Source of the DNA: an uncultured Bacteroidota bacterium
Lineage (GTDB): Bacteria > Bacteroidota > Bacteroidia > UKL13-3
Assembly: GCA_903901345.1 (NCBI GenBank)
Contig: CAIUQQ010000330.1
Coordinates: 1-55,110, forward strand
DNA length: 55,110 bases
Direction of reading: 5' to 3'
This document shows positions 1-55,110 of the stretch, piece after piece. Below the pieces are notes generated by a model. The model was not told the origin of the DNA. It did not search any database and was given only the letters and a program-made list of their open reading frames with translations. Each line of letters opens with the position of its first letter. Positions within the stretch are counted from its first letter, which is position 1. The position numbers and the translations under genes are program-made.

Positions 1-133
1 AAATGGTTTACCCACTTAACTTCCCCTACTTTTCTCATGCAATAATATCAATTTTTATTTTATTATTGAAAAAGGTTTTTTTAAAATAATAATTGTTTCG
101 TAATTTCTCTATTAAAATTTAAAACAAATAAAT

Positions 134-2545
134 ATGTATTTTAGGTTTATTACTTTATTTCTTTTGTTTGTTTCAGCAAATAATTTGTATTCACAATGTA
201 TTAGCTGCACTTCAACAGATTCAATAAATTTGGGTTTAGTTTGGTGTCATAATTTTACTGGAAATATAAACGATGAAACTGGAAATGGATATGATGGATC
301 TTACAATAATGGTGTTACTTTTATAAGTGATAGATTTGGGAATTCAAATGCTGCAGTTTCTTTTAATGGAAGTTCAACTAGTTATATAGAAATCAGCAAG
401 CTTTTACCCAATATGACCTCTTTTTCTATAAGTTTTTGGGTAAAACAAAATTCAGTGGCCATAACAGGCGGATTGTTTTGGGAAGGAAACAGTACTTGCG
501 GTGAAGATGTTTATATTGATGCTGGAAGCCAGCAAATTACAGCAAGTAAGCAAGCATCTACTTTAGTTAATTCTAGTGTGAGCTTATCTGTTCCCTCTTC
601 TGGTTGGACACATTTTGTTTGGACTGCAAGTCCAATTCAAACCAAATTTTATAAAAATGGTGTATTAGTAAATACAATAAATAAAACGGCAAGTTGGGTT
701 GGTAACCACTATAAACCTACTTATGGATGTTGGAATGATGGAAATATTGGCTCTTGTGGTTTTCCAAAATCTAATTTTTATATTGGTTCTTTAGATGAAG
801 TAAGATTATATAATAGAGTTTTATCATCTGCGGAAGCGTTTAGTCTTTATAATTTAAACAGTCAAACAGTTAATATTAACGCAGGTCCAAACAAATCAAT
901 TTGTTTGGGCGATTCAGTTCAAATAAGTCCCAGTGCATCAACAGGTGCTACTTTTTTATGGTCACCTAATATATCTATCACCAATATAAATATTCTTTCT
1001 CCAAAAGTATATCCTGTTTCCAATCAAACTTATATAGTAAAAGCCAAATTGGGAAACTGCATTAGTTATGACACGATTGATGTTTTGGTTACAAATATTA
1101 TTTCAAATGCTGGTTCAGATAAATATTTGTGTAAAGGAAATTCGGTTTTATTAGATGGTTTTGAAACTTTAGGAGCAACTTATTTGTGGTCACCAAACAC
1201 AAATATTAGTAATATTAATATTGCTAAACCAACGGTATTTCCATTAGTTGATCAAACCTATTTTTTAAAAACTAGTTTGAATGGCTGTTCCAAAACAGAT
1301 TCTGTAATTGTTTCTGTATCTAGGTCATTTTCTTATGCAGGTGAAGACAAATCAGTTTGCTTTGGAGATTCAATACAATTAAATGGTCGATATTTGGGTT
1401 CTTCATTTGCATGGATTAACAGTAGCGCTATAAAAGATACTAGCATTATTAATCCTTGGGTTAAGCCAATTAGTAATGAAGAATTTGTATTAACTGTTGT
1501 TTCAGACTTTGGTTGTATTTTATACGATACAGTAAAAATAACGGTAATAAACAATATTCAATGTGATGCAGGTAATGATATTTTAAAATGTTTAAAAGAC
1601 ACTGTAGTTTTAAACGGAAAAAGCAATTCAACAATTGCTTATTGGTCACCAAATAACTTTATAGAAGACAGCATTAAACTTACAACAAAAACTTGGACGC
1701 CAACCGCTATTTCTTATGTTTTAAATTGTAGTATTGGAGCCAGTTGCTATGCATTTGACACTGTAAAAATCATTTTAAAAAAAGAACCAAAAATAATTTT
1801 AGATAGTGTGATTACAATTTGTGAAAATGCAGATTTTCAATTAAATTTAAACTATACAAATGCTAATTGGTTTTTATGGTTTCCTTCCTTAGGAGTTAGC
1901 AATATAAGTGTTTCAAATCCTTTTTTTAAATTGAATAAACCCACCAAATATATTGTTTCAATAAAAGATTCTATCGAAAATTGTCAAGTTAATGCTCAAT
2001 TACTAATCAATACTTCAAAACCCATTGCCAACTTTGTTGCCTCTCCATTATTTGGAAAAGTGCCTTTTAATGTCAATACTATCAATAAAAGTATTGGGGC
2101 TAAAAAATCAATTTGGATTTTTGAAGGAACTAAAACCGATACTAATTACAGTAATATAACCTATTTGTATTCAGACACAGGAAGAACAAATATTGTATTA
2201 ATAGTGTTCGATTCTATTGGTTGTTCTGACACAATAACAAAAGAAATTTTATCATATGACGGAGGTAATTTGTTTATTCCAAATGTGTTTACACCCAACA
2301 ATGATGAAAACAATAATTTATTTGAACCTATATATAACAAAATATTTTTTGTAAAGTTAAACATGCAAATTTATAATAGATGGGGGCAACAATTATATGA
2401 AGCAAATATTCCCAATGGTAAGTGGTGGGATGGAACTTTTAACAATGATTTTTGTCCCGATGGAGTTTATTTTTACTTGCTAAACACTACAAATATAATT
2501 GGCGAACAAAAACAATATCATGGAACTGTAACTTTGCTGAGGTAA
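134..2545 (+). CDS. Secreted LamG-like jellyroll / PKD protein with gliding-motility-associated C-terminal (CHU_C, T9SS type B) domain
   Basis: Signal peptide; DRFGN...F and GSLDEVRLYNRVLS LamG motifs; repeated AG-D-x-IC-GDSV units; C-terminal IPNVFTPN-N...IYNRWG...WDG...DGVYFY...GTVTLLR. Confidence 0.9.
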   Translation: MYFRFITLFLLFVSANNLYSQCISCTSTDSINLGLVWCHNFTGNINDETGNGYDGSYNNGVTFISDRFGNSNAAVSFNGSSTSYIEISKLLPNMTSFSISFWVKQNSVAITGGLFWEGNSTCGEDVYIDAGSQQITASKQASTLVNSSVSLSVPSSGWTHFVWTASPIQTKFYKNGVLVNTINKTASWVGNHYKPTYGCWNDGNIGSCGFPKSNFYIGSLDEVRLYNRVLSSAEAFSLYNLNSQTVNINAGPNKSICLGDSVQISPSASTGATFLWSPNISITNINILSPKVYPVSNQTYIVKAKLGNCISYDTIDVLVTNIISNAGSDKYLCKGNSVLLDGFETLGATYLWSPNTNISNINIAKPTVFPLVDQTYFLKTSLNGCSKTDSVIVSVSRSFSYAGEDKSVCFGDSIQLNGRYLGSSFAWINSSAIKDTSIINPWVKPISNEEFVLTVVSDFGCILYDTVKITVINNIQCDAGNDILKCLKDTVVLNGKSNSTIAYWSPNNFIEDSIKLTTKTWTPTAISYVLNCSIGASCYAFDTVKIILKKEPKIILDSVITICENADFQLNLNYTNANWFLWFPSLGVSNISVSNPFFKLNKPTKYIVSIKDSIENCQVNAQLLINTSKPIANFVASPLFGKVPFNVNTINKSIGAKKSIWIFEGTKTDTNYSNITYLYSDTGRTNIVLIVFDSIGCSDTITKEILSYDGGNLFIPNVFTPNNDENNNLFEPIYNKIFFVKLNMQIYNRWGQQLYEANIPNGKWWDGTFNNDFCPDGVYFYLLNTTNIIGEQKQYHGTVTLLR

Positions 2546-2608
2546 AAACTAAAAAAAAAGCTAAGAATTGTAAGCTATTTAGGAACAATAAATTTGATGT
2601 TTCTCAAA

Positions 2609-4996
2609 TTATCTTAACAAAGTTACAGTGCCATGATATTTAAAAACTTCATTGGTTATTGTTTCCATTTCAAAAAGGTAATAGTAAACACCATCTGAAC
2701 AAGGATTTCCTTTATAAGTTCCGTCCCATCCATTATTATCAGGATTTGTAAATTCGTAAACTAAACCTCCCCATCTGTTCCAAATAGTTCCTTTAAAATG
2801 TTTTATTTGGCTAGTATCAGAATTTACAATATTAAATAATTCGTTTAAATTATCCCCGTTTGGAGTAAACACATTTGGAATACTAATTATTAAATCATCG
2901 TAAACTGTTATTTCATTAAAGGCAGAATCTTTACAACCAATAGCGTCTGTAACCAATAGTTTTACATTGTATTTACCAGCTTTTGTAAATATGGTTTTTG
3001 GGTTCAATAAATTGGAATTTTCTGTATTTCCAAAAGTCCAAAAACTATTTATATTTACAGGTAAACTATTGTTTTTAAATAAAATAGTTAATGGTGAATG
3101 GCCACTAGAAGTTGAAACTGTAAAATTTGCTTTTGGTTTACTAACGTTTATATTTAACGTATCATTTACAAAACAATTTGTTTGTGAATTTTCAGCTTTA
3201 ACTATGTATTTGATGTTATTATTGGGTTTAATAGTTGGATTTTTAAGGGAATTATTGTCCAAAAATTGAGCGGGATTCCAAGTAAATTTATCAGCATTAG
3301 AGGTAGCATTTACCAAATAAGTTTCTCCAATGCATATTGTTTTATCTAATCCCAAATCAAGAGTAGGAATTTCATTTACAGTAATAATAATTGTATCTTC
3401 TGAAGTGCAAATTCCAGCAACAGATTTTAAAATATATTGAGTAGTTGTTTTAGGACTTGCATAAGGATTTGGCACATTATTTTGACTTAGGCCAATACTT
3501 GGATTCCATGTAAAAGAATTTCCTCCTGTACCAAATAATTGAACACTGTCATTTTTGCACAAACTAACGTCTTTACCTGCATTAGTAATTAAAGTATTGG
3601 TAATAAAAACTTCTACAGAATCTAGTTTTTGTTTACAAGCACCATTGCTTACTAAAACATAATATTTGGTGTTAATTAAAGGCTTTGCAATCGGATTATA
3701 AACACTTGTATCGTTTAGTGAATTATTACTTAACCACTCATATTTGGTGCCACCACTTGCATTTAATTGTACACTATCGCCAACACAAATACTTTGATCT
3801 AAGCCAGCATCTGGTGTAATTGTTACTATGTTTATACTTATTGTGTCTTTGTTAGAACAAGTTCCAATAAATCCGGTTACTATAAACGAAACATTGGTGA
3901 TTGGCTTGGCTATTGGATTAAAAATGGTATCATTATTTAAAAATACGCCATTATTCCATAAATATTTATTTGCACCAGAAACACTTAATTGTACACTATC
4001 ACCTTTGCAAATAGTAGTTAAGCCTGTTGCAATTACAATAGGTTTTGGAGTTATATTTACCCTAACCGTATCTTTATCTTCGCACAGCCCATCGGTAACA
4101 GTTAAAATATAATCACGGGTAATGTTAGTTCTTGTAAATGGATTTAAAATGGTATCATTACTTAAAAATTGTGGGTTATTCCAATTTAATTTTGGCCCTC
4201 CAGCACCAGTTAACTGAACACTATCGCCAATACAAATATTTTTATCAATACCTGCATTAGCATTTAAAGTAGATTGATAATTATATAAACTAACTACTTC
4301 GCTGTACGACAAAACCCTGTTGTAAATTCTTATGTCATCAATTTTCCCTGTATAGTAATCTGTAAATCCAGGATCGTCCTTGCCAATATAAAGTGGATTG
4401 TTGGTGCTTAATGAAAATGGAGATGGACTAGAATTTTGGCCAATTAAAACACCGTTTTTATAATAACTTAAAGTGTTTCCATTCATTGTAACCACAAAAA
4501 AATCCCATTGATTTAAACCATTTGTTCCAATAAAATAATCCCAAATTTTGTTATTTATAATTCCAGAAATTCCTGTACCTATTAAAGAAACCCTATAGTT
4601 ACAAGTTGTGGCAGAATTTGATTTACTTAAAATAGATCCGTAATTAACACCAAACCAAGTAGACCAAGAAGTTGTATATGCCCAAAAAGCAATGGTGCTG
4701 CTTGTAGTTGGCGTTGATAAACTTACCGAATTTGGAACATAAATATAAGTACTTCCATTAAAATAATAAGCCGAATTAGGATTTCCAAATCTATCAGTAG
4801 TTAATATTGCTCCATTGTTAGTTCCGTGGTTACTAAATCCTGATTGATCCTGCGAATTTCCATTAAACGGATAACATGCTACAAGCCCATTGTTAATAGG
4901 ATTTGCTATTGCACAATGATTACAAACTACCTGAGAAAATAAATTTTCAGTTAAAATAATTAAAACTAATAATATTATTGAGTTTGATATTTTCAT
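2609..4996 (-). CDS. Paralogous LamG-like / PKD protein with CHU_C (T9SS type B) C-terminal domain
   Basis: Same architecture as 134..2545: DRFGNPNSAYYF, GKIDDIRIYNRVLS, PKD-like WTFG...GKYNVKLLVTD, IPNVFTPNGD...YHGTVTLLR. Confidence 0.9.
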   Translation of the reverse strand: MKISNSIILLVLIILTENLFSQVVCNHCAIANPINNGLVACYPFNGNSQDQSGFSNHGTNNGAILTTDRFGNPNSAYYFNGSTYIYVPNSVSLSTPTTSSTIAFWAYTTSWSTWFGVNYGSILSKSNSATTCNYRVSLIGTGISGIINNKIWDYFIGTNGLNQWDFFVVTMNGNTLSYYKNGVLIGQNSSPSPFSLSTNNPLYIGKDDPGFTDYYTGKIDDIRIYNRVLSYSEVVSLYNYQSTLNANAGIDKNICIGDSVQLTGAGGPKLNWNNPQFLSNDTILNPFTRTNITRDYILTVTDGLCEDKDTVRVNITPKPIVIATGLTTICKGDSVQLSVSGANKYLWNNGVFLNNDTIFNPIAKPITNVSFIVTGFIGTCSNKDTISINIVTITPDAGLDQSICVGDSVQLNASGGTKYEWLSNNSLNDTSVYNPIAKPLINTKYYVLVSNGACKQKLDSVEVFITNTLITNAGKDVSLCKNDSVQLFGTGGNSFTWNPSIGLSQNNVPNPYASPKTTTQYILKSVAGICTSEDTIIITVNEIPTLDLGLDKTICIGETYLVNATSNADKFTWNPAQFLDNNSLKNPTIKPNNNIKYIVKAENSQTNCFVNDTLNINVSKPKANFTVSTSSGHSPLTILFKNNSLPVNINSFWTFGNTENSNLLNPKTIFTKAGKYNVKLLVTDAIGCKDSAFNEITVYDDLIISIPNVFTPNGDNLNELFNIVNSDTSQIKHFKGTIWNRWGGLVYEFTNPDNNGWDGTYKGNPCSDGVYYYLFEMETITNEVFKYHGTVTLLR

Positions 4997-5058
4997 TTTA
5001 TATTTGAAAAAACTTGGACAATAATAAATTAAAAAAGAACATAAAAAAACATTAAAAT

Positions 5059-5634
5059 TTGAAAATTCTGCTACTCGACAATTACGATTCCTTTACTCAC
5101 ATGCTTAAAGATTATTTGGAGCAATGTGGTGCAAATTGTTTGTTGTTTAGGAACGATAAAATTACTATTGCTGAAATAACATTATTAACTTTTGATGCCA
5201 TTGTTATTTCACCTGGTCCAAAGGAGCCAAAAGATGCTGGCATTGTGATGGAGTTAATTGCGACATTTTACAAAACTAAGCCAATTTTTGGTGTTTGTTT
5301 GGGTCATCAAGCCATTGCCGAATTTTTTGGTGCTAGCTTAAATAAAGCAATATTGCCAAGGCACGGAAAAGTAGATTTAGTCATTCATTATGGTGATAAA
5401 ATGTTTCAAAATGTACCTGAAAAATTTGAAGCTACACGCTATCATTCTTTAGTAATAAATAATTTACCCAACGAATTAATTGCAACTGCCAGTTGCAATA
5501 ATGAATTAATGGCATTTAAGCATAAAAACTTACCCATTTGGGCAGTACAATTTCATCCGGAAAGTTGCCAAACATTTTATGGATTGCAAATAATTAGCAA
5601 TTTTGTATCAATGGTAAAAAATCAAATCCATTAA
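5059..5634 (+). CDS. Anthranilate/aminodeoxychorismate synthase component II (class I glutamine amidotransferase, TrpG/PabA family)
   Basis: LLDNYDSFT, ISPGP, GVCLGHQ, RYHSL, QFHPES motifs; TTG start; trpG vs pabA cannot be resolved. Confidence 0.92.
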   Translation: MKILLLDNYDSFTHMLKDYLEQCGANCLLFRNDKITIAEITLLTFDAIVISPGPKEPKDAGIVMELIATFYKTKPIFGVCLGHQAIAEFFGASLNKAILPRHGKVDLVIHYGDKMFQNVPEKFEATRYHSLVINNLPNELIATASCNNELMAFKHKNLPIWAVQFHPESCQTFYGLQIISNFVSMVKNQIH

Positions 5635-5682
5635 AACGCAGCTGTATTTTATTTTAAATATTGGAAAGCAAAAAAGTCTAAT

Positions 5683-5690
5683 TATATTTG
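5683..5690 (+). promoter_or_regulatory. Bacteroidota -7 promoter element for the CBS-nadK operon
   Basis: TATATTTG matches TAnnTTTG, 20 bp upstream of the ATG at 5711. Confidence 0.5.
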
Positions 5691-5710
5691 TTCTAAACCA
5701 TTGTTTTTAA

Positions 5711-6367
5711 ATGTTTGCATATCAATTAATAAGTAACGAAATATTTGCCCTTAAACCGAGTGATTCGGCTGCCAATGCTTTGGTATTTATGGAAGATTGG
5801 CAAGTAAAAGATTTGCCAATCGTTCAGAATTTAAAAGTTATTGGAATGGTAAATGAGCAAATTTTATTAAACAATGAAAACGAAAACTTAGTCAATGTTT
5901 TAAATCCAACGCCCATTTATTGTTTTGAAAACACGCATTTTTACGATGTTTTAAAAATCATTTTCAATTCAAATTTGAGTACTATTCCAGTTGTAGATGC
6001 TGAACAAAATTTTAAAGGAATTATTGCTGCTAAAGATTTAGCAAAGCTGCTTTATCAAAATAGTAGCTTAAATCAAGATGGTGGAATTATAGTTTTGCAA
6101 ATGAATGCTCACAACTATTCGTTGGCAGAAATAGCGAGAATTACAGAAGTGAATAATGCTAAAATATTATATGCTCATGTGTTTCCTTTGGCCGATGAAA
6201 ACAACAATGTTCAGGTTTCGTTAAAATATAATATTATTGATTTAAAGTACATCATTGCTACTTTTGAAAGATTTAATTATCAAATTATTTTTAGCACACC
6301 AAATTTAAATGAAGACGATTCCACCAACAAAAAGTTTGATTGGTTAATGAAGTATTTGAATACATAA
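5711..6367 (+). CDS. CBS domain-containing protein
   Basis: Tandem CBS-like segments (LPIV...IGMV; IPVVD...FKGII); adjacent to nadK. Confidence 0.85.
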   Translation: MFAYQLISNEIFALKPSDSAANALVFMEDWQVKDLPIVQNLKVIGMVNEQILLNNENENLVNVLNPTPIYCFENTHFYDVLKIIFNSNLSTIPVVDAEQNFKGIIAAKDLAKLLYQNSSLNQDGGIIVLQMNAHNYSLAEIARITEVNNAKILYAHVFPLADENNNVQVSLKYNIIDLKYIIATFERFNYQIIFSTPNLNEDDSTNKKFDWLMKYLNT

Positions 6368-6372
6368 AAACG

Positions 6373-7272
6373 ATGAATTTAGCCATTTTTGGTAGATATT
6401 TTAAAGAAGAACGCTATACCGAACTTCAACAGTTTTTCAATTATTTAGAAAACAGCGATATTACTTTTTCTGTTTACCGAAAGTTTTTGGAAGATGGATT
6501 AAGAAACGGGCTAAATGTGTCGCCTAAAACCAAAACTTTTGATACTTATAAAGACTTTACAAAAACAGATTATGATTTTGTAGTAAGCATTGGTGGCGAT
6601 GGAACTATCCTAATGTGTTTGGAGTTTGTAAGGGAAAAAGAAACACCAATTATTGGTATCAATACCGGAAGATTAGGTTTTTTGGCTGGGGTTTCAGCAG
6701 GTGATGCCATTAATATGGTTGAAGAATTAAAAAAAGGCAGCTACAGCATTGATTCAAGAACAGTTTTAAAGTTAGATAGCAATAAACCAAATATGTTTGG
6801 TGGTGTAAAATATGCCTTGAACGATTTTGTAATTCACAAAAAAGACAGTTCAAGTATGATTACCATTCACACTTTTATCAATGGCGAATTTTTAAATTCT
6901 TATTGGAGCGATGGATTAATTGTTTCTACTCCAACTGGTTCTACCGGTTATAATTTAAGTTGTGGCGGTCCAATTTTATATCCTTCCTCTGCCAGTTTTG
7001 TAATTACTCCCATTGCACCGCATAACTTAAACGTGCGTCCAATTATTATTTCTGACAATAATGTAATTTCATTTCAAGTAGAAGGCCGTAGCACTTCGTT
7101 TTTAGCTACTTTAGATTCCCGTTCTGAAAGCATAGAATCAGATTCGGAATTAGCAGTTAGCAAAGCAAATTTTAAAATGAATTTGGTTCGGTTAAACAAT
7201 GAAAATTATTTAAAAACCCTTCGAGAAAAACTAATGTGGGGAATTGACAATAGAAATTTTAGAAATAGTTAA
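6373..7272 (+). CDS. nadK: NAD kinase
   Basis: GGDGT, GINTGRLGFL, ALND, DGLIVSTPTGSTGYNLSCGGP; ATG at 6373 preferred over the overlapping TTG at 6340. Confidence 0.95.
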   Translation: MNLAIFGRYFKEERYTELQQFFNYLENSDITFSVYRKFLEDGLRNGLNVSPKTKTFDTYKDFTKTDYDFVVSIGGDGTILMCLEFVREKETPIIGINTGRLGFLAGVSAGDAINMVEELKKGSYSIDSRTVLKLDSNKPNMFGGVKYALNDFVIHKKDSSSMITIHTFINGEFLNSYWSDGLIVSTPTGSTGYNLSCGGPILYPSSASFVITPIAPHNLNVRPIIISDNNVISFQVEGRSTSFLATLDSRSESIESDSELAVSKANFKMNLVRLNNENYLKTLREKLMWGIDNRNFRNS

Positions 7273-7312
7273 AAAAAAAGATGCGGTAAAATTAATTACC
7301 GCATCTTTTTTT
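7272..7312. terminator. Bidirectional intrinsic terminator between nadK and guaB
   Basis: A-run + AGATGCGGTAA-loop-TTACCGCATCT + T-run between convergent genes. Confidence 0.88.
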
Positions 7313-7324
7313 GTTTTATATAAA

Positions 7325-8797
7325 TTAGTTCCTTGAATAGTTAGGAGCTTCTTTAGTAATTCTTACATCGTGTGCATGGCTTTCTTTTGCACCTGCAGAA
7401 GTTATTTTTACAAATTTTGCTTGCTGTAAATCAGCAATTGTTGCTGCTCCGCAATAACCCATTCCGGCTTTTAAACCTCCTACAAATTGGTAAACTACTT
7501 CTTTTAAAGTTCCTTTAAACGGTACAATTCCAACAATTCCTTCAGGAACTAATTTAGCAATTTCGTCTTCAGCATCTTGAAAATAACGGTCTTTACTTCC
7601 TTCTTTCATGGCTTCAATACTTCCCATTCCGCGATACGATTTGAATTTACGTCCTTCATAAATTACTGTTTCTCCCGGACTTTCTTCCACGCCAGCAAAA
7701 ATAGAACCCGACATAATAGAACTTGCACCAGCAGCTATGGCTTTTACCAAATCGCCACTGTATCTAATTCCACCATCGGCTATAATTGGAACACCGCTTC
7801 CCGCTATTGCTTTAGCACTTTCATAAACAGCTGTTAACTGAGGAACGCCAATTCCAGCAATAATTCTTGTGGTACAAATAGAACCTGGTCCTACACCCAC
7901 TTTAACAGCATCAACACCGGCATCTACTAAAGCTTTTGCACCGCTTCCTGTAGCTACATTTCCTGCAATGATATCAATGTTTGAAAATATTTTTTTTATG
8001 CGGGCTACTTCATTTAAAACGCCTCGAGAATGGCCGTGTGCAGTGTCTATTATTACTACATCTACACCAGATTTTACCAAAGCATGAATTCTTTCTTCAG
8101 TATCTGCTGTTACTCCAACTGCAGCTCCTGAAAGTAATCGGCCATGTTTATCTTTACATGCAAATGGATGTGCTTTTACGTTTAAAATATCTTTGTAAGT
8201 AATTAATCCTTTTAGAAAATTATCTTTATCAATTACTGGTAATTTTTCAATTTTATATTGCTGTAAAATTAGTTCTGCTTGCTTAAGGTCAGTTCCTTCT
8301 GGCGCAGTAATAATTTTATCTTTGGTCATAATATCACTTACGCATTTGTTCATGTCTGTTTCAAATCGTAAATCTCTGTTAGTTAAAATACCAACTAATT
8401 TACCATTGTCGTTAATAATTGGAATGCCACCAATTTTATTTTCAGTCATTAATTTAAGCGCATCGCGTAAAGTTGCAGAATCGTGAAGCGTAACAGGATC
8501 TATTATTAATCCACTTTCGCTACGTTTTACTTTTCTAACTTCAGCAGCATGGCGTTCTATACTCATGTTTTTATGAATAATGCCAATTCCACCTTCTTGC
8601 GCCATAGCAATAGCTAATTTGCTTTCGGTAACAGTGTCCATTGCTGCAGTAACAATTGGAATTTTTATTTGAATATTTCTAGAAAGTTGTGTAGTAGTAT
8701 TTACCTCGCGGGGCAATATTTCAGAATATGCGGGTAAAACTAAAACGTCATCGTAGGTTAAACCTTCGGTGTAAAATTTATCAGATTGGTTAAGCAT
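7325..8797 (-). CDS. guaB: IMP dehydrogenase
   Basis: [18 protein letters not shown] pair, [30 protein letters not shown]. Confidence 0.98.
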
Positions 8798-8920
8798 GGC
8801 AAATAAGATTACGGGTGTTTATTTGCGGTGCAAGTTTAGGCTTCTAAGTTCGATTATTTTAAAAAAAAGGGAATTATTTTCTTCTTTTCATTAAAAATCA
8901 TAAAAAAGCCCCAATTAGAA

Positions 8921-9751
8921 TTATACCAAAACCGTTTGAGTTGCTTCTATTTTTACCAATTTTTGTCGGTATAAAATACCAATGGCTTTCTTAAAAGTTT
9001 TCTTACTCATGCCTAGCAATCGCTTAATATCGTCTGGATCGCTATTGTCGTGAAGTGCTATCACGCCATTGTGTTTTTTCAAATAATCCAATATTAATTG
9101 TGAGTTGATGTCAACGTTTTCAAATCCAATTTTCTGTAAACTTAAATCTATTAAGTTTCCTTCTTTAATTTGCTTCACGTAACCTTTTAAACTATCGCCA
9201 ACTTTTATAGGGGAGTAAATTTCGTTTTTGTAAATTAAACCCTTGTATTTGTTATTAATAATGGCAAAATATCCCAAATCAAAATCTTCAAAAATTAATA
9301 AATCTACTTCCTCATTTGCTTTTAAATCGCAATCAGTATTGTCCAAATATCGGTTTAATTTTGTGGTAGCCACCAATCGGTCGGAAGTTTCATCTAAAAA
9401 CAAATAAACTACATAACTTTTGTGGTCATACATTTTAGTAGCTTGTTCTTTAAATGGAACCAACAAATCTTTGTCTAATCCCCAATCCATAAAAGCACCA
9501 AACGAAGCGGCATCCACTACTTTAAGTGCAGCAAAACTATTGATTGTAATTTTGGGTGTTTGTGTTGTTGCTATTATTTTATCTTCAGAATCGTTGTAAA
9601 CAAAAACATCAACTACATCTTTCAGTTGTAAATTATCTGGAGCGTATTTAAAAGGTAAAAATACTTCCTCTCCCGATGTATCAATAAGGAAAAATCCCAT
9701 TGCGCTGCCTCTATTTACCAATAAATTATTTACTTCTCCTAATTTGATCAT
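8921..9751 (-). CDS. CvfB/YitL-family S1 RNA-binding protein
   Basis: FGAFMDWGLDKDLLVPFKEQ; C-terminal winged-helix-like GMSKKTFKKAIGILY. Confidence 0.88.
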   Translation of the reverse strand: MIKLGEVNNLLVNRGSAMGFFLIDTSGEEVFLPFKYAPDNLQLKDVVDVFVYNDSEDKIIATTQTPKITINSFAALKVVDAASFGAFMDWGLDKDLLVPFKEQATKMYDHKSYVVYLFLDETSDRLVATTKLNRYLDNTDCDLKANEEVDLLIFEDFDLGYFAIINNKYKGLIYKNEIYSPIKVGDSLKGYVKQIKEGNLIDLSLQKIGFENVDINSQLILDYLKKHNGVIALHDNSDPDDIKRLLGMSKKTFKKAIGILYRQKLVKIEATQTVLV

Positions 9752-9857
9752 TTTGCTTGTTTTTAAAAATATTTTTCAAAACTATTTAAAATTATACAGC
9801 CTACTTCATTTTATTTAGTAAAATTGTAAACAATATTAATCCCAAAAGCTAAAAATT

Positions 9858-10574
9858 TTGACGAAGTTAAGTGTAAATATCAACAAGTTTGCTACCATTA
9901 GAAATGCTCGTGGCGGTAATAATCCAAATTTGGTTCAAGTAGCCATCGACTGTCAAAACTTTGGTGCTGATGGAATTACTGTTCATCCTCGACCCGATGA
10001 ACGCCATATTCGATATGCCGATGTGTTTGATTTAAAGCAAATAATTACCACCGAATTTAATATTGAAGGAAATCCTTTGGAAGACAAATTTGTGCAATTG
10101 GTGTTAGACAGTAAGCCAACTCAAGTAACTTTAGTTCCCGATTCTTTGAATCAAATTACCAGTAATCATGGTTGGGATACTTTAAAAAATCACCAGTTTT
10201 TGTCTGATATTATCAAAGTTTTTAAAAACGAAGGTATCAGAACTTCCATTTTTGTAGATGCAAATTTAGAAATGATAGAAGGAGCAAAATTAACGGGAAC
10301 CGATAGAATAGAACTTTATACCGAAAATTTTGCGCAGCATTTTCAAACCGATAAAGAAAATATAATTAAACCCTATACAATGGCTGCCATTCGCGCACAT
10401 GAACTAGGAATGGGAATAAATGCTGGCCACGATTTAGATTTGGAAAACTTACATTTTTTTAATCAAAATATTTCAAATTTGGCCGAAGTTTCTATTGGTC
10501 ATGCTTTGGTTTGCGATGCCATTTATTTAGGTTTGCATAACACCATTCAACTATATAAAAATAAATTAAAATAA
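9858..10574 (+). CDS. pdxJ: Pyridoxine 5'-phosphate synthase
   Basis: LSVNINKFATIRNARG, GITVHPRPDERHI, NAGHDL, EVSIGHAL. Confidence 0.96.
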   Translation: MTKLSVNINKFATIRNARGGNNPNLVQVAIDCQNFGADGITVHPRPDERHIRYADVFDLKQIITTEFNIEGNPLEDKFVQLVLDSKPTQVTLVPDSLNQITSNHGWDTLKNHQFLSDIIKVFKNEGIRTSIFVDANLEMIEGAKLTGTDRIELYTENFAQHFQTDKENIIKPYTMAAIRAHELGMGINAGHDLDLENLHFFNQNISNLAEVSIGHALVCDAIYLGLHNTIQLYKNKLK

Positions 10575-10584
10575 ACGAAAATTG

Positions 10585-11604
10585 ATGAATAGAAACTGGC
10601 TTTATACGCTTAGCTTAACCCCAAGTTTTTTGGCCATTTATGGCAATTTATCTGGTGGTATTTTTGCCTTTGGCAATCTTGTTTTTTCACTTGTTTTTTT
10701 GGCAATTTCAGAATGGATTACCAAAGATTTTCTTTCGAACGATGCCAGCGATAATGACGATTTAATTCCTAAATTTATCCTTTTGCTTCATATTCCATTT
10801 CAATTAATGTCGGTGGCAAGTTTACTTTATGGCATTTATACGCATGTATTAACCGATTATTTTATAATAGCTGCGGCTTTAAGTACCGCTTTAAATTCTG
10901 GAACTTCGGCCATTATTGTATCGCATGAATACATTCACAGAAAAATAAAATATGAAAGAATGTTGGGTAAATTATTGTTGTTTTCAGCAGGAAATTTATA
11001 TTTTTATATTGACCATTTAAAAGTTCATCACAAATGGGTTGGAACTAATAAAGACCATGCAACCGCTCGTTTTGGAGAATCATTGTATGCCTTTTTTGCA
11101 CGTTCAGTTTCTGGTCAATTTTGGGGCGCTATTGATATAGAAGCACAACGATTAAAAACTGAAAATAAAATGCCCTACGGATTAGGAAATTATGTAATTA
11201 GGCAATTGGTTTTACAAGCTGTATTTATGTTTTTGGTATATTATTTTATTGGAATGATAGCTGTTGGCGCTTGGTTAATTCAATGTTTTTTTGCTAATTT
11301 TTTATTAGAATACGTGAATTACATTCAGCATTATGGATTAAGTAGAAACGAAAATCAACGGGTAACGGAAGAACACAGTTGGCAAAGCGATAAATTTGTA
11401 AGTCGCTTTGTGTTGGTTGATTTATCGCGCCATGCCGACCACCATTATTATGCTTCAAAGCCTTATCATACTTTAAAAACTTATGCTAATAGCCCCATTT
11501 TACCAACTGGTTACGCAGGTTTATTTTTTATAGCAGCCGTTCCAAAACTTTGGTTCAGTGTAATGAATAAAAAAATAAACGAAATGAATTTATCCAATAA
11601 TTAA
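10585..11604 (+). CDS. alkB: Alkane 1-monooxygenase-like membrane di-iron enzyme
   Basis: His boxes HEYIH, HLKVHH, NYIQHYGL, LSRHADHH; several hydrophobic helices; P-x-LPTGY motif. Confidence 0.82.
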   Translation: MNRNWLYTLSLTPSFLAIYGNLSGGIFAFGNLVFSLVFLAISEWITKDFLSNDASDNDDLIPKFILLLHIPFQLMSVASLLYGIYTHVLTDYFIIAAALSTALNSGTSAIIVSHEYIHRKIKYERMLGKLLLFSAGNLYFYIDHLKVHHKWVGTNKDHATARFGESLYAFFARSVSGQFWGAIDIEAQRLKTENKMPYGLGNYVIRQLVLQAVFMFLVYYFIGMIAVGAWLIQCFFANFLLEYVNYIQHYGLSRNENQRVTEEHSWQSDKFVSRFVLVDLSRHADHHYYASKPYHTLKTYANSPILPTGYAGLFFIAAVPKLWFSVMNKKINEMNLSNN

Positions 11605-11619
11605 TCAAAGAAATTATAC

Positions 11620-14091
11620 ATGAAAACCTATCAAAAACTTTTTGCTGCAGCATTATTATTTATCAATATTGAGCTGCAAGCGCAACAAAATTATACTGCT
11701 TATTTAAAAGACAATACCACATCGCGTGAACATTCGCTCGATATTACTAAAATGAAAGTAGAAGTGAGTTTTGCTCCAGAAAAAGGTTTGGTAAAAGGAA
11801 AAGTTACGCATAACTTTATTGTGCTTCAGCAAAAAGTAGATTCTGTTTTTTTTGATGCTCCCGCAATTACCATCAAATCTGTTTTGCATAATAACCAAAA
11901 CGCAAAATTCACCATTACAAAAACAGGAGTTTGGGTAAAACCAAATGCGCCTTTAAAGTGGGACGAAACAGGTACAATTGTGTTTGAATATGAGGCTTCG
12001 CCACGCAGAGGAATTTACTTTATTGGGTGGAATGAAAAGGAAAATGCTGTTTCAAATCCTTTTGCGGTACGCAAGCAAATTTGGACACAAGGACAAGGAA
12101 TTGATAACCGCCAATGGATTCCATTGTATGACGATATGAACGATAAATTTATAACCGAAACGGTCATTACATTCGATAAAAACTACCAAGTTTTATCGAA
12201 CGGAACTTTTTTGGGTAAAAAAGAAAATAAAGACGGAACTTTAACGTGGAATTACACCATGACAAAACCTCATGCTGGCTATTTATTGATGCTTGCCATT
12301 GGAAAATATGCGGTGAGTGAAACAAAAACTAAAAGTGGCGTTCCTTTAAAAAATTGGTATTATCCTGAATTTAAAGAGCGAATGGAACCTACATATCGCT
12401 ACACTGCGCAAATGATGGATTTTTTGGAAAAGGAAACAGGCATTAAATATCCTTGGGAAAGTTACAGCCAAGTAATGGTTCAAGATTTTATTTTTGGTGC
12501 AATGGAAAATACCACGGCTACTATTTTTGGTGATTTTTTCAATGTAGATGAACGTGCTTTTTTAGATAGAAATTACATTGGTGTAAATTGCCACGAAATG
12601 ACTCACCAATGGTTTGGCGATTACATAACTGCCCGCGATAGCCGTGATGCTTGGATGCAAGAAAGTTTTGCAACGTATTATCCAAAACAATTTTATAAAG
12701 AATTAGAAGGAACGGATGAATGGGATTGGCAGCGCAGAGCGCATCAAAATTCAGCGGTAGATGCTGGAAAAAAAGATGATTACGCGGTGCGTCATACTGC
12801 TGGTGGAACTGCTAGGGTTTACCCAAAAGGTGCCGCTGTTATTAGCATGTTGGAATATGTGTTGGGTGCAGAGCAATGGAAACGTGCTTTGAATCATTAC
12901 CTAAAATTGCATGCTTATGCCAATGTGGAAATGAACGATATGCAACAAGCCATTAAAGATAAATTGGGCTTAAATGCAGATTGGTTTTTTGACGAATGGA
13001 TTGCCAGAGGTGGCGAACCCATTTATCAAATTCACTACGAAGATTTAACTTATAACGATGGATCAAAAGCTACTGAAATAGCCATTGAACAAGTTCAAAA
13101 AACAAATGAAACCATTCAATATTTTAAAATGCCATTGTCAATAGAAGTGCATTATACCGATGGAACTTTTGATAGCGTAAAAGAAATGCAAAGCCAAGCT
13201 TTTGAAGTAGTAAAGATTCCTAATTTGGGCAAAAAGAAAATAGCTTTTGTATTATTCGACCCTAATTCAAATATTTTAAAACAAGTAATTTTCAATAAAT
13301 CGGAACAAGAATTATTTGCTCAATTAAAAGGTGCTGCTAATTATTTGGACAGATATGATGCTGTTGTTGCACTTAGAAAATCAACGATTGAAAGTAAAAG
13401 AACAGCATTGCTAGCAGCACTAAAAACCGAAAAACATTACGGAATAATCAATGAAATAGTGAATCAACTCATCAATGATACAGAAGCTGAAACGGTAAAA
13501 GCAATGCAAGGATCAATGAATCATTCAAGGTCGGTTGTGAGAGAAAATGTGTTGAATAAATTAGCTGTTATTTCCTCAAATTGGAAGCCAATTTTTGTTC
13601 GTTCGCTTTCCGATTCAAGTTACGATGTAGTGAAAACATCGATGGAAAAACTATTTGTAAATTTTCAAGACAATGAAACGGTGAACGACATTTTAAATGC
13701 TACCAAAAACACATTTGGAATGAATAATATTATTCAAATAAAACGCAATGAAATCATGGTACTTTCAGCAAATGCTGCAAATAATTTTAACAAACAACAG
13801 GCATTAGCTGAACAAAACAAATTTGCTTCATCAGCTTACGAATTTAGAACACGTTTGAATGCATTTAATAGCTTTAAAACAATGAATATTTTGAATGAAG
13901 AATTGGCAGCAAATATATTTAATGCCATGCTATCGTATAATAGTCGTTTAGCTGGTCCTGCAACAGATTTAGCGAATCATTTTTCGGGTCAATTTGAATA
14001 TAAACAAGCGATGAAAAACTGGTTTGCTAATAGCAACTTTGATGCAAAACAAAAAGAAACCATAACCAATGCTTTACCGTGGATTCAATAA
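11620..14091 (+). CDS. M1 family aminopeptidase with C-terminal HEAT-like repeats
   Basis: Signal peptide; GAMEN; HEMTHQWFG...ESFATY zinc motif; VYPKGA. Confidence 0.93.
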   Translation: MKTYQKLFAAALLFINIELQAQQNYTAYLKDNTTSREHSLDITKMKVEVSFAPEKGLVKGKVTHNFIVLQQKVDSVFFDAPAITIKSVLHNNQNAKFTITKTGVWVKPNAPLKWDETGTIVFEYEASPRRGIYFIGWNEKENAVSNPFAVRKQIWTQGQGIDNRQWIPLYDDMNDKFITETVITFDKNYQVLSNGTFLGKKENKDGTLTWNYTMTKPHAGYLLMLAIGKYAVSETKTKSGVPLKNWYYPEFKERMEPTYRYTAQMMDFLEKETGIKYPWESYSQVMVQDFIFGAMENTTATIFGDFFNVDERAFLDRNYIGVNCHEMTHQWFGDYITARDSRDAWMQESFATYYPKQFYKELEGTDEWDWQRRAHQNSAVDAGKKDDYAVRHTAGGTARVYPKGAAVISMLEYVLGAEQWKRALNHYLKLHAYANVEMNDMQQAIKDKLGLNADWFFDEWIARGGEPIYQIHYEDLTYNDGSKATEIAIEQVQKTNETIQYFKMPLSIEVHYTDGTFDSVKEMQSQAFEVVKIPNLGKKKIAFVLFDPNSNILKQVIFNKSEQELFAQLKGAANYLDRYDAVVALRKSTIESKRTALLAALKTEKHYGIINEIVNQLINDTEAETVKAMQGSMNHSRSVVRENVLNKLAVISSNWKPIFVRSLSDSSYDVVKTSMEKLFVNFQDNETVNDILNATKNTFGMNNIIQIKRNEIMVLSANAANNFNKQQALAEQNKFASSAYEFRTRLNAFNSFKTMNILNEELAANIFNAMLSYNSRLAGPATDLANHFSGQFEYKQAMKNWFANSNFDAKQKETITNALPWIQ

Positions 14092-14675
14092 GAATTTCGT
14101 TCATAGAAACACTCGAAATTTTGGTTGTTTTAACCACACTTTTGTATAACTATTTTCTCATCAAACAAAACATTATTTGTTGGCTGTTTGGCTTTTTAGC
14201 TTCCCTTTTTGGCTTGATTATTTTTTACGAAAAACAATTAATAGGACAAGTAATTCTTCATGTTTTTTATACCATTATGGCTGTTTATGGTTGGTACATT
14301 TGGGGGAAAAGCAAAAAGCAAAATCCAATCATCAAATGGCCAATGATAAACCATGTTTATGTAATTGGAATGGGAGTTATTTTAACTTTTATCCTAGGAA
14401 ATTTTGTGTTGAATAAATTCACCGAAAACGTAAACTTCCTTGATATCAGCATTACCTTATTTTGCTTTGTAGCTACTTTTAAAGAAGCTCACAAAATTCT
14501 TTCAGCTTGGCTTTATTGGATTGTTTTAAACTTGGCAAGCCTTATTTTATATATGCAAAGCAATTTAAAAATATACGCTTTGCTCATGTTCATTTACACC
14601 ATTTTATCAATCAAAGGATATTTGGTTTGGCGAAAAAATTTGTCTGAATCAGTTCCGATACATCGGAAAGATTGA
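14079..14675 (+). CDS. pnuC: Nicotinamide riboside transporter PnuC-like
   Basis: Multi-TM; CWLFG, YGWYIW, WLYWIV, GYLVW motifs. Confidence 0.82.
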   Translation: MDSIRISFIETLEILVVLTTLLYNYFLIKQNIICWLFGFLASLFGLIIFYEKQLIGQVILHVFYTIMAVYGWYIWGKSKKQNPIIKWPMINHVYVIGMGVILTFILGNFVLNKFTENVNFLDISITLFCFVATFKEAHKILSAWLYWIVLNLASLILYMQSNLKIYALLMFIYTILSIKGYLVWRKNLSESVPIHRKD

Positions 14676-14704
14676 TTGAACGATTTTCAGGATTTGCTAT
14701 TCGT

Positions 14705-14985
14705 TTCGACTTCGCTCAACGACCGTGGACATTGCCTATAGTAGATGTTTTTACCAACCATAGGTAATTTAAAGTTCCGTAGGAACGACACTTTTGTAAC
14801 AACGGGTTTTAACCCGTTGGAAAAACGAACAAAACCTTTTTATAAGAAAAACCCAAAATATATGCGCAAAACTGAAGGTTTTGCGCATATATTTTGGGTT
14901 TTTTGTTGTGTTTATCCTTACCTTTTACCACCAGTATCACTGGTGGCTATTGATATTAAACTCCTCTGGAGTTTTATTTTGAAAG
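14705..14985. repeat. Intergenic cluster of REP/MITE-like palindromes, including a perfect 26-bp-arm inverted repeat (14847-14903)
   Basis: TTCGACTTCGCTCAACGAC; CAACGGGTT-TT-AACCCGTTG; AAAAACCCAAAATATATGCGCAAAAC-TGAAG-GTTTTGCGCATATATTTTGGGTTTTT; CACCAGT-ATC-ACTGGTG; AACTCC-TCT-GGAGTT. Confidence 0.7.
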
Positions 14986-15031
14986 AGGTTGGTGAACACC
15001 AACCATAATCAAAAAAATGATTCATACATTC

Positions 15032-16207
15032 TTACTCCACATGCAACAATAGTCCTTTTAAATATTCGCCTTCAGGATGATAAATATTGATTGGATGGTC
15101 ATCGGGTTGGCTTAATTGGCGAACAATGCGAACATTTCTTTTTGTTTCGGCTGCGGCACTAAAAACTATTTTTCTAAAAAGATCTTTGTCAATATGCTGA
15201 CTACAGCTAAAAGTAAAAATTAATCCGTTAGGTTTTACCTTTTCAATTCCCAATTTATTTAAACTTTGATAACCCCTAGATGCATTTGCAACCGCTCTTG
15301 AATGCTTAGCAAAAGCAGGTGGATCTAACACAATGATGTCGTATTTTTTTTCGCATTGTTTTAAATAATCAAAACAATCAAGGGCTATTCCTTCGTGGTT
15401 TGTTAAACCATTTAACGCCACATTTTGATTGCATAATTCAATGGCATCTTTGCTGCTATCTACCGAATCAACCCAAGCAGCGCCATTTTGCAAAGCAAAC
15501 AAACTAAATCCGCCCGAATAACTAAAAGTATTCAAAACAGTTTTGCCTTTACTTAATTCACCAAGGGTTTTACGGTTTTCGCGTTGGTCAATAAAAAAAC
15601 CAGTTTTTTGTCCTGTTTCTACATTGATATTAAACTTAACGCCATATTCTTTTCCTTCTATTGGCATGGGTAAAACAGCATCGTTTACCCAACGGTTTCC
15701 ATCGGTAACTTGCTCCAATAATTGGGTGCTTTGTTTTGTTTTTAAATAAATATGGTGAAAGCCTAAACTATGCAACGCATTAAAAATAGTTTGACTAATT
15801 AACTCCACACCTTTTACCAATATTTGGCAAACAGCAGCTTGGTTATAAATATCGATAATTATTCCTGGAAAAAAATCTCCTTCCGCATGAATCAATCTGT
15901 AAATATTGGTAGTTTCAGGGTTTATAAATAACTTACGGTAATTAAAGGCACGGGTTATTTTTTCTTTCCAATAGTATTCATCAATTACCATTGGCTCGCT
16001 TGTAAATTCAAAAAGCCTGCACATAATTTGGCTATTTGGAGCAAAAAAACCGTAACCCAACAATTCATCGGCATTACTTCTCACTTCTACTATAGAACCA
16101 TTTGGCGCTTTTGGCATTTGCTTTACTCCACCACTAAACACCCAAGGATGACGGTTTAGTAACGAACGTTCTCTGCCACTTTTTAAAATAATTTTTTCGT
16201 AATTCAT
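15032..16207 (-). CDS. rlmI: RlmI-family class I SAM-dependent rRNA methyltransferase
   Basis: PUA-like N-terminus (RHPWVFSG), AEGDFFPG, GQKTGFFIDQRENR, LNTFSYSGGF, LDPPAF, FSCS, YLKG; ATG at 16207. Confidence 0.9.
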   Translation of the reverse strand: MNYEKIILKSGRERSLLNRHPWVFSGGVKQMPKAPNGSIVEVRSNADELLGYGFFAPNSQIMCRLFEFTSEPMVIDEYYWKEKITRAFNYRKLFINPETTNIYRLIHAEGDFFPGIIIDIYNQAAVCQILVKGVELISQTIFNALHSLGFHHIYLKTKQSTQLLEQVTDGNRWVNDAVLPMPIEGKEYGVKFNINVETGQKTGFFIDQRENRKTLGELSKGKTVLNTFSYSGGFSLFALQNGAAWVDSVDSSKDAIELCNQNVALNGLTNHEGIALDCFDYLKQCEKKYDIIVLDPPAFAKHSRAVANASRGYQSLNKLGIEKVKPNGLIFTFSCSQHIDKDLFRKIVFSAAAETKRNVRIVRQLSQPDDHPINIYHPEGEYLKGLLLHVE

Positions 16208-16290
16208 GCAGCCGCAAAGATGCAATAAAATGTGGGAGGGACAAGACAAGCCTTTTCTCAATTATCTGTATAGTTTGCGGTACTTTCAAT

Positions 16291-16375
16291 GTCATGGTGA
16301 GCGGAGTCGAATCCATACACGAATTTTGTGCTACCACAATTTCCAAAACATTGTAGGCAACCCATGCGGTTGCCC
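16291..16375. repeat. REP-like short palindromes
   Basis: GTCATGGTGAGCGGAGTCGAA (16291-16311, inverted relative of 14705-14723; another relative at 43222-43246) and GTAG-GCAACC-CATGC-GGTTGC (16353-16375). Confidence 0.55.
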
Positions 16376-16411
16376 AATTAAATCAATACATCAAATCATT
16401 TTCTTTTAAAC

Positions 16412-16436
16412 AAAAAAAGCTCCCGAAGGAGCTTTC
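16412..16436 (-). terminator. Intrinsic terminator downstream of 16456..16863
   Basis: AAAGCTCC-CGAA-GGAGCTTT with the A-run on the left (T-run on the minus strand). Confidence 0.8.
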
Positions 16437-16455
16437 TTGTTTTAGTAGTTAGGTA

Positions 16456-16863
16456 TTATTTTACAATAGCAACCTTATTGGTTGATATCAATTTATTGTT
16501 TGAATCATAAATGGTAAGTATATAAACACCGTTTGCTAATGCTGAAACATCAATAGTTCCACTAGTTGGTGTAATAATAGACTGTCCAGTTATTGATGAT
16601 AGTTTTGCTGTAAAATATCCTGGTTTTTCTAAATCAATATGCAATAAAGTAGATGCAGGATTTGGATATACTTTTAATGAATTAATTATTGGCGAAGTAC
16701 TTAAAATACCTGGTGTTATAGCTATTTCACCTTTTTCAATTTTGCAATAGGTGGCTTGGGTCATACCTAATGCTTTAGCAATTACAAATTGTTTTTGTCG
16801 TCTTAATTCTCGAAAAACTTTAATTGTAGTTGCTAACTTTATATCATATTCTAAATGTCTCAT
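16456..16863 (-). pseudogene. Chimeric ORF: truncated XRE HTH fused in frame to a T9SS type A sorting domain
   Basis: aa 1-52 IKVFRELR..QFVIAKALGMTQATYCKIEKGE (XRE); the remainder KVYPNPAS...IDVSALANGVYILTI (T9SS CTD); no signal peptide. Confidence 0.7.
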
Positions 16864-17082
16864 GAGGGCTGGCTAAAAAAGCTCTTTTTGCAGTTGCAGG
16901 GATTGGTTTGAGTGTCGTGCAACTGCAAAATGTGCTTTTATGTGTGGTCGGTGAAAAGTGTATGTATCAAAATAAATTTTTATTTAGTTAGAATGTCGGG
17001 TATTAAATTGTCACAACGAAAATATAATAATTTATGTCCTATGTCAAGATTGTTTTTTTGTTTAGTCGCGTCTAAAGCCATT

Positions 17083-17212
17083 GCCTGTAACGTTTTGCAG
17101 CTACCCGAAGGTGGCGATTTTACCACTGAACTTCATTCGGAGAACTACATTTCAAATATACAATAAACTGTCTTACGAAGAACGAATCCGCCACTTTTGG
17201 GTAGATGCTGTT
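17083..17212 (-). repeat. attC-like palindromic site, interrupted by the integrative element (its remaining end is at 39873-39885)
   Basis: TAAC-GTTTT-GCAGCTACCCGAAGGTGGCG...CGCCACTTTTGGGTAGATGC-T-GTT; arms nearly identical to 47059-47184. Confidence 0.85.
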
Positions 17213-17289
17213 GTCATAACCTCTCACCCTTTTTCTTTCTTTTGCTCCTAAACCCTTGTAAAATAAGGCTTTTATCATTTTTACTATCT

Positions 17290-17365
17290 TAATTTGGTGC
17301 AACAAAATGTAACGAAAAGCTTGTTTTGTTATACCTAATGTTGTACCTTTGTACTCTGTTGCACC
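17290..17365. repeat. Left-end integrase arm-type binding repeats
   Basis: GGTGCAACA (17296, inverted), TGTTATACCT (17327), TGTTGTACCT (17339), TGTTGCACC (17357); overlaps the -7 element TACCTTTG (17344-17351). Confidence 0.75.
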
Positions 17366-17394
17366 GCATTGCACAACCCTGTAAAATATTAGAT

Positions 17395-18612
17395 ATGGCA
17401 TCAATCAAATTAGTACTCCGAAATGATAAAGTAGGCAAAGATGGCGAAGCACCTTTGTACCTTAGACTTATCAAAGACCGCAAAACCAAATTCATTTCTT
17501 TAGGTGTTAGGTTAGTTCCAAATGAATGGGACGAAGATAAACAAAGAGTTAAAAAGAACCACTCAAATTCTGCAAGAATAAATGCACTACTGGCACAAAA
17601 GGTTGCAGAAGCTGAAGGGCAAGTTGCAGACCTTGAAAGAAAAAAATCACAGCCATCAGCAAAGAAGTTGAAGGAAGCCATCAAAGGTAAAGATGCAACC
17701 AACTTTTTTGAATACAGCTATGCAAGATGCGAAAAACAGAAAACAACATTATCACCTGCCACTTACCGCAATTACACCAAGTACATCAGTAAGTTTGAAA
17801 AATTTATGGGTACATCAGAAGTCTATTTTGAAGACATCAATGTAACCACCCTTAAAGATTTTGCAAACCATTGTTCCAAAACTTTGAGCAATAATAACAC
17901 TACAATTCACTACTCCTTAACCATCCTTTCCATTATGTTCAAGGATGCACAAAGAGAAGATATAATTCCTACCAGTTTGTACCCCTTTGATAAGTTCAGA
18001 GTAAAGAAAGAAAAGAGCAGCCGCAACTACTTAAACAAAGAGCAATTAGCAGCACTCGAAGCATTAGAAGTTTCGCAATTAGGCAAAGCACAAATTTGTA
18101 AGGATATGTTTTTGTTTGCTGTTTATGCAGGTGGTTTGAGATTTGGTGATGTAATAGAATTGCAATGGAAACATTTTTTAGCAGCAGACAATCGTATTTC
18201 TAAAGTTATCCGCAAAACAGGAAGGCAACACAGTTTTAAAATGGGAAGTGTGGCCATTGAAATACTTGATAAGTACAAGACAAAAAACAGTCAGCCCGAA
18301 GATTTTATTTTTCCAATAATGGAGTACAGCGATTTGTATTTCAAGGATAATTTTTTCAGGTCAAAAGAAACAGAACGCCACAATGCACTAACCAATTTTC
18401 ACCTCAATAATTTTGGAAAGACACTCAAACTTTCGTTTTCGTTGTCCTTTCATCTTAGCCGCCATACTTTTGCCACCAGAGCATTAAACAACGGAATGAG
18501 AATAGAACACGTTTCTAAATTGATGGACCATTCAGGCATAGGCATTACACAGGTATATGCAAAAATCATCAATGAAGAATTAGATAAAGCAGTGGATCAA
18601 TATTTAGGTTAA
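17395..18612 (+). CDS. Site-specific tyrosine integrase (Bacteroidota arm-binding + SAM-like + catalytic domains)
   Basis: N-terminal G.APLYLRL..DRK.KFISLG...P.EWD; catalytic R (GLRFGD), K (IRKTG), HLSRHTFA, MDH, TQVYA; ATG at 17395. Confidence 0.95.
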   Translation: MASIKLVLRNDKVGKDGEAPLYLRLIKDRKTKFISLGVRLVPNEWDEDKQRVKKNHSNSARINALLAQKVAEAEGQVADLERKKSQPSAKKLKEAIKGKDATNFFEYSYARCEKQKTTLSPATYRNYTKYISKFEKFMGTSEVYFEDINVTTLKDFANHCSKTLSNNNTTIHYSLTILSIMFKDAQREDIIPTSLYPFDKFRVKKEKSSRNYLNKEQLAALEALEVSQLGKAQICKDMFLFAVYAGGLRFGDVIELQWKHFLAADNRISKVIRKTGRQHSFKMGSVAIEILDKYKTKNSQPEDFIFPIMEYSDLYFKDNFFRSKETERHNALTNFHLNNFGKTLKLSFSLSFHLSRHTFATRALNNGMRIEHVSKLMDHSGIGITQVYAKIINEELDKAVDQYLG

Positions 18613-18635
18613 AATCATTATTTTTCGCTTTTTAA

Positions 18636-20540
18636 ATGGCAATAATTTCAGATAATAAAATAAACGCATACATCGACAAGCTGCTCAACTTCGTTGATGG
18701 CTTGCCTATGGGCGACAATGGCAAAGCATACATCAGAGCAAAATTATTAGTGGACTTTTTAGACACTTGGCAATTTGATGATGAAGCAAACAGCTTCACC
18801 CTTGAAGAATACCTTGCTAACCCCTCATATCCACGCTTTACAGATGTTCAAACCACCTATGGCATAAAGAACACCACACAAATTGAAAGGTGGTTAGAAG
18901 GCTTTAAAACAGCATTAAAAAAGGCAAGAGGAAAAGCATTAGAAAACCATTTGAAAGAGTTAGATAATTTGCACCCAGCCTTCAAAGCTGCAAGGCTTTC
19001 AAAAAGCCTGGCAGCCATTACCCGAGCAGAACTATTTGAGAAGCATAGTATCCAATCCATCAAAGACCCGGAATGGAACAACCAACTCAAAGAAATTTTA
19101 GGTACAGAAATTACCTTTTCAAAAGAGCAAGCCGACCTACTAACAAAAGCACCGAACCCCCACCAACAAACACCGGCAAGTGAGGATGAAATATTGATAG
19201 TAGAAGAACTTGAAAACCGTTTGGCAATTGAAGCTGTGGAGTATAAGCGAAAGGTTGATGAACTTTGGGAAACAAATAAATTTGACCCCACTTATTTCGA
19301 CAGCTTTATTTCTGGTCCTTTGCTTAACGAGTTTACCAAGTCCGTTTATGAAAGAATTAAGCCATTGAATAATCAGGTTATAAATCAGTACCTCAATTTA
19401 TCCCTGCAACAATTCAAAACCCATACACCACCCAAAAGACATAAAGCTTTTTTGCTTAACTATCATAATACTTATTGGTTCCCGAATGTGATGGAGTACA
19501 AAGAAAATGAGTATGATGCAAAATACGCCACCCACGTTTGGAAACATTACAGCAACCATTTTCATTTATTCAAAGAAGCATTTCAAAAAATTTATGATGA
19601 TTTTAAAACAGGGTTAGTAACAAATGCAGCACCATCAGCAACAACCAAAATCAAGGATGATAATTTCAATATTTTTATAAAGGCATTAGAATATAACTAC
19701 CCTCTGGAACATGCACCGTTAAGTTATTACTATCAATGGCGTGACAACCTTTCTTACCTCAAAAAAGAAGTGTTGAGCAACCTCATTCACTTAGAACAGG
19801 ATGCAAGAAAACCATACATCAACCGCCTAAAGTTTGAATTGAATGAAACATTGCAGCACTGCCATACAAGCCAAGAAGAATTAAATAACCTTTATACAAA
19901 ATACGAAACCAGTGAAGAAGAGTTGCTTCGCAATCGTTCTTACACCAATGCTTTGCACATTGCCATTAATGATGAACCACCAAAGTTTAAAGATACTTTT
20001 GAAGAAGGTTTTAACCCCGATACAGAGAACATTCAACACACCTTTTACAATTTCCATTATGGCAAAATAATTCTTTCAGCACTTGACTTTTTAAATGAAC
20101 AAGCCATTGAATATGGCTTTATTCAGAAAGAAGAAACACCTCCGCAACCCATCAAGAATAAGCCTTCGGCTTTATCTTTTCAATACATTAACCACAATAC
20201 AGGTTCGCAGAACCTTACCGACCTGATGAACTCATTAAAGCGTTCCGCTTTTATTCATCAAGACACATCACTTGCCAATTTCAGAAGTATATTTTCAGCA
20301 AAAGAAATTGAACAAAAAATCATCTGGACAGGCAACATTTCCGAATTGGTACACTTTATCAAAACCTTGCACAACACAGCCAAAAAGGTAGAAGATACCA
20401 AACAAAAGCAATGGGAAATAACAATAAACTGTTTTCAAATGGCTGATGGCACAGAATTAACCAGAGATAAATTAAGGCGTCAAAAGAATGATGATGTTGC
20501 TAAAGCTGCCATCATTGAAAAAGCGGTCAATATTCTCTGA
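18636..20540 (+). CDS. Hypothetical protein; C-terminus resembles DNA-binding regulators found between int and xis in Bacteroidota elements
   Basis: 634-aa ORF; C-terminal F..IF...KIIWTGNISELVHFI..L segment; position. Confidence 0.6.
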   Translation: MAIISDNKINAYIDKLLNFVDGLPMGDNGKAYIRAKLLVDFLDTWQFDDEANSFTLEEYLANPSYPRFTDVQTTYGIKNTTQIERWLEGFKTALKKARGKALENHLKELDNLHPAFKAARLSKSLAAITRAELFEKHSIQSIKDPEWNNQLKEILGTEITFSKEQADLLTKAPNPHQQTPASEDEILIVEELENRLAIEAVEYKRKVDELWETNKFDPTYFDSFISGPLLNEFTKSVYERIKPLNNQVINQYLNLSLQQFKTHTPPKRHKAFLLNYHNTYWFPNVMEYKENEYDAKYATHVWKHYSNHFHLFKEAFQKIYDDFKTGLVTNAAPSATTKIKDDNFNIFIKALEYNYPLEHAPLSYYYQWRDNLSYLKKEVLSNLIHLEQDARKPYINRLKFELNETLQHCHTSQEELNNLYTKYETSEEELLRNRSYTNALHIAINDEPPKFKDTFEEGFNPDTENIQHTFYNFHYGKIILSALDFLNEQAIEYGFIQKEETPPQPIKNKPSALSFQYINHNTGSQNLTDLMNSLKRSAFIHQDTSLANFRSIFSAKEIEQKIIWTGNISELVHFIKTLHNTAKKVEDTKQKQWEITINCFQMADGTELTRDKLRRQKNDDVAKAAIIEKAVNIL

Positions 20541-20545
20541 TTTGC

Positions 20546-20653
20546 ACTCTACACCTTACAAAAAGTTTTAAAAAACTTTCTGCATACATCAAACGCCAGG
20601 CTTAGCAGCTTGGCGTTTTTATTGGCATACTCTACACTCTACACCTTACTCTA
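20546..20653 (+). promoter_or_regulatory. Direct repeats upstream of the excisionase gene
   Basis: ACTCTACACCTTAC at 20546-20559 and 20636-20649, plus partial ACTCTAC at 20629; hairpin AAACGCCA...TGGCGTTT between them. Confidence 0.55.
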
Positions 20654-20740
20654 AACCCTTGTCTGCAAAGGTTTTCAGCCCCTCTTTACTGCACAAATTT
20701 GCTTCCGAAATCATTCATAAACATTAAAAAATAAAAAGAA

Positions 20741-21025
20741 ATGGAAGCAGTAATCCTCACAAAAGACCAGTATCAGGAATTAGTTGTGCGAATGGACGAA
20801 ATTAAGTCCGCACTAACCGAAAAACAGAAAGAACCTAAAGATGTATTTCTTGACAATCAAGATTTCCTTCAACTGATGAACATCAGTAAACGAACCGCAC
20901 AATCTTGGCGTGACGAAGGCATTATTTCATTCTCTCAGGTAGGTTCAAAAATCTACTACCGAATGAGTGATGTGCAAAAGCTATTGGATAGTAATTACAA
21001 CCAAGCATTCAAAAAAAGAAAATGA
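20741..21025 (+). CDS. Helix-turn-helix excisionase-like protein (HTH_17/MerR-like)
   Basis: FLDNQDFLQLMNISKRTAQSWRDEG.I.FSQVGSKIYYR..DV. Confidence 0.92.
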   Translation: MEAVILTKDQYQELVVRMDEIKSALTEKQKEPKDVFLDNQDFLQLMNISKRTAQSWRDEGIISFSQVGSKIYYRMSDVQKLLDSNYNQAFKKRK

Positions 21026-21050
21026 GTATTAACCCTGTAAAGTTTAGAAA

Positions 21051-23105
21051 ATGTCCATCACAAAAGAAGCCATTTTGGATAAAATAACAAGCTATGATAT
21101 TTTAAACCATTATTTACAACCATACCACAACACAGGCAGATTAATAAGTGGTAAAAATATTAGCAACCCATTTATAGCACAAAAACAACAATCACCCAGT
21201 TTCAATATTTTTTGTGCATTGCCTCAACATGAGTGGAGATATAAAGATTTTGCCACAGGTGACGAAGGCAGTTGTTTTGATTGTGTAATGAAACTTTTTA
21301 ATGTTTCATTTCCCGAAGCATTGCAAATAATTAACCGTGACCATTGCCTTAACTTGGAAGCTACATTCAAAACAGTTCCACAACCAAAACAAGCACCACC
21401 GGAACAAACAAAGGCAAATTTTTCTGCAAAGAAAAGGCCATTCAGCGATGCTGAATTAACCTTTTGGAATAAGTACAATATTTCCATTGAAACCTTGCAA
21501 CGCTTCAATGTAGCAGCCTTAGAAGAATTTAGCAACATCAGTAAAGAAGGTAAACCATACACAGTTAAGAGCAGTTCCGAAAAATTCATTTTTGCTTATG
21601 ATAACGCCACTTGGTTAAAACTCTACAAACCGTTAGATGAAAAACAATACAAGTTTCAGTATTTAGGTAATAAAGAGCAGGGTTATATTTTTGGATGGAA
21701 GCAACTACCCGACAAAGGCGAAAAGCTATTTATTACAGGTGGTGAAAAAGATGTAATGAGTTTGGCTGCACAAGGTTTCAATGCTATTTCGCTTAACAGC
21801 GAAACCGCAACTTTAGAAAAGGCAATTGCTGATGAATTGAAACTTCGTTTCAATCACATCATTGTACTTTACGATAACGATGCAACAGGCTTGAAACAAT
21901 CAGAACTTTTAGCAATAACACATGGCTTTAATAAAATCACATTACCTACAATTCCGAATAACGGCAAAGACATTTCCGATTACTTCGCCTCAAGAGGCTC
22001 ATTATCGGCTTTTGATGAGTTGCTTTCAGCTTCGCTTCAAGCACCTCCACCCGAAGCACTAAACCCTGATAAGGTTGTGTTTAATGCAGTAGAATTAATG
22101 GCAATGGGAAACTTAGAACCTCAATACCTCATGTCTCCAATTTTGCCACAAAAAGGCACAGCAGTTTTAGCAGGGAAACCCGACACAGGTAAAAGCCAAT
22201 TTGCAAGGCAATTGTGTATTCAAGTTGCTTTAGGCTTAAAATCATTCATTGATTTTGACATTAATCCTATTCACAGCCGTTCTATTTATGTGGCTACTGA
22301 AGATAATTTAGAAAACACACGTTACTTAATGAGCAGGCAGATGAATGGCTTAAATCAAGGTCCAAAAGACAACCTGCGGTTCATCTTTGCCGATACTATG
22401 GAGCAAGAAGAAATACTGAAAGAATTGGACAACCAACTAACAATAGCAGCAGCCGATTTAGTGGTGGTAGATAGTTTTGGCGATATTTTCAAAGGAGGCG
22501 ACAGCAATAACAATATGGCAATGAGGAACACAGTAAAGACCTTTGATAAAATTGCCAAAAAACACAACTGCCTTATCTTGTTTGTTCACCACATCAACAA
22601 AGGAGCATACCGCCAAGCACCAGGACAAGAGCATATACAGGGTGGTGCAGGGCTAATGCAAAAGGTAAGATTAGGTATTCAGCTTTCTGAAGGTGACAAC
22701 AATACAAGATATTTCACAGTGGTAAAGGGCAACTATTGCCCAAAAGAATACAAGCAAAATTCTATCGTTTTAGATTTTTCAGAAGAAACATTTTTGTTTT
22801 CAAATACTGGTAAATTAATCCCCACATCAGAATTAGGAACACAGCCCAATGAAGATAAAAAGGAAGAAAAGTACAATGAGTTAGAAAATATTGCTCAGGA
22901 GATATTCGGTAACAAGTTAGTGACATACAGCAATTTTGTGAAGCATTTCTGTGAAATAACAGGCAAAAGCATCCCAACTGCAAAAAGAGCACACACAAAC
23001 CTTAAAAAGTTAGAAATTATTGTTGAAGCAAACGGCAGCTACAGATTAGTAAACCCAAGCAGCGACACATTCTCAGAAGATGAAGAAGATGAAAATTCAT
23101 TTTAG
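21051..23105 (+). CDS. TOPRIM primase fused to a RecA-like (AAA_25-type) helicase
   Basis: YKDFATG N-terminus; ITGGEKD and LYDNDATG...KDISDY TOPRIM motifs; Walker A AGKPDTGKS, Walker B LVVVDS, FVHHINK. Confidence 0.9.
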   Translation: MSITKEAILDKITSYDILNHYLQPYHNTGRLISGKNISNPFIAQKQQSPSFNIFCALPQHEWRYKDFATGDEGSCFDCVMKLFNVSFPEALQIINRDHCLNLEATFKTVPQPKQAPPEQTKANFSAKKRPFSDAELTFWNKYNISIETLQRFNVAALEEFSNISKEGKPYTVKSSSEKFIFAYDNATWLKLYKPLDEKQYKFQYLGNKEQGYIFGWKQLPDKGEKLFITGGEKDVMSLAAQGFNAISLNSETATLEKAIADELKLRFNHIIVLYDNDATGLKQSELLAITHGFNKITLPTIPNNGKDISDYFASRGSLSAFDELLSASLQAPPPEALNPDKVVFNAVELMAMGNLEPQYLMSPILPQKGTAVLAGKPDTGKSQFARQLCIQVALGLKSFIDFDINPIHSRSIYVATEDNLENTRYLMSRQMNGLNQGPKDNLRFIFADTMEQEEILKELDNQLTIAAADLVVVDSFGDIFKGGDSNNNMAMRNTVKTFDKIAKKHNCLILFVHHINKGAYRQAPGQEHIQGGAGLMQKVRLGIQLSEGDNNTRYFTVVKGNYCPKEYKQNSIVLDFSEETFLFSNTGKLIPTSELGTQPNEDKKEEKYNELENIAQEIFGNKLVTYSNFVKHFCEITGKSIPTAKRAHTNLKKLEIIVEANGSYRLVNPSSDTFSEDEEDENSF

Positions 23106-23162
23106 TATCAGGTATCATCGGTATCATTTGGCTTAGGGTTTTGAGACTATGATACTTGATAC
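23105..23162. repeat. Iteron-like hexamers, candidate replication origin
   Basis: GTATCA x3 (23105, 23112, 23121) facing TGATAC x2 (23150, 23157) directly after the primase-helicase stop. Confidence 0.55.
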
Positions 23163-23207
23163 CAGAACAAAATTTGTACCTTTGCCATAAATATTTTAAA
23201 AGAAAGA

Positions 23208-23573
23208 ATGTTTAAAAGTGCTCTGCCAGCTAACTGCCCTCCATCAGAAGTAGAAGAACAAGAAAAGGTTCTCTACAGATTGGTTGTGCTTGGTGACCCG
23301 GTAGAAAGTTTTAAAAATCATGTAGAATTATTCCCTGAGAATAAAGATTATCTAAAACAATGCAGGACACATGGTATTTCATTTTTTGATAACCTAAAGC
23401 CATTTGAGGACCTGCTTTCAAAAGAAAATAACACAGGAAAGGCAATTGCAAAAGTTGAAATCAAAAAAAACCACGGAGTATTAACAAAAAAACGTTCTCC
23501 TAAAGGGCATTACACTTTATGGGCTTATGACCATTTCGACCCTGCAACAGTAAATATGGAAATAGTAAAATAA
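23208..23573 (+). CDS. Small hypothetical protein, possible ADP-ribosyltransferase-like fold
   Basis: LPANCPP, LYR, C..HGISFF, GHYTLW; -7 element TACCTTTG at 23177-23184. Confidence 0.6.
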   Translation: MFKSALPANCPPSEVEEQEKVLYRLVVLGDPVESFKNHVELFPENKDYLKQCRTHGISFFDNLKPFEDLLSKENNTGKAIAKVEIKKNHGVLTKKRSPKGHYTLWAYDHFDPATVNMEIVK

Positions 23574-24775
23574 TGATTGACTTTAAGCAATATACAACCA
23601 ATGTACCGTCTTCCCTTTTAAATGGGCTTAGACCGTATTTGCTTATAGAGTTTTATGATTACCCATATTTAACTGTTGATACTAACAATACAGGAACACT
23701 TTATTTAAACTATTATTTGTCGGGCAAAGGCGAAGTTTTCAATCATTTATTAATTGAAATAAGTGCTGAAAGATTGAAAATGCTACTTGCGGGAGATTAC
23801 TCACTTAAACAAGTGTTTGATAGTCCCGAAACGGATGTAATATACCATGCTCAGTTCAATAGGGCTGGTTTAATAGTTGAGTTAGGAATAGTTGAGCTTT
23901 CATTATTTAATGAACTTAATCCTATCCTTGCTGACCATGAAATTGATTATGAATATCAGCCTGAAACTGAAACTGTTGATTTGCAATTAAAATCTGTTCA
24001 AAGGGGGCGGATTTTAGTAGATGTTTATTTACAGGCAAACTCTCTTAAATCTAGTTTAAAATATTGGGCAATTAAAAGTTTTCTTATTCCATTTTCGGAA
24101 TTAGTAAGGACATCACTATTAGATAATTCTTCTCAATACACCAGCCATAATTTAGATAAAAATATAAACTTTGGCATTAATAAATTAGCAATAAATTCAC
24201 TTGCTACAACACTTGAATTAAATTACAATTCTGACCTTTTTGGTAAGTCAAATGAATTAGAAAATATTACTAATCTCTTTTTAGTACTTAATGCAAAAGA
24301 TGAAGAAACATTGATAAAAAGCTTTGATAATTTTTCTCATAAAAAAATAATATCTGAGTACATTAAAGTACTGAATGTTATTATTAAAAATGATGCAACA
24401 CTAAACACAAAAATAGCAGCACCAAACAATTATTTTTCAGAGACATTTATTTCAAAAAAAGAGGCACAGGCGTTAAAAAAAATAATCAACGAAAAGATAC
24501 CAAACGTTGAGGACACAGAAGAAATACAAGGTTATTTGCTTGAATTGAGTTTTGATAAAAGCAGTCCAACTTTTTCAATGTCAGCTTCATTAGAAGATTT
24601 AAAATACAAAGGTCATATTGACGAAACACTTATTAAGCGAATAAATCAAATTGAATTTACCTTCCTTACTAAGGAGTATAATTTCACCATTCATACATTG
24701 TATGTGCCGGAAACTTCTAAATCACCGGAAAAGATTACACGAACGCTAATTGATATTACTGAAATAGCAGAATAA
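23573..24775 (+). CDS. Hypothetical protein (N-terminal EFYDxP motif, DUF6575-like from recollection)
   Basis: 400-aa ORF coupled to the upstream gene by a TAATG overlap. Confidence 0.6.
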   Translation: MIDFKQYTTNVPSSLLNGLRPYLLIEFYDYPYLTVDTNNTGTLYLNYYLSGKGEVFNHLLIEISAERLKMLLAGDYSLKQVFDSPETDVIYHAQFNRAGLIVELGIVELSLFNELNPILADHEIDYEYQPETETVDLQLKSVQRGRILVDVYLQANSLKSSLKYWAIKSFLIPFSELVRTSLLDNSSQYTSHNLDKNINFGINKLAINSLATTLELNYNSDLFGKSNELENITNLFLVLNAKDEETLIKSFDNFSHKKIISEYIKVLNVIIKNDATLNTKIAAPNNYFSETFISKKEAQALKKIINEKIPNVEDTEEIQGYLLELSFDKSSPTFSMSASLEDLKYKGHIDETLIKRINQIEFTFLTKEYNFTIHTLYVPETSKSPEKITRTLIDITEIAE

Positions 24776-24850
24776 CAATTTCCCCTTTATCAAATTGCAC
24801 TTTTTTGCTTTTATTTGACTACTTTTGACAAGTCAAAATTAGTTGAATAC

Positions 24851-25135
24851 ATGAGCTTTGGTGAAACCATACGTAAACAAAGAGAGAGCAAGAAATTACT
24901 ACTTCGGCAAGCTGCTGCCTTTCTTGAAGTAGATACCGCCTTTGTAAGTAAACTCGAAAGAGGTGAACGCAATGCAAGCCGTGAACAGGTAATTAAATTA
25001 GCAGAGTTTCTTGATACACCTGCTGAACCTCTCATTACTATTTGGCTTGCAGATAAAATATCAGATACTATAAACGACAGCAAGGAGGGTGAAGAAGCCT
25101 TGAAACTTGTACTTAAAACCTATAAGAAAAAATGA
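24851..25135 (+). CDS. XRE-family HTH transcriptional regulator
   Basis: MSFGETIRKQRE.K.LLLRQAAAFLEVDTAFVSKLERGER; ATGA overlap with the next gene. Confidence 0.9.
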   Translation: MSFGETIRKQRESKKLLLRQAAAFLEVDTAFVSKLERGERNASREQVIKLAEFLDTPAEPLITIWLADKISDTINDSKEGEEALKLVLKTYKKK

Positions 25136-28056
25136 GCTTAACCCCATACCACGCCAAATATTTTGCTTATGAATTAACCAAACGCTATGCTGCAAACAGT
25201 TTGCAGAAGTTCACCGCTTCGCTTGCCGATGCACAGGTTGATTTAAACCCCCATCAGGTAGATGCTGCATTGTTTGCTTTTCATTCGCCATTGTCAAAAG
25301 GGGCATTATTGGCAGATGAAGTAGGATTGGGTAAAACCATTGAAGCAGGAATTGTTATTTCTCAAAAATGGGCTGAACGCAAACGCAAAATTTTAATTAT
25401 AGCACCTGCCAACCTCCGAAAGCAGTGGAACCAGGAAATTGCAGATAAATTCTTTTTACCATCCGTAATTCTCGAAGCAAAGTCATTCAATCAAGAAATT
25501 GCCAAAGCCAATTTCAATCCTTTCAATCAAACCGATAACATTGTTATTTGCTCATACCAGTTCATAAAGAGCAAAGCCATTTATGTTACAAAAGTAGATT
25601 GGGACTTAGTGGTAATTGATGAAGCACACCGTTTGCGGAATGTTTACAAAACCACCAATAAAATTGCTAAAGCAATTAAAGAAGCTGTTGCCCATGCTCC
25701 AAAGATTTTGCTAACGGCTACGCCATTGCAAAACTCTTTGTTGGAGTTATACGGCTTAGTGAGCATCATTGATGAATATGCTTTTGGAGATTTAAAAAGT
25801 TTCAAAACACAATACACCAGAATTACAGAAAATACCAGCTTTGACGACCTCAAACGCAGGTTAGAACCTATTTGCAAAAGAACATTAAGAAGACAAGTTT
25901 TAGAATACATCAACTACACAAATAGATCCTGCATATTGCAGGAATTTACCCCTCGTGATGACGAAAAGCAGTTGTATGATTTAGTTTCCGATTACTTACA
26001 AAGACCCAATTTGTATGCCTTACCTCCCGGACAGCGTACTTTAATGACTTTGATACTTCGCAAGTTGTTGGCTTCATCTACTTATGCTATTTCAGGCACA
26101 TTGCAAGGCTTGGCAGATAAATTGGAAGCAACCATTGAACGACAAAGCGGACTGCCTGTAAACGTAGATGAAATATTTACCACCAATTACGAAACTTTTG
26201 AAGAACAACAAGACGAGTGGCTTGATGATGATGAAGATAGTGACAGCACAAACGGTAAGGAAGAAAAGGTTTACACACCAGATGAAATAGCTGAAATACG
26301 CCAAGAAATTGATGCTTTAAATGAGTTTAAAAAATTAGCCCAATCCATCAAGGTAAATTCAAAAGGAGAAGTTTTATTTACGGCATTAACCAAAGGTTTT
26401 GAAAAGCTACAAGAACTTGGTGCAAACAAAAAAGCCATCATTTTTACAGAGAGTACCCGAACACAGGAATACCTTAAAAACATTTTAGAAGCAAGAGGTT
26501 ACAAAGATGAAATTGTGTTGTTCAATGGAAGCAACAACGACCCCAAAAGCGGACAAATTTATACAGCTTGGCTTAAAACACACGAAGGCACAGATAGAAT
26601 TACAGGTTCAAGAACGGCTGATAAAAGGGCTGCATTAGTTGATTACTTCCGTGATACTGCAACCATTATGATTGCCACCGAAGCAGCAGCAGAAGGCATC
26701 AATTTACAGTTCTGTTCATTGGTAGTAAACTATGACTTGCCCTGGAACCCACAACGTATTGAACAGCGAATTGGCCGTTGCCATCGTTATGGACAAAAGT
26801 TTGATGTGGTAGTAGTCAATTTCCTAAACAATACCAATGCAGCCGACCAAAGAGTGTATCAATTGTTAGATGAAAAATTCCAATTGTTTAATGGTGTATT
26901 TGGTGCAAGTGATGAAGTATTAGGAGCAATTGAAAGCGGTGTTGATTTTGAAAAACGAATTGTAAAAATCTACCAAACTTGCAGAACAACCGAAGCCATC
27001 CAGTTAGCTTTTGACTTTTTACAGAAGGAAATGGAACCCGAAATTGAACAGGGCATTGACCTTACACGTAAAAAACTATTGGAAAACTTTGATGAAGAAG
27101 TACACGAAAAACTGAAAATCAATTTACAACAAAGCACCGATTACCTTACCAAATTTGAGAATTGGTTGTGGCAGCTTACCAAATATTTTTTAGAACCTTA
27201 TGCCACATTCAACCATTCCGAAAACAGCTTCTTCCTCAATAAAAATCCATTTGCAGGTGAGGCAATTCATAAAGGACCATACAGAGTAGGCAAAAAGCAT
27301 ATTGGTGAAGCACACGAAACCGTTGAAGTAAATCAAAACGAAAACCTTTACCGTATTGGGCATCCATTGGCACAAAAGGTAATTAGCAATTGTAAAGAAG
27401 AAAAATTAGATATACAGGAATTGCAGTTTGATTATTCCATCAGCGATAAAAAAATATTCATTCTCGAAAACTTGGTAGGTAAGCAAGGTTGGTTACAAGC
27501 CAAAGAAATTACTATCTCCAGTTTTGAAAACGAAGACCATATTTTGTTTGCCGCTTTTGATGATGAAGGTAATACTCTTGAACCCGACCAATGCCAACGG
27601 TTGTTTTCACTTCCTGCTAAAGCAGTAAAGACAACGCTTTCATTCAGCGATGCTGAAAAGACAAAGTGTAAAGAAATATACCACACACATCAATTGGGTA
27701 TCATTGAAGAAAACCGCAAACGCAACCACAACTTTTTTGATGAAGAAGTAGATAAGTTAGAAAAGTGGAGTGAAGATGTACGTAACAGCATCAAGTATGA
27801 AATAAAGGAATTGGATAAGGAAATTAAAACTAAAAAAACAGAAGCCCGAAAGTTGCTCAACTTAGAGCAGAAAGTAAAGGAACAACGGATTATAAAAGAC
27901 TTGGAAAAGAAATTAGCAGAAAAGCGATACAACCAATATCAGAACGAAGATGATATTGAAAACCGAAAAGATAAATTGTTGGATGAAGTAGAACAGCGAT
28001 TGAAACAACAAACAACAGAATTGGATTTATTCACCATAAGATTTAAAGTAATTTAA
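25132..28056 (+). CDS. SNF2-family helicase/ATPase associated with type III RM
   Basis: LLADEVGLGKT, IDEAH, LTATPLQN, EGINLQ, YDLPWNPQRIEQRIGRCHRYGQ; C-terminal coiled coil. Confidence 0.93.
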   Translation: MSLTPYHAKYFAYELTKRYAANSLQKFTASLADAQVDLNPHQVDAALFAFHSPLSKGALLADEVGLGKTIEAGIVISQKWAERKRKILIIAPANLRKQWNQEIADKFFLPSVILEAKSFNQEIAKANFNPFNQTDNIVICSYQFIKSKAIYVTKVDWDLVVIDEAHRLRNVYKTTNKIAKAIKEAVAHAPKILLTATPLQNSLLELYGLVSIIDEYAFGDLKSFKTQYTRITENTSFDDLKRRLEPICKRTLRRQVLEYINYTNRSCILQEFTPRDDEKQLYDLVSDYLQRPNLYALPPGQRTLMTLILRKLLASSTYAISGTLQGLADKLEATIERQSGLPVNVDEIFTTNYETFEEQQDEWLDDDEDSDSTNGKEEKVYTPDEIAEIRQEIDALNEFKKLAQSIKVNSKGEVLFTALTKGFEKLQELGANKKAIIFTESTRTQEYLKNILEARGYKDEIVLFNGSNNDPKSGQIYTAWLKTHEGTDRITGSRTADKRAALVDYFRDTATIMIATEAAAEGINLQFCSLVVNYDLPWNPQRIEQRIGRCHRYGQKFDVVVVNFLNNTNAADQRVYQLLDEKFQLFNGVFGASDEVLGAIESGVDFEKRIVKIYQTCRTTEAIQLAFDFLQKEMEPEIEQGIDLTRKKLLENFDEEVHEKLKINLQQSTDYLTKFENWLWQLTKYFLEPYATFNHSENSFFLNKNPFAGEAIHKGPYRVGKKHIGEAHETVEVNQNENLYRIGHPLAQKVISNCKEEKLDIQELQFDYSISDKKIFILENLVGKQGWLQAKEITISSFENEDHILFAAFDDEGNTLEPDQCQRLFSLPAKAVKTTLSFSDAEKTKCKEIYHTHQLGIIEENRKRNHNFFDEEVDKLEKWSEDVRNSIKYEIKELDKEIKTKKTEARKLLNLEQKVKEQRIIKDLEKKLAEKRYNQYQNEDDIENRKDKLLDEVEQRLKQQTTELDLFTIRFKVI

Positions 28057-28058
28057 CT

Positions 28059-29750
28059 ATGGAAAACGAAGAATTAATTTTATTGGTTGACGAGTTAAGG
28101 GCTTTACCTAAAGAGAATGAATGGGTTGAGTTTAAATCAGGCAACGCTACTACCAATGAAAAGTTTGGCAAGTATATTTCCGCCATTTCTAATGCTGCTT
28201 GCATAAATAATCAAGCGTTTGGGTATTTAATTTTTGGTATTAACGATACTACACATCAAATAGAAGGAACTAATTTTAAGTTTAAAAATAGAAAGGAAGG
28301 AAATGGCGAGTTAGAACTATGGGTAAGACGATTACTACACCCTTCCGTTAAGTTTCAGTTTTTCCCTTGTCAGTATGGTAAATTCTATCTCGAAATTTTT
28401 AAAATACCTGCTGCGAATGGTGAGCCTACTCATTTTGAAAAAATACCCTACATAAGGTTTGATAGCAGCCTAACAGACCTTAGAAACTTTCCTCATTTCA
28501 TAAAGGCTATATACAATTCACAAGAAGATTGGTCGGCAGCTATAATAGAAAAAGCAACCATAAATAATTTAGATGAAAATGCTATAAACGAAGCCCGTTT
28601 AAAGTTTAAGGAAAAAATGTCAGGCAAAGCTATTTACAACGAAATTGATAAGTGGAACAATGAAACTTTTTTAGATAAGGCCAAAATTACCATTGAAGGT
28701 AAAATAACCAATACAGCTATTTTATTGCTTGGCAAGACGGAAGCTGCTCATTTCATTTCTCCCTCTGTAGGTCAGATTACTTGGAAATTAGACACGGATG
28801 AAAAGGCGTATGAACATTTTGAAATTCCACTTTTCTCCACCGTAAATGATGTGTTGAACAGGATTAGAAATGTTAAGTACAAATTCTTTCCGAACAACCA
28901 ATTAATTGCCATTGAGGTTTTAAAGTACGACCCCGAAGTTATTTTGGAAGCCTTAAATAATTGCATTGCACACCAAGATTATAGTGCCCACTCTCGTATT
29001 GTGCTTACCGAACAAACAGGTAAGCTTATCTTTAGTAACGCAGGTAATTTTTTTGAAGGTAAAGCCGATGATTACAGCTTAGGAGATAAAACCCCAAAGA
29101 AATATAGAAATAAATGGTTGGCAGATGCTATGGTAAATTTGAATATGATTGACAGCCTTGGTTTTGGTATTCATAAAATGTTCAAAAGCCAAAGGCAACG
29201 TTTTTTTCCATTGCCCGATTATGCTAAATCAAAAAGAAACGAAGTGGTGCTGGAAATATATGGACATAGTATAGATGAAAACTATTCTAAATTACTCATT
29301 GAACGAAAGGATGATTTAACCTTAACGGAAGTGGTGCTTTTAGATAAAGTGCAAAAAGCACAACCAATAACCGAAGATGCAGCAAAATTATTAAAACGAA
29401 AAGGTTTTATTGAAGGTAGAAAACCTGACTATTTCATTTCGGCTCAAATAGCTGAGGCAACTAACCAGAAAGCCGAATACATAAAAAATAGAGGTTTAAA
29501 GGATGACCATTATAAAAAATTGGTCATTGATCTTATTGGCAAATATGGTAAGGCTACTAAAGAGGATATTGACCGTTTACTTTTAGACATTCTTCCTGCG
29601 GTTTTAGATGAACAGAAGAAGAAAAACAAAGTTCGCAACTTGGTGTATGCCATGCATAAAAAAGACCAAACTATTGAAAATCAAGGAACTACAAGAAATC
29701 CTCTTTGGATTTTGAGTTCATCTAAAACCAATGATAAACACCATAATTAG
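28059..29750 (+). CDS. AlbA_2 (Schlafen-like) + HATPase-like putative transcriptional regulator
   Basis: ENEWVEFK, ISAISN...GYLIFGIND, EALNNCIAHQDY, RNKWLA...MIDSLGFGI. Confidence 0.85.
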   Translation: MENEELILLVDELRALPKENEWVEFKSGNATTNEKFGKYISAISNAACINNQAFGYLIFGINDTTHQIEGTNFKFKNRKEGNGELELWVRRLLHPSVKFQFFPCQYGKFYLEIFKIPAANGEPTHFEKIPYIRFDSSLTDLRNFPHFIKAIYNSQEDWSAAIIEKATINNLDENAINEARLKFKEKMSGKAIYNEIDKWNNETFLDKAKITIEGKITNTAILLLGKTEAAHFISPSVGQITWKLDTDEKAYEHFEIPLFSTVNDVLNRIRNVKYKFFPNNQLIAIEVLKYDPEVILEALNNCIAHQDYSAHSRIVLTEQTGKLIFSNAGNFFEGKADDYSLGDKTPKKYRNKWLADAMVNLNMIDSLGFGIHKMFKSQRQRFFPLPDYAKSKRNEVVLEIYGHSIDENYSKLLIERKDDLTLTEVVLLDKVQKAQPITEDAAKLLKRKGFIEGRKPDYFISAQIAEATNQKAEYIKNRGLKDDHYKKLVIDLIGKYGKATKEDIDRLLLDILPAVLDEQKKKNKVRNLVYAMHKKDQTIENQGTTRNPLWILSSSKTNDKHHN

Positions 29751-29791
29751 ACAAACTTTTAGATAAAGTTTAGATAAACAAAGCATTCGAC

Positions 29792-31450
29792 ATGAGCAAA
29801 AAAATACTACAAAAATTAGAACTCACATGGATAGGCAAGGGCAACGAACCCAAGCTGGAACCACGTATATTAATAGAAGACCCAAACAAAAGTTTTGGCG
29901 ACCCCAAAAGCGAAAACATGCTGATACATGGCGATAACCTTTTGGCATTAAAAGCACTGGAAGAAAATTATTCAGGTGCAGTTAAGTGTATTTATATTGA
30001 TCCTCCATACAATACTGGGCAAGCCTTTAAGCACTATGATGACGGTTTAGAACATTCATTGTGGTTGAATTTAATGTATCAGCGTATAAATATTCTGTAT
30101 AAATTATTAAAAAAAGATGGAGTTCTTTTTATCAACTTGGATGAGATGGAACATGCTTATTGTAAAGTTGTTTGTGATGAAATATTTGGCAGGCAAAATT
30201 ATATTGGAGATTTAATTTGGCAGAAAAGAAAAGGAGGCGGAAATGATTCAAGGTATTTTGCAATTGATCATGATTATATACTTGTTTATGCAAAATCTAA
30301 AGATAAGTTGGTACACAAAGTAAAATGGAGAGTTTCTCAGAATGAGGAGTACTTGAAACGATATAAAGAAATTGATGACAATGGAGATAGATATTATTGG
30401 GATACAATAGCGAGAGATGGGTTACAGAATCCAATTCCAGTAAGTGTAGTTTGTCCAGATGGATTTATATTGACTATAAATTCACAAAAAGCTCAAGATA
30501 CAATCGAAAAAGGGTTAAAGGATGGCACTATTAGATTAATTAAAGGTAGAAATGGATGGACTCTCCATCATAGAGTTTATATGCCCGAGGGCCAAGTTTT
30601 AAGGTCAATTCTTACCGAAATAGGCACTAATAAAACCGCAGGTGATGAAATTAAAGAATTATTTGGTTCCGATAATACATTCGATTATCCGAAACCTGAA
30701 AGTTTGATTAGCAAAATCCTAGAGTTGACAACAAAAAAAGGTGATTTAGTAATAGATTCATTTCTTGGATCTGGAACTACTGCTGCAGTTGCACACAAAA
30801 TGAAACGTAAATGGATAGGAATTGAATTAGGAGAACATGCAACAACCCACTGCTTACCAAGAATGCAACAAGTTGTTTCAGGTAAAGACAAAGGCGGTAT
30901 ATCAGAAGCTGTAAATTGGAAAGGCGGTGGTGGTTTTAAATTCTACACCCTTGCTCCATCATTGGTTCAAAAAGACAAATACGGTACTGAAATTATCAAC
31001 CCACAATACAATGCCAACATGTTAGCAGCAGCAATGGCAAAGCAAGAGGGCTTCCGTTACCTACCCGATGAAAACAACTATTGGAAACAAGGCATGAGCA
31101 GTGAAAAAGATTTCATTTTTACCACTACTCAATTTGTTACAGTTGCCATGTTAGATAAGTTAACCGAAGAACTAAAACCAGGTGAAAGTTTATTGGTATG
31201 CTGCAAAAGCTTTGCAAAAGGTTGTGCCAATCGCCACACCAATATCACCATCAAAAAAATCCCACAAATGCTTTTAGGCCGTTGTGAGTTTGGCAAAGAT
31301 GATTACAGTTTCAATATTGTAAACTTACCCCACAATGATGATACAGATATTGAAATAGAGGATAGCGAAGAAAGTGAAGCACCCAAAACAGAAAAGAAAA
31401 CCAAAGCCAAAAAACAAAAAGACGATGATACACAATCTTCACTTTTTTAA
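29792..31450 (+). CDS. mod: Type III RM DNA methyltransferase (Mod)
   Basis: NMLIHGDNLLAL, IYIDPPYNTG, YPKPE, DSFLGSGTT, WIGIE. Confidence 0.93.
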   Translation: MSKKILQKLELTWIGKGNEPKLEPRILIEDPNKSFGDPKSENMLIHGDNLLALKALEENYSGAVKCIYIDPPYNTGQAFKHYDDGLEHSLWLNLMYQRINILYKLLKKDGVLFINLDEMEHAYCKVVCDEIFGRQNYIGDLIWQKRKGGGNDSRYFAIDHDYILVYAKSKDKLVHKVKWRVSQNEEYLKRYKEIDDNGDRYYWDTIARDGLQNPIPVSVVCPDGFILTINSQKAQDTIEKGLKDGTIRLIKGRNGWTLHHRVYMPEGQVLRSILTEIGTNKTAGDEIKELFGSDNTFDYPKPESLISKILELTTKKGDLVIDSFLGSGTTAAVAHKMKRKWIGIELGEHATTHCLPRMQQVVSGKDKGGISEAVNWKGGGGFKFYTLAPSLVQKDKYGTEIINPQYNANMLAAAMAKQEGFRYLPDENNYWKQGMSSEKDFIFTTTQFVTVAMLDKLTEELKPGESLLVCCKSFAKGCANRHTNITIKKIPQMLLGRCEFGKDDYSFNIVNLPHNDDTDIEIEDSEESEAPKTEKKTKAKKQKDDDTQSSLF

Positions 31451-31470
31451 TCCAATAAGCAGCAAATAAT

Positions 31471-34146
31471 ATGAACCAAATAGCAGAAAATATAAAGCAA
31501 CGTTTATCGCTTCGCAAACCCTTACAAGAGGCGTTGGATAAACTCACTCAGCTTGCAGCAGAGTTGGAGTTATCCAAAGAAGTTGACCTTAAAGCTGAAC
31601 TGGAAAAAGTGCAAGCACTTTACCCCACTTGCAGCGATTTTGAGCGAGAGTTTCCATCCATTTGTTTCAGCATTGCCACAGGTGTAGGTAAAACCCGTTT
31701 GATGGGTGCTTGCATTGCTTACTTGTATTTAGAAAAAGGCATCAAGAACTTTTTTGTATTAGCCCCAAACCTTACTATTTACAACAAACTCATAGAAGAT
31801 TTTGGCAATAGCAGCAATCCAAAATATGTATTCAATGGCATTGCCGATTTTGTACACAATAAGCCTGTTATCATTACAGGCGATAATTACAATCAGGTAA
31901 GTTCACTATTCAGCGAAACAGAAATCAGGATCAACATTTTCAATGTTTCCAAATTTGCAAGAGAAACCAAGCCAGTTATAGAAGGTGGCCGTAATATGGC
32001 CCCTCGTATCAAAAGGCTTTCAGAATATTTAGGGCAAAGCTATTGGGAATATCTAAGTGGCTTAAATGACTTGGTAATTTTAATGGACGAAGCTCACCGC
32101 TACCATGCCGATAAAAGTAAAGTTGCCATCAACGAATTACAACCCATTTTAGGTATTGAATTAACTGCAACACCTATTGACGAAAAAAGCAATCAGTTCA
32201 GAAATGTGGTGTATGAATACAGTTTGGCTCAGGCACTCACAGATGGCTTGTTTGTAAAGAACCCAACCATTGCCAAGCGAAGAGATTTTAGCCCCAACGG
32301 TAGAAGCATTGAAGAAATAGAAAAGATAAAATTAGAAGATGCAGTTAGTATTCACGAGGACACCAAGCAGGAATTAAAACTCTATGCTTTAAACACAGGC
32401 AAAAGATTGGTAAAGCCTTTTATATTGGTTGTTTGCAGAGATACCACACATGCAAAATCAGTATATGACCTTGTTTCTTCCAACGATTTTTATGAAGGAG
32501 CATTTGCCAATAAAGTATTACAAATTGATAGCACCACCCGAAACGAAGAATTAATTGAGCAACAATTTATTTCCTTAGAACATGAAGACAACGAAATAGA
32601 AATTGTAATCCATGTAAACATGCTCAAAGAAGGTTGGGATGTAACCAACCTTTACACCATCGTTCCATTAAGGGCTGCCAATGCTTCCATATTGGTAGAA
32701 CAAACCATTGGTAGAGGTTTGCGTTTGCCATTTAGCGGAGAAAGAACAGGAAATGAGAAAGTAGATAAATTAACCGTTGTAGCACATGATAATTTCGATA
32801 CGGTAATTGCAGCAGCCCAAGACCCAAATTCTATTCTAAACAAACTTAAATTCATTGAAATAGATGAAGAGCAGTTAAAGCAAAGAGTAGAAGTTGTTAC
32901 AGTTCAAAATACCATTCAGCAAAACATACAGAAAGAACAGGAAGAAGTAAATAAAATAGTTGAACCAGCACAAAAGCAAAAACAGCAAAATATAGTTGAT
33001 GCAAAAAAAGTGTTGGTAAATGTTATTCCGTTTTTCAATACCAATTCGCAGGTTAAAAAAGTAGATGACCTGATGAAGCCCGAAGTAAGAGCACAGGTAA
33101 TGGAAGCGGTAAACAAAGAACTCAATTCAGGGCAAGGTAATTTATTTGCAGTAAGCATAGCAGCCGAAGCAGAAGTGATGTATGAAAAATTAGTTGCCGA
33201 TTTCAAAAAGAACATCATCGAAATTCCACGTATGGACTTGGTGCAAGGTGAAGTAACAGCCAGCTTTGAGGATTTCGATTTAAACAGCACAGATTTCACT
33301 TATGACCAACTCAATGAGGAAATAGTAAGGATTGGCCTCAAAGACCGTAAAATGGACATTATAGAGGTTAAAAAAGGGGTGTATTATGGCAAACCAGAGA
33401 AGCTATTAATATCCGAACTAATCAACTTCTCAGAGATTGACTATGATACCAATGCCGACCTATTACACAAGTTGGCAAAACAAGCCATTGCAGAACTACT
33501 AACCAATTTAAAAGACGGTGAAGACCTCAATACATTAGTGTTTCAGTGGCGTGGAGCAATAGCAAATAAAATGTACCATCAAATGATGGAACATTTCAAA
33601 CTCCACGAACCCGATTACATCAAGCCCAATGTAAAACCCTTCACCAAGATAGAAGATTGGAATTTCACTACCCTAAAAAACGAAGGACGAAAAGATTACA
33701 GAGATGATAGTTTCCCGGCAGTGCAAGTTCCTAAATACGTTTTCATAGGCTTTGAAAAATCTTGCCACTTCGAGTATAAGTTTGACAGCAGAACAGAACA
33801 AATACTTGCCATGATATTAGAAAACGACAAGGAAGTAATGAAATGGCTAAGACCAGCACCAAACCAATTCCGTATCTATTGGCATCACAACAGTAAAATT
33901 TACGAACCCGATTTTGTAGTAGAAACAGCAGATTGCATTTACCTAATTGAAACCAAAAGAGCAGACGAAATACCAAGCAACGAAGTACAGGCAAAAGCAC
34001 AAGCAGCCTTAAAATACTGCAACTACGCAACCGAATACACAGCAGAATTTGGCGGTAAACAATGGAAATATGTATTAATCCCTCATGACCAGGTTAGTAA
34101 GACAAATAGTTTTAAGGGAGTGGTATCAAATAATATTTATAAGTAG
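31471..34146 (+). CDS. res: Type III RM restriction subunit (Res)
   Basis: ATGVGKT, MDEAH, LTATP, LKEGWD, EQTIGRGLR; C-terminal YEPDFVV...LIETK (PD-(D/E)xK). Confidence 0.92.
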   Translation: MNQIAENIKQRLSLRKPLQEALDKLTQLAAELELSKEVDLKAELEKVQALYPTCSDFEREFPSICFSIATGVGKTRLMGACIAYLYLEKGIKNFFVLAPNLTIYNKLIEDFGNSSNPKYVFNGIADFVHNKPVIITGDNYNQVSSLFSETEIRINIFNVSKFARETKPVIEGGRNMAPRIKRLSEYLGQSYWEYLSGLNDLVILMDEAHRYHADKSKVAINELQPILGIELTATPIDEKSNQFRNVVYEYSLAQALTDGLFVKNPTIAKRRDFSPNGRSIEEIEKIKLEDAVSIHEDTKQELKLYALNTGKRLVKPFILVVCRDTTHAKSVYDLVSSNDFYEGAFANKVLQIDSTTRNEELIEQQFISLEHEDNEIEIVIHVNMLKEGWDVTNLYTIVPLRAANASILVEQTIGRGLRLPFSGERTGNEKVDKLTVVAHDNFDTVIAAAQDPNSILNKLKFIEIDEEQLKQRVEVVTVQNTIQQNIQKEQEEVNKIVEPAQKQKQQNIVDAKKVLVNVIPFFNTNSQVKKVDDLMKPEVRAQVMEAVNKELNSGQGNLFAVSIAAEAEVMYEKLVADFKKNIIEIPRMDLVQGEVTASFEDFDLNSTDFTYDQLNEEIVRIGLKDRKMDIIEVKKGVYYGKPEKLLISELINFSEIDYDTNADLLHKLAKQAIAELLTNLKDGEDLNTLVFQWRGAIANKMYHQMMEHFKLHEPDYIKPNVKPFTKIEDWNFTTLKNEGRKDYRDDSFPAVQVPKYVFIGFEKSCHFEYKFDSRTEQILAMILENDKEVMKWLRPAPNQFRIYWHHNSKIYEPDFVVETADCIYLIETKRADEIPSNEVQAKAQAALKYCNYATEYTAEFGGKQWKYVLIPHDQVSKTNSFKGVVSNNIYK

Positions 34147-34164
34147 AAACCATAAAATAGTATC

Positions 34165-34674
34165 ATGAATTATTTAGGTATAAATTGTAGTGTAGAGAAA
34201 GGTTTTGGAAGAGTTATCATTGTTATTCTTAATAGTGAAAATGAAGTATTTCGTCATGTTTTTAGAAGCCCATCTGTTTTTTCTTTCAATAAAAATTCTG
34301 CTGAAATTTTGAATTGGCATAGAGATAATATAACATCATTAATAAGTCAGTTCAACATTGAAGGTGTTGTTGTAAAGAAGACGGAAAGAAATTCCTTTGT
34401 ATCAAGAATTAAAAACTCAGGTATTTTTAAACTTTATTTAGAAGGCGTAATACTTTCCCTTGCAGGTAGCATTGGTAAACTAAATAAACATTTTTATAAA
34501 ACAGACATACAAGCAATACTTCCTACTCCGAATGTTTTCGATTTAGATATTGAAACCATTTGCGAACAAAACGGACTAACAAATTCATTTACAGAAATTC
34601 CAAACTCAGAGATTGAACCTACTAAAGAGGCTTTACTTGCAGTTATATCACTAAAAACAATCGTACAAGCATGA
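34165..34674 (+). CDS. Hypothetical protein, possible RNase H/RuvC-like fold
   Basis: N-terminal YLGIN beta strand, helix, EGVVVK strand, LYLEGVI helix; ATGA overlap with the kinase gene. Confidence 0.55.
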   Translation: MNYLGINCSVEKGFGRVIIVILNSENEVFRHVFRSPSVFSFNKNSAEILNWHRDNITSLISQFNIEGVVVKKTERNSFVSRIKNSGIFKLYLEGVILSLAGSIGKLNKHFYKTDIQAILPTPNVFDLDIETICEQNGLTNSFTEIPNSEIEPTKEALLAVISLKTIVQA

Positions 34675-35810
34675 TTAATACTATCGTAGAAATTGAACAT
34701 CAAGCAGATTTTGAAGAACAAGGCTTTTACTCTAAATCATATTTGGCTTTAGACAAGAGATTAAATAGACATGTTGCAGTAAAAGACATCATATATGAAA
34801 ATCTTACCTCAGATGATGATTTCGGTAAATACTTTGAGGAGGCATATAAACTATCAATGGCATCACACCCCCGTGTATTACCTGTTTATTATGTTGGGAT
34901 AGACCATAATGGTGGCGAAGAAACTATACCTAGAATAGTCACTTGTTTTTTTAAGAAAGGTTCCTTGAATAGTTATTTACAATCCATTTATGCATCTAAT
35001 AAATCAATGGCGTTAGATGAAATAATTAGATATGCTCACGACATTATCCAAGGCATGATACACCTTCATGCATTAGACATCGTTCATTTGGATTTAAAAG
35101 CTTCAAATATTTACATTGGCGATGATGGTAAAATGGTACTTGGTGATTTTGGTCAAGCAAAATTTATTAAAGATGGCATCATACATGAGCATGTAGATTT
35201 ATACCCTGCTTTAGCTCCAGTAGAGGCCGTAGCAAAAAAAGCATTTGATAAAACAACAGATATTTATCAGTTTGGCCTTTTATTATATTCAATGGTATGC
35301 TATACAAAATACCGTGATACAATTGAAAATACATATAAGATAAGCACTCCACAATTAAAAGTAATCTTCAGAGAAAAACCTGCTAATGTTGCTGACCTGA
35401 AATCAGAGTTTAAAGCAAATATGAAATTGTTTAATGAAGCAATAAAAACTTCAAATTTTCCAAACAGAGCAGATTATCCATACTATGTGCCTAAAAAAAT
35501 ACAAGATGTCATTCATAAATGCTTAGAGCCAGTAGTTGCAAATCGTTACAATAATTTCTATGAAATACAAGCAGACTTAAATGAGTTTGTTTTTCCAAAG
35601 GGTGTTTCAGAGTATTACCAAGATTTAGTAACAAATAATATACACTTTAAGAAAGAAGAAAAAATGTGTGTAATTTCAATTGTTCCTTCAGGTGCTAAAT
35701 TTGATTTAAGTGCAACTAAAAATGGACGAAATGTTGCTAAGTGTACTAAACCAAATATATCTCAAGCAAAGCTCCAGAAAATATTGCTTACATTTGCAGA
35801 GGAAATATGA
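34671..35810 (+). CDS. Hanks-type Ser/Thr protein kinase
   Basis: VAVK, EEA, IVHLDLKASN, GDFG, APVE, DIYQFG, CL.P....RY. Confidence 0.9.
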   Translation: MINTIVEIEHQADFEEQGFYSKSYLALDKRLNRHVAVKDIIYENLTSDDDFGKYFEEAYKLSMASHPRVLPVYYVGIDHNGGEETIPRIVTCFFKKGSLNSYLQSIYASNKSMALDEIIRYAHDIIQGMIHLHALDIVHLDLKASNIYIGDDGKMVLGDFGQAKFIKDGIIHEHVDLYPALAPVEAVAKKAFDKTTDIYQFGLLLYSMVCYTKYRDTIENTYKISTPQLKVIFREKPANVADLKSEFKANMKLFNEAIKTSNFPNRADYPYYVPKKIQDVIHKCLEPVVANRYNNFYEIQADLNEFVFPKGVSEYYQDLVTNNIHFKKEEKMCVISIVPSGAKFDLSATKNGRNVAKCTKPNISQAKLQKILLTFAEEI

Positions 35811-36022
35811 AGCAATTTCATTGTAAATATTGTAATAGACCGATGGCAGTTTCCTCTTTGGAATATCGTTCAAATTCTTATTGTAATAAGTGTTTTGACG
35901 AAAGAGCCGCCAGCAAACCCGTAGCAAAGAGTAGCTTGAATACTTTTGAATTTATGGGTGAGGTTATTCCCATGTCCAATGCCAACAGTATTACTAAACC
36001 TTATAAGAAAAGTCATTTTTAG
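35807..36022 (+). CDS. Small zinc-ribbon protein
   Basis: CKYC...CNKC; ATGA overlap with the kinase stop. Confidence 0.65.
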   Translation: MKQFHCKYCNRPMAVSSLEYRSNSYCNKCFDERAASKPVAKSSLNTFEFMGEVIPMSNANSITKPYKKSHF

Positions 36023-36101
36023 GGCATTCCCTTTCAGGTCGGGCTTTCCGCTACAATCTTTTGCGAAAAGCAAAAGGATTTCCACTTCAATCCCTAATGC
36101 A
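36021..36101 (+). ncRNA. Structured element resembling the Flavo-1 RNA motif
   Basis: GGGCATT...GGTCGGGCTTTCCGCTACAATCTTTTGC-GAAAA-GCAAAAGGATTTCCACTTCAATCCCTAATGC; nested stems visible; family name from memory of the consensus. Confidence 0.6.
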
Positions 36102-37362
36102 AAAAGAAGCGGTGTTCGTTCCTCACTTGTAGTTTGATACACCCCCCCCAGCCAACCGCACAGAAATACGGCTTAGTGCTTTGCAACCGCACAAGGCAAA
36201 CCCTTCAAAGCACTCTATGGTATTGCAGTCAGTTTTTAACTGTCATACTTTTTGTGTGGGGTGTTGCCAACCCATACAGCACATTGCTATCCTCATTCCG
36301 CTAAAGCTCCATTGCGGTAGCAAAGAGCTGTGCCACCACACCACCCCAAACAAAAAGACATTTCACTCCAACCACCACCACCGTTCCATTTATGCCAGTA
36401 TAAAAACTGCCTGAAGCTAAATAACATAATGTGGCATTATATTACTTTTTCTCCCCTGCTTATGCAAGCATCCAACCGCACAAAAAGTCATATAATAACA
36501 TTATGTTAAATAGCCAATACCATAGCCATTTTGATAAAATGGAAGCCGTATTTCTTGCCAACCCACACCCCCCGAAACCACGCACCCCATCCACCCTTTT
36601 CAGCGGTGCAGGAAAAAATAAAGCATAAGTTGTTTTATTGCCAATGTGCATTCGGTAGCTTCATTCATTCGTGTCCATTCCGTTTCAGCGTTTCGTTCAT
36701 TCCGCTTTGCTCCAATCTCTACACTACCTTCCACTTCATTACCACTCATTTCATTTCAGCAACCTCGATGCACCGCACAGCAAGCGTGGCTCATTCACTT
36801 CACTTCACAATACCCAAGCAGTATTCCATTCCCAACGCAATTGTTTCGTTCTGTTCAATCACCACACTTGCTTTTTCCAACCGCACTTAACTTTTGGTAT
36901 GCTTTATTTTTTCCTGCGACTTGTTAGCCCCATTCCAACGCACTGTATACATCTTAATTATCACTATAAGAATAAGAAAATACAACAAACATTTTGAATA
37001 CAATTATTGATTAGAATTTGAAATACTGAATACATTTTGAAATAACGAAAAGGAAAAAAATAAAAATAAAAAGTGCAGCAAAATTAGGTGGCTCACACAA
37101 GCCCACGCTGATTTAAAAACCAAAAGACTACGGCATAATGAAAGGCAAATAATCTATTTATTTTTTAATAGGTATTTGCCTTTCACCCTTCGGGACTTAT
37201 TCCGTTTCCTTTTGGTTTTTAAGCCTCGCCACCTATGCAAGTGCTTTCTTTTTTTTTCTGTTTTTTTTCTTTGTCAAAAATTTTATTGGTGTTGTGCGAA
37301 GCGTAGCGAAGCACAGTACAGGCAAGGGGCAGAAGCAGATACAAACTTTAAAAGCAAGTATT

Positions 37363-37785
37363 ATGCACAGTCCAAAAATTCACACATTCAACCCAAAAAA
37401 TCCAGTATGCGATTTTAGCGTTTTCATTCTCTGTAAAGGATTAAACAGCGGAAAACCACTCGAAAAGCCTTGTCCCAATTGCTTTGTAATAGCTTGTAAA
37501 AATGCCGATGAAATGGATTTTTACAAAACCCTTGCATTTGGATTATGGAAGGCAAAGCATTTTCATCAGTTCCTTGTTGGTTCTGTTATTCCATTCATCC
37601 GAATTGATGATTTTAAAAGCACCATCAAAACCCAAGCGGAAGAAGTCAGTAAAAATAAATTGGCTTTTGCTACCGATGTGCAAAAAGTGAAGCTGATTGA
37701 ACGCAAAGAAAAACAGATGTACGAAACATTAGCATTATTAGCCGATGTAAAAAGGGCAATGATGCACCGGTATTTCAAAAGGTAG
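37363..37785 (+). CDS. Conserved Bacteroidota mobile-element protein (DUF6943-like from recollection)
   Basis: FILCKGLNSGKPL..PCPNCFV...L.GSVIPFIRI; ATG at 37363. Confidence 0.7.
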   Translation: MHSPKIHTFNPKNPVCDFSVFILCKGLNSGKPLEKPCPNCFVIACKNADEMDFYKTLAFGLWKAKHFHQFLVGSVIPFIRIDDFKSTIKTQAEEVSKNKLAFATDVQKVKLIERKEKQMYETLALLADVKRAMMHRYFKR

Positions 37786-37998
37786 CCGTAATGGCTGCCA
37801 TAAACTGGGGAAATGCTTTTGCACCATAAAAAATTTATATGCAAAGATAGCAAGGGGGGCAACCGCACAAAGCCGACATTAAAAAACCCAAAAGACTACG
37901 GCATAAACACAGACCCACCGCACAAGGCTCTCATTTATTCCGTTTCCTTTTGGTTTTTTTATCCCCCTTGCAGAGAGAAGCATATAAATTATTTCATT

Positions 37999-38232
37999 AT
38001 GCAAAATCATCCACGTATTTCAGCAGGCAGCCAGTCAGGCATTTGCCTTTTCACTCCGCAGGTTCTCCATCAGCACTTGCAGCTTTCACCTTATGCTTAT
38101 CAGCGTTATATCCGCAGGTCATCGTTAGCCCATCAGCCAGTTTTTGGCATCAAGGTTTATCGGCTTCCTTGTGGTTGTTTCGTTTGGTGCTATCCATCAG
38201 GTGTTCGTGAGCTTTCAGCATTGCCCTTTTAG
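37999..38232 (+). CDS. Possible small protein (77 aa) ending in LPF
   Basis: ATG at 37999 after an AT-rich leader and a hairpin shared with the region upstream of 37363. Confidence 0.35.
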   Translation: MQNHPRISAGSQSGICLFTPQVLHQHLQLSPYAYQRYIRRSSLAHQPVFGIKVYRLPCGCFVWCYPSGVRELSALPF

Positions 38233-38318
38233 GGCTTTGTTGTTCTCCTTTCGACCATAAACCCACCATAAGGATAGGGTAAAGGCAATATGATTGCCAT
38301 CATAGTTAAAATTGATGC

Positions 38319-38348
38319 AAAAAGAAAAACCCCACCGATTTGGTGAGG
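38319..38348 (-). terminator. Intrinsic terminator of 38379..39185
   Basis: Minus strand CCTCACC-AAATC-GGTGGGG followed by TTTTTCTTTTT. Confidence 0.6.
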
Positions 38349-38378
38349 CTTCCTTTTTTCGATAACCCTGTAAAGTTA

Positions 38379-39185
38379 TTAGAAAATGTCTTGTACTTTC
38401 AAAGAATTACCTGAATTGAACAAGTAGTAGTTTACACCAACTTGTTGATAGAACTCAATACCAATGCAATTCAAAACACTCACATCAGCAGTCATAACAG
38501 GAGAACCTGGCAATGTACTTGTGATGGTGGTTGGCAATGCTACTGGAGTACCTAAGTCAATGTAATTTGAATAAGCAACATTTGAAAGCTCATTTAATGA
38601 AGGATCAATAGGCTCATAAATTCCAGAAGTGGAGTTGAACTCAAAATCCGAAATAACTGAAATTGCACTAATCAATCTGAAGTGAGTGGCACCAGCAGGT
38701 GCATTCACAAAATTAAGCGGATTGAAAGCAGGTACAGTTAAAGTTGCACTATCACGAGCAGGTGTATTTGTAAGCGTATAAGGAGCATAAAAAATACTAT
38801 CCAAGCTGATGTTCTTGTCAAAGTTTAATCCAGTTAAGTACTGTCTTTGAGTTGAAACCAAAATGGCTCTGTAACCCCTTGCTTCGGTTAAGTCTTCCAA
38901 ATTGATTTTTTTCATGATAGCCGTTAAACGGCCTGTAAGCTGCGGGTCACTCATTTGTTTCATCAATTGAGCTAATCCAACACGAACAGATTTTCCAGCT
39001 GAAGCACAGCCACCAAACTCATTCATGTTTTCCCTAGTTCTTTCAAACTCTGGTGCAGTTTTTACTTGTTCACCTGTTGGTCCTCCAACTAAGCCAGCGA
39101 AGTGGCCTTGTAAACCTTTGATTTTAAAGTGGCGAATATCGCCCAATGTTCCTTTGTACTTTAATGGTCCTGATTGACGTGCCAT
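38379..39185 (-). CDS. Conserved Bacteroidota hypothetical protein
   Basis: MARQ.G..K.KGTLG...F, PEFERTRENMNEFG....AGK..R, P.GATHF, GIEFYQ..G...Y: a family pattern I recognise in Bacteroidota, function unknown. Confidence 0.75.
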   Translation of the reverse strand: MARQSGPLKYKGTLGDIRHFKIKGLQGHFAGLVGGPTGEQVKTAPEFERTRENMNEFGGCASAGKSVRVGLAQLMKQMSDPQLTGRLTAIMKKINLEDLTEARGYRAILVSTQRQYLTGLNFDKNISLDSIFYAPYTLTNTPARDSATLTVPAFNPLNFVNAPAGATHFRLISAISVISDFEFNSTSGIYEPIDPSLNELSNVAYSNYIDLGTPVALPTTITSTLPGSPVMTADVSVLNCIGIEFYQQVGVNYYLFNSGNSLKVQDIF

Positions 39186-39279
39186 AATGTTATTTTTTTA
39201 AATGTTTTTTAGTAATAAAATTTAGTGTAAATTTACGCCATAACTTATTGACTATCAACTATTAAAGTAGTGCAAAACA

Positions 39280-39771
39280 ATGTATATAAACGTAAAAGAA
39301 CAGACAATTATAAAAACACACCTAAAAGTTGCCAAAGTGGTGGATGGAGATGGAATAATTGTATCCAATTTATTCAACAAGCAAGAAGAGGAAATTAGAC
39401 TTTTGGGGATTGATGCACCGGAATTAAGAATGTGCAATAAATTGAAACAGGACGAAAGAGAAACCCATATTGCAGGGCAGTTATTAATGGAGCTTGGCAG
39501 AAAGGCTCAAAAATTTATGATTAGTGTTATACCACCCGAAACAAATATCACTTTAGTACAAGAGGAGCAGAGCCAAATTGATGCTTATGGTAGAACCCTT
39601 GCTTATGTATATTTGCCTGATGGGAGTTGCTTAAATGAAATAATGATTGCAGAAGGCTTTGCGAAGCCCTACAATCGCTTTTTTTGCTCAGAACTACCAA
39701 AGTATCAAGAATTGAGCAATACCGCTAAAATCAAGCAAAAAGGGCTATTTTCGATAGTCCAAAACTGGTAA
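39280..39771 (+). CDS. Thermonuclease (SNase) family protein
   Basis: KVVDGDG, IRLLGIDAPE, DAYGRTLAYVY, LNE.MI.EGFA, AK..QKGLF; no signal peptide. Confidence 0.92.
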   Translation: MYINVKEQTIIKTHLKVAKVVDGDGIIVSNLFNKQEEEIRLLGIDAPELRMCNKLKQDERETHIAGQLLMELGRKAQKFMISVIPPETNITLVQEEQSQIDAYGRTLAYVYLPDGSCLNEIMIAEGFAKPYNRFFCSELPKYQELSNTAKIKQKGLFSIVQNW

Positions 39772-39788
39772 AAATTTAAGTTCTGAAA

Positions 39789-39885
39789 TGTTGTACCTAT
39801 GTTGTACCTAATTTGGTATAACATTTACAAAATATTGTATTTCAATACATTATAAAGCTACTTGCGACAAGCTGCTGTTAGGTGT
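39789..39885. repeat. Right attachment region of the element plus the remaining end of the split attC-like site
   Basis: TGTTGTACCT x2 (39789, 39800), TAATTTGGTATAACA (39809), core-type TTGCGACAA, TGCTGTT repeat, GTTAGGTGT (39877-39885). Confidence 0.8.
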
Positions 39886-39905
39886 TCGTGCTTCTTTGTC
39901 AGCGA

Positions 39906-40310
39906 TTATTTATGTCCAGTTATTAAGTCCGACCCTTGGTCAAGAACAAACACAAATTCCGCCTCAGAATTGTCCTTGCTGGATACTAAAATGAGATAAT
40001 TATTATTTTCGGTCTTCATACTTAAAATTTCTAATTCATTCGTCAATGACTTTTCTCTAAAATATTTTAACTCATTAGATTCATTTTCTTTTAGGAAATT
40101 GTCGGACTTGAAATAGTCTGTAATTTTTGTCAAAATTTCTTGCCTCTTAAAGGGGTTTATAAAAGCAAAATGAGGAAAGTAGACAACCTCACTTTCCTTA
40201 TATTTTAAGTTTCCAGAATTTGGAAATGGAATAATTCTATAGCAAAAAATAAATCTTATTACTAAAAGTAAAATGATTGAAATAGCGGTAATAATTAATT
40301 TGTTATTCAT
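39906..40310 (-). CDS. Membrane-anchored small protein, candidate immunity protein
   Basis: N-terminal TM helix; overlaps the stop of the RHS-like gene. Confidence 0.55.
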   Translation of the reverse strand: MNNKLIITAISIILLLVIRFIFCYRIIPFPNSGNLKYKESEVVYFPHFAFINPFKRQEILTKITDYFKSDNFLKENESNELKYFREKSLTNELEILSMKTENNNYLILVSSKDNSEAEFVFVLDQGSDLITGHK

Positions 40311-41409
40311 TTACAGGAGTTGATTTGGTTGTTGACTGAAAACCAGAACCAGTTTTTTGTCCATTTTGGTAAACATTCATTGGATTAGCAGCAGGTGCAG
40401 CCATGGGAGCAAACCACATTGATTCACCGCCTTGACCTTTATTGCCTCCAACCATGTAGGTGTCTCCAATTGCAAAACCAATCATCGGATATGCAGACCT
40501 TGCTATATTTGTTTCTCTTACATTTGGAAAAAACGAGGGAAATGCAGAAGTGGATTGTCCTGCTACATCAACATTCTTGAAATTCGGTAAATCAGATATA
40601 GTTCTTGCAAAAGAACCTTGCCATTGACCACTTGTGCTTAATTCATTTCCTGTATTGCATCCGTAAAAAGTCATGCTTGCATCGTTTTGTTTCCAATTAA
40701 AATCAATGTCGCCCCAACCTTTAGGACTCAATTGGCTTGAACCTATGGCATTTGCACTTGTTGGAACAGTTCCAATTGGGCCTTGTCTTGCGGCATGTGA
40801 CCAAACACCAACTTCCGTAGTTGCTCCGTATTGTTTACTGTATGTGCTTACAGTAGTTTCAACCATTGTTTTTATTTGAGCCATATCAGTAACTTGCAGA
40901 ACTACAACTTTGTCTTTAGCAGGGTCAAAAAATTTACTCCCTTCTATGTTTCGTTGCCTTGTTTGAGCTGCTGCATTAAACATTGCGTCTCCATGCCCGT
41001 TTCCTGTTGTTGCAAAGAGAATATAAATATCTCTACCATCAGGGTCAACTGCTCTTGTTGGCATATTTCCAACAAAGTTATATGGGCTCATTCCTGGATA
41101 ATCTTTTGCATGTGGGTCTGTGCTTAAAAAACGAAGCACAAAAGTTGGAAGCAAACTATCTGTTTTGTAAATAACATTATTGTGGTCAATGTATTCTATT
41201 AACTGTGTTTTTGTATTAAAAGCAATAGTCTTTAACTTTTGTGTTGTATCATTTGTATTAAGAAACAAATATTGCTTTCCGCTTTCTTCTTCGGGAGTTT
41301 TTAAAACTTTACCTTGATAACCGAAAACAGAATATGGGTTATCATTTTGAGCATGAGTTTTGGCGAAGCCAAAACATAATGCAACTAAAATTATTACTGC
41401 TTTTTTCAT
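40303..41409 (-). CDS. Secreted protein with minimal RHS-associated core motif and toxin-like C-terminal domain
   Basis: Signal peptide; RFLSTDP......SPYNFVGNMPTRAVDPDG; downstream WSHA...FYGCNTG. Confidence 0.75.
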   Translation of the reverse strand: MKKAVIILVALCFGFAKTHAQNDNPYSVFGYQGKVLKTPEEESGKQYLFLNTNDTTQKLKTIAFNTKTQLIEYIDHNNVIYKTDSLLPTFVLRFLSTDPHAKDYPGMSPYNFVGNMPTRAVDPDGRDIYILFATTGNGHGDAMFNAAAQTRQRNIEGSKFFDPAKDKVVVLQVTDMAQIKTMVETTVSTYSKQYGATTEVGVWSHAARQGPIGTVPTSANAIGSSQLSPKGWGDIDFNWKQNDASMTFYGCNTGNELSTSGQWQGSFARTISDLPNFKNVDVAGQSTSAFPSFFPNVRETNIARSAYPMIGFAIGDTYMVGGNKGQGGESMWFAPMAAPAANPMNVYQNGQKTGSGFQSTTKSTPVNE

Positions 41410-41421
41410 GTTGCTAATTTA

Positions 41422-42588
41422 TTAGTTTTTATTATTGGTTGTTGTATTTTGTTTTTCAATTTCAACAGATTTTATCCATTGTTCATATAAATCTTGAGGC
41501 ATTTCTCGGTAGCCAAGGTCTTTTATTTGTTTGTCTAATGCTTTAAACTGCTTGTGTGTTGCAATCATTTCAGGTGTGTCTTTTTTTAATCCTTTTTTCT
41601 TTGCGTCCGCTTGTTGCTTTTTACCAATAAATTGTAAGCAATTTTGCTTTGTCATAATAGCTGTAATGCTTGTTGGGTAATGTTTAAGTACAGTGTTACA
41701 ACATTTTAAAACGAAATTATCATAGCCATTGTCTTGTTGATAGCCCATCGCTAAATCCCAAAGGCATAAAGCAACCGATTCTTTTTCTGATAAACCGTCC
41801 ATATAAATCCCTTTCTTTATTGCTTCTGCCGAAATTCCCATTGAAGAAATCATCCAAGCATCGCTTGAAAGGTGTCCGTTTGTAAGTTCAACATTTACCC
41901 ACTTTCCTTTCTCGTCAATATGTTTAATATACATGTGATTTGGGGCAATTGCTAAAAATGATTCGGCTTTAAGTTCGTTTGAAAGTAATTTATAGTAGTA
42001 TGGAAGTCCGTGGCAGTTGCCCGTTTTTGTTTTCATTACTTTGGTTACAAACATGCTTGTCCAGTCTTTGTCGCCTAAAAAGTCGTTGAAATCGTATTTG
42101 AAAACTTGATTGTCATTGAGGTAAGAAGGCTCATACATGTAACTGAAAATTGCATATTGTGCTGCTGTCTTGTAGGAAGCAATTCCTTTTTTGTTTATGT
42201 AGTCGGTTAGCTTTTGAGCAACGGTTGTAAAATGATTTGAAAACTCGGAATAGTTCAATGTCCCTTTTAAATAAGTGTTTTCGTAAATAAAAACAGAACG
42301 TTTGAAGTCTAAAGGCTTTTTGCCTTCTAACATGTCAACGTATTGTTGATATGCACATTCATAAGTAAAGCAGTCAGCCGAATTACTTGATTTTGTAGCC
42401 TTATTTGTGTCGGTAGGAACTGTTACTGTTGGTTGCTCCTTTTCAAATGTCTGCAAACTAGCAGATGTAAATTTGGGTGCTGGGTCATTCAGAACTTGTC
42501 TTGACTTTCCTGTCCCCAAGAAAAAAGCTGTCGCCCCGAACGCTACTGTCAAGGTCGTAACACTTAAAATTAAAATTGTTTTCTTCAT
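41422..42588 (-). CDS. Exported protein with transglutaminase-like (SirB1-type) Cys-His-acid core
   Basis: N-terminal hydrophobic segment; GNCHGLPYYY, APNHMYI, NVELT; helical C-terminus. Confidence 0.65.
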   Translation of the reverse strand: MKKTILILSVTTLTVAFGATAFFLGTGKSRQVLNDPAPKFTSASLQTFEKEQPTVTVPTDTNKATKSSNSADCFTYECAYQQYVDMLEGKKPLDFKRSVFIYENTYLKGTLNYSEFSNHFTTVAQKLTDYINKKGIASYKTAAQYAIFSYMYEPSYLNDNQVFKYDFNDFLGDKDWTSMFVTKVMKTKTGNCHGLPYYYKLLSNELKAESFLAIAPNHMYIKHIDEKGKWVNVELTNGHLSSDAWMISSMGISAEAIKKGIYMDGLSEKESVALCLWDLAMGYQQDNGYDNFVLKCCNTVLKHYPTSITAIMTKQNCLQFIGKKQQADAKKKGLKKDTPEMIATHKQFKALDKQIKDLGYREMPQDLYEQWIKSVEIEKQNTTTNNKN

Positions 42589-42641
42589 TGTCGTTTCGTT
42601 TTACACTGTCCGTTTATGTTTAGCACTGTCGCCATAGCATG

Positions 42642-42777
42642 ACACCTAACGTTTTGTGGGTTTAAGAAGTTGGGGATTTAGGATCAGAAAACATTCAAGC
42701 TACCACAAATGCTGATGCGATGCAGGATGTTCAATTAACCACGAAGCCCGCTTTTTTGCAAAACCCATGTTATGCGT
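42642..42777 (-). repeat. attC-like palindromic site (126 bp from TAAC to GTTA)
   Basis: TAAC (42647)-GTTTT-GTGGGTTT...GGG...CCC...AAACCCAT-GTTA (42772). Confidence 0.8.
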
Positions 42778-43322
42778 TGGCTTTCTCTCCTCGTCAAGTG
42801 TCTGCTGTATGTGATATTCTTGTTCCATTTATTTGTTTGTAAATATATAAATAATTTATCTAAGGGCAATGTGCTTGGGGTGTTACTCATTTTTAGAAGC
42901 GTTTGGCAAAAAGCCAATAAAAAATGCCGTTGAGTTGGGGTAGGGTTGCAAAAATCAAGCTCTTTGCACAGCTTTGGTTGTGCTGTTGGTTCGTGTGACT
43001 GGGCAATGTGCTTAATTTTAGTTTTGGCATGGGTAGCCTTTCTTTAATTTGTCAATTAGTATAAAATTGTCTATGAAAAAACAATGTAAATATAATATTA
43101 CTATTTGTCTTACTGCGTATAGTTTTCTGTCTGCGGATGAGGGGTTTCCTAAAGCGGTTTTATCGTTTCCGTCTGCGGATAATAGATTTGCCAGCTGCGG
43201 CTGAATAATAAAATTGGGCGGTTATCCTTCGACAAGCTCAGGATAAATAGTTTCTTGAAGCGGTTGCCCCGTGTCAAGATGCGGATGATTAATTTTTCTG
43301 TTCGGAAGGATAAAAACTTTAT

Positions 43323-44267
43323 TTATTCTTTAATAAACTTACTCGTATATTTTATGTCTTCATCAATCAATTCAATAAAATATAAGCCCTGTCTTAATTC
43401 TGAAATGTCAATTTGTATATCTTGGCTATTATTAAAGATAGATTGCTTTTCTAATTGTCCCGGCAAGCTATAAATATTTATTTTTAGGGAACTAAAATAA
43501 TTATCCAAACTTATACTTAACTTGTCTTTAGTTGGGTTGGGGTAAATAGCAATTGAATTTTGGTTAACTAAATCCATAACTCCAACATTATCAAAATCGC
43601 AAGGTTTATTTGGATTAGCAAAATTTGATTTAAAGTTGTAATTATTTGAACTGTAACACCGAAGATAGTCTCCACCTTCAGGTATAGCCAATTGCTCAGT
43701 AAGTACTAATAAATCTCTATTATTATCATTGTTGGTATTTATTAAATTTTCAGTATAATAGCCAAAAGGTGAACTATTGCTATAAGGTATTTTATTTTTT
43801 TCAGTTATTGAAAAACTAAAAACTTTTAAACTATCGTTATTCAATACATTTAGCTTTTTATATTCAATTTTTGTGATTTTTACATTAATCTTGATAATGG
43901 TATCTTTATGAATTAAATTTGAATTTGAAAAAAAGCAATCAATTGATATTGTATCATTTATTTTGCAATTTGTTTTAAATAAAGTATTTTTATTTGAGTT
44001 TCTCCAATAGTAAATATAATTCGTATCTTTATTTAGAAATATTGTCCTATCCGTATTATCGTCTTTGGCTAAATAGACGATTTTACTATAAATAATGCTA
44101 TTAATTGTTGTGTCTAAAAGACAAGTATAGGAATAAACCCCTTCAATACTTGTAATACCGCTTGAAGACCTCAGCCCATAATACCACCTTGAACCTACAG
44201 ATGCAAATTGAGCTCTTAACAATGAAGCAAAGAGCAAAGCAAAAATTAAAATATTGTATTTTTTCAT
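43323..44267 (-). CDS. T9SS type A sorting domain protein
   Basis: Signal peptide; IYPNPT...IDISELRQGLYFI...KFIKE. Confidence 0.88.
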   Translation of the reverse strand: MKKYNILIFALLFASLLRAQFASVGSRWYYGLRSSSGITSIEGVYSYTCLLDTTINSIIYSKIVYLAKDDNTDRTIFLNKDTNYIYYWRNSNKNTLFKTNCKINDTISIDCFFSNSNLIHKDTIIKINVKITKIEYKKLNVLNNDSLKVFSFSITEKNKIPYSNSSPFGYYTENLINTNNDNNRDLLVLTEQLAIPEGGDYLRCYSSNNYNFKSNFANPNKPCDFDNVGVMDLVNQNSIAIYPNPTKDKLSISLDNYFSSLKINIYSLPGQLEKQSIFNNSQDIQIDISELRQGLYFIELIDEDIKYTSKFIKE

Positions 44268-45796
44268 AAGAGTATCATTTTTTTATAGAAAGTACCTTTA
44301 TTGTTTTTAATAACTAAAAAAGCAGCACCCGAATAGTTAAAAGTATTTTGAATAGTAATATTTGTTTGATTTGCTTTTAAGTTTTGATAATATAATTCTT
44401 TACCCAAAGCATCAAATATATAAATTTCGTTTGATGAATTAAATAAACTTTGGTTTTTAAAACTAATGGTAAATGATTCTTTTGCAGGATTTGGGTAAAC
44501 TTCTAGTTGTGAGTTGTCATTTAAAATATGTTCTATACCGCCATAAACATTGGGTTTGCAGCCAGGGATAATGCAACCGTTTGTGTCAACTTTTAGTAAC
44601 CAAGCATCGCCTTCAATAGTACCTGTAGAATCAAATTCTTTTATACGATTTTGATTTACTGAAACACCACAGAACAAAAATCCATTATCTATTTTGTAAA
44701 AGTTATGTACTTCGTTATATAAGAAATAATGTTTGTATAAGTGATACCACTCTATCACTCCATTTTCTGGCGATATTTTGCTAAATTGAACAAGCCTTGA
44801 CATTGTATCGTTGACAAAAGTATCGACATCTGCTGTAGCATATAAAGCATTTTTATAAGTTATCATTTTTCTAAATTCATAACTTTGGTATTTATCATAT
44901 ATTTTTTCAAATTTCATATTGCCATTTTCATCTGATACATTTAGGTACGCAAATGTAGCCGTTGCTTTTTGGTAGTTAGATGTAAAACCATAATTGTAAT
45001 AATAGTTATTTATTTTAACACCATTATTTAAATAACCACTAAAATAATATTTTGAAGTATCTGTATAATCATTCTGCCAAAGGATATTGCCATTATTGTC
45101 AATACCTGCATGTGTTATTCTTTGTTGCCCTTCAAAACCTTTTTCCCCAGCTATCAAATAACCATAATTTGTTTTTAACACAGAAGTATAACGACACTGA
45201 AAAGGATATACTTTAAGCCATTTTATATTGAAATCAAAATCAAATAAAGCCACAAAAGCAGGAGAATAAACATAGCTGCCTGTATCGCCTGTAATTATGT
45301 ATCCCTCGTCAGTTTTTAAACAGCTATAAAGTAAATATTTTCTGTAAGGAAAATCTAATTTCTTTACTGTATAATTTTGCCAATTATTACTTGTTGAAAC
45401 CAAAGCATAATATCTTTGTTTATATATACTTAGATAATCGTTATAGGCAGTGTCTAATACTGTGGCGCACATAAACCGATTGTTCTCAATTTCAAAAGGT
45501 ATTCCATAAGTGCTATATATATCCCAATAGTTTTTATGTAAACGACTTACTTCTATTAAAGTAGCATTTTTTAAACAAACTTTATGAAGTAGTATGCGAG
45601 AATAATAATTTGAATCCTTTGCAGTGTCATCAAATACAGTTGTTAATAAAAAAATAGTATCAGAAGAATTGTCAGAATAAATATGAGTGGATGATTTACC
45701 CCCTTTTTCAAAATTAAATAGTGTATCTAAATTAGTTTGCGAGTATAGTGTATATGAGCATGTGCTGAATAAAATAAACAGTAATAAGTATTTCAT
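44264..45796 (-). CDS. T9SS type A sorting domain protein (beta-propeller-like)
   Basis: Signal peptide; D.NGNI.W repeats; DAWLLKVDTNGC; VYPNPA. Confidence 0.88.
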   Translation of the reverse strand: MKYLLLFILFSTCSYTLYSQTNLDTLFNFEKGGKSSTHIYSDNSSDTIFLLTTVFDDTAKDSNYYSRILLHKVCLKNATLIEVSRLHKNYWDIYSTYGIPFEIENNRFMCATVLDTAYNDYLSIYKQRYYALVSTSNNWQNYTVKKLDFPYRKYLLYSCLKTDEGYIITGDTGSYVYSPAFVALFDFDFNIKWLKVYPFQCRYTSVLKTNYGYLIAGEKGFEGQQRITHAGIDNNGNILWQNDYTDTSKYYFSGYLNNGVKINNYYYNYGFTSNYQKATATFAYLNVSDENGNMKFEKIYDKYQSYEFRKMITYKNALYATADVDTFVNDTMSRLVQFSKISPENGVIEWYHLYKHYFLYNEVHNFYKIDNGFLFCGVSVNQNRIKEFDSTGTIEGDAWLLKVDTNGCIIPGCKPNVYGGIEHILNDNSQLEVYPNPAKESFTISFKNQSLFNSSNEIYIFDALGKELYYQNLKANQTNITIQNTFNYSGAAFLVIKNNKGTFYKKMILL

Positions 45797-45810
45797 TTGG
45801 AGAAAATTAA

Positions 45811-45844
45811 ACCGTTCCTTTTGAAAAATTTCAAAAGGAACGGT
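45811..45844. terminator. Intergenic hairpin
   Basis: ACCGTTCCTTTTGAA-AAAT-TTCAAAAGGAACGGT. Confidence 0.55.
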
Positions 45845-45856
45845 AAGTTAGAATTA

Positions 45857-46351
45857 CTATTTATTTACTACTAATTTCTTAACCGAAATCAAATTGTCAT
45901 CTGCTCTTAGCTCTATAAAATATACACCAGCATTTAAAGATTGTAAGTCTATTTCATATTGACCACTCATTTGTTTTAGTTCAATTGCTTTAATAATTGC
46001 ACCTGTAATTGATGTAACAACTATTTTAGCCGATTTATATGGTTTCACAAATAAATAATCACAAGTGGCAAAATTTGTTGCAGGATTAGGATATAAATTT
46101 AGTAAATTATTGTTAGAAGTTGAATTTTTTGTTTCGCTAACGGTGGTTAATTCACTACCTCGTTTGCCCAAACTACTTTCAATTAATACAGGTCTTTCTA
46201 CATAAAATTCATTAAATACCATACCTAATATAGCCTTAGCATAATATGATGTCGTGGTGCTACTTGTTGCTATGTTTCTGACATTTTGTTCCTGACTTGA
46301 GCTTAATTGAAAAACATTTTTGTTTGCTTTTTTCAAATCTAAAAGCTTCAT
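45857..46351 (-). pseudogene. 3' fragment of a T9SS type A gene; its apparent ATG lies within an attC-like remnant
   Basis: No signal peptide; LYPNPA...GVYFI CTD; the start codon abuts the half site at 46343-46394. Confidence 0.65.
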
Positions 46352-46394
46352 TTAACCACTGAACCGCCAATTTCTTGTAGGTGCTGTTAGCGGT
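46343..46394 (-). repeat. Half attC-like site (one arm only)
   Basis: TTAACCAC...CCGCCAATTTCTTGTAGGTGCT-GTTAGCGGT, homologous to the right arms of the other sites; no partner arm. Confidence 0.75.
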
Positions 46395-46417
46395 TCGTTG
46401 TTTTTTGTCGTCAGTTT

Positions 46418-46996
46418 TCATTTAAGGTTTTCTCCCAATTTTTCAATTTTGTCTAACCATTTTTTTCGTAAGGAAAGTTCTGTGTTTTTTATTGGTCCAA
46501 CATAAGTTACCTTAACTGGCTTTATTCCACAAAATTCCAAAGTGGATTTCTTTAACTGGTTAACGCTTGGTCGCCCAAATGCAAACCAATAATACCAAGA
46601 AGGTTGGTCAAGGGTTGTAATAATATGAGCCGTCCTACCTGCTAATAGTTTGTCCCACCACACAGAATTTTCACGATACTGAAATGCAAAGCCCGGTAAA
46701 AAAAGCCTGTCAATAAAACCCTTTGTTACGGCTGGAAGTCCACCCCACCAAACAGGATGAACCCAAACTAAATGGTCAGCCCATTTGATTTTTTCCCAAG
46801 CATCTAATAAGTCAGGTTCTAATTCTGTTCTTTTTTGGTAACCAAATTGCAAGTTTGGATTGAAAACTAAATCTTTAATCACAATCTCCTTAATATCTGC
46901 TCCTGAAGTTAATGCACCTTTTTTGTATGCTTCGAAAAGTCCAAAATTATAACTATCACTGTTTGGGTGTCCGTTTATGATGAGTATATTTTTCAT
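46418..46996 (-). CDS. NAD(P)H-dependent oxidoreductase (flavodoxin-2 / quinone reductase family), single-gene cassette
   Basis: ILIINGHP, ADHLVWVHPVWWGGLPA..KGFIDR, GFAF. Confidence 0.92.
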   Translation of the reverse strand: MKNILIINGHPNSDSYNFGLFEAYKKGALTSGADIKEIVIKDLVFNPNLQFGYQKRTELEPDLLDAWEKIKWADHLVWVHPVWWGGLPAVTKGFIDRLFLPGFAFQYRENSVWWDKLLAGRTAHIITTLDQPSWYYWFAFGRPSVNQLKKSTLEFCGIKPVKVTYVGPIKNTELSLRKKWLDKIEKLGENLK

Positions 46997-47053
46997 TAAA
47001 TGTATTTAGATTATTTGTCTGTTAAATGTTTACTCTGTCGTCTTTTTACAATG

Positions 47054-47189
47054 ACCGCTAACGGTTTGCAGCTACCCGAAGGGCGGGACTTTTACCACAA
47101 AACTTGATTTGAAAAACTAAAGTTTGATTAACCACAAAACTGTCTTTGGAACACGAAACCCCGCCTTTTGGGTAGGTGCTGTTACAAGC
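47054..47189 (-). repeat. Intact attC-like palindromic site (126 bp from TAAC to GTTA)
   Basis: TAAC (47059)-GGTTT-GCAGCTACCCGAAGGGCGGG...CCCGCCTTTTGGGTAGGTGC-T-GTTA (47184). Confidence 0.88.
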
Positions 47190-47328
47190 TGCCCTTCTTT
47201 CGGTCGTGGTTTGTCTGTCCGCTGTGTTGCTCTGTCTGTGCGGTTGGAAAGGCATACTCTTTTGCAAGCTTTGGCTCGTGGGCTGGCTTGTGTGGCTTGC
47301 AAATGTGTATGACTTTAGCGTTGGCATT

Positions 47329-48990
47329 TTATACTGTCAATTTTTTAATGAGTTCAATTAATTTGGTCATTTGAGTTTTGCCTTCGCTGTCGTCATGCAG
47401 GTTGATTAGTTTAGCTGTCTCCCTTGCTATTAAGTTTTTTGAACTGCTACCAAGTGTTTCAATTGTTTGTTTTTCAATGTCGGCATAGTCTGTAAACGAA
47501 GCTCTCATTGTTGTTTCAAAGTCTGTCCCGAATACACAGAAACGGTCAGAGATTGCCCAAGTGTCAATTCCTAAAATTCCGTCCAGTTCTTCGTCTTTGA
47601 TACCAATTGCTTTTAATGCGTCCTTACGTTTAAAACCTTTTTCATCATCCTTTTTATAGTCGTTGTCAAAGCAAATGAAAGTTGGTATTTGATATAAAGT
47701 AAAAAGTCGCCACCATTTTGCAAGATTACCTTTACCGCCAACTCCTATAATTTCAATTCCAAATTCTGTTGGGTCAAAACCAAGTTTTTCAAAATAAATT
47801 GGCAAAGCCAATTCCTCTGTTGGACCTTCAACAAGGACAATTTTATTTGCGAAAAAACCCGATAAAATATGCGATGTAGAATTGTTTGCATAAAATGGCA
47901 CAATGGTTTCTTCCTTTGTCTTGTGTGGATTAGATGCAGTTTTAAGGCAATGGTTATATAATGTAGTAGCGTTTTGGTTTATGTTTAAAGTAGTTTCGGA
48001 ATCTTTGCGAATGAGATTAATACCTTCAATATAATTCAAGTCCACAAAATAAGGGCTGTGTGTTGTTAAGATGATTTGCAAACCATCTTCTGCCATTTTA
48101 AACATCTTTTTTGCTAACCATTTTTGAGCCAAAGGATGCAAATGGGCTTCGGGTTCATCAAGAATAAATAATAAGCCTTGACCTAAAAATGATTTAGCGT
48201 AAGCATGAGCAAAAGACAAAGCCAAAATTTGTTGCTGTCCTGTTCCTAATTCTTCGTAGGCTCTTGTTTCGCCATCTTCGGTAGGGTGGACACGTAAAGT
48301 TTTAAAGTAGTTACTTGGGTCGTATGCCGAAAAATCAAATGCCAAAGCATGGGTCATGTTAGACAAAACTGTATTAGCAATTGAAGACATATTTTCGCTG
48401 AAAACATTAAACTCCTTCACTTCCATGAATGTAGTTTTAATACTTTCAAAAAATCCTTTTAGTTTTTCAACTCTGGCTTTATCGTCTGTTAGCTTGTCGT
48501 GAAAGGCTTTTGTAACTTTTGACAACAACGTGTATTTTGAAGAATAGCTAAGTTGAAAGTTTAAATTTTGTTCTGAATTTACAACAATACAAAGAAGTTC
48601 TTCACGCAAGTTTGTACTTACATACATATTCTCTCTCCCGTCTTCTGCTTGAATTGCGTTGAAATTATTCTCTTTTCCTTTTTGTGCTTGAAATTTAAAG
48701 CCACCGCAAGAAAATTCAGAAGACCTGCCAAGCCTTGCACTAAAGCCAGTAACGGTTGCCTCAACTATTACTTGGTTATTTGTGTCTCTTTTATAATGGT
48801 CGTAATCCTCAAGTTTTTTATACTTCGGGTGAAACTCACCAAACATCAATTCAATTGCACGAATAATATTTGATTTACCTGAATTATTTTCTCCAATTAA
48901 AACCACAGGTTTGTTTTCAGGAAAGTTAATTACTACTTGCTCTGAAATTGAACGGAAACCTTCTATTGTAATTTGTTTTAGTCTTGGCAT
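47329..48990 (-). CDS. OLD-family ATP-dependent nuclease (ABC ATPase + TOPRIM)
   Basis: GFRSI, GENNSGKS, LGTGQQ, LDEPEAHLHP, TTHSP; TOPRIM VLVEGPTE, GGK, FDND. Confidence 0.9.
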   Translation of the reverse strand: MPRLKQITIEGFRSISEQVVINFPENKPVVLIGENNSGKSNIIRAIELMFGEFHPKYKKLEDYDHYKRDTNNQVIVEATVTGFSARLGRSSEFSCGGFKFQAQKGKENNFNAIQAEDGRENMYVSTNLREELLCIVVNSEQNLNFQLSYSSKYTLLSKVTKAFHDKLTDDKARVEKLKGFFESIKTTFMEVKEFNVFSENMSSIANTVLSNMTHALAFDFSAYDPSNYFKTLRVHPTEDGETRAYEELGTGQQQILALSFAHAYAKSFLGQGLLFILDEPEAHLHPLAQKWLAKKMFKMAEDGLQIILTTHSPYFVDLNYIEGINLIRKDSETTLNINQNATTLYNHCLKTASNPHKTKEETIVPFYANNSTSHILSGFFANKIVLVEGPTEELALPIYFEKLGFDPTEFGIEIIGVGGKGNLAKWWRLFTLYQIPTFICFDNDYKKDDEKGFKRKDALKAIGIKDEELDGILGIDTWAISDRFCVFGTDFETTMRASFTDYADIEKQTIETLGSSSKNLIARETAKLINLHDDSEGKTQMTKLIELIKKLTV

Positions 48991-50477
48991 TCTTCCGTTT
49001 TAGTTTCAAAAGTTTCATTGAACATTGCTTTCATTAATGTTTTGCCATGGTTGTCAAGGGTTTCAATTTCTTGACTTAATTTCAGGCATTTGTTCATTAG
49101 CAATTCAACTTTCTCAATTATTATTTTTTGTTCCTCTCTTGGTGGAAGTGCAAAAACAAAATTTCTTAAATAAGTTTGGCTAATGTTTGGTTGCGACATT
49201 CCCCAAGAATCAGAAATCATTTTTGCTCGTTGTGCCATTAAGAAATAGAACAGATATTTTGTTTCTATGAATTCATTAAAAAAGAAACCGCAAATTGCTT
49301 GGTTTGTGCTTGCATCTCTGTTTAAGATTGAAAGTTTCCCTGCCGTTGCTCCATACATTGCTATTAGTAAAGTTCCTTTTGGAAACAATGTTGCAGAAGA
49401 TTCCTTTAAACCAATTTCGGAAATTTTTTCCTCTGATTCTGCATCCAAATAAGTGTCGGTTAATTCGCCTGATTTGTACCAAGTTATGTCGCCAAACCAA
49501 TAGTTTGCATTTGCTCTTAATGGTGTGCCACCAGAAGTTGTTGAATACAACTCACCAAGTCTGCACCAAATCCAACTTTCAGGTAATTTGAACTGAATAT
49601 CTGATTCTGGAATTGGTTCAACCTCTTTTTCTTTCTTTAATTTCCCTTCTTTAACTAACTTTTGTTTTTCGGCTTTAATACGTTTTAGAAGTTCTGTTGC
49701 AGTTTCAGTAAAAGAATTTTGTTTTCTCCATTCTTTAGTGAGTTTACCATTTATAGCTTCAAGAAGAATTGATTGTTTTAATTGTGATACTAGATTTAAT
49801 TGAAAAGAACTTTCAAGTTCAATTTGTTTGCATTGTTCATAATCAGAAATAGCTTTATCTATATCTGAAATTAACTCTTCATACCCTTTGACATACTCAT
49901 TATTTGAAATTTTTATTGCATCTAGTTGTTTTTCCAAACTACATTTCGGCAGTATTAAAGATTTCAATGTATTTGCGTTTACACTAGGTCTAAATTCTCC
50001 TTCATTTAAAGAAACAATTTGTGACCAATAAACATAGCTGTTCAAAAACAGATTTAAAAACAATGGCTCGGCATCTTCATTTGCTCTGATACGAATCAAG
50101 TAGCCAGCATAAATTGAATGCTCTGGTGGGTCTGTGATTAAAAAACTTTTTCCTGTTGTTCCACCTGTCCTTGCAATTAGTAAATCATTTGTGTAAAGCA
50201 GGTATGTATCTTCGCTATCACAATCGCAGAAAGGAACTGTTTCCCAATCCACTTTCCCGTCCGTAATATCACTTATTCGCAGAAATTTATTTTTACCACT
50301 TAACAATGCAGAAGCATTATAACCGTATTGAGTGCTTTCTATTAGTGATTTTAAAGGAACAGTCTTGTTACTTTCTTCAAATAAATGACGTAAAATAATT
50401 GTATTCCTTATTTGCTTTTTTATTTCATCCTCATCTTTTTGAAAAGTAAGTGGAATGAATTTGAATTTTAAACTCAT
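48978..50477 (-). CDS. hsdS: Type I RM specificity subunit
   Basis: Two TRDs; LKQSILLEAINGKLT..WR, LPESWIWCRLGE, SGGTP, PPREEQ..I. Confidence 0.9.
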   Translation of the reverse strand: MSLKFKFIPLTFQKDEDEIKKQIRNTIILRHLFEESNKTVPLKSLIESTQYGYNASALLSGKNKFLRISDITDGKVDWETVPFCDCDSEDTYLLYTNDLLIARTGGTTGKSFLITDPPEHSIYAGYLIRIRANEDAEPLFLNLFLNSYVYWSQIVSLNEGEFRPSVNANTLKSLILPKCSLEKQLDAIKISNNEYVKGYEELISDIDKAISDYEQCKQIELESSFQLNLVSQLKQSILLEAINGKLTKEWRKQNSFTETATELLKRIKAEKQKLVKEGKLKKEKEVEPIPESDIQFKLPESWIWCRLGELYSTTSGGTPLRANANYWFGDITWYKSGELTDTYLDAESEEKISEIGLKESSATLFPKGTLLIAMYGATAGKLSILNRDASTNQAICGFFFNEFIETKYLFYFLMAQRAKMISDSWGMSQPNISQTYLRNFVFALPPREEQKIIIEKVELLMNKCLKLSQEIETLDNHGKTLMKAMFNETFETKTEECQD

Positions 50478-51901
50478 ACACTTAATTCTTTTAGTAAGTC
50501 ACTTATAATTTGTTGGCTTTTTTGAATTTTTGAAAGTATGTCGGCTCTATTGTATTCAATAACCTCTTCAACAATATTTTGGTTTTTTGAATCTAAATCA
50601 AAGTTTTTAAGGTCTTTGATATTTACTTTCCAAGATAAGTTGCTATCAGTTCTATTATTCCACCATTCAATGATTGGCTTGAATTCATCAAATTGAATGG
50701 GTTTTGTTTTAGAATAACTTTTCTGTCCTTCAGGTAGTTTATGTTCGTAATACCAAATATCATTAGTTGGTGCGCCCTTTTCAAAAAACAAAAGATTTGT
50801 TCCTACAATTGCTGGGAAAAATGTGCTTTGCGGAAGTCTTATTATTGTATGCAAATTGCAGTCAGTCAATAATTTTTCTCGGATTCTTGCCTTTACACCT
50901 TCGCCTGTAATTGAACCATCGGGCAATACGATTGCACATCTGCCATTTGGTTTTAATAACTGGATCATAAGAATCACAAACAAGTCTGCCGATTCTTTGC
51001 ATCTATAAGTTGATGGAAAGTTTGTTTCTACTCCGTCCGCTATGCTTGCTCCAAATGGTGGATTTGCAAGGATAACATCAACCTGGTCTTTCTTGCCAAT
51101 GCTGTTGTACTCTTTTTTTAAACTGTCAATGTAATGATAATCGGGAACATCAATTTCGTGAAGTATCAAATTAGTCAAGCCTAATACATAAGCAACTGGT
51201 TTTAATTCCCAACCAGTTATTGAATTTTGTAAAAGTGCTTCGTCATCAACTGTTTTTACATAAGTATCTCTTACGTGGTCAATTGCCGCTGATAAGAAAC
51301 CGCCTGTACCTGCTGCTGGGTCTAAAACTTTTTCGCCCAATTTTGGGTCGGTCATCATTGTCATTAATTGAGTTACGGCTCTTGGCGTATAATATTCGCC
51401 TTTGTTTCCTGCATCTCTTAACTCCTGCAAAATGCTTTCGTAAATATTTCCGAAAACGTGTTTGTCCTCTGATTTTGTAAAGTCAATTTCATTGAGTTTG
51501 TTGATTACCTTTCGCATTTCATAACCACTTTTCATGTAGTTATTTGTGCCATCAAAAACCTCCTTTACTATCATTGCTCGTTTCGGATTTGTTGAGCTTT
51601 TTATTTCTCTTAGTGATAGAAACAGTCCTTTATTTGTCAGTTCGTTGCTATCAATAAAATTTATTAGTTCATCACCAGTAATTCCTTCTGGATTTGTTGC
51701 CCAATTTCTCCATTGAAATTTTTCGGGAATTACAGAAACATAGTTGTCTTTTATTACTTCTAATTCTTGGTCTTTGTCGTCCATTATTTTAAGAAACAAC
51801 ATCCAACCCAATTGCTCTAAACGTTGTGCATCGCCAGAGATTCCTCTGTCTTGCCTCATTATATTTCTTATGTTGCTTATTACTGCACCTACATTTGCCA
51901 T
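50474..51901 (-). CDS. hsdM: Type I RM methyltransferase
   Basis: MRQDRG.SGDAQRLEQL.WMLFLK, GEYYTPR, LDPAAGTGGFL, ANPPFG. Confidence 0.95.
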   Translation of the reverse strand: MANVGAVISNIRNIMRQDRGISGDAQRLEQLGWMLFLKIMDDKDQELEVIKDNYVSVIPEKFQWRNWATNPEGITGDELINFIDSNELTNKGLFLSLREIKSSTNPKRAMIVKEVFDGTNNYMKSGYEMRKVINKLNEIDFTKSEDKHVFGNIYESILQELRDAGNKGEYYTPRAVTQLMTMMTDPKLGEKVLDPAAGTGGFLSAAIDHVRDTYVKTVDDEALLQNSITGWELKPVAYVLGLTNLILHEIDVPDYHYIDSLKKEYNSIGKKDQVDVILANPPFGASIADGVETNFPSTYRCKESADLFVILMIQLLKPNGRCAIVLPDGSITGEGVKARIREKLLTDCNLHTIIRLPQSTFFPAIVGTNLLFFEKGAPTNDIWYYEHKLPEGQKSYSKTKPIQFDEFKPIIEWWNNRTDSNLSWKVNIKDLKNFDLDSKNQNIVEEVIEYNRADILSKIQKSQQIISDLLKELSV

Positions 51902-51904
51902 TTC

Positions 51905-54289
51905 TTATGCCGCTTTATAAAGTTCGTTTTCCAATTCTTTTAATGCTTGTATGTAATTTTCTTTTCCACCAAAAGCATTAATTATTTCGAGTGGTGAACC
52001 TAATTTATTTAATGGGTCAAGTTTTAAAACATCTAAACTTTCAATAGTGAGTAAATCATCATCTGCGTATTTGTCAAGCAAACTTTTGATTACAGATTGT
52101 GCTTTCTCTCCGTATTTAGTAAAGTAGTTTCTTTTCTTCACGTTGTTTGCTCTTTCCTTTCGTGTCAATGGTTTTGCTTCAAAAGCAACATGACAAATCA
52201 AATCAAAAGGGTCAAAGTCTTTTCCGATTTCTTCCTTTAAGGCTTCAAAGAAAATTCCTTGTTGTTCCAATGCTTCAACGATTGCTTTTTTCTTGTCAGC
52301 ATTTTTCCATGAATTCAAAAAGGTTTCAAGCGTTGCGTATTTTTCAATTACATTTTTCTTGGTGTAATCTTTCAGACTTTCGGTAATTATTCGTCCGTCA
52401 GCACCTAAATATTGGACTCGTTCATTTACAATTTTAACTTCAACACCGTTTACTCTTATTTTTTCTCTTGGATTTGGTTCTGCTACTATAAAACCACCAC
52501 CAATTACAGTTGGATATTCAGGCGTAGGAAAAACGACATCACCACCATCAACCACATCAACAATTGGTTCGTCTGTTACTTCATCGTCTGTTCCCGAAAT
52601 ATCGTCATCTTCTGTAATATCTTTAATCATTACAGGGTCGCCATCAAAATTAGGGTCTGCAAAAAGATTGGTTACATTTCTAAAATCCATTATCGTGAAA
52701 TATGTTTTACCATATTCTTCATTAATTCTTGTTCCTCTACCAATAATTTGTTTGAACTCTGTTGGTGAACCGATATTACTATCCAATACAATGAGTTTGC
52801 AAGTTTGAGCATCAACGCCAGTAGTCATTAATTTTGAAGTTGTCGCAATAACAGGATAGCGTTCACTTGGATTTATAAAACTGTCTAATTCTCTTTTCCC
52901 TTCTTCATTGTCGCCTGTAATCTGCATTACATACTTATTGTTTTGAGCAACCAAATCGGCATTGGCGTTAGCCAATGCGGTTCGCATGCCTTCGGCATGC
53001 TCAATGTCAATGCAAAAAACAATTGTCTTTGCGAAACGGTCATTTCCTTTTAAAAATTCCGTTATTTTTCTTGCAACTAATTCTCTTCGTTCATCAACAA
53101 CAATGCTTTTATCAAAGTCAGTTCTGTTGTAAATTCTATCTTCAACAGGATTTCCGTTTTTATCTAAAAAGCCTTTTGTTGGTCGCCAACCTTCCGCATC
53201 AATATCAAGAGTTACTTTAATTACCTTGTAAGGTGCAAGAAAACCATCGTCAATACCTTGTCTTAACGAATAAGTGTAAACTGGTTCACCAAAATAATGA
53301 ATGTTTGAGGTTTCGGTTGTTTCCTTTGGTGTGGCTGTCATACCCAAATGAGTTGCAGTTTTGAAATAGTCTAATATTTCACGCCACTTGCTATCTTCTT
53401 TTGCACTTCCTCTGTGGCACTCATCAACTACAATTAAATCAAAAAATTCAGGACTGAATTGTTTATAAGCATCATCTGATTTACTGTCTGACAAGCCTTG
53501 ATACAAAGCTAAATATACATTGTAAGCGGTGTCAATTTGTTTGTGTTTAATGATTGTCATGGCATCTTTGAAATGCCTGAAATCACCTCTTGCTGTTTGG
53601 TCTATGAGTGAAGTTCTGTCTGCTAGAAACAGAATTCGTTTTTTTGCTCCGCTTTTCCAAAGTCTGTAAATAATTTGAAACGCGGTATAGGTTTTTCCTG
53701 TTCCAGTTGCCATTACTAAAAGAATTCTGTCTTGCTTTTTCGCAACTGCTTCAATAGTTCTGTTAATGGCAATTTGTTGGTAATACCGTGGGGAACGACC
53801 AGAGCCATCTAAAAAATAGTCGGTTGAAACTACGTTTTCAACTTCTTTGTCTTCTATGCCTTTGTATTTTTTATATTTCTCCCAAAGTTGTTCAGGGCTT
53901 GGGAATTCGTCATTTGAAATTTCCGTTTCAATGTCTCCGCTTGTAACTGTTTTGTCGTGGAAATAAAAACCGTCTCCGTTGCTACTAAACACAAAAGGAA
54001 TGTCCAACGTGTTGGCATAACCTAATGCCTGTTGAATTCCAGCTTTTACTGAATGATTGTTGTCTTTTGCCTCAATGATTGCAATAGGTACGTTTGGCTT
54101 ATAAAACAAAATGTAGTCGGCAAATTTCCGTTTTCCTCTTGCTGTAATTTTACCCTTCACATAAATGCGTCCGTCAGTAAAAAATATTTCACGTCCAAGT
54201 TGAGTGTGTTCGTCCCAACCCGCCTTTGTCACGGCAGGAGTGATAAACTTCTCTTTTATGTCGGCTTCTGATAAGTCCTTTTTGTTCAT
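51905..54289 (-). CDS. hsdR: Type I RM restriction subunit (EcoAI/EcoEI-like)
   Basis: ADYIL...IIEAK, MATGTGKT, DECHRGSA, MTATP, TGVDA, QIIGRGTR, DPFDLICHVAF. Confidence 0.95.
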   Translation of the reverse strand: MNKKDLSEADIKEKFITPAVTKAGWDEHTQLGREIFFTDGRIYVKGKITARGKRKFADYILFYKPNVPIAIIEAKDNNHSVKAGIQQALGYANTLDIPFVFSSNGDGFYFHDKTVTSGDIETEISNDEFPSPEQLWEKYKKYKGIEDKEVENVVSTDYFLDGSGRSPRYYQQIAINRTIEAVAKKQDRILLVMATGTGKTYTAFQIIYRLWKSGAKKRILFLADRTSLIDQTARGDFRHFKDAMTIIKHKQIDTAYNVYLALYQGLSDSKSDDAYKQFSPEFFDLIVVDECHRGSAKEDSKWREILDYFKTATHLGMTATPKETTETSNIHYFGEPVYTYSLRQGIDDGFLAPYKVIKVTLDIDAEGWRPTKGFLDKNGNPVEDRIYNRTDFDKSIVVDERRELVARKITEFLKGNDRFAKTIVFCIDIEHAEGMRTALANANADLVAQNNKYVMQITGDNEEGKRELDSFINPSERYPVIATTSKLMTTGVDAQTCKLIVLDSNIGSPTEFKQIIGRGTRINEEYGKTYFTIMDFRNVTNLFADPNFDGDPVMIKDITEDDDISGTDDEVTDEPIVDVVDGGDVVFPTPEYPTVIGGGFIVAEPNPREKIRVNGVEVKIVNERVQYLGADGRIITESLKDYTKKNVIEKYATLETFLNSWKNADKKKAIVEALEQQGIFFEALKEEIGKDFDPFDLICHVAFEAKPLTRKERANNVKKRNYFTKYGEKAQSVIKSLLDKYADDDLLTIESLDVLKLDPLNKLGSPLEIINAFGGKENYIQALKELENELYKAA

Positions 54290-54453
54290 GTTCTACTTTT
54301 TATTGTCGGTCGGTGCGGTGGCAAAATTTAGCTCTTTTGGTTTTGCGAAGCGTTGGCTTGTGTGTCGGGCAAAACCAAATGTGCTAAATGTGCGGCTGGC
54401 TTTTATGTCGTTTTTCTGTCTGTTCATGTTTACCACTGTCGTCTTTTAGGGTT

Positions 54454-54535
54454 GCTTGTAACTTGTTTATATAGGAATGTTTAACCCTAAAACCTTCCTA
54501 TGTCTATCCAAAATTGGGTTGTTTTAGGAATGTTT
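54454..54535 (-). other. attI-like primary recombination site heading the cassette array
   Basis: Minus strand ...TATAAACAA-GTTACAAGC with no upstream palindromic arm; direct repeats TAGGAATGTTT (54472, 54525) and an inverted copy (54490-54500). Confidence 0.65.
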
Positions 54536-54542
54536 CTATATT

Positions 54543-54573
54543 CAAACATACCTATTATTTTTATATATCCAAA
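54543..54573 (-). promoter_or_regulatory. Bacteroidota housekeeping promoter firing into the array (Pc-like)
   Basis: Minus strand TTTG-N19-TATGTTTG matches the -33/-7 consensus and spacing. Confidence 0.7.
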
Positions 54574-54769
54574 TCTTCAATTGGACTTTTTATTTCACTT
54601 ATTTATTACCCAATTAAAAATCAAAGTTAACCAATAATTTTATGCTTTTAGGTAGAATTCAAAATAAATAATAATACTATGTTTACGTAATCTAAAGCAT
54701 TCTTCTCTTAAAAGGTAATATTTACTTCATTTTGGGGTAAGTTTTGGGATTTTACGCTTAAAAGTCCAT

Positions 54770-55043
54770 TTTTCCACCCAGCAAAGGAGCTTTTCCACCC
54801 AGCAAAGGAGCTTTTCCTCCCAGCAAAGGAGCAAATTCCACCAGTATTGGAGCAAATTCCACCAGCAAAGGAGCAAATTCTACCAGCATTGGAGCAAATT
54901 CCACCAGCATTGGAACAGATTCCACCCAGCAAAGGAGCTTTTCCTCCCAGCAAAGGAGCAAATTCCACCAGCATTGGAGCAAATTCTACCAGCATTGGAA
55001 CTTTTCTTCCCTACAAAATTCCTTTTCCTCCTTACAAAGGAAA
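54770..55043. repeat. 21-bp tandem repeat (about 11 good and 2 degenerate units)
   Basis: Units TTTTCC(A/T)CCCAGCAAAGGAGC and AAATTC(C/T)ACCAGCATTGGAGC; one 22-bp unit. Confidence 0.9.
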
Positions 55044-55110
55044 ATTTCTTGCTGGCATTTATAATTTTACTAAAGAAAAAACACTATTAATTATTTGAAA
55101 AAAGAGTAAG

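Follow-up and report, generated by a model that had tools for sequence, protein, structure and literature searches.

The question raised by this locus is whether the long palindromes that separate its gene blocks are the recombination sites of a gene-capturing system, and if so of which kind. The window, by which we mean the whole analysed stretch of 55,110 nucleotides, belongs to a freshwater Bacteroidota genome assembled in 414 contigs, and its minus-strand gene blocks are split by imperfect palindromes of the form TAAC...GTTA, three of them 126 bp long and a fourth truncated (Table 1). An earlier note on this DNA had described such 126-bp palindromes between minus-strand gene blocks, and each of its coordinates held on re-inspection; the half site that it placed at 46343-46394 was found at 46341-46394. 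We consider it quite probable that the part of the window from 16.3 to 54.6 kb, over which the array extends, is an integron-type cassette array without its recombinase gene, i.e., a CALIN-like element. Read along the minus strand, a 13-codon recombinase stub is followed by an attI-like site, the 7.4-kb cassette A, the 0.7-kb cassette B, the 3.7-kb region C with genes for secreted proteins and the 2.8-kb cassette D with three genes, the site of which is interrupted by an unrelated 22.7-kb integrative element. That integrons are seldom reported in this phylum, as the same note had supposed, agrees with those parts of the IntegronFinder 2.0 paper that concern Bacteroidetes, where only In0 elements are given from earlier work, together with one complete integron in Salinibacter.

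Table 1. Features of the putative cassette array and of the element inserted into it (window coordinates).
Feature	Position	Strand	Remarks
Recombinase 3' stub	54561..54602	-	13 codons, ISEIKSPIEDLDI*, two stop codons before; rest of gene missing
attI-like site	54454..54545	-	Crossover box GTTACAAGC (54462-54454), conserved ATATAAACAA immediately upstream
Direct repeats of attI-like site	54471-54480, 54525-54533	+	Two copies of ACATTCCTA; inverted copy 54492-54501
Cassette A	47062..54461	-	7,400 bp; ends GTTACAAGC / GCTTGTAAC match 9/9
hsdR	51905-54289	-	Cassette A; Pfam, PADLOC
hsdM	50474-51901	-	Cassette A; Pfam, PADLOC
hsdS	48978-50477	-	Cassette A; Pfam, PADLOC
OLD-family ATPase-nuclease gene	47329-48990	-	Cassette A; Pfam, PADLOC
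Doubtful 89-aa ORF	47058-47327	-	Cassette A; extends into attC
attC-like site 47k	47054..47189	-	TAAC 47059-47062 to GTTA 47181-47184, 126 bp
Cassette B	46341..47061	-	Flavodoxin-like FMN reductase gene (46418-46996; Pfam) and truncated attC
Truncated attC of cassette B	46341-46394	-	Only R'' ACCGCTAAC and L'' left
Region C	42642..46340	-	Three type IX secretion C-terminal sorting-domain protein genes; ends in site 42k
Region C genes	45857-46351, 44264-45796, 43323-44267	-	Type IX secretion C-terminal sorting domains
attC-like site 42k	42642..42777	-	TAAC 42647-42650 to GTTA 42769-42772, 126 bp
Cassette D, gene part	39880..42649	-	ORFs 41422-42588, 40303-41409, 39906-40310; R'' ACACCTAAC (39885-39877)
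Inserted integrative element	17213..39879	+	22,667 bp, within last site; carries defence genes
Bacteroidetes-type tyrosine integrase gene	17326-18612	+	Inserted element; Pfam
Other genes of inserted element			HTH_17, Toprim/AAA_25 primase-helicase, DrmD-like SNF2 helicase, Schlafen/AlbA_2 protein, N6/N4 methylase, ResIII helicase, Ser/Thr kinase, SNase; Pfam, PADLOC
attC-like site 17k, last in array	17083..17212	-	R' = GTTACAGGC; 3' end of cassette D
Array-distal flank	16267..17082	-	One gene, type IX secretion sorting-domain protein (16456-16863)

With a covariance model, the three window sites score 142.7, 120 and 91.8 bits, and all other matches in the window stay at or below 15.3 bits, including the truncated site (11.6 bits as match 46271-46397). 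Repeat finding likewise clusters the sites (families D3-D5), and an Rfam search gave no match on them. Site 47k (142.7 bits on the plus strand vs 11.8 on the minus strand) has matched L''/L' arms with 19/19 stem pairs and a folding z of -3.23, and the same complete pairing is found in site 17k (120 bits, folding z -2.49), which, with 17213-39879 removed, runs over 126 bp from TAAC (17088-17091) through GTT (17210-17212) and is completed by the A at 39880. Site 42k joins arms of two unlike types that form 11/19 pairs, and folds no better than shuffled sequences (z +1.03). Contigs from other samples run past 46342, where the site of cassette B is truncated, with normal site sequence, and metagenome contigs cease to resemble the sites at 47059, 47184 and 46389.

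Starting from the window sites, nhmmer retrieved 17 more strong copies in the genome and, after one iteration, 25 matches at E<1e-3, and the genome-wide number of copies is about 20-25. The common layout is N5-TAAC-A-stem...stem-AAAAC-GTTA-N5, an imperfect palindrome of 126-135 nt, in which the AAC and GTT boxes are invariant or nearly so across 16 aligned sites. Pairing in the stem reaches 82.1% of cells compared with 71.5 +/- 1.7% in shuffles (0/500 reach it) and 41-52% in slid-alignment controls, and compensatory changes occur in 17/23 stem pairs vs 10.7 +/- 1.6 in shuffles. R''/R' boxes and a paired L''/L' stem, the features by which an attC is recognised, are thus both present, the latter as a 19-bp stem with compensatory changes. 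The sites are nevertheless non-canonical, as the note had inferred: in place of the pair of extrahelical bases known from attC (PMC3053210), folds and alignment have a 5-nt vs 1-nt internal loop beside the R box on the L'-R' side and a 1x1 G.G mismatch, and single-base bulges appear neither in the site folds nor in the alignment, a departure from the integron definition of IntegronFinder / Cury 2016. One stem pair is a G.T wobble in 16/16 sites and a second one in 9/16, both on the antisense strand relative to the genes, which is the strand that probably folds as single-stranded DNA; folding energies show a weak strand bias (12/16 sites, mean -1.2 kcal/mol, p=0.056).

The bases flanking the sites match across the gene blocks and not across the sites. 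All six 9-mers quoted earlier lie where they had been placed, and they form three cassette-level pairs, each 9/9 complementary. Among 16 pairs of adjacent cassette ends (10 from this genome and 6 from relatives), the mean match is 5.06 of 6 variable positions, 10 pairs being perfect and 13 having at least 5; random pairing of ends yields 2.66 +/- 0.30, the observed mean being reached in 0/100,000 permutations, and the two ends of the same site agree at 2.45/6 (n=20). The match fails in 3/16 pairs (attI/first cassette and 10117/10914, both on a second array-bearing contig, C9, and a pair on contig C310). In the relatives, adjacent ends match at 9/9, 8/9, 9/9, 10/10, 10/10 and 9/9 positions, and in one case there the fourth base (GTTG / CAAC) changes together with the following site rather than within its own site. 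Complementarity hence belongs to the cassette and not to the site, as had been claimed and as expected for integron crossover at G/TT, and its extension to relatives supports the proposal of a cassette capture and shuffling system; as far as sequence can tell, such pairing is what marks integron cassettes that recombine at GTT.

These flanks also bear on the view that the palindromes are terminators or self-spreading, dispersed REP/MITE-like repeats and that the intervening gene blocks do not move as units. Sites are indeed scattered over at least 14 contigs of this genome and many loci of the complete genome G111, they are positioned downstream of genes like terminators, and another dispersed repeat (205 bp) occurs in the same genomes. 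Self-spreading repeats, however, would bring their own ends, whereas the flanks here pair across the gene block; a terminator-like T-run tail is absent, and orientation is constant relative to genes and recombinase gene, save for some sites in G111 and also G195 that lie oppositely or far from any recombinase gene. We regard this explanation as extremely improbable.

Arms of unlike types are found in 6/16 sites, with 10-12 of 19 positions pairing vs 12.6 +/- 3.0 at random, and these hybrids count against an integron because the integron mechanism does not yield them; we attribute them to homologous-recombination deletions in the conserved loop as their putative origin. They would also be accommodated by a unit bounded inside the loop, starting with an L'-GTTA half and ending with a TAAC-L'' half as terminal inverted repeats and moved by another enzyme, e.g., a hairpin-using HUH transposase, and two units on C9 do have arms that match across the unit (19/19). 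Such a unit is nonetheless very unlikely: arms match within the site in 10/16 cases and across the unit in 2/6, both of the commonest type, of the 9 complete sites of relatives, read by eye, one is plainly a hybrid and none has arms that match at the level of the unit, and the gene associated with the arrays is that of a tyrosine recombinase and not of a transposase.

For the integron-type reading, the end of the array next to the stub is informative. The stub is homologous to the final ~40 bp of the intact gene in relatives and to a 34-codon stub at the array on C9, which shares 88% identity with the C-terminal 32 residues of the enzyme found in relatives. An attI-like architecture following the recombinase gene end is common to three loci (the window, where its hairpin folds with z -2.58, C9 and the relative L023), and in two of the three its flank pairs with the first cassette (window, 9/9 with R'' of site 47k; L023, 10/10). 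This is the arrangement of integrons, where attI adjoins the integrase gene and takes the first cassette. A recombinase gene for these arrays was not found in this genome, and therefore nothing should be active here unless the gene sits in an assembly gap; the arrays of this genome are probably frozen and decaying now.

In relatives, the intact recombinase gene lies upstream of and co-oriented with arrays at 25 loci (16 family loci with a listed site within 25 kb and 9 phylum loci) and is present in 0-3 copies per genome; sites occur in 19/21 recombinase-positive vs 49/130 recombinase-negative genomes of the phylum sample. The enzyme is XerA/IntI-like, with its best sequence and fold matches to XerA (4a8e, 5hxy). 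It scores 202.9 bits, in two stretches, against the NCBIfam integron integrase model TIGR02249 (cut-off 265) and just passes NF040815 (222.9 bits vs 220; XerA / integron integrase), the members of which NCBI names 'site-specific tyrosine recombinase/integron integrase'. In an alignment with IntI4, residues 180-245 are opposed by just 24 residues, so that about 42 of the IntI-specific insert near patch III are missing, a region (intI_Cterm) that an integrase carries under the integron definition of IntegronFinder / Cury 2016; this segment holds K209, Y210, W219, P232, H240 and H241, residues in contact with the extrahelical bases (PMC3053210). An extra N-terminus of 70 residues forms a beta-alpha domain.

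The missing insert argues against a classical CALIN remnant made by a canonical, insert-bearing IntI, in which standard attC models would find the sites and the host alone would be new. In its favour, site length (126 bp), AAC/GTT boxes and complementary cassette ends are all classical; the recombinase C-terminus (...YTHV...SPFDDL) resembles that of IntI, and among 119 family genomes, 72 have sub-threshold TIGR02249 matches and one exceeds the cut-off (G005:C58, 307 bits). The stubs by both arrays, however, match the insert-less family and not canonical IntI, it is this family that flanks arrays at the 25 loci, the 3.7 kb around the canonical IntI (L009) yielded no site, and the spacer asymmetry is unlike attC. 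A classical remnant is accordingly unlikely.

The recombinase is equally near XerA/XerD and IntI, and this genome still encodes an ordinary XerD (C344), as might be expected if housekeeping Xer machinery exchanged modules at double-stranded sites in the manner of Acinetobacter plasmid pdif modules. These modules are flanked by short (about 28 bp) double-stranded cores with two recombinase arms. Boundaries in the arrays are instead hairpin sites of 126-135 nt whose 19-bp stem covaries, every site is directly oriented, the two cassette ends pair over 9-11 bp in a way that is sensible only in a folded or circular state, and a dedicated recombinase gene, accompanied by an attI-like site of its own, stands ahead of the arrays, which makes this possibility highly improbable. 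Unlike XerA and the XerC-XerD recombinases of dimer resolution, to which its best matches and the NF040815 score liken it, the enzyme resembles IntI at its C-terminus and is extended at its N-terminus, and its gene always adjoins cassette arrays and is not a single-copy housekeeping gene.

An integron-type array invites comparison with sedentary chromosomal integrons, such as that of Vibrio cholerae with its 120-odd-bp repeats. Shared features (PMC3053210, PMC4889954, PMC9024848) are tandem, co-oriented, promoter-poor cassettes, AAC...GTT imperfect palindromes, exchange at GTT, complementarity of cassette ends rather than site ends, an attI adjoining the recombinase gene and content that varies highly between relatives, as well as defence genes as cargo (bioRxiv 2024.07.02.601686). 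Differences are the insert-less, N-terminally extended recombinase below the family cut-off, the 5:1 asymmetric spacer with its G.G mismatch, multi-gene cassettes of up to 7-9 kb, one site family that spans classes of the phylum and is not species-specific, and the presence of numerous small arrays and solitary sites in each genome. Treponema integrons use canonical IntI enzymes, which have the insert that is missing here. The co-orientation of recombinase gene and cassettes, upstream of attI, is nevertheless shared with the Treponema type, where intI is transcribed towards attI (PMC3607928). As in CALIN, pseudogene remnants being near 15/279 of these (PMC4889954), this genome has sites, no integrase and a remnant alongside, but the site spacing exceeds the 4-kb rule of that study and the remnant stems from a non-IntI recombinase. 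The recombinase family may be among the members of the 'Integron-like' simple tyrosine recombinase subgroup (Smyshlyaev et al. 2021, PMC8138268), for the insert-less members of which no description of cassette arrays was found in that study.

A scan of Bacteroidota genomes, as the earlier note had advised, revealed a phylum-wide site family, present in 114/119 family genomes and 68/151 sampled phylum genomes. Within the genus, sites alone recur, and each cassette gene is confined to 1/18 genomes. At the orthologous methyltransferase flank the window array is missing in 6/6 relatives examined, homology of the array-distal flank to six same-genus genomes breaks off at about 16266-16326, and between umuC and the topA side the C9 array is missing in 2/2 close relatives with flanks 96-98% identical. 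The advised check for circle junctions was negative: neither these nor circular forms were seen in public runs examined as contigs.

Every cassette terminates in one of these imperfect palindromes of 126-135 nt, and we propose that exchange takes place at or just after GTT; the 5-7 bases following GTTA would then derive from the next cassette and pair with the TAAC flank of that same cassette after its circularisation. Recombination would proceed via circular cassette intermediates and presumably be catalysed by the recombinase known from relatives, an enzyme without the IntI-specific insert and with the extra N-terminal beta-alpha domain. We give an even chance to the wider reading that Bacteroidota hold a second, unrecognised integron lineage, characterised by an insert-less XerA/IntI-like enzyme with a new N-terminal domain, a distinct folded site, with an asymmetric spacer in place of extrahelical bases, through which cassettes are captured and excised, circulation of this site family across classes of the phylum, and multi-gene cargo that reaches 7-9 kb and takes in complete defence systems. 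No description of such arrays was found in the open literature. If true, such a lineage would account for the near absence of this phylum from the output of integron finders; if upheld, it would widen the known range of integrons to a recombinase without a part thought essential for integron integrases.

As to cargo, cassette A carries a type I restriction-modification system and an OLD nuclease, and no site above 10 bits was found in its interior with the covariance model (filters off); cassettes of 7.4 and 9.5 kb far exceed the usual integron cassette size, which counts against the integron-type reading. The ORFs of cassette D matched no known family in Pfam or PADLOC, and two of its genes have an 82% identical copy on another contig, in one same-genus genome only. 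The inserted element, in the interior of which the covariance model detected no attC-like site, is bounded by the 7-bp direct repeat TGCTGTT (17206-17212, 39873-39879) and contains one Flavo-1 RNA (Rfam).

Integrons are known from textbooks as the gene-capture machinery of Proteobacteria. The minus-strand gene blocks of the present array are separated by imperfect palindromes for which the earlier note had claimed a length of 126 bp, and every coordinate of that finding was verified against the window sequence: two intact sites, and a third whose two parts are joined, span exactly 126 bp, counted from TAAC through GTTA, while the proposed half site is present as a truncated copy (see the table). 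A profile built from the three window sites retrieved 17 more strong copies on other contigs of the same genome (G000), and one iteration of it yielded 25 matches at E<1e-3 on 14 contigs, several of them at contig ends. Read on the gene strand, the consensus is N5-TAAC-A, a 19-nt arm, a loop of about 70 nt, a second 19-nt arm and AAAAC-GTTA-N5. Stem statistics are based on 16 full-length copies. In these, 82.1% of arm cells pair, compared with 71.5 +/- 1.7% in shuffles (0 of 500 reach the observed value) and with 41-52% when the arms are slid, and compensatory changes occur in 17 of 23 stem pairs. On the strand antisense to the genes, all 16 sites have G.T at one stem pair and 9 of the 16 have it at another; these two pairs would become C.A mismatches on the sense strand. 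Covariance-model scores amount to 142.7 and 120 bits on the antisense strand as against 11.8 and 7.2 on the opposite one. Folding energy favours the antisense strand weakly (12 of 16 sites, mean 1.2 kcal/mol, p=0.056), a preference that by this measure alone is not significant for the 16 sites. The loop of some sites contains one or two insertions of a nested small palindrome similar to CCGCTAGCTAGCGG, which looks like a mini-insertion spreading among sites.

It had further been claimed that pairing operates at the level of the cassette, and this was borne out: the bases following the GTTA of one site complement those preceding the TAAC of the next site and not those of its own. Over 16 adjacent pairs, ten from G000 and six from relatives, a mean of 5.06 of 6 variable positions is complementary; ten pairs are perfect and 13 have at least five of six positions complementary. 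Random pairing of site ends gives 2.66 +/- 0.30, with the observed mean reached in 0 of 100,000 cases, and the two ends of one and the same site (n=20) give a mean of 2.45. Three of the 16 adjacent pairs fail, two on contig C9 of G000 and one on its contig C310. In one relative, a site ending in GTTG is followed by one starting with ...CAAC, the GTTG site's own start being ...TAAC, and this covariation between neighbouring sites places the exchange point within or just after GTT, as in integrons. Metagenome contigs cease to resemble the sites at 47059, 47184 and 46389, which are the edges of the boxes. An alternative would be units bounded inside the loop. The arms argue against it: 10 of the 16 sites have arms that match each other (15-19 of 19 pairs), but a match across the unit is seen in just 2 of 6. 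Under integron-type exchange one feature is unexpected and is the least explained of all: 6 of the 16 full-length sites are hybrids, with left and right arms of different sequence types and stem pairing no better than random. In relatives that possess the recombinase, one of nine complete sites is a clear hybrid, as judged by eye, unscripted, in a small sample.

The genome is a 3.8-Mb draft of 414 contigs with 31% G+C, of which the window is one entire contig, and a lake-water metagenome run contains 97% of the sampled words. Its assignment to Bacteroidota follows from a Flavo-1 RNA match and from the NCBI names of the closest relatives of the recombinase described below. The array is read from right to left on the minus strand, and a covariance-model scan found no internal site in its first unit, cassette A. 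Many genes in the array, and also in the conserved portion of the contig, encode proteins with type IX secretion sorting domains (Por_Secre_tail, CHU_C).

Features of the window array and related elements in the same genome (G000; C9, C58 etc. are its other contigs, L008 and L031 two of its loci)
Feature	Position	Strand	Remarks
Recombinase-gene remnant	54602-54561	-	13 codons, ISEIKSPIEDLDI*; stop codons precede (translation)
attI-like site	54545-54454	-	Two direct repeats; inverted copy forming a hairpin (z -2.58); conserved ATATAAACAA, GTTACAAGC
Cassette A	54461-47062	-	7.4 kb; hsdR, hsdM, hsdS, OLD-family nuclease
Site 47k	47059-47184		126 bp
Cassette B		-	Flavodoxin-like reductase and truncated site
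Truncated site	46341-46394
3.7-kb block after cassette B		-	Three genes for type IX secretion sorting-domain proteins; terminal site with two arm types (z +1.03)
Site 42k	42647-42772		126 bp
Cassette D		-	Three genes of no known family
Site 17k	17088-17212 plus 39880		126 bp
Inserted element	17213-39879		22,667 bp
Array end	17083
Hybrid-arm sites	42642-42777		Others on C9, C311, C147, C58
Sites with nested palindrome	L008 (C9) 3633-3778, 6188-6333; L031 (C58) 6713-6871
Type IX sorting-domain genes	16456-16863, 43323-46351; 134-4996
Flavo-1 RNA	36033-36105	-	Rfam RF01705, 63.8 bits
21-nt-period tandem array	54751-55020		At least 9 copies
~205-bp dispersed repeat	14769-14975		Perfect 26-nt inverted repeat at centre (14847-14903); further copies C9:7354-7554, C311:3448-3655, C136, C178, C337

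An independent integrative element, encoding a Bacteroidetes-type integrase, interrupts the third site; it is inserted exactly at the L''/R'' junction of the attC-like site and bordered by a 7-bp direct repeat, the duplicated core TGCTGTT. We rejected the possibility that it is a giant cassette in reversed orientation, given its own integrase, the duplicated core and the lack of a site-like end. The integrase has only two relatives, 37% identical, in one of 118 other genomes of the host's family. The element encodes an excisionase-like HTH protein, a primase-helicase, a DrmD-like helicase, an N6/N4 methylase, a ResIII helicase, a Schlafen-domain protein, a Ser/Thr kinase and an SNase; the DrmD-like helicase, the methylase and the ResIII helicase form a DISARM-like gene set. 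A Flavo-1 RNA inside the element overlaps a 90-aa ORF.

No integron integrase or relative of one was found in a search of the 414-contig draft, and its XerD lies in an ordinary chromosomal context. A second array, on C9, consists of four single-gene cassettes between umuC and topA and begins with a 34-codon stub, to which the C-terminal 32 residues of a 345-aa protein from relatives are 88% identical; the same ~40 bp stand before the attI-like site of the window. Both recombinase genes of G000 are reduced to stubs. An intact gene lies upstream of and co-oriented with arrays at no fewer than 16 loci in the family (at least 16, with a listed site within 25 kb) and at 9 or more in other families and classes, counted among the best 150 of 1,128 and the best 150 of 319 site matches. 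The strand relation between recombinase gene and sites is as expected at every such locus; one relative (G195) has two additional sites on the other side or strand. The full layout is seen at L023, a locus in a relative, where the gene is followed by an attI-like site and five one-gene cassettes.

The protein reaches 222.9 bits on NF040815 (XerA/integron integrase; cut-off 220), 202.9 bits on TIGR02249 (integron integrase), below the cut-off of 265, and 197 bits on the XerD profile. Its alignment with archaeal XerA is unbroken, whereas that with the solved Vibrio IntI4 falls into two pieces, with IntI4 residues 180-245 facing only 24 residues; according to the structural passages of one source, the extrahelical bases of attC are held by residues of this stretch (PMC3053210). 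Foldseek ranks XerA first and IntI4 next on an AlphaFold model of low quality (mean pLDDT 67.5, parts of the catalytic domain below 50), and we take this order as no more than consistent with the sequence result. The ~70 N-terminal residues match no Pfam family and are modelled as a small strand-helix domain (pLDDT 81-87). The protein family has many members, all 8,000 scored candidates passing E<=1e-20; NCBI labels members 'site-specific tyrosine recombinase/integron integrase', and the closest named relatives there belong to Bacteroidota, Flavobacteriales. A canonical integron integrase match above the cut-off (307 bits, model positions 1-254) occurs in one genome of the same taxonomic family at L009 (G005:C58:1439-2200), with no member of the present site family in the 3.7 kb of sequence around it.

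Beyond G000, sites were detected across the family and the wider Bacteroidota, and those of other classes score no lower than the sites of G000. One site family with diagnostic cassette-end pairing, present in 114 of 119 family genomes (17 of 17 genera) and in 68 of 151 genomes sampled over the phylum (44 of 89 genera), stands beside a recombinase that detection tools are built to reject, since the IntI-specific region is one of their requirements. This recombinase occurs in 72 of the 119 family and 21 of the 151 phylum genomes, and in the phylum sample sites were found in 19 of 21 recombinase-positive genomes versus 49 of 130 others. When a 7.3-kb query was followed at genus level, only the sites recurred, each cassette gene block being present in one of 18 genomes. 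The left flank of the array is common to six same-genus genomes up to ~16266-16326; around it, no sites were found in the 54,590 bases examined, which extend past the flank by 2.4 to 16 kb in five of the genomes and by 1.3 kb in the other. Where two relatives whose umuC is 96-98% identical have 354 and 505 bp between the umuC and topA sides, G000 has 4.7 kb of stub, attI and cassettes. An 82% identical copy of cassette D in a relative (G061:C5) adjoins a short site in opposite orientation, and a copy of the flavodoxin gene in another (G062) has no site nearby. Circle junctions were looked for in the four runs X1, X2, X3 and X6, all of them assembled contigs; the joints seen are short-sided, fit site-to-site similarity in other organisms and speak neither for nor against excision.

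Tests of site boxes, stem, crossover and attI all gave results as in integrons. The differences concern two features used in the field to define integrons: the enzyme of the relatives lacks the IntI-specific region, and the sites have, in place of the two extrahelical bases of attC, a G.G mismatch and a spacer of 5 nt against 1 nt. A recombinase gene co-oriented with the cassettes is also described, in the pertinent section, for Treponema integrons (PMC3607928). Cury et al. point to four proteins that stand between IntI and Xer (PMC4889954), and for Smyshlyaev et al. (2021) the insertion in their integron-like subgroup is 'not fully conserved' (PMC8138268). As far as the Bacteroidetes statements of the IntegronFinder 2.0 paper go, surveys find integrons nearly absent from this phylum, with only In0 elements earlier plus one complete Salinibacter integron (PMC9024848); two reviews name Bacteroidota among integron-bearing phyla, in the relevant passages without detail (PMC8618304, PMC9668308). 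Full-text searches of open-access papers turned up no account of such arrays, nor any that treats this recombinase as an integrase of cassettes.

Judging from integrons, a site would fold on its antisense strand, the recombinase would exchange a single strand at GTT, with either the attI-like site and a site or two sites as partners, and excised cassettes would be circles with their two 9-11-base flanks paired. We infer these steps as the most likely ones from their visible products alone, namely boundaries, pairing and variable content. The truncated sites, the hybrid-arm sites and the foreign element inside a site fit a decay of frozen arrays. The proposed cassette capture and shuffling system with non-canonical sites is supported, as an integron-type system whose recombinase and site are both non-canonical and which is integrase-less and apparently decaying here. 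If the recombinase is active, the IntI insert would be dispensable for recombining folded sites, a large reservoir of mobile cassettes in abundant aquatic, soil and host-associated bacteria would have been overlooked, restriction-modification and other anti-phage systems among them, and the origin of integron integrases from Xer-like ancestors would gain a living intermediate.

Two repeats were observed besides. The 21-nt-period tandem array, open in several frames, lies at the contig end just past the recombinase stub and probably accounts for the contig stopping there. The dispersed ~205-bp repeat has many copies in every same-genus genome searched (72-86% identity), and its C9 copy is located directly between umuC and the recombinase stub.

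Follow-up and report, generated by a model that had tools for sequence, protein, structure and literature searches.

Integrative elements of the NBU1 and CTnDOT type encode an arm-binding tyrosine integrase (IntN1 and IntDOT, respectively), a small excision protein and a primase beside the integrase, and recombine through a 7-bp overlap; IntDOT tolerates a mismatch within this overlap. They integrate at tRNA 3' ends or at chromosomal sites that are only loosely conserved. Integron attC sites are known targets of elements with other machinery. IS1111-attC elements (ISPa21, ISPst6, ISKpn4) are described as targeting one attC end, close to its 5' side and against the direction of cassette transcription (PMC3001079, PMC11187229). 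Group IIC-attC introns such as S.ma.I2 are described as inserting between the cassette gene and attC, likewise antisense to the cassettes (PMC3001079). According to integron surveys, the phylum Bacteroidota has almost no cassette arrays. We found no published description either of tyrosine-integrase islands that target attC or of flavobacterial arrays in a literature lying mostly outside subscription journals.

We analysed a 55,110-nt stretch of an uncultured Bacteroidota genome (contig CAIUQQ010000330.1, positions 1 to 55,110, hereafter the window). A preliminary description had proposed that the window carries an integrative element inserted precisely into an attC-like site. We conclude that positions 17213-39879 (22,667 bp, ~22.7 kb) are very probably a site-specific integrative island whose tyrosine integrase uses the double-stranded, gene-proximal end of attC-like sites as attB. 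The repeat TGCTGTT is present at either boundary (17206-17212 and 39873-39879). Read directly, the attL core (17204..17219, + strand) comprises GATGCTG (17204-17210), the left TGCTGTT copy and the element arm TTGTCATAA (17211-17219), a layout that is the same in homologous elements. The attR core (39862..39879, + strand) comprises the element arm TTGCGACAA (39862-39870), GCTGCTG (39871-39877) and the right TGCTGTT copy. The arms are inverted and complementary at 7 of 9 positions, and the 7-bp overlaps between them differ by a single base. Arm-type repeats TGTT(G/A)(T/C)ACC cluster at both ends (17296..17365 and 39789..39823 by motif scan, no strand assigned), and the left cluster is also conserved upstream of homologous integrases. 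All three exact matches to TGTTGTACC in the window are terminal (17339, 39789, 39800), with one-mismatch copies at 17296, 17327, 17357 and 39815; the arm-repeat count over the whole window is in itself unremarkable (21 versus 12.5 expected, with 2 of 100 shuffles reaching 21). The earlier account of the inverted core pair, its mismatched spacers and the arm repeats at both ends therefore holds. The 7-bp direct repeat alone is at chance level, and the case rises above chance because of the repeat family, the model match of the restored site and the homologues.

The split site is an imperfect palindrome of ~135 nt. Its major part (site 1, 17079..17212, + strand) matches positions 2-135 of a site model trained on the source genome (nhmmer, 102.2 bits), and its remaining end, AGGTGT..., lies across the element at 39880..39888 (+ strand) and is the reverse complement of 42642-42647. 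Joining 17212 to 39880 in silico extends the match to model positions 2-144 and raises the score to 109.7 bits. Reverse-complementing the restored end GTT+AGGTGT gives ACACCTAAC (42642-42650), with which the neighbouring site begins 2.8 kb rightward. Two further proposals, that excision at TGCTGTT rebuilds a full site and that the rebuilt end matches the start of the next cassette, are borne out by these results. The interrupted site belongs to a three-gene cassette (39906..42588, – strand) whose genes have no family matches. A metagenome scan with one of them (39906-40310), aimed at an empty site for this cassette, returned no relative, and relatives share the left-hand housekeeping gene but not this cassette junction. 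The other matches in the window are site 2 (42638..42780, + strand, 82.1 bits), a half site (46341..46397, + strand, model positions 88-144) and site 4 (47051..47191, + strand, 122.8 bits). The genome as a whole yields 27 matches at E ≤ 1, many of them at contig ends, and Rfam at gathering thresholds returns no match to the attC-like sites. By palindrome score alone, such sites are hard to tell from controls (which reach 13, while many true sites score 8-12). The position of the element within an array, beside a boundary box, could also suggest a giant 22.7-kb cassette mobilised by the recombinase of the array. However, all four nhmmer matches in the window fall outside the element, leaving it without an attC-like site; an integrase, arm repeats and a core are instead part of the element itself, and it is placed at the site end opposite the presumed cassette crossover. 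We consider this explanation to have a negligible chance of being correct.

The insertion occupies the gene-proximal end (R''/L'' boxes) of the site, antisense to the cassettes, and not the presumed cassette crossover. We assign it to this end because cassette genes lie on the strand opposite to the sites (100 versus 4 of 145 intervals) and because the + strand of the window is the one that folds. Site orientation is based on gene direction, wobble asymmetry and recombinase position rather than on a mapped crossover; the cassette stretches shared between arrays number only five and end inside the conserved arms, which does not place the crossover. The preliminary description was right about precise insertion into an attC-like site; the place is refined here to the end opposite the one where an integron integrase would exchange strands. 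The element parts the cassette gene from its site and would be expected to immobilise that cassette. IS1111-attC elements use the same site end in the same antisense orientation, but they are 1-2 kb long and rely on a DEDD transposase with a seekRNA, whereas the islands described here measure 15-30 kb and are moved by a tyrosine integrase that uses arm and core sites. Group IIC-attC introns occupy the same spot between cassette gene and site, also antisense, but as retroelements they home into single-stranded DNA of the bottom strand, and the element has no reverse transcriptase; Pfam detects neither this domain nor a transposase domain (DEDD included) in it.

The integrase gene (17395..18612, + strand; 405 aa) is single-copy in the genome. 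Its product has an N-terminal arm-binding domain (Arm-DNA-bind_5, PF17293, 76.9 bits), a SAM-like domain (SAM_5, PF13102, 63.8 bits) and a catalytic domain (Phage_integrase, PF00589, 70.3 bits), all above cut-offs and arranged as in Bacteroidota arm-binding tyrosine integrases. The strings GGLRFGD, HLSRH and TQVYAKI, candidates for the catalytic R...HxxR...H...Y residues, were spotted by eye, and residues 238-399 align with XerD. Downstream lies a gene for a 634-aa protein (18636..20540, + strand) that is partly conserved beside the integrase, with tblastn pieces in 25 related loci; it has no match in Pfam, NCBIfam, PHROG or PADLOC, and Atlas yields only hypothetical clusters. A backbone gene after it encodes an HTH_17 excisionase-like protein (20741..21025, + strand; Pfam, PHROG excisionase families) found in 79 related loci, with 73-100% identity in the 14 best listed. 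It is followed by a primase-helicase (21051..23105, + strand; Pfam Toprim_2 and AAA_25, PHROG DNA primase/helicase). Defence cargo occupies 24815..35810 (+ strand; PADLOC and Pfam) and consists of an HTH_3 regulator, a DrmD-like SNF2 helicase (696 bits by PADLOC), a Schlafen/AlbA_2 protein, a Type III methylase (MTase_III, 573 bits), a Type III restriction enzyme (REase_III, 541 bits), a 169-aa ORF and a Ser/Thr kinase (mad6-like, 125 bits). Further inside the element are a Flavo-1 RNA motif (36033..36105, – strand; Rfam RF01705, 63.8 bits versus a gathering score of 42) and a DUF6943 gene (37294..37785, + strand; Pfam) that recurs close to the right end in related elements (tblastn, 8 related loci). 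The final gene encodes a staphylococcal-nuclease-like protein (39280..39771, + strand; Pfam). The element resembles NBU1 and CTnDOT, as these are generally described, in its integrase type, putative excision protein, primase, 7-bp overlap and mismatch tolerance. It differs in having an attC-like box as its target and in lacking a detectable mobilisation protein: no relaxase, oriT, type IV secretion or conjugation genes were found with Pfam on 19 ORFs and with NCBIfam and PHROGs on subsets, several proteins having no family assignment. There is also no tRNA gene within the 55-kb window, so that integration beside a tRNA, as for NBU-type elements, does not apply.

We compared the insertion points of related integrases, taking the best 80 of 207 confirmed homologous loci (integrase identity 57-99%), all from species-representative genomes and many of these metagenome bins. 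With five family site models, 72 of the 80 homologues adjoin an attC-like site, and both the point of contact and the orientation are the same. Because the training sequences of four of the five models were the abutting ones, 49 of these 72 calls are partly circular; independent support comes from the 23 loci whose adjoining site is recognised by the model trained on the source genome alone and from further array copies. Additional upstream sites are present in 48 of the 80 loci, and the adjoining sites mostly belong to arrays. The merged site matches (n = 231) are all on the integrase strand, and none lies downstream of the integrase start, where up to 10 kb was examined. In sequence from two complete chromosome records, 8 sites precede the element and 31 or 20 follow it within 60 kb. 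Related elements span 14.7-29.7 kb. In three of four tested elements attR was found and complementarity with the next site was restored, and two further attR junctions were identified besides; exact complementarity did not reveal attR in the fourth (G046). One could suppose that the insertion is coincidental and that the integrase is loosely specific for a short GTT-containing motif. Three of the 80 homologues do adjoin what appears by eye to be ordinary coding DNA, at short look-alike sequences sharing only the core, and the 7-bp repeat is not significant by itself. Against this stands the recurrence of the same position and strand in attC-like sites of five sequence families, which leaves chance insertion extremely unlikely. 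Homologues inserted at unrelated sites had been named at the outset as the observation that would speak against the element's specificity, and the comparison went the other way.

The proposal that cassette sites serve as a multi-copy target gains support from a 99%-identical integrase (L032) in a different site and from the contigs of three sequencing runs. Cassette sites thus appear to act as a landing pad for this element family across Flavobacteriia, one that would be multi-copy and non-essential because the conserved box recurs many times in every array. Among 20 distant homologues (25-40% identity) none has an attC-like site upstream, which suggests that attC-like targeting is a derived trait. 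tRNAs were detected at these 20 loci by ARAGORN in one case and by Rfam in two. T-arm-like strings were noticed by eye in distant homologues and are not established.

Signs of mobility are present in other assemblies. Junctions of the attP type, with the right end joined to the left end, occur in three of them (G042:C123, G043:C314 and G051), and a perfect 9-7-9 core is present in the attP-type junction of locus L112. In all three non-source sequencing runs examined, contigs join the left end of the element to attC-like arms with a different interior. Logan contigs of the source sample contain neither circle nor empty-site junction, but they break inside the attC-like repeat (17137-17166) and so are not evidence of absence. 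The integrase could conceivably read a folded single-stranded hairpin, as integron integrases do, in keeping with the selection of the sites for hairpin pairing and with the better folding of the + strand relative to shuffles (z = –2.3 and –3.5 for two sites). However, three loci retain an abutting half-site alone (L101 and L106 by partial model matches, L104 by eye), and at the three insertions in non-palindromic DNA nothing but the short core is retained. In addition, the attP core is of the classical 9-7-9 duplex kind and is accompanied by arm repeats, and the direct repeats, 7-10 bp long, are as expected for a duplex overlap. We regard hairpin recognition as improbable.

For recognition of the duplex gene-proximal end we suggest the following scheme. 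The N-terminal domain of the integrase would bind the arm-type repeats, and the protein would also contact the inverted core arms (..ACAA / TTGT..) flanking the 7-bp overlap. The overlap appears to mimic the conserved G(G/A)TGCTG then TT of the site, and strand exchange would take place there with one mismatch tolerated. Excision probably depends on the conserved HTH_17 protein, and the presence of a primase-helicase suggests that the excised circle may replicate. The cargo (Type III restriction-modification, DrmD-like helicase, kinase) is anti-phage defence.

In relatives, the attC-like sites form arrays in which they are spaced 0.7-0.9 kb apart. The sites are ~125-145 nt long with an asymmetric spacer (5 versus 1 nt) and carry hallmarks of attC, namely an imperfect palindrome, AAC/GTT ends and one strand selected for folding. 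The RNAalifold structure of 14 sites contains 17 pairs; compensatory changes occur in 9 of these, and the G-T wobbles are on the + strand of the window. Each array unit holds one gene. In 42 of 140 adjacent pairs, the boundary boxes match as complements at ≥6 of 7 positions (mean complementarity 3.1 versus 1.9 with shuffled partners; best of 200 shuffles 2.2). Co-oriented single-gene cassettes with complementary boundary boxes are features of integron arrays. An IntI proper was not detected. None of 41 relatives passes the TIGR02249 integron-integrase cut-off; full-length array recombinases score 211 and 225 bits versus a cut-off of 265, and 17 residues stand where V. cholerae IntI4 has 59, so that the IntI-specific insertion is absent. 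No canonical IntI was found in the source genome. A candidate there (C9:7736-7831) was rejected, being a 32-residue fragment match inside a 34-aa frame. In 9 of 13 informative loci an Xer-like recombinase lies directly upstream of, and co-directional with, the cassettes; intI in integrons is divergent, with attI and Pc in the interval.

With no recombinase above the cut-off, no IntI insertion in the adjacent enzyme and no such gene in the source genome, the palindromes might be regarded as REP-like or terminator-like extragenic repeats that the island targets merely as repeated palindromes. The co-orientation of single genes in array units, boundary-box complementarity far above shuffles and the recombinase directly upstream all speak against this view, which we judge to be very unlikely. 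The term attC-like used from the outset is thus apt in that arrays, stems and boundary boxes behave like those of integrons, but the sites are not canonical, because the array recombinase of relatives lacks the IntI insertion. The likeness to integrons covers imperfect palindromes with AAC/GTT ends, one foldable strand, single-gene units and complementary boundary boxes, whereas the site length, the 5-versus-1-nt spacer and the co-directional Xer-like recombinase set these arrays apart.

Tentatively, and with slightly less than even confidence, we suggest that Flavobacteriia and relatives maintain a separate, largely unrecorded integron-like branch, with large arrays (20 to >30 sites in 60 kb) run by a XerA-like recombinase without the integron-integrase extra domain. 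On the same footing, a clade of tyrosine-integrase defence islands may have left another ancestral target, perhaps tRNA-like, for the gene-proximal box, converging on the spot and orientation of IS1111-attC and group IIC-attC elements. Those known parasites of attC were small, and a tyrosine integrase with defence islands of 15-30 kb adds a third, unrelated machinery. That all use the same site end and orientation suggests a general reason why this spot is safe or accessible. Cut attC-like sites provide a ready marker for finding such islands, and Flavobacteriia genetics gains an integration system that is naturally multi-copy. The finding also suggests that cassette arrays are extensive in a phylum surveyed as having almost none.

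The island (17213–39879) is real, and its interpretation as an integrative element in an attC-like cassette site is supported. Of the preliminary description, the insertion itself stands; the position within the site had to be corrected, and the arrays proved non-canonical. The ends of the element carry the direct repeat TGCTGTT (17206–17212 and 39873–39879) and the inverted core arms TTGCGACAA (39862–39870) and TTGTCATAA (17211–17219), which flank the overlaps GCTGCTG and GATGCTG, different at a single base. The exact arm repeat TGTTGTACC occurs three times in the window, always at the two element ends and with one-mismatch copies alongside, while the number of arm-repeat matches window-wide is not unusual (21 versus 12.5 expected). 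Repeats, core pair, one-mismatch overlaps and arm repeats are thus all present where they had first been described. With boundaries taken at 17213 and 39879 the element measures 22,667 bp. Its removal rebuilds a full site, as proposed: when 17212 is joined to 39880 by script, the match to our site model reaches model position 144 and rises from 102.2 to 109.7 bits. The restored end and the start of the next site (ACACCTAAC, 42642–42650) are reverse complements.

The left flank (17079–17212) belongs to a family of imperfect palindromes of about 125–145 nt. A site model built from 13 copies of this genome gave 27 matches in the genome at E-values up to 1; those in the window are attC-like site 1 (17079–17212, match cut at position 135), two further sites (42638–42780 and 47051–47191) and a half site (46341–46397). 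Many matches fall at the ends of contigs, a sign that the assembly may break at these repeats (414 contigs, the window being one entire contig of 55,110 bp). In relatives, which range from members of the genus to members of the class, arrays occur with a site spacing of 0.7–0.9 kb. RNAalifold applied to 14 sites of this genome predicted 17 stem pairs, nine of them with compensatory double changes. Several of the predicted pairs read G-T on the window + strand (one in 14/14 sites), and predicted folding of this strand is better than that of the – strand; the G-T pairs argue that the + strand is the one selected to fold. In arrays beside homologous elements, the longest ORF between sites runs opposite to the + orientation in 100 of 145 intervals and on the same strand in 4 (41 unclear). 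Boundary boxes, compared as the seven bases after GTT and the complement of the seven before the next AAC, match at six or more positions in 42/140 pairs (mean match 3.1 versus 1.9 with shuffled partners; best of 200 shuffles, 2.2). In folding, gene orientation and boundary-box complementarity the sites resemble the attC sites of integrons; all three features are hallmarks of cassette arrays with a coding top strand and a folding opposite strand. A small repeat at the distal array end, a short stretch between a housekeeping methyltransferase gene and the first cassette (16252–16330), recurs in related genomes at 85–100% identity, in several copies each (e.g. three on contig G018:C80).

Where homologous integrases sit was assessed for the best 80 of 207 confirmed related loci (57–99% identity). 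In 23/80 loci the model of this genome's sites alone placed a site that ends 183–236 bp before the integrase start, has the same strand as the integrase and is truncated around model positions 135–140. By eye, palindromes belonging to other sequence families occupy this position in the remaining loci, and we built four extra family models from the abutting sequences themselves. With all five models an abutting attC-like site was found in 72/80 loci, adjacency being partly circular for 49 of these. Evidence independent of this circularity comes from further upstream copies of sites in 48/80 loci (up to 12 more each), from the strand of the merged matches (231/231 on the integrase strand) and from the lack of any attC-like match downstream of the integrase start in the 80 loci, within up to 10 kb. 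This tabulation, on which the preliminary description had staked its view of cassette sites as a multi-copy target, upholds it (72/80 abutting, 23 by an independent model). Of the eight loci with no abutting match, L033 and L034 have a right element end preceding the left end; inspected by eye, L037, L050 and L096 have coding-like DNA ending in a short core look-alike, L077 another palindrome family and L104 a half site. Locus L110 has only 211 bp of upstream sequence.

At several loci from marine genera (L062–L064, L070, L079, L080 and genome G049) the abutting site is nearly invariant (tenB family, E-values 1e–30 to 1e–43), and no second site was found in the 10 kb upstream. At L064 a coding gene apparently ends before it. 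Such sites, attC-like but solitary, still serve as targets, and the attR of G049 shows that the element does not include the tenB-type site there. This integrase family is also present on three IMG/VR contigs (L138/G051, L137, L139); such islands are therefore classed as viral by pipelines. CheckV puts the completeness of G051 at 57%; among the families searched, no structural phage genes were found in the element.

The trait has a limit. In another 300 genomes from the class, identity falls to 25–40% for the next integrase homologues, and none of the 20 fetched has an attC-like match upstream; hence, the attC-like target marks an integrase clade of at least 57% identity. Near these 20 homologues, ARAGORN found one tRNA and Rfam two. 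By eye, about nine of the 35–40% group among L142–L161 have upstream a terminator-like hairpin and, after it, a conserved GTGATCCCGCTGGGA-like string; T-arm-like strings in the 27–33% group, seen by eye only, are not established. These features suggest that sister clades target tRNA-like or tmRNA-like sites, with a tRNA confirmed by Rfam in 2/20.

Whole elements in other genomes measure 14.7, 16.7, 21.5, 27.2 and 29.7 kb (22.7 kb here). In two complete chromosome records (L051 and L058) a long array is split by the element, with 8 sites upstream in each and 31 and 20 downstream (60 kb fetched). In 3/4 elements attR was located as a sequence complementary to the start of the next site, and two more attR junctions were found directly. 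The direct repeats are 6–10 bp long and always end in GTT, and the cores at the element ends read ..ACAA-N7-TTGT.. or ATATAA-N7-TTATAT. In G044 the attL and attR overlaps differ by one base, as in the window. We found attP-type junctions, right end joined to left end, in three assemblies (G042:C123, G043:C314 and G051); the core is perfect in G042:C123 (TTGTGACAA-GGTGCTG-TTGTCACAA), and G051 opens with 127 nt of right end joined to the left end, followed by the element and an attR beside another attC-like site. Such junctions point to circles or tandem copies. When Logan contigs of four runs were aligned to 16900–17600, all three non-source runs yielded contigs with the element left end joined to the last 14–19 nt of an attC-like arm, the site interior being different (e.g. 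4,146 bp in run X3 and 728 bp in run X2). Similarly, at L032 an integrase 99% identical to that of the window occupies another site, one of four in its array.

The integrase, single-copy in the genome, has Arm-DNA-bind_5, SAM_5 and Phage_integrase domains, with strings fitting the catalytic residues visible by eye. The element also encodes an HTH_17 excisionase-like protein, a Toprim/AAA_25 primase-helicase and a 634-aa protein with no family match; no relaxase or conjugation gene was found in it. Its defence cargo comprises a DrmD-like SNF2 helicase (696 bits), a Type III methylase (573 bits) and restriction enzyme (541 bits), an HTH_3 regulator, a Schlafen/AlbA_2 protein and a Ser/Thr kinase. 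Beyond this cargo are a DUF6943 protein, a staphylococcal-type nuclease and a Flavo-1 RNA motif (RF01705, 36033–36105, – strand, 63.8 bits); because the motif overlaps the 90-aa ORF at 35870–36142, the latter is probably not a gene.

No tRNA was found in the window, which encodes T9SS-type proteins, a sign of a Bacteroidota origin. Four cassette ORFs on the – strand (16456–16863 and 43323–46351) carry Por_Secre_tail, the type IX secretion C-terminal sorting domain; it therefore seems that the arrays serve as a stock of secreted or surface proteins. Directly before the site at 47051–47191, in cassette direction, stand an OLD/Gabija-like ATPase-nuclease and a complete Type I R-M system (hsdS, hsdM, hsdR) at 47329–54289 (– strand), which may be a defence cassette of 7 kb or a neighbouring island. 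Within an 87-aa ORF (14745–15008) downstream of an NMN transporter gene, an inverted repeat (14847–14903; perfect over 26 nt, loop of 5 nt) is probably a terminator.

In cassette-gene orientation, the element lies 26 bp past the stop codon of the gene at 39906–40310. It separates the R''-like box from the remainder of the site, and its integrase gene is antisense to the cassettes; insertion is thus at the site end opposite to the point of strand exchange by integron integrases. IS1111-attC elements and group IIC-attC introns share this place and orientation with the island, as reported in PMC3001079 and PMC11187229. Half sites (L101, L104, L106) and three non-palindromic secondary sites suggest that the integrase recognises duplex sequence, not a hairpin.

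According to PMC9024848, Bacteroidetes have yielded hardly any integrons with IntegronFinder, and a 2024 preprint places Bacteroidota among clades previously found without them (10.1101/2024.07.02.601686); a review lists the phylum among those with integrons (PMC8618304). We found no description of attC-targeting tyrosine-integrase islands or flavobacterial arrays in the full texts searched, a set with few subscription journals.

No recombinase above the TIGR02249 cut-off was found in this genome or in 41 relatives. An ORF matching TIGR02249 at E 1e–30 or better occurs in 19/41 genomes searched (open frames of 331 to 520 aa). Of these, two were scanned at full protein length (345 and 437 aa), and their scores of 211 and 225 bits fall short of the cut-off of 265; one of the two passes NF040815 ('tyrosine recombinase/integron integrase'). 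In an alignment with V. cholerae IntI4 (2a3v), this protein has 17 residues where IntI4 has 59 and so lacks most of the IntI-specific insertion; its nearest solved relatives are archaeal XerA proteins. At 9 of 13 informative recombinase loci (16 inspected, three with too little downstream DNA) attC-like sites begin downstream, at about 0.8–1.4 kb where read, co-directional with the recombinase gene. An XerA-like recombinase of about 345 aa precedes attC-like arrays co-directionally at L117, L118, L119, L167–L171 and L173; no equivalent was found in the window. Given the absence of a recombinase passing TIGR02249, the largely missing IntI insertion and the co-directional placement, 'attC-like' sites and 'integron-like' arrays are the fitting terms. 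Overall, the arrays of the relatives and their XerA-like recombinase give the picture of an integron-like system that uses a non-canonical integrase.

Follow-up and report, generated by a model that had tools for sequence, protein, structure and literature searches.

Does an imperfect palindrome that closes on AAC/GTT boxes, bulges on one side only and concentrates its G.T pairs on one strand serve as a recombination site, and if so, for what kind of enzyme? The question is raised by a repeat in the genome of an uncultured Bacteroidota bacterium, which a first-pass annotation of the sequence had read as a single-stranded DNA hairpin recognized by a recombinase subfamily different from that of classical integrons. 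We analyzed the repeat in a stretch of 55,110 nt (the window; Table 1), in the other contigs of the same genome, and in the genomes of related and more distant Bacteroidota.

Table 1. Features of the attC-like sites and cassettes in the 55,110-nt window
Feature	Position	Strand	Basis or content
Complete attC-like site, compensated stem	17084..17219	+	Covariance model 120.7 bits, folding
attC-like site, mismatched (chimeric) arms	42643..42778	+	Covariance model 89.9 bits, 12 of 20 stem pairs
Segment between the half-site and the chimeric site	42779..46338	-	Three genes encoding T9SS-sorted proteins
3' half of an attC-like site, 5' arm deleted	46339..46394	+	Model positions about 79-135
Second cassette	46395..47054	-	One flavodoxin-like/FMN-reductase gene (46418-46996)
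Complete attC-like site	47055..47190	+	Direct reading, folding, covariance model 142.6 bits
 Flank		+	4 nt
 TAAC box	47059..47062	+	TAAC
 Spacer	47063..47067	+	GGTTT, 5 nt
 5' arm	47068..47087	+	20 nt
 Central region		+	About 72 nt
 3' arm	47160..47179	+	20 nt
 Lone spacer base	47180	+	T
 GTTA box, then flank	47181..47184	+	GTTA
First cassette	47191..54458	-	7.3 kb; type I restriction-modification hsdR, hsdM, hsdS and an OLD-family nuclease
attI-like site, array start	54459..54560	+	Flank-TAAC, then TTGTTTATATA and repeated AGGAATGTTT motifs
Array integrase gene remnant	54561..54599	-	Last 12 codons, SEIKSPIEDLDI, and stop; stop codons upstream

The claim concerned above all the copy at 47055-47190. 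On the plus strand its TAAC box pairs with GTTA, the five-nucleotide spacer faces the lone T, GCA (47068-70) pairs with TGC (47177-79), G47071 stands opposite G47176, and a 16-bp stem follows (47072-87 with 47160-75) that contains G.T pairs at 47078.47169 and 47081.47166. This is the fold that had been claimed for 47059-47184, and direct reading and folding of both strands agree with it: as single-stranded DNA the plus strand reaches -21.8 kcal/mol (z -2.83, equalled by 1 of 200 shuffles), versus -16.1 kcal/mol for the minus strand (z -0.71, equalled by 45 of 200). The purine-purine mismatch that was part of the claim is present at 47071/47176, but in the wider family it characterizes only one stem type; a mismatch at stem pair 4 or 5 occurs in 93 of 104 copies, as G.G at pair 4 in 50 of them and, in another stem type, as C.A at pair 5 in 33.

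Two further copies in the window had been described in the same terms. The site at 17084-17219 has a degenerate GTT box (GTTG) and folds at -17.1 kcal/mol (z -2.24), versus -13.4 kcal/mol for the opposite strand, bearing out the claimed common architecture with stem changes that preserve pairing. For the site at 42643-42778 the claim of a kept length and bulge with a different stem stands in its first part: the boxes, the 5-versus-1 spacer and the outer 8 bp are kept, but the inner stem is unpaired, leaving 12 of 20 pairs and a z of +0.83, no better than shuffles.

The site at 17084-17219 lies about 25 kb beyond the chimeric one. A CTnDOT-type integrase gene (17326-18612; 428 aa, Arm-DNA-bind_5) starts approximately 100 nt past its GTTG box and is followed by about 20 kb of plus-strand genes (17219 to about 39000), so that an integrative island may have inserted into or beside this site and split the array. 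We also considered whether the repeats could be att scars left by a tRNA-targeted island. This was dismissed, since the window contains no tRNA and its 428-aa integrase belongs to a different family, with 22% identity to the array integrase described below.

About 24 to 27 copies of the element were recovered in this genome with BLAST, nhmmer and R1, a covariance model built from an 11-copy MAFFT alignment, and several of them lie at contig ends. On contig C9 four copies are spaced 780 to 980 bp apart with one or two open reading frames between them, and one relative (L099) carries at least 15 copies in 16 kb. R1 detected the element in 37 of 41 relatives' genomes, representing 13 of 17 families, and in 47 of 121 genomes sampled phylum-wide. 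When the cassettes of C9 were searched in 119 family genomes, mostly the repeat itself was returned. A two-gene cassette of C9 (9343-10082; also L036:710-1506) has homologues of 81 to 83% identity in two genomes (L120 in G052 and L121 in G002), and no attC-like elements adjoin either homologue; in G052 the homology reaches the 6-nt flank and ends just before TAAC, with an ordinary terminator next. These homologues may bear on how cassettes arise.

We assessed covariation and geometry on an alignment (A2) of 110 matches, 106 of them distinct. Across a 29-pair structure, 83.1% of cells are paired versus 67.8% in shuffled alignments (0 of 500 shuffles reach the observed value), although A2 was fitted by a model that already includes 17 of these pairs, and the shared ancestry of the copies makes the shuffle comparison overstate the signal. 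A control that retains this relatedness, in which partners were slid by 1 to 3 columns, leaves only 40 to 49% of cells paired. Of the 20 stem pairs, 18 show compensatory changes on both sides; the stems fall into five or more types, and the arms are nearly free of insertions and deletions. RNAalifold recovered the same stem independently on the MAFFT seed alignment and on A2; in neither alignment did it find a conserved helix in the central region, which is conserved in sequence. Some sites (L036:518-658, L043:1501-1642, L071:833-974, and others in L050, L085 and L088) have a perfect palindrome of 15 to 17 nt inserted in this central region, for example TCCGCTAGCTAGCGGA.

The asymmetric loop is likewise a trait of the family. 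The spacer after AAC is 5 nt long in 98 of 104 copies (GTTTT in 63, GGTTT in 20), and the spacer before GTT is a single nucleotide in all 104, a T in 102 of them. The first spacer base forms a G.T pair with this lone T in 98 of 103 copies, so that the spacer can equally be read as a T-rich bulge of 4 nt. The arms are 20 and 20 nt long in 96 of 104 copies and have no bulged or extrahelical stem base, the surplus bases being located solely on the AAC arm. The core boxes are TAACG in 92 of 110 copies and TGTTA(T/G/C) in 92 of 110; the wider RYYYAAC consensus is loosely followed. In 18 of 99 copies the two arms belong to different stem types and match at 9 to 14 of 20 pairs, for which homologous recombination within the conserved center is the best explanation; these copies cannot fold, and many sites may therefore be dead.

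Three wobbles with G on the 5' arm are fixed in the family, being G.T in 104 of 104 copies, in 74 of 104 (with G-C in 24 more) and in 98 of 103; over all cells, 322 G.T or T.G pairs stand against 66 A.C or C.A. The mean folding energy of the whole site is -21.15 kcal/mol for the modelled strand versus -19.18 for the other, a difference of -1.97 that favors the modelled strand in 79 of 107 copies; for the arms alone the values are -18.10 and -15.41 kcal/mol, with the modelled strand better in 90 of 110. The remaining 28 of the 107 whole sites have an opposite strand whose predicted fold is as good or better, which counts against an explanation by strand choice. In each of 59 cassettes the longest open reading frame runs antisense to the modelled strand, so that the favored strand is the "bottom" strand in integron terms. 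The first-pass annotation had placed the G.T bias on the strand antisense to the genes and had staked its reading on covariation and strand asymmetry across many copies, both of which the enlarged alignment contains. They favor the reading as a putative ssDNA-hairpin substrate.

G.U wobbles are also typical of RNA, and together with the sequence conservation of the central region they could point to an antisense small RNA or a 3'-untranslated element. We regard this as very unlikely: none of the 59 cassette genes is encoded by the strand that bears the wobbles, which is antisense to them, there is no conserved central helix, and the flanks follow a recombination rule (see below) and not a transcript rule. 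A search of Rfam 15 with positions 46990-47340 at E values up to 10 assigned the element to no family; the only matches were two to microRNAs, attributable to chance. At the gathering threshold, the sole Rfam match in the whole window is a Flavo-1 RNA (RF01705) at 36033-36105 on the minus strand (63.8 bits; gathering score, 42), away from the element. Judging by this RNA and by the T9SS sorting domains, the host genome is a Bacteroidota genome of the flavobacterial type. A second family of hairpins, 60 to 70 nt long, is present at 16877-16939, 47248-47316 and 54326-54389, with the common motifs GCTCTTTTG ... AAATGTGC and variable stems; these sit within cassettes, where they follow either the leader, ahead of the gene start, or the final gene.

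The recombination rule is visible in the sequences that flank the boxes. The 6 nt past GTTA pair with the 6 nt before the TAAC of the next site at 4.60 of 6 positions on average, with at least five pairs in 70% of cases (n = 53), as illustrated by the second cassette of the window, whose flanks GACCGC and GCGGTT are complementary at 5 of 6 positions. The two flanks of one and the same site match at 2.25 of 6 (n = 97) versus 2.22 for random pairs. Such pairing across cassettes marks a circular cassette in which the two ends join to make up the R box, and in two cassettes shared between genomes the homology is lost exactly at TAACG or TGTTA. These observations also bear on the notion of a selfish element of the MITE or REP kind, framed by terminal inverted repeats and inserted between genes, to which the length of 136 nt, the inverted termini, the many copies and the frequent assembly breaks at contig ends would all be suited. 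Because the flanks of a copy neither pair nor duplicate with each other but pair with those of the next copy, the stems covary instead of being near-identical, array copies share one orientation relative to the genes, and each array terminates in an attI-like site next to a gene for an integrase, we consider a selfish repeat exceedingly improbable.

That attI-like site defines the start of the arrays as a conserved flank-TAAC followed by TTGT(A/T)TATA and then by lineage-specific repeats. In 13 of 16 cases its flank pairs with that of the closest attC-like site, and in the window the flank of 54459-54560 pairs at 5 of 6 positions with that of 47055-47190. The order attI-left, genes, hairpin body was found in the window, in C9 and in a relative (L108), from which it follows that a cassette consists of TTA-flank, leader, one or more genes, flank-TAAC, body and G, with the crossover in the gene-distal box. 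The travelling partner of the hairpin body was examined with seven informative pairs of shared cassettes, which partly disagree: among five pairs with a common gene-side flank, only two have identical adjacent arms, and in the high-identity pair L081/L114 the homology ends at TGTTA, on the gene side, so that linkage of the body to the upstream gene is borne out only in part.

Several further regularities surround these boundaries. The attI-like sites (54472-54560 in the window; contigs C9, C147, C187 and C311; relatives L108, L092 and others) have the core TAAC-TTGTWTATA in common and differ in motifs of 9 to 11 nt, direct and inverted (AGGAATGTTT, AACCCTGAT, GGTCCCAT/GAGACC and GGATGCAT), which suggests integrase lineages that have their own attI and hold attC-like sites in common. 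Cassette 5' ends (47003-47058, 54404-54458 and 42590-42646, together with 107 relatives' sites) share a leader: counted from TAAC, position -7 is a T in 90% of sites, and positions -12/-11 are TA in approximately 69%; a TGTCGTC-like motif lies 19 to 23 nt from TAAC in 21 of 107 sites and anywhere within 70 nt in 26 of 107. Judging from this leader, the conserved part of the site may reach beyond the hairpin. Just past the integrase remnant, at 54751-55020, at least nine copies of a 21-nt unit are arranged in tandem within a small minus-strand open reading frame.

In relatives, the arrays are adjoined by a gene for a tyrosine recombinase of 345 to 385 aa, co-oriented with the cassettes, and the attI-like motif lies 88 to 98 nt past its stop codon in 5 of 8 homologues with at least 60% identity; two of the other three have less than 110 nt of downstream sequence. 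The best family match of this protein is NF040815 (226.1 bits, above the cutoff of 220), which NCBI names "site-specific tyrosine recombinase/integron integrase." It scores 210.9 bits with TIGR02249 (IntI), below the cutoff of 265 and in two pieces (positions 2-177 and 238-315), and no protein above that cutoff is encoded in any of the 41 genomes or in a search of the present one. In an alignment with VchIntIA (2a3v), 17 residues (query 251-267) stand opposite 59 (chain 184-242), and the array integrase thus lacks the additional, or I2, domain. The catalytic residues R202, K227, H292, R295, H318 and Y327 show no variation across an alignment of 33 sequences, and a predicted structure (pLDDT 82) has its best matches in 2a3v (Foldseek, 5.7e-17) and XerA. 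In sequence, 4a8e (7.5e-43) and 5hxy are among the best matches. An extra N-terminal domain of approximately 60 aa, predicted as beta-beta-alpha-beta-beta-alpha, matched no Pfam family at E values up to 10, and the best hit of a fold search (the C-terminal domain of T4 MotA; Z 5.3, rmsd 2.7 over 59 residues) is within noise.

The enzyme is present in several copies per genome in relatives. In the assembled contigs of this genome, where an intact array integrase is absent, its remnants amount to 34 codons on C9 and 12 at 54561-54599, the latter identified by comparison with the C terminus of L091 and the C9 remnant. On C9 (7311-7625, L119) a segment of about 310 bp bounded by 28-nt inverted repeats occupies the place expected for most of the integrase gene, of which the last 34 codons are left; this looks like a MITE-like insertion or replacement. 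The genome also encodes a separate Xer-like protein of 322 aa on contig C344. The proposal of a different recombinase subfamily is thus backed by the recombinase found beside the relatives' arrays, which falls below the IntI cutoff and has no additional domain, and which, judging from its position and sequence, would be the enzyme that acts on the site.

The similarity to XerA, which exceeds that to IntI in the family scores, calls for consideration of recombination in duplex form, as at dif/pdif or lox-type core sites, by a Xer-like enzyme, with the hairpin serving some other purpose, for instance to terminate transcription or to insulate cassettes from one another. Each hairpin does lie directly after a gene, and integron integrases are still capable of duplex recombination, as stated in PMC4792948. 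On the other hand, duplex arms need no mutual covariation over 20 bp that are 70 nt apart and come in at least five stem types, G.T wobbles that are invariant on one strand (104 of 104) are meaningless in duplex DNA, and on the sense strand no T-run follows the hairpin, which also belongs to no Rfam family. We therefore give the duplex reading little credence. The array integrase shares with archaeal XerA and the bacterial XerCD chromosome-dimer resolvases its best sequence and family scores (NF040815, 4a8e, 5hxy) and differs from them in lying beside cassette arrays and not at dif, in its several copies per genome and in its extra N-terminal domain.

Much of what we observed is common to classical integrons. 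There, too, an imperfect palindrome is closed by AAC/GTT boxes (R'' RYYYAAC / R' GTTRRRY), cassette genes are co-oriented, flanks are complementary across cassettes, attI lies beside the integrase gene, the crossover is gene distal so that each array site is a hybrid, and the strand antisense to the genes folds better. In length and within-lineage sequence conservation the sites resemble the homogeneous 120- to 130-nt VCRs of the sedentary chromosomal integrons of Vibrio, and the array integrase has the IntI/Xer fold of VchIntIA (PDB 2A3V). Its gene is transcribed in the direction of the cassettes, unlike that of class 1 integrons, which is divergent from them. Like CALINs, the window is a cluster of sites with no functional integrase, retaining 12 codons of the gene; unlike CALINs, which are defined by the classical attC model, it reveals the family of the lost integrase through the remnant and the attI-like site.

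It follows that these could be ordinary attC sites served by a classical IntI, their spacer and wobbles being host-specific decoration devoid of mechanistic meaning, and two published observations would fit: classical bottom strands are also more stable, by 2.12 kcal/mol on average (PMC5027507), and IntI1 tolerates very diverse attC sites, one of them from a Polaribacter phage (PMC9892861). The classical site, as PMC5027507 defines it and in agreement with the canonical features given in the first-pass annotation (a folded bottom strand, a near-symmetric spacer and extrahelical bases), has its AAC in R' of the bottom strand and a spacer that measures 5 to 6 nt in both arms, while its two or three extrahelical bases belong to the arm that faces AAC. 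Here, the spacer is 5 versus 1 nt, extrahelical bases are absent, the AAC arm holds the extra bases, and G.T wobbles and a mismatch are fixed in addition. As noted above, none of the 41 genomes has a protein above the TIGR02249 cutoff, and the array recombinase, with its extra N-terminal domain of about 60 aa, lacks the additional domain. Moreover, the element occurs in 37 of 41 relatives, whereas the IntegronFinder 2.0 survey reports a single complete integron in Bacteroidetes (PMC9024848). An ordinary attC identity is accordingly improbable in our judgment.

According to PMC4792948, IntI reads the extrahelical bases through its I2 domain, the two are described as co-evolved, and CTXphi/XerCD is named as the only similar reaction that has neither. 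The attP(+) forked hairpin of CTXphi is indeed the nearest parallel within that account, as it combines a Xer-type enzyme free of an I2-like domain with a stem free of extrahelical bases, and its single strand, once folded, imitates a duplex core site; use as ssDNA would be the corresponding step in the element described here. CTXphi borrows the host XerCD and integrates a whole phage at dif, unlike the present system, a gene-capture platform with its own recombinase gene, an attI-like site and multi-cassette arrays. Searches of openly accessible full-text literature turned up neither this family of sites nor an integrase that lacks the additional domain together with cassette arrays in Bacteroidota. 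In our reading, the system is a variant of the integron principle that these publications do not describe.

We consider it likely that the element, 136 nt long, corresponds to attC in an integron-like system widespread in the Bacteroidota and acts as a bottom-strand ssDNA hairpin in which bulge and wobbles determine strand choice for a Xer/IntI-like integrase. Under this model the strand antisense to the genes (plus in the window) would be extruded or otherwise exposed as ssDNA and form the hairpin, one integrase monomer would bind the R box (flank-TAAC with GTTA-flank) and another the first turn of the stem, and after a cut in AAC on the 5' arm the junction would be resolved through replication, as in integrons. 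Tyrosine recombinases cut at the 3' edge of their binding arm, and the overlap region lies 3' of the cut. Combined with a crossover in the distal box, this rule predicts a cut of the bottom strand between TAA and C. The overlap on the cut arm would then be 6 nt (C+GTTTT), a normal length, versus 2 nt (T+G) on the other arm. As the top strand has a single A after AAC, an overlap of normal length would exist 3' of AAC on the bottom strand only. The one-sided bulge may thereby mark the right strand and at the same time deny the second monomer a workable cleavage site, while the wobbles, which become A.C on the other strand, and the mismatch at pair 4 or 5 would weaken or distort the hairpin of that other strand alone. 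Bulge and wobbles with mismatch might thus be two devices in place of the classical extrahelical bases, and a Xer/IntI-like enzyme devoid of the I2 domain would fit sites that offer no extrahelical bases to read. An array integrase that behaved by the rule for IntI would instead use the other strand as its substrate, which counts against this scheme.

A more tentative extension, which we put forward as a possibility of somewhat less than even standing, is that the system represents a second form of single-stranded cassette recombination, either independently specialized or else ancestral, in which an integrase devoid of I2 relies on bulge and wobbles to choose the strand and block the second cleavage. 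Should it branch below IntI, it would correspond to the "pre-I2" stage sought by the chicken-and-egg problem of Escudero et al. 2016.

Integron biology has been built on one enzyme-site pair, that of the I2 domain of IntI and the extrahelical bases it reads. The natural system described here keeps the integron logic of attI, cassettes, hybrid boxes and bottom-strand bias and dispenses with both members of that pair, so that strand choice, avoidance of the second cleavage and the question of whether domain or site evolved first all become testable through it. Its compact one-sided-bulge design could also widen the toolbox of structure-specific recombination. The first cassette of the window gives an impression of what such arrays may carry: its restriction-modification system is complete, its OLD-family nuclease is of the AAA/TOPRIM type, and as a defense cassette it is far above the typical size of integron cassettes. 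Cassette arrays of the Bacteroidota are probably missed by standard integron finders, and surveys of gene flow in this phylum may be incomplete, given cargo such as this 7.3-kb restriction-modification and OLD nuclease cassette. If our reading is correct, integron-type gene capture would be common in the Bacteroidota, a phylum in which surveys with the classical model report almost none.

Follow-up and report, generated by a model that had tools for sequence, protein, structure and literature searches.

The DNA analysed here, called the window below, is the whole of contig C330, 55,110 nt long, from a low-GC bin of 414 contigs that represents a freshwater Bacteroidota genome. Its minus strand carries the last codons of a recombinase gene, a short stretch of repeated boxes, and a cassette array that opens with a type I restriction-modification (RM) system. 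The first cassette was delimited by boundary comparisons, and its genes were identified using Pfam and PADLOC. The attC sites were scored with a covariance model, R1.

47062..54461, minus strand: cassette 1 (7.4 kb), with a 172-nt leader, four genes and an attC
54289-51905, minus strand: type I hsdR, cassette 1
51901-50474, minus strand: hsdM, cassette 1
50477-48978, minus strand: hsdS, cassette 1
48990-47329, minus strand: OLD-family ATPase/TOPRIM nuclease, cassette 1
47054-47189, minus strand: attC of cassette 1, R'' GCTTGTAAC ... R' GTTAGCGG (R1 107.9 bits, training sequence)
46274-46394, minus strand: weaker attC candidate (R1 18.1 bits)
42642-42777, minus strand: attC further down the array (R1 38.5 bits, E 2e-7)
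36033-36105, strand not given: Flavo-1 RNA in an integrative element (Rfam)
17326-18612, strand not given: Arm-DNA-bind_5 integrase, the integrative element's own
17083-17218, minus strand: attC past the inserted integrative element (R1 87.3 bits, not a training sequence)

The integrative element interrupts the array between about 39860 and 17300, and the array goes on to about 16400, beyond the attC at 17218-17083. Cassette 1 begins with the nine nucleotides GTTACAAGC, whose reverse complement, GCTTGTAAC, stands at 47189-47181, where it opens a structured attC. This attC is a 136-nt imperfect hairpin with a folding energy of -23.1 kcal/mol for the bottom strand vs -17.1 kcal/mol for the top strand. 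The second unit opens with GTTAGCGGT, and ACCGCTAAC comes after its single gene. A further unit opens with GTTAGGTGT at 42645 and is closed by ACACCTAAC at 39887.

A scan of the genome for attC sites by regular expression and stem produced 2681 matches vs 5696 in a reversed-sequence control. Because it was not specific, it was abandoned in favor of a covariance model. BLAST of two attC sequences against the genome returned fragments only. R1 was built from an alignment of 19 sequences, elements collected from relatives. The alignment has a 17-pair consensus hairpin with compensatory changes in 17/17 pairs, and neither the AAC nor the GTT columns vary. The R and L boxes are separated by 1 nt on one side vs 5 nt on the other, a mismatch recurs in the L stem, and a conserved mispair occupies the place where a bulge would be. 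Classical attC sites recombine as the folded bottom strand, with their extrahelical bases read by IntI. The bottom strand is the more stable in 15/19 attCs (mean -22.9 vs -20.3 kcal/mol, Wilcoxon p 0.004, for sequences that are non-independent). With a hairpin of the form R''-L''...L'-R', AAC/GTT ends, and structure kept over sequence, these elements match attC cassette sites in form. R1 found 19 matches in the genome to which the window belongs. R1 was trained on sites found via the cassette-start rule, so counts on training loci lean towards the attC model. A CALIN is a cluster of attC sites lacking an integron integrase, with two attC sites as the minimum. With 3-4 attC matches, and with no full-length family recombinase found on it, the contig counts as a CALIN by our own R1 model, not by IntegronFinder.

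Between the recombinase remnant and the first cassette lie the following features.

54772..54994, no strand: 21-bp tandem repeat, 10.5 copies, multi-copy in the genome, part of a module in place of the recombinase gene
54561..54599, minus strand: recombinase stub SEIKSPIEDLDI, the last 12 codons plus stop, which by translation matches the 3' end of the gene on contig G016:C91 of a congener
54570..54573, minus strand: -33-like TTTG, within the last codons of the stub and 19 nt before the -7 box
54544..54554, minus strand: box B' TAGGTATGTTT, inverted copy of the 11-mer with 1 mismatch, overlapping the -7 box
54543..54550, minus strand: -7 box TATGTTTG, of the Bacteroidetes/Flavobacterium type TAnnTTTG, directed into the array
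54525..54535, minus strand: box A AAACATTCCTA, direct copy
54508..54518, minus strand: central palindrome CCCAATTTTGG, between both box pairs
54490..54500, minus strand: box B TAGGAAGGTTT, inverted, differing at 1 position from AAACATTCCTA reverse-complemented
54472..54482, minus strand: box C AAACATTCCTA, direct copy, core-proximal, 53 nt further downstream than box A
54471-54454, minus strand: core TATAAACAAGTTACAAGC, in which the G of GTT is 54462
54459..54471, minus strand: conserved core TATAAACAAGTTA, crossover G(54462)|TT placed on the basis of homology breakpoints

The exact copies of AAACATTCCTA were located by script at 54535-54525 and 54482-54472 of the minus strand. Boxes B and C form an 11-7-11 inverted repeat. 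CCAAnnTTGG-like motifs occur at the same place as the central palindrome in paralogues and relatives of the site. On the downstream side of the boxes the junction reads TATAAACAA|GTTACAAGC. Because box C stops 9 nt short of the GTT, the crossover lies outside the inverted repeat, unlike in a classical core site. Matches to the 11-mer with ≤1 mismatch were counted across the whole 55-kb window, using 100 shuffles as control. There were 5 matches vs 2.67 expected, and the count alone is unremarkable because 10/100 shuffles also reach 5; what is remarkable is the clustering of 4/5 matches inside 83 nt. Rfam holds no family for the site, and its sole above-gathering match in 36000-55110 was the Flavo-1 RNA.

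The window contains an exact match to TTTG-N19-TAnnTTTG, a putative promoter by sequence motif, whose -7 box lies 81-88 nt upstream of the GTT. TAnnTTTG is given as the -7 consensus for Flavobacterium and Bacteroides in the source drawn on here (PMC7641319).

An earlier reading made from the sequence alone had described two 11-bp direct repeats and one inverted copy, all of which we located; its list of three boxes was correct as far as it went and overlooked the fourth, inverted box B' at 54554-54544. It had placed a TTTG-N19-TATGTTTG motif about 80 bp upstream, facing the array, and the motif was found at that spacing. It had also noted that no palindrome arm precedes the first cassette. R1, run unfiltered over the whole window, gave nothing at 54463-55110, in agreement with this and against a decayed attC arm upstream. 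The site itself is not an attC and has no R''/L'' partner arm.

Evidence that the stretch is the primary insertion site heading the array, as the sequence-only reading had proposed, comes from four independent lines: the congener contig G016:C91, contig C310 of the same genome, the cassette boundaries in contigs of runs X2, X3 and X15, and the inverted recurrence of the first nine nucleotides. G016:C91 encodes an intact 347-aa tyrosine recombinase ending in ...KKISEIKSPIEDLDI and a stop. From the 3' end of this gene to the GTTA, about 145 nt, it has 1 visible difference from the window, and the two are unrelated upstream of about 54603 and downstream of the GTTA. C310:1-119 is identical to 54577-54459 (100%), and the homology stops after the GTTA. 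Past this point C310 has a different cassette with its own attC at 1980-2115. Three different first cassettes are thus found behind near-identical sites in the window, C310 and G016. Conservation across relatives was expected to break at the GTT if the proposal was right; in both comparisons it ends there, and in neither does homology continue across 54462.

The reciprocal comparison was made with contigs from X2, X3 and X15, public runs of three other studies. Where these contigs cover it, they match the RM cassette to 54462 and then continue into attC-like 3' halves; the X15 loose end, once reverse-complemented, equals the 3' end of an attC found on C187, a contig of the window's own genome. 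The RM cassette is therefore a discrete unit with its boundary at the GTT of 54462, and elsewhere it occupies an internal array position with the same boundary. The junction falls at the G|TT of a GTTRRRY-like core, with a constant upstream side and a variable downstream side. By integron logic, the RM cassette would be the newest acquisition. About nine attI-like sites were found in the genome (C330, C310, C187, C316, C9, C212, C147, C311 and C398), seven of which (C330, C310, C187, C9, C212, C147 and C311) have attC matches downstream on the same strand.

Relatives of the congener recombinase were then used to ask how general the arrangement is. One genome per species was scanned, which generated at least 584 confirmed relatives, and the best 80 of these were examined. 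The 80 come from Flavobacterium, Pedobacter, Chryseobacterium, Kaistella, Algoriphagus, Chitinophaga and many uncultured Bacteroidota. Among them, 70 loci have at least 150 nt after the stop codon. The core motif ATA-N4-AGTT[AG] was present 50-215 nt after the stop in 60/70 loci, compared with 11/1548 control windows. Its median distance from the stop is 100.5 nt, and in the window it is 101. TAnnTTTG lies ≤50 nt after the stop in 28/70 family loci vs 1/70 control windows. Since related sequences are non-independent, all of these locus counts overstate the support.

A first box statistic used over-rigid windows, missed obvious inverted repeats, and was replaced. With its replacement, a core-adjacent inverted repeat of ≥8/10 was found in 25/60 loci vs 6% of shuffles, and a direct upstream copy of the core-proximal arm in 22/60 loci vs 4.8% of shuffles. 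Both scored ≥8/10 in 15 loci, and in 13/15 of these the copy is at -57 to -60, counted from the G. About 40% of the sampled loci show a clear box architecture. The box sequence varies by lineage while the layout is kept; close relatives have, for example, ATCAGGGTTAT, ATGAGACCTAT or TGCATCC.

Cassette boundaries were examined in 47 loci with ≥800 nt downstream, comprising 40 of the 80, six sites from the window's own genome and the congener G016. The reverse complement of the first nine nucleotides of the first cassette is present downstream in 32/47 loci, the window included, and control 9-mers were found downstream in 88/2162 cases (4.1%). In the 80 family loci, all attC-model matches are on the recombinase strand (62/62), all but one of them (61/62) downstream of the gene; 18 of these 62 had served to train the model.

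The window itself retains 12 codons of the recombinase, and comparisons with IntI were made with the intact protein of relatives. The best-matching family for these proteins is NF040815 (209.7 and 231.2 bits, cut-off 220), which NCBI names 'site-specific tyrosine recombinase/integron integrase', so that 'integron integrase' already forms part of the name. Against TIGR02249 they score 202.2 and 207.6 bits, where the cut-off is 265, and the match is split in two, leaving out model positions 180-237. By sequence, the nearest solved structure is archaeal XerA (4A8E, 145 bits) vs 112 bits for VchIntIA (2A3V). The alignment of the congener protein to 2A3V is broken in two, and a stretch of 70 residues in VchIntIA corresponds to 28 in the congener protein. 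A structure model (pLDDT 84.8) aligned to 4A8E with Z 23.4 and to 2A3V with Z 18.6, and the VIA alignment to 2A3V covers 255/313 chain residues. On these comparisons, the IntI-specific insertion, an additional domain near patch III, is absent. Residues R202, K227, H292, R295, H318 and Y327 are invariant in 43 sequences and read as the tyrosine recombinase catalytic set (R, K, HxxR, H, Y). Judged by its sequences, this is a Xer-like recombinase family, whose gene points into the array and whose product has no IntI-specific insertion.

The family also has an additional N-terminal domain of ~66 residues with a confidently predicted fold (pLDDT 80.3). Structure searches found no clear solved relative for it: the best VIA match had Z 4.6 and rmsd 3.0 over 60 aligned residues, the best Foldseek match, a HARP domain, had E 0.38, and no row of the whole-protein search covered residues 1-60. 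An arm-binding role for the domain was considered and is not backed by these searches. HARP, XPB and UvsW N-terminal domains appear among the weak rows and are leads only.

The sequence-only reading had found no recombinase in the remaining ~540 bp and had placed one beyond 55110 or in trans. This needs correction: a 12-codon stub is present at 54599-54561, and the gene was truncated in place. Homology of the stub to G016:C91 ends upstream at about 54603, where the module containing the 21-bp repeats takes over. The same module with the same stub junction, at 86% identity, precedes the attI-like site on C212, and pieces of it form the ends of contigs C375, C382 and C44. The contig end at 55110 itself falls inside a multi-copy repeat. 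Comparison with 18 other genomes of the genus did not find the module there; their matches are confined to the first 48 nt, the end of the gene. Every frame of the 21-bp repeats is open, with no start and no family found. In run X4, a 687-nt contig covers 54459-54636 without difference and stops at the junction. Its sequence supports the truncated arrangement outside our own assembly, unless X4 shares its source.

The search for a tyrosine recombinase that the earlier reading had called for was made across the genome assembly. Whole-assembly tblastn and TIGR02249 found the stub, a 34-aa recombinase remnant on C9 that precedes another attI-like site, and two unrelated recombinases (C344 and C235). 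These searches of the fragmented bin found no intact recombinase of the family, a provisional result. Because the genome is a metagenome bin, copy number and linkage past 55110 are likewise provisional. C310 may be a strain variant instead of a second copy, and an intact recombinase could lie on an unbinned contig.

From the comparisons above, we consider it very probable that 54459-54577 (minus strand) serves an integron-like platform on the chromosome, orphaned in this genome, as its attI-type site of primary recombination and as its cassette promoter. The attI reading draws on comparison and is supported by it. To judge from the stub here and the intact gene in G016:C91, the site adjoins a recombinase gene, and the array follows on the same strand.

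How much of this platform still functions is a separate matter. The site may be a relic, a former attI on a dead platform that now serves as promoter and 5' leader of the RM operon, with the array a frozen CALIN-like fossil. The missing cognate recombinase fits such an end state, as do the roughly nine attI-like sites in the genome of which none has a recombinase, the C212 paralogue with the same truncation and visibly degraded boxes, and the integrative element that inserted into the array and was tolerated. On the other hand, the four boxes and core in the window are intact and nearly identical to those of the congener with an intact gene, C310 has the identical site with another first cassette, and the bin is fragmented, so a trans-acting gene may be missing from it. 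We regard a dead platform as quite possible, and lean somewhat against it.

A purely regulatory region, in which the boxes are transcription-factor operators and conservation near the recombinase reflects 3' regulatory signals, is improbable. Box B' does overlap the -7 box, the boxes sit between the putative start and the first gene, and the promoter motif is enriched after the stop codon of family members. Regulation leaves unexplained the exact end of homology at GTTA in three comparisons, the GTT-bounded cassettes behind attC sites elsewhere, and the inverted recurrence of the first nine nucleotides at the cassette end. Regulatory and recombination roles are also not exclusive. Finally, it is very improbable that the stretch is a decayed attC or that some other mobile element ends here, whether a transposon or, by way of its att site, the integrative element nearby. 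The stretch does contain inverted repeats and a GTT, and the window holds an integrative element with its own integrase. Against these readings, the attC model is silent upstream of 54462, 60/70 loci have the site at a fixed distance from the stop of a single recombinase family, and the ends of the integrative element (about 17300 and 39860) are about 15 kb distant.

As an attI-type site, the stretch can be compared with known systems. Like the attI1 site of class 1 integrons, it is a unique site beside a recombinase gene, heads a cassette array, and has several repeated boxes upstream of the core; a putative promoter directed into the first cassette would correspond to Pc. The attI1 site consists of a simple site plus the direct repeats DR1 and DR2. 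With the attI1 sequence it also shares a G|TT crossover after an A-rich ...AAACAA stretch. Unlike attI1, which adjoins the 5' end of a divergent gene, it lies behind the 3' end of a co-oriented one, its four 11-mer boxes form two inverted pairs around a palindrome, its putative promoter, of the Bacteroidetes -33/-7 type, extends over the stop codon, and it has no sequence similarity to attI1 outside the short core. The binding sites of attI1 are described as S1, S2, DR1 and DR2 in the source drawn on here (10.1101/2022.02.06.479319). By predicted function and by layout the site is an attI, and its sequence and architecture match no described attI that we found.

The enzyme resembles IntI (TIGR02249; VchIntIA 2A3V) in being a tyrosine recombinase of the simple Xer-like class, in its C-terminal tail ...LGH..TT.IYTHV....SP.., and in being linked to arrays whose cassettes have folded attC sites at their boundaries. 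Unlike IntI, the enzyme of the relatives falls below the 265-bit cut-off, is closer to XerA, and has the extra ~66-residue N-terminal domain. Arms of 11 nt with 7-nt spacing are the geometry of a Xer-type core site. Boxes B and C, as 11-nt inverted arms with 7-nt spacing, and the Xer-like enzyme both fit a Xer/dif core. Unlike in Xer/dif, the crossover falls beyond the inverted repeat, by 9-10 nt, and the predicted partner is a site folded into a hairpin.

In Treponema integrons the integrase is read towards the array. Like these 'inverted' integrons and the putative archaeal attI sites, the platform described here has co-directed gene and cassettes with the attI just downstream. The integrases of those systems carry the IntI-specific domain, unlike the family described here; for the archaeal integron integrases this is stated in the source cited for attI1 (10.1101/2022.02.06.479319). 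The window resembles a CALIN in having an array without an integrase gene. It differs in keeping the attI and the putative promoter, with a pseudogene that is a 12-codon stub. In the figures drawn on here from Cury et al. 2016 (PMC4889954), intI pseudogenes lie near 15/279 CALIN.

The congener shows how an intact platform is organized. A 347-aa recombinase gene is read towards the array, with its last codons overlapping the putative TTTG-N19-TAnnTTTG promoter, and a TATAAACAA|GTTA core follows about 100 nt past the stop, preceded by the four 11-mer boxes. The boxes form two inverted pairs around the small palindrome, and their 11-mer is lineage-specific. Recombinase molecules would occupy the core and the four boxes, by analogy to the four IntI1 sites of attI1, and the small palindrome may take a host factor. 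One strand exchange at G|TT with the folded, probably bottom, attC strand of a circular cassette would put the new cassette first behind the promoter. The enzyme, which has no IntI-specific insertion, may handle folded attC DNA as IntI does. Transcription would start near 54536, and occupation of box B' could couple cassette expression to the recombinase. In the window the RM and OLD cassette holds the first place, and any further insertion would need recombinase in trans.

The site is placed outside the known integron classes because its partner enzyme fails the defining test for IntI. Integron surveys, as described in the texts drawn on here, pick integrases by the IntI-specific domain (PMC4889954, PMC2426708, 10.1101/2022.02.06.479319). 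Since these surveys define IntI by the additional domain, such platforms would be filed as plain XerD-like genes plus, at best, CALINs. For Bacteroidetes, IntegronFinder 2.0 reports nothing but In0 elements from earlier work and one complete integron, in Salinibacter. In the literature searched, with most subscription journals and supplements outside its scope, no Bacteroidota cassette platform with a Xer-like integrase is described.

On a wider scale, we suggest tentatively, with a little under even confidence, that the window is one orphaned copy of an unrecognised, phylum-wide Bacteroidota integron class. Such a class would have a Xer-like recombinase read into the array that is without the IntI-specific domain and has its own N-terminal domain, a multi-box attI co-varying with the lineage, and attCs of ~136 nt. 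If this is true, cassettes can be captured through folded attC sites by an enzyme without the IntI insertion, and gene capture of the integron type is widespread among Bacteroidota.

A 2024 preprint reports that the defence cassettes of integrons are mostly compact and do not include long loci, CRISPR-Cas or BREX for example. Here an entire type I RM system and an OLD nuclease are mobile as one 7.4-kb cassette. If the platform is active, it offers experimenters an attI whose boxes, core and putative promoter are already defined, and the need for the insertion in reading folded attC sites becomes directly testable. Activity would also broaden the known range of integron-type gene capture.

About nine attI-like sites, resembling primary insertion sites for cassettes, were identified in this single genome; besides that of the window, they lie on contigs C9, C147, C187, C212, C310, C311, C316 and C398. 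Of the recombinase gene, no more than a short leftover piece stands upstream of any site; the one on C9 codes for 34 aa. attC arrays follow seven of the roughly nine sites, and the boxes of the C212 site are visibly degraded. At two attI sites the recombinase gene has been supplanted by a multi-copy module with 21-bp tandem repeats, and the junction is identical in both. The copies in this genome are:

window 54604-55110
C212:311-825
C375:7788-8254
C382:1-625
C44:13961-14057

Repeat number differs between copies (units include TTCCACCCAGCAAAGGAGCTT and ATTCCACCAGCATTGGAGCAA), and no reading frame is closed through the module, all being open. Four contigs end in it. The module was sought in 18 congeners and found in none.

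In some loci of the recombinase family (L057, L061, L073 and L075) the stop codon of the recombinase is closely followed not by the attI core but by a small gene whose product starts MN/S.IKLFESK.IRSVWNE... Further downstream of this gene, L073 and L075 have attC matches.

Cassettes open with a T-poor leader directly after GTTA, rich in GACAG, GACGAC and ACAGAC (for example AAAAGACGACAGTGGTAAACATGAACAGACAG) and present in many related loci too. There is also a second conserved stretch, AGCACATT...CAAAGC..GCAAA.GAGC. Neither has a matching family in Rfam. Their window positions are:

54290-54450, 47003-47046, 42590-42640: T-poor leaders
54390-54300, 47320-47240, 43010-42940: second stretch

The array of the window is interrupted by an integrative element, probably also conjugative, at approximately 17300 to approximately 39860. 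Both of its ends bear GGTACAACAT-like repeats, and it splits the attC starting at 39887. Its products include a DUF6943 protein and a protein kinase, and it contains:

17326-18612 (+): integrase with Arm-DNA-bind_5 domain
36033-36105 (-): Flavo-1 RNA, 63.8 bits

Proteins of several array genes (43323-46351 and 16456-16863, minus strand) contain the type IX secretion C-terminal sorting domain Por_Secre_tail; therefore the cassettes carry secreted or surface proteins. Across its entire inner part the window attC at 47054-47189 is nearly identical to one from a Chryseobacterium-labelled bin (L042:4790-4925), while the R boxes of the two differ. This likeness in sequence suggests intergeneric exchange of cassettes or of attC types.
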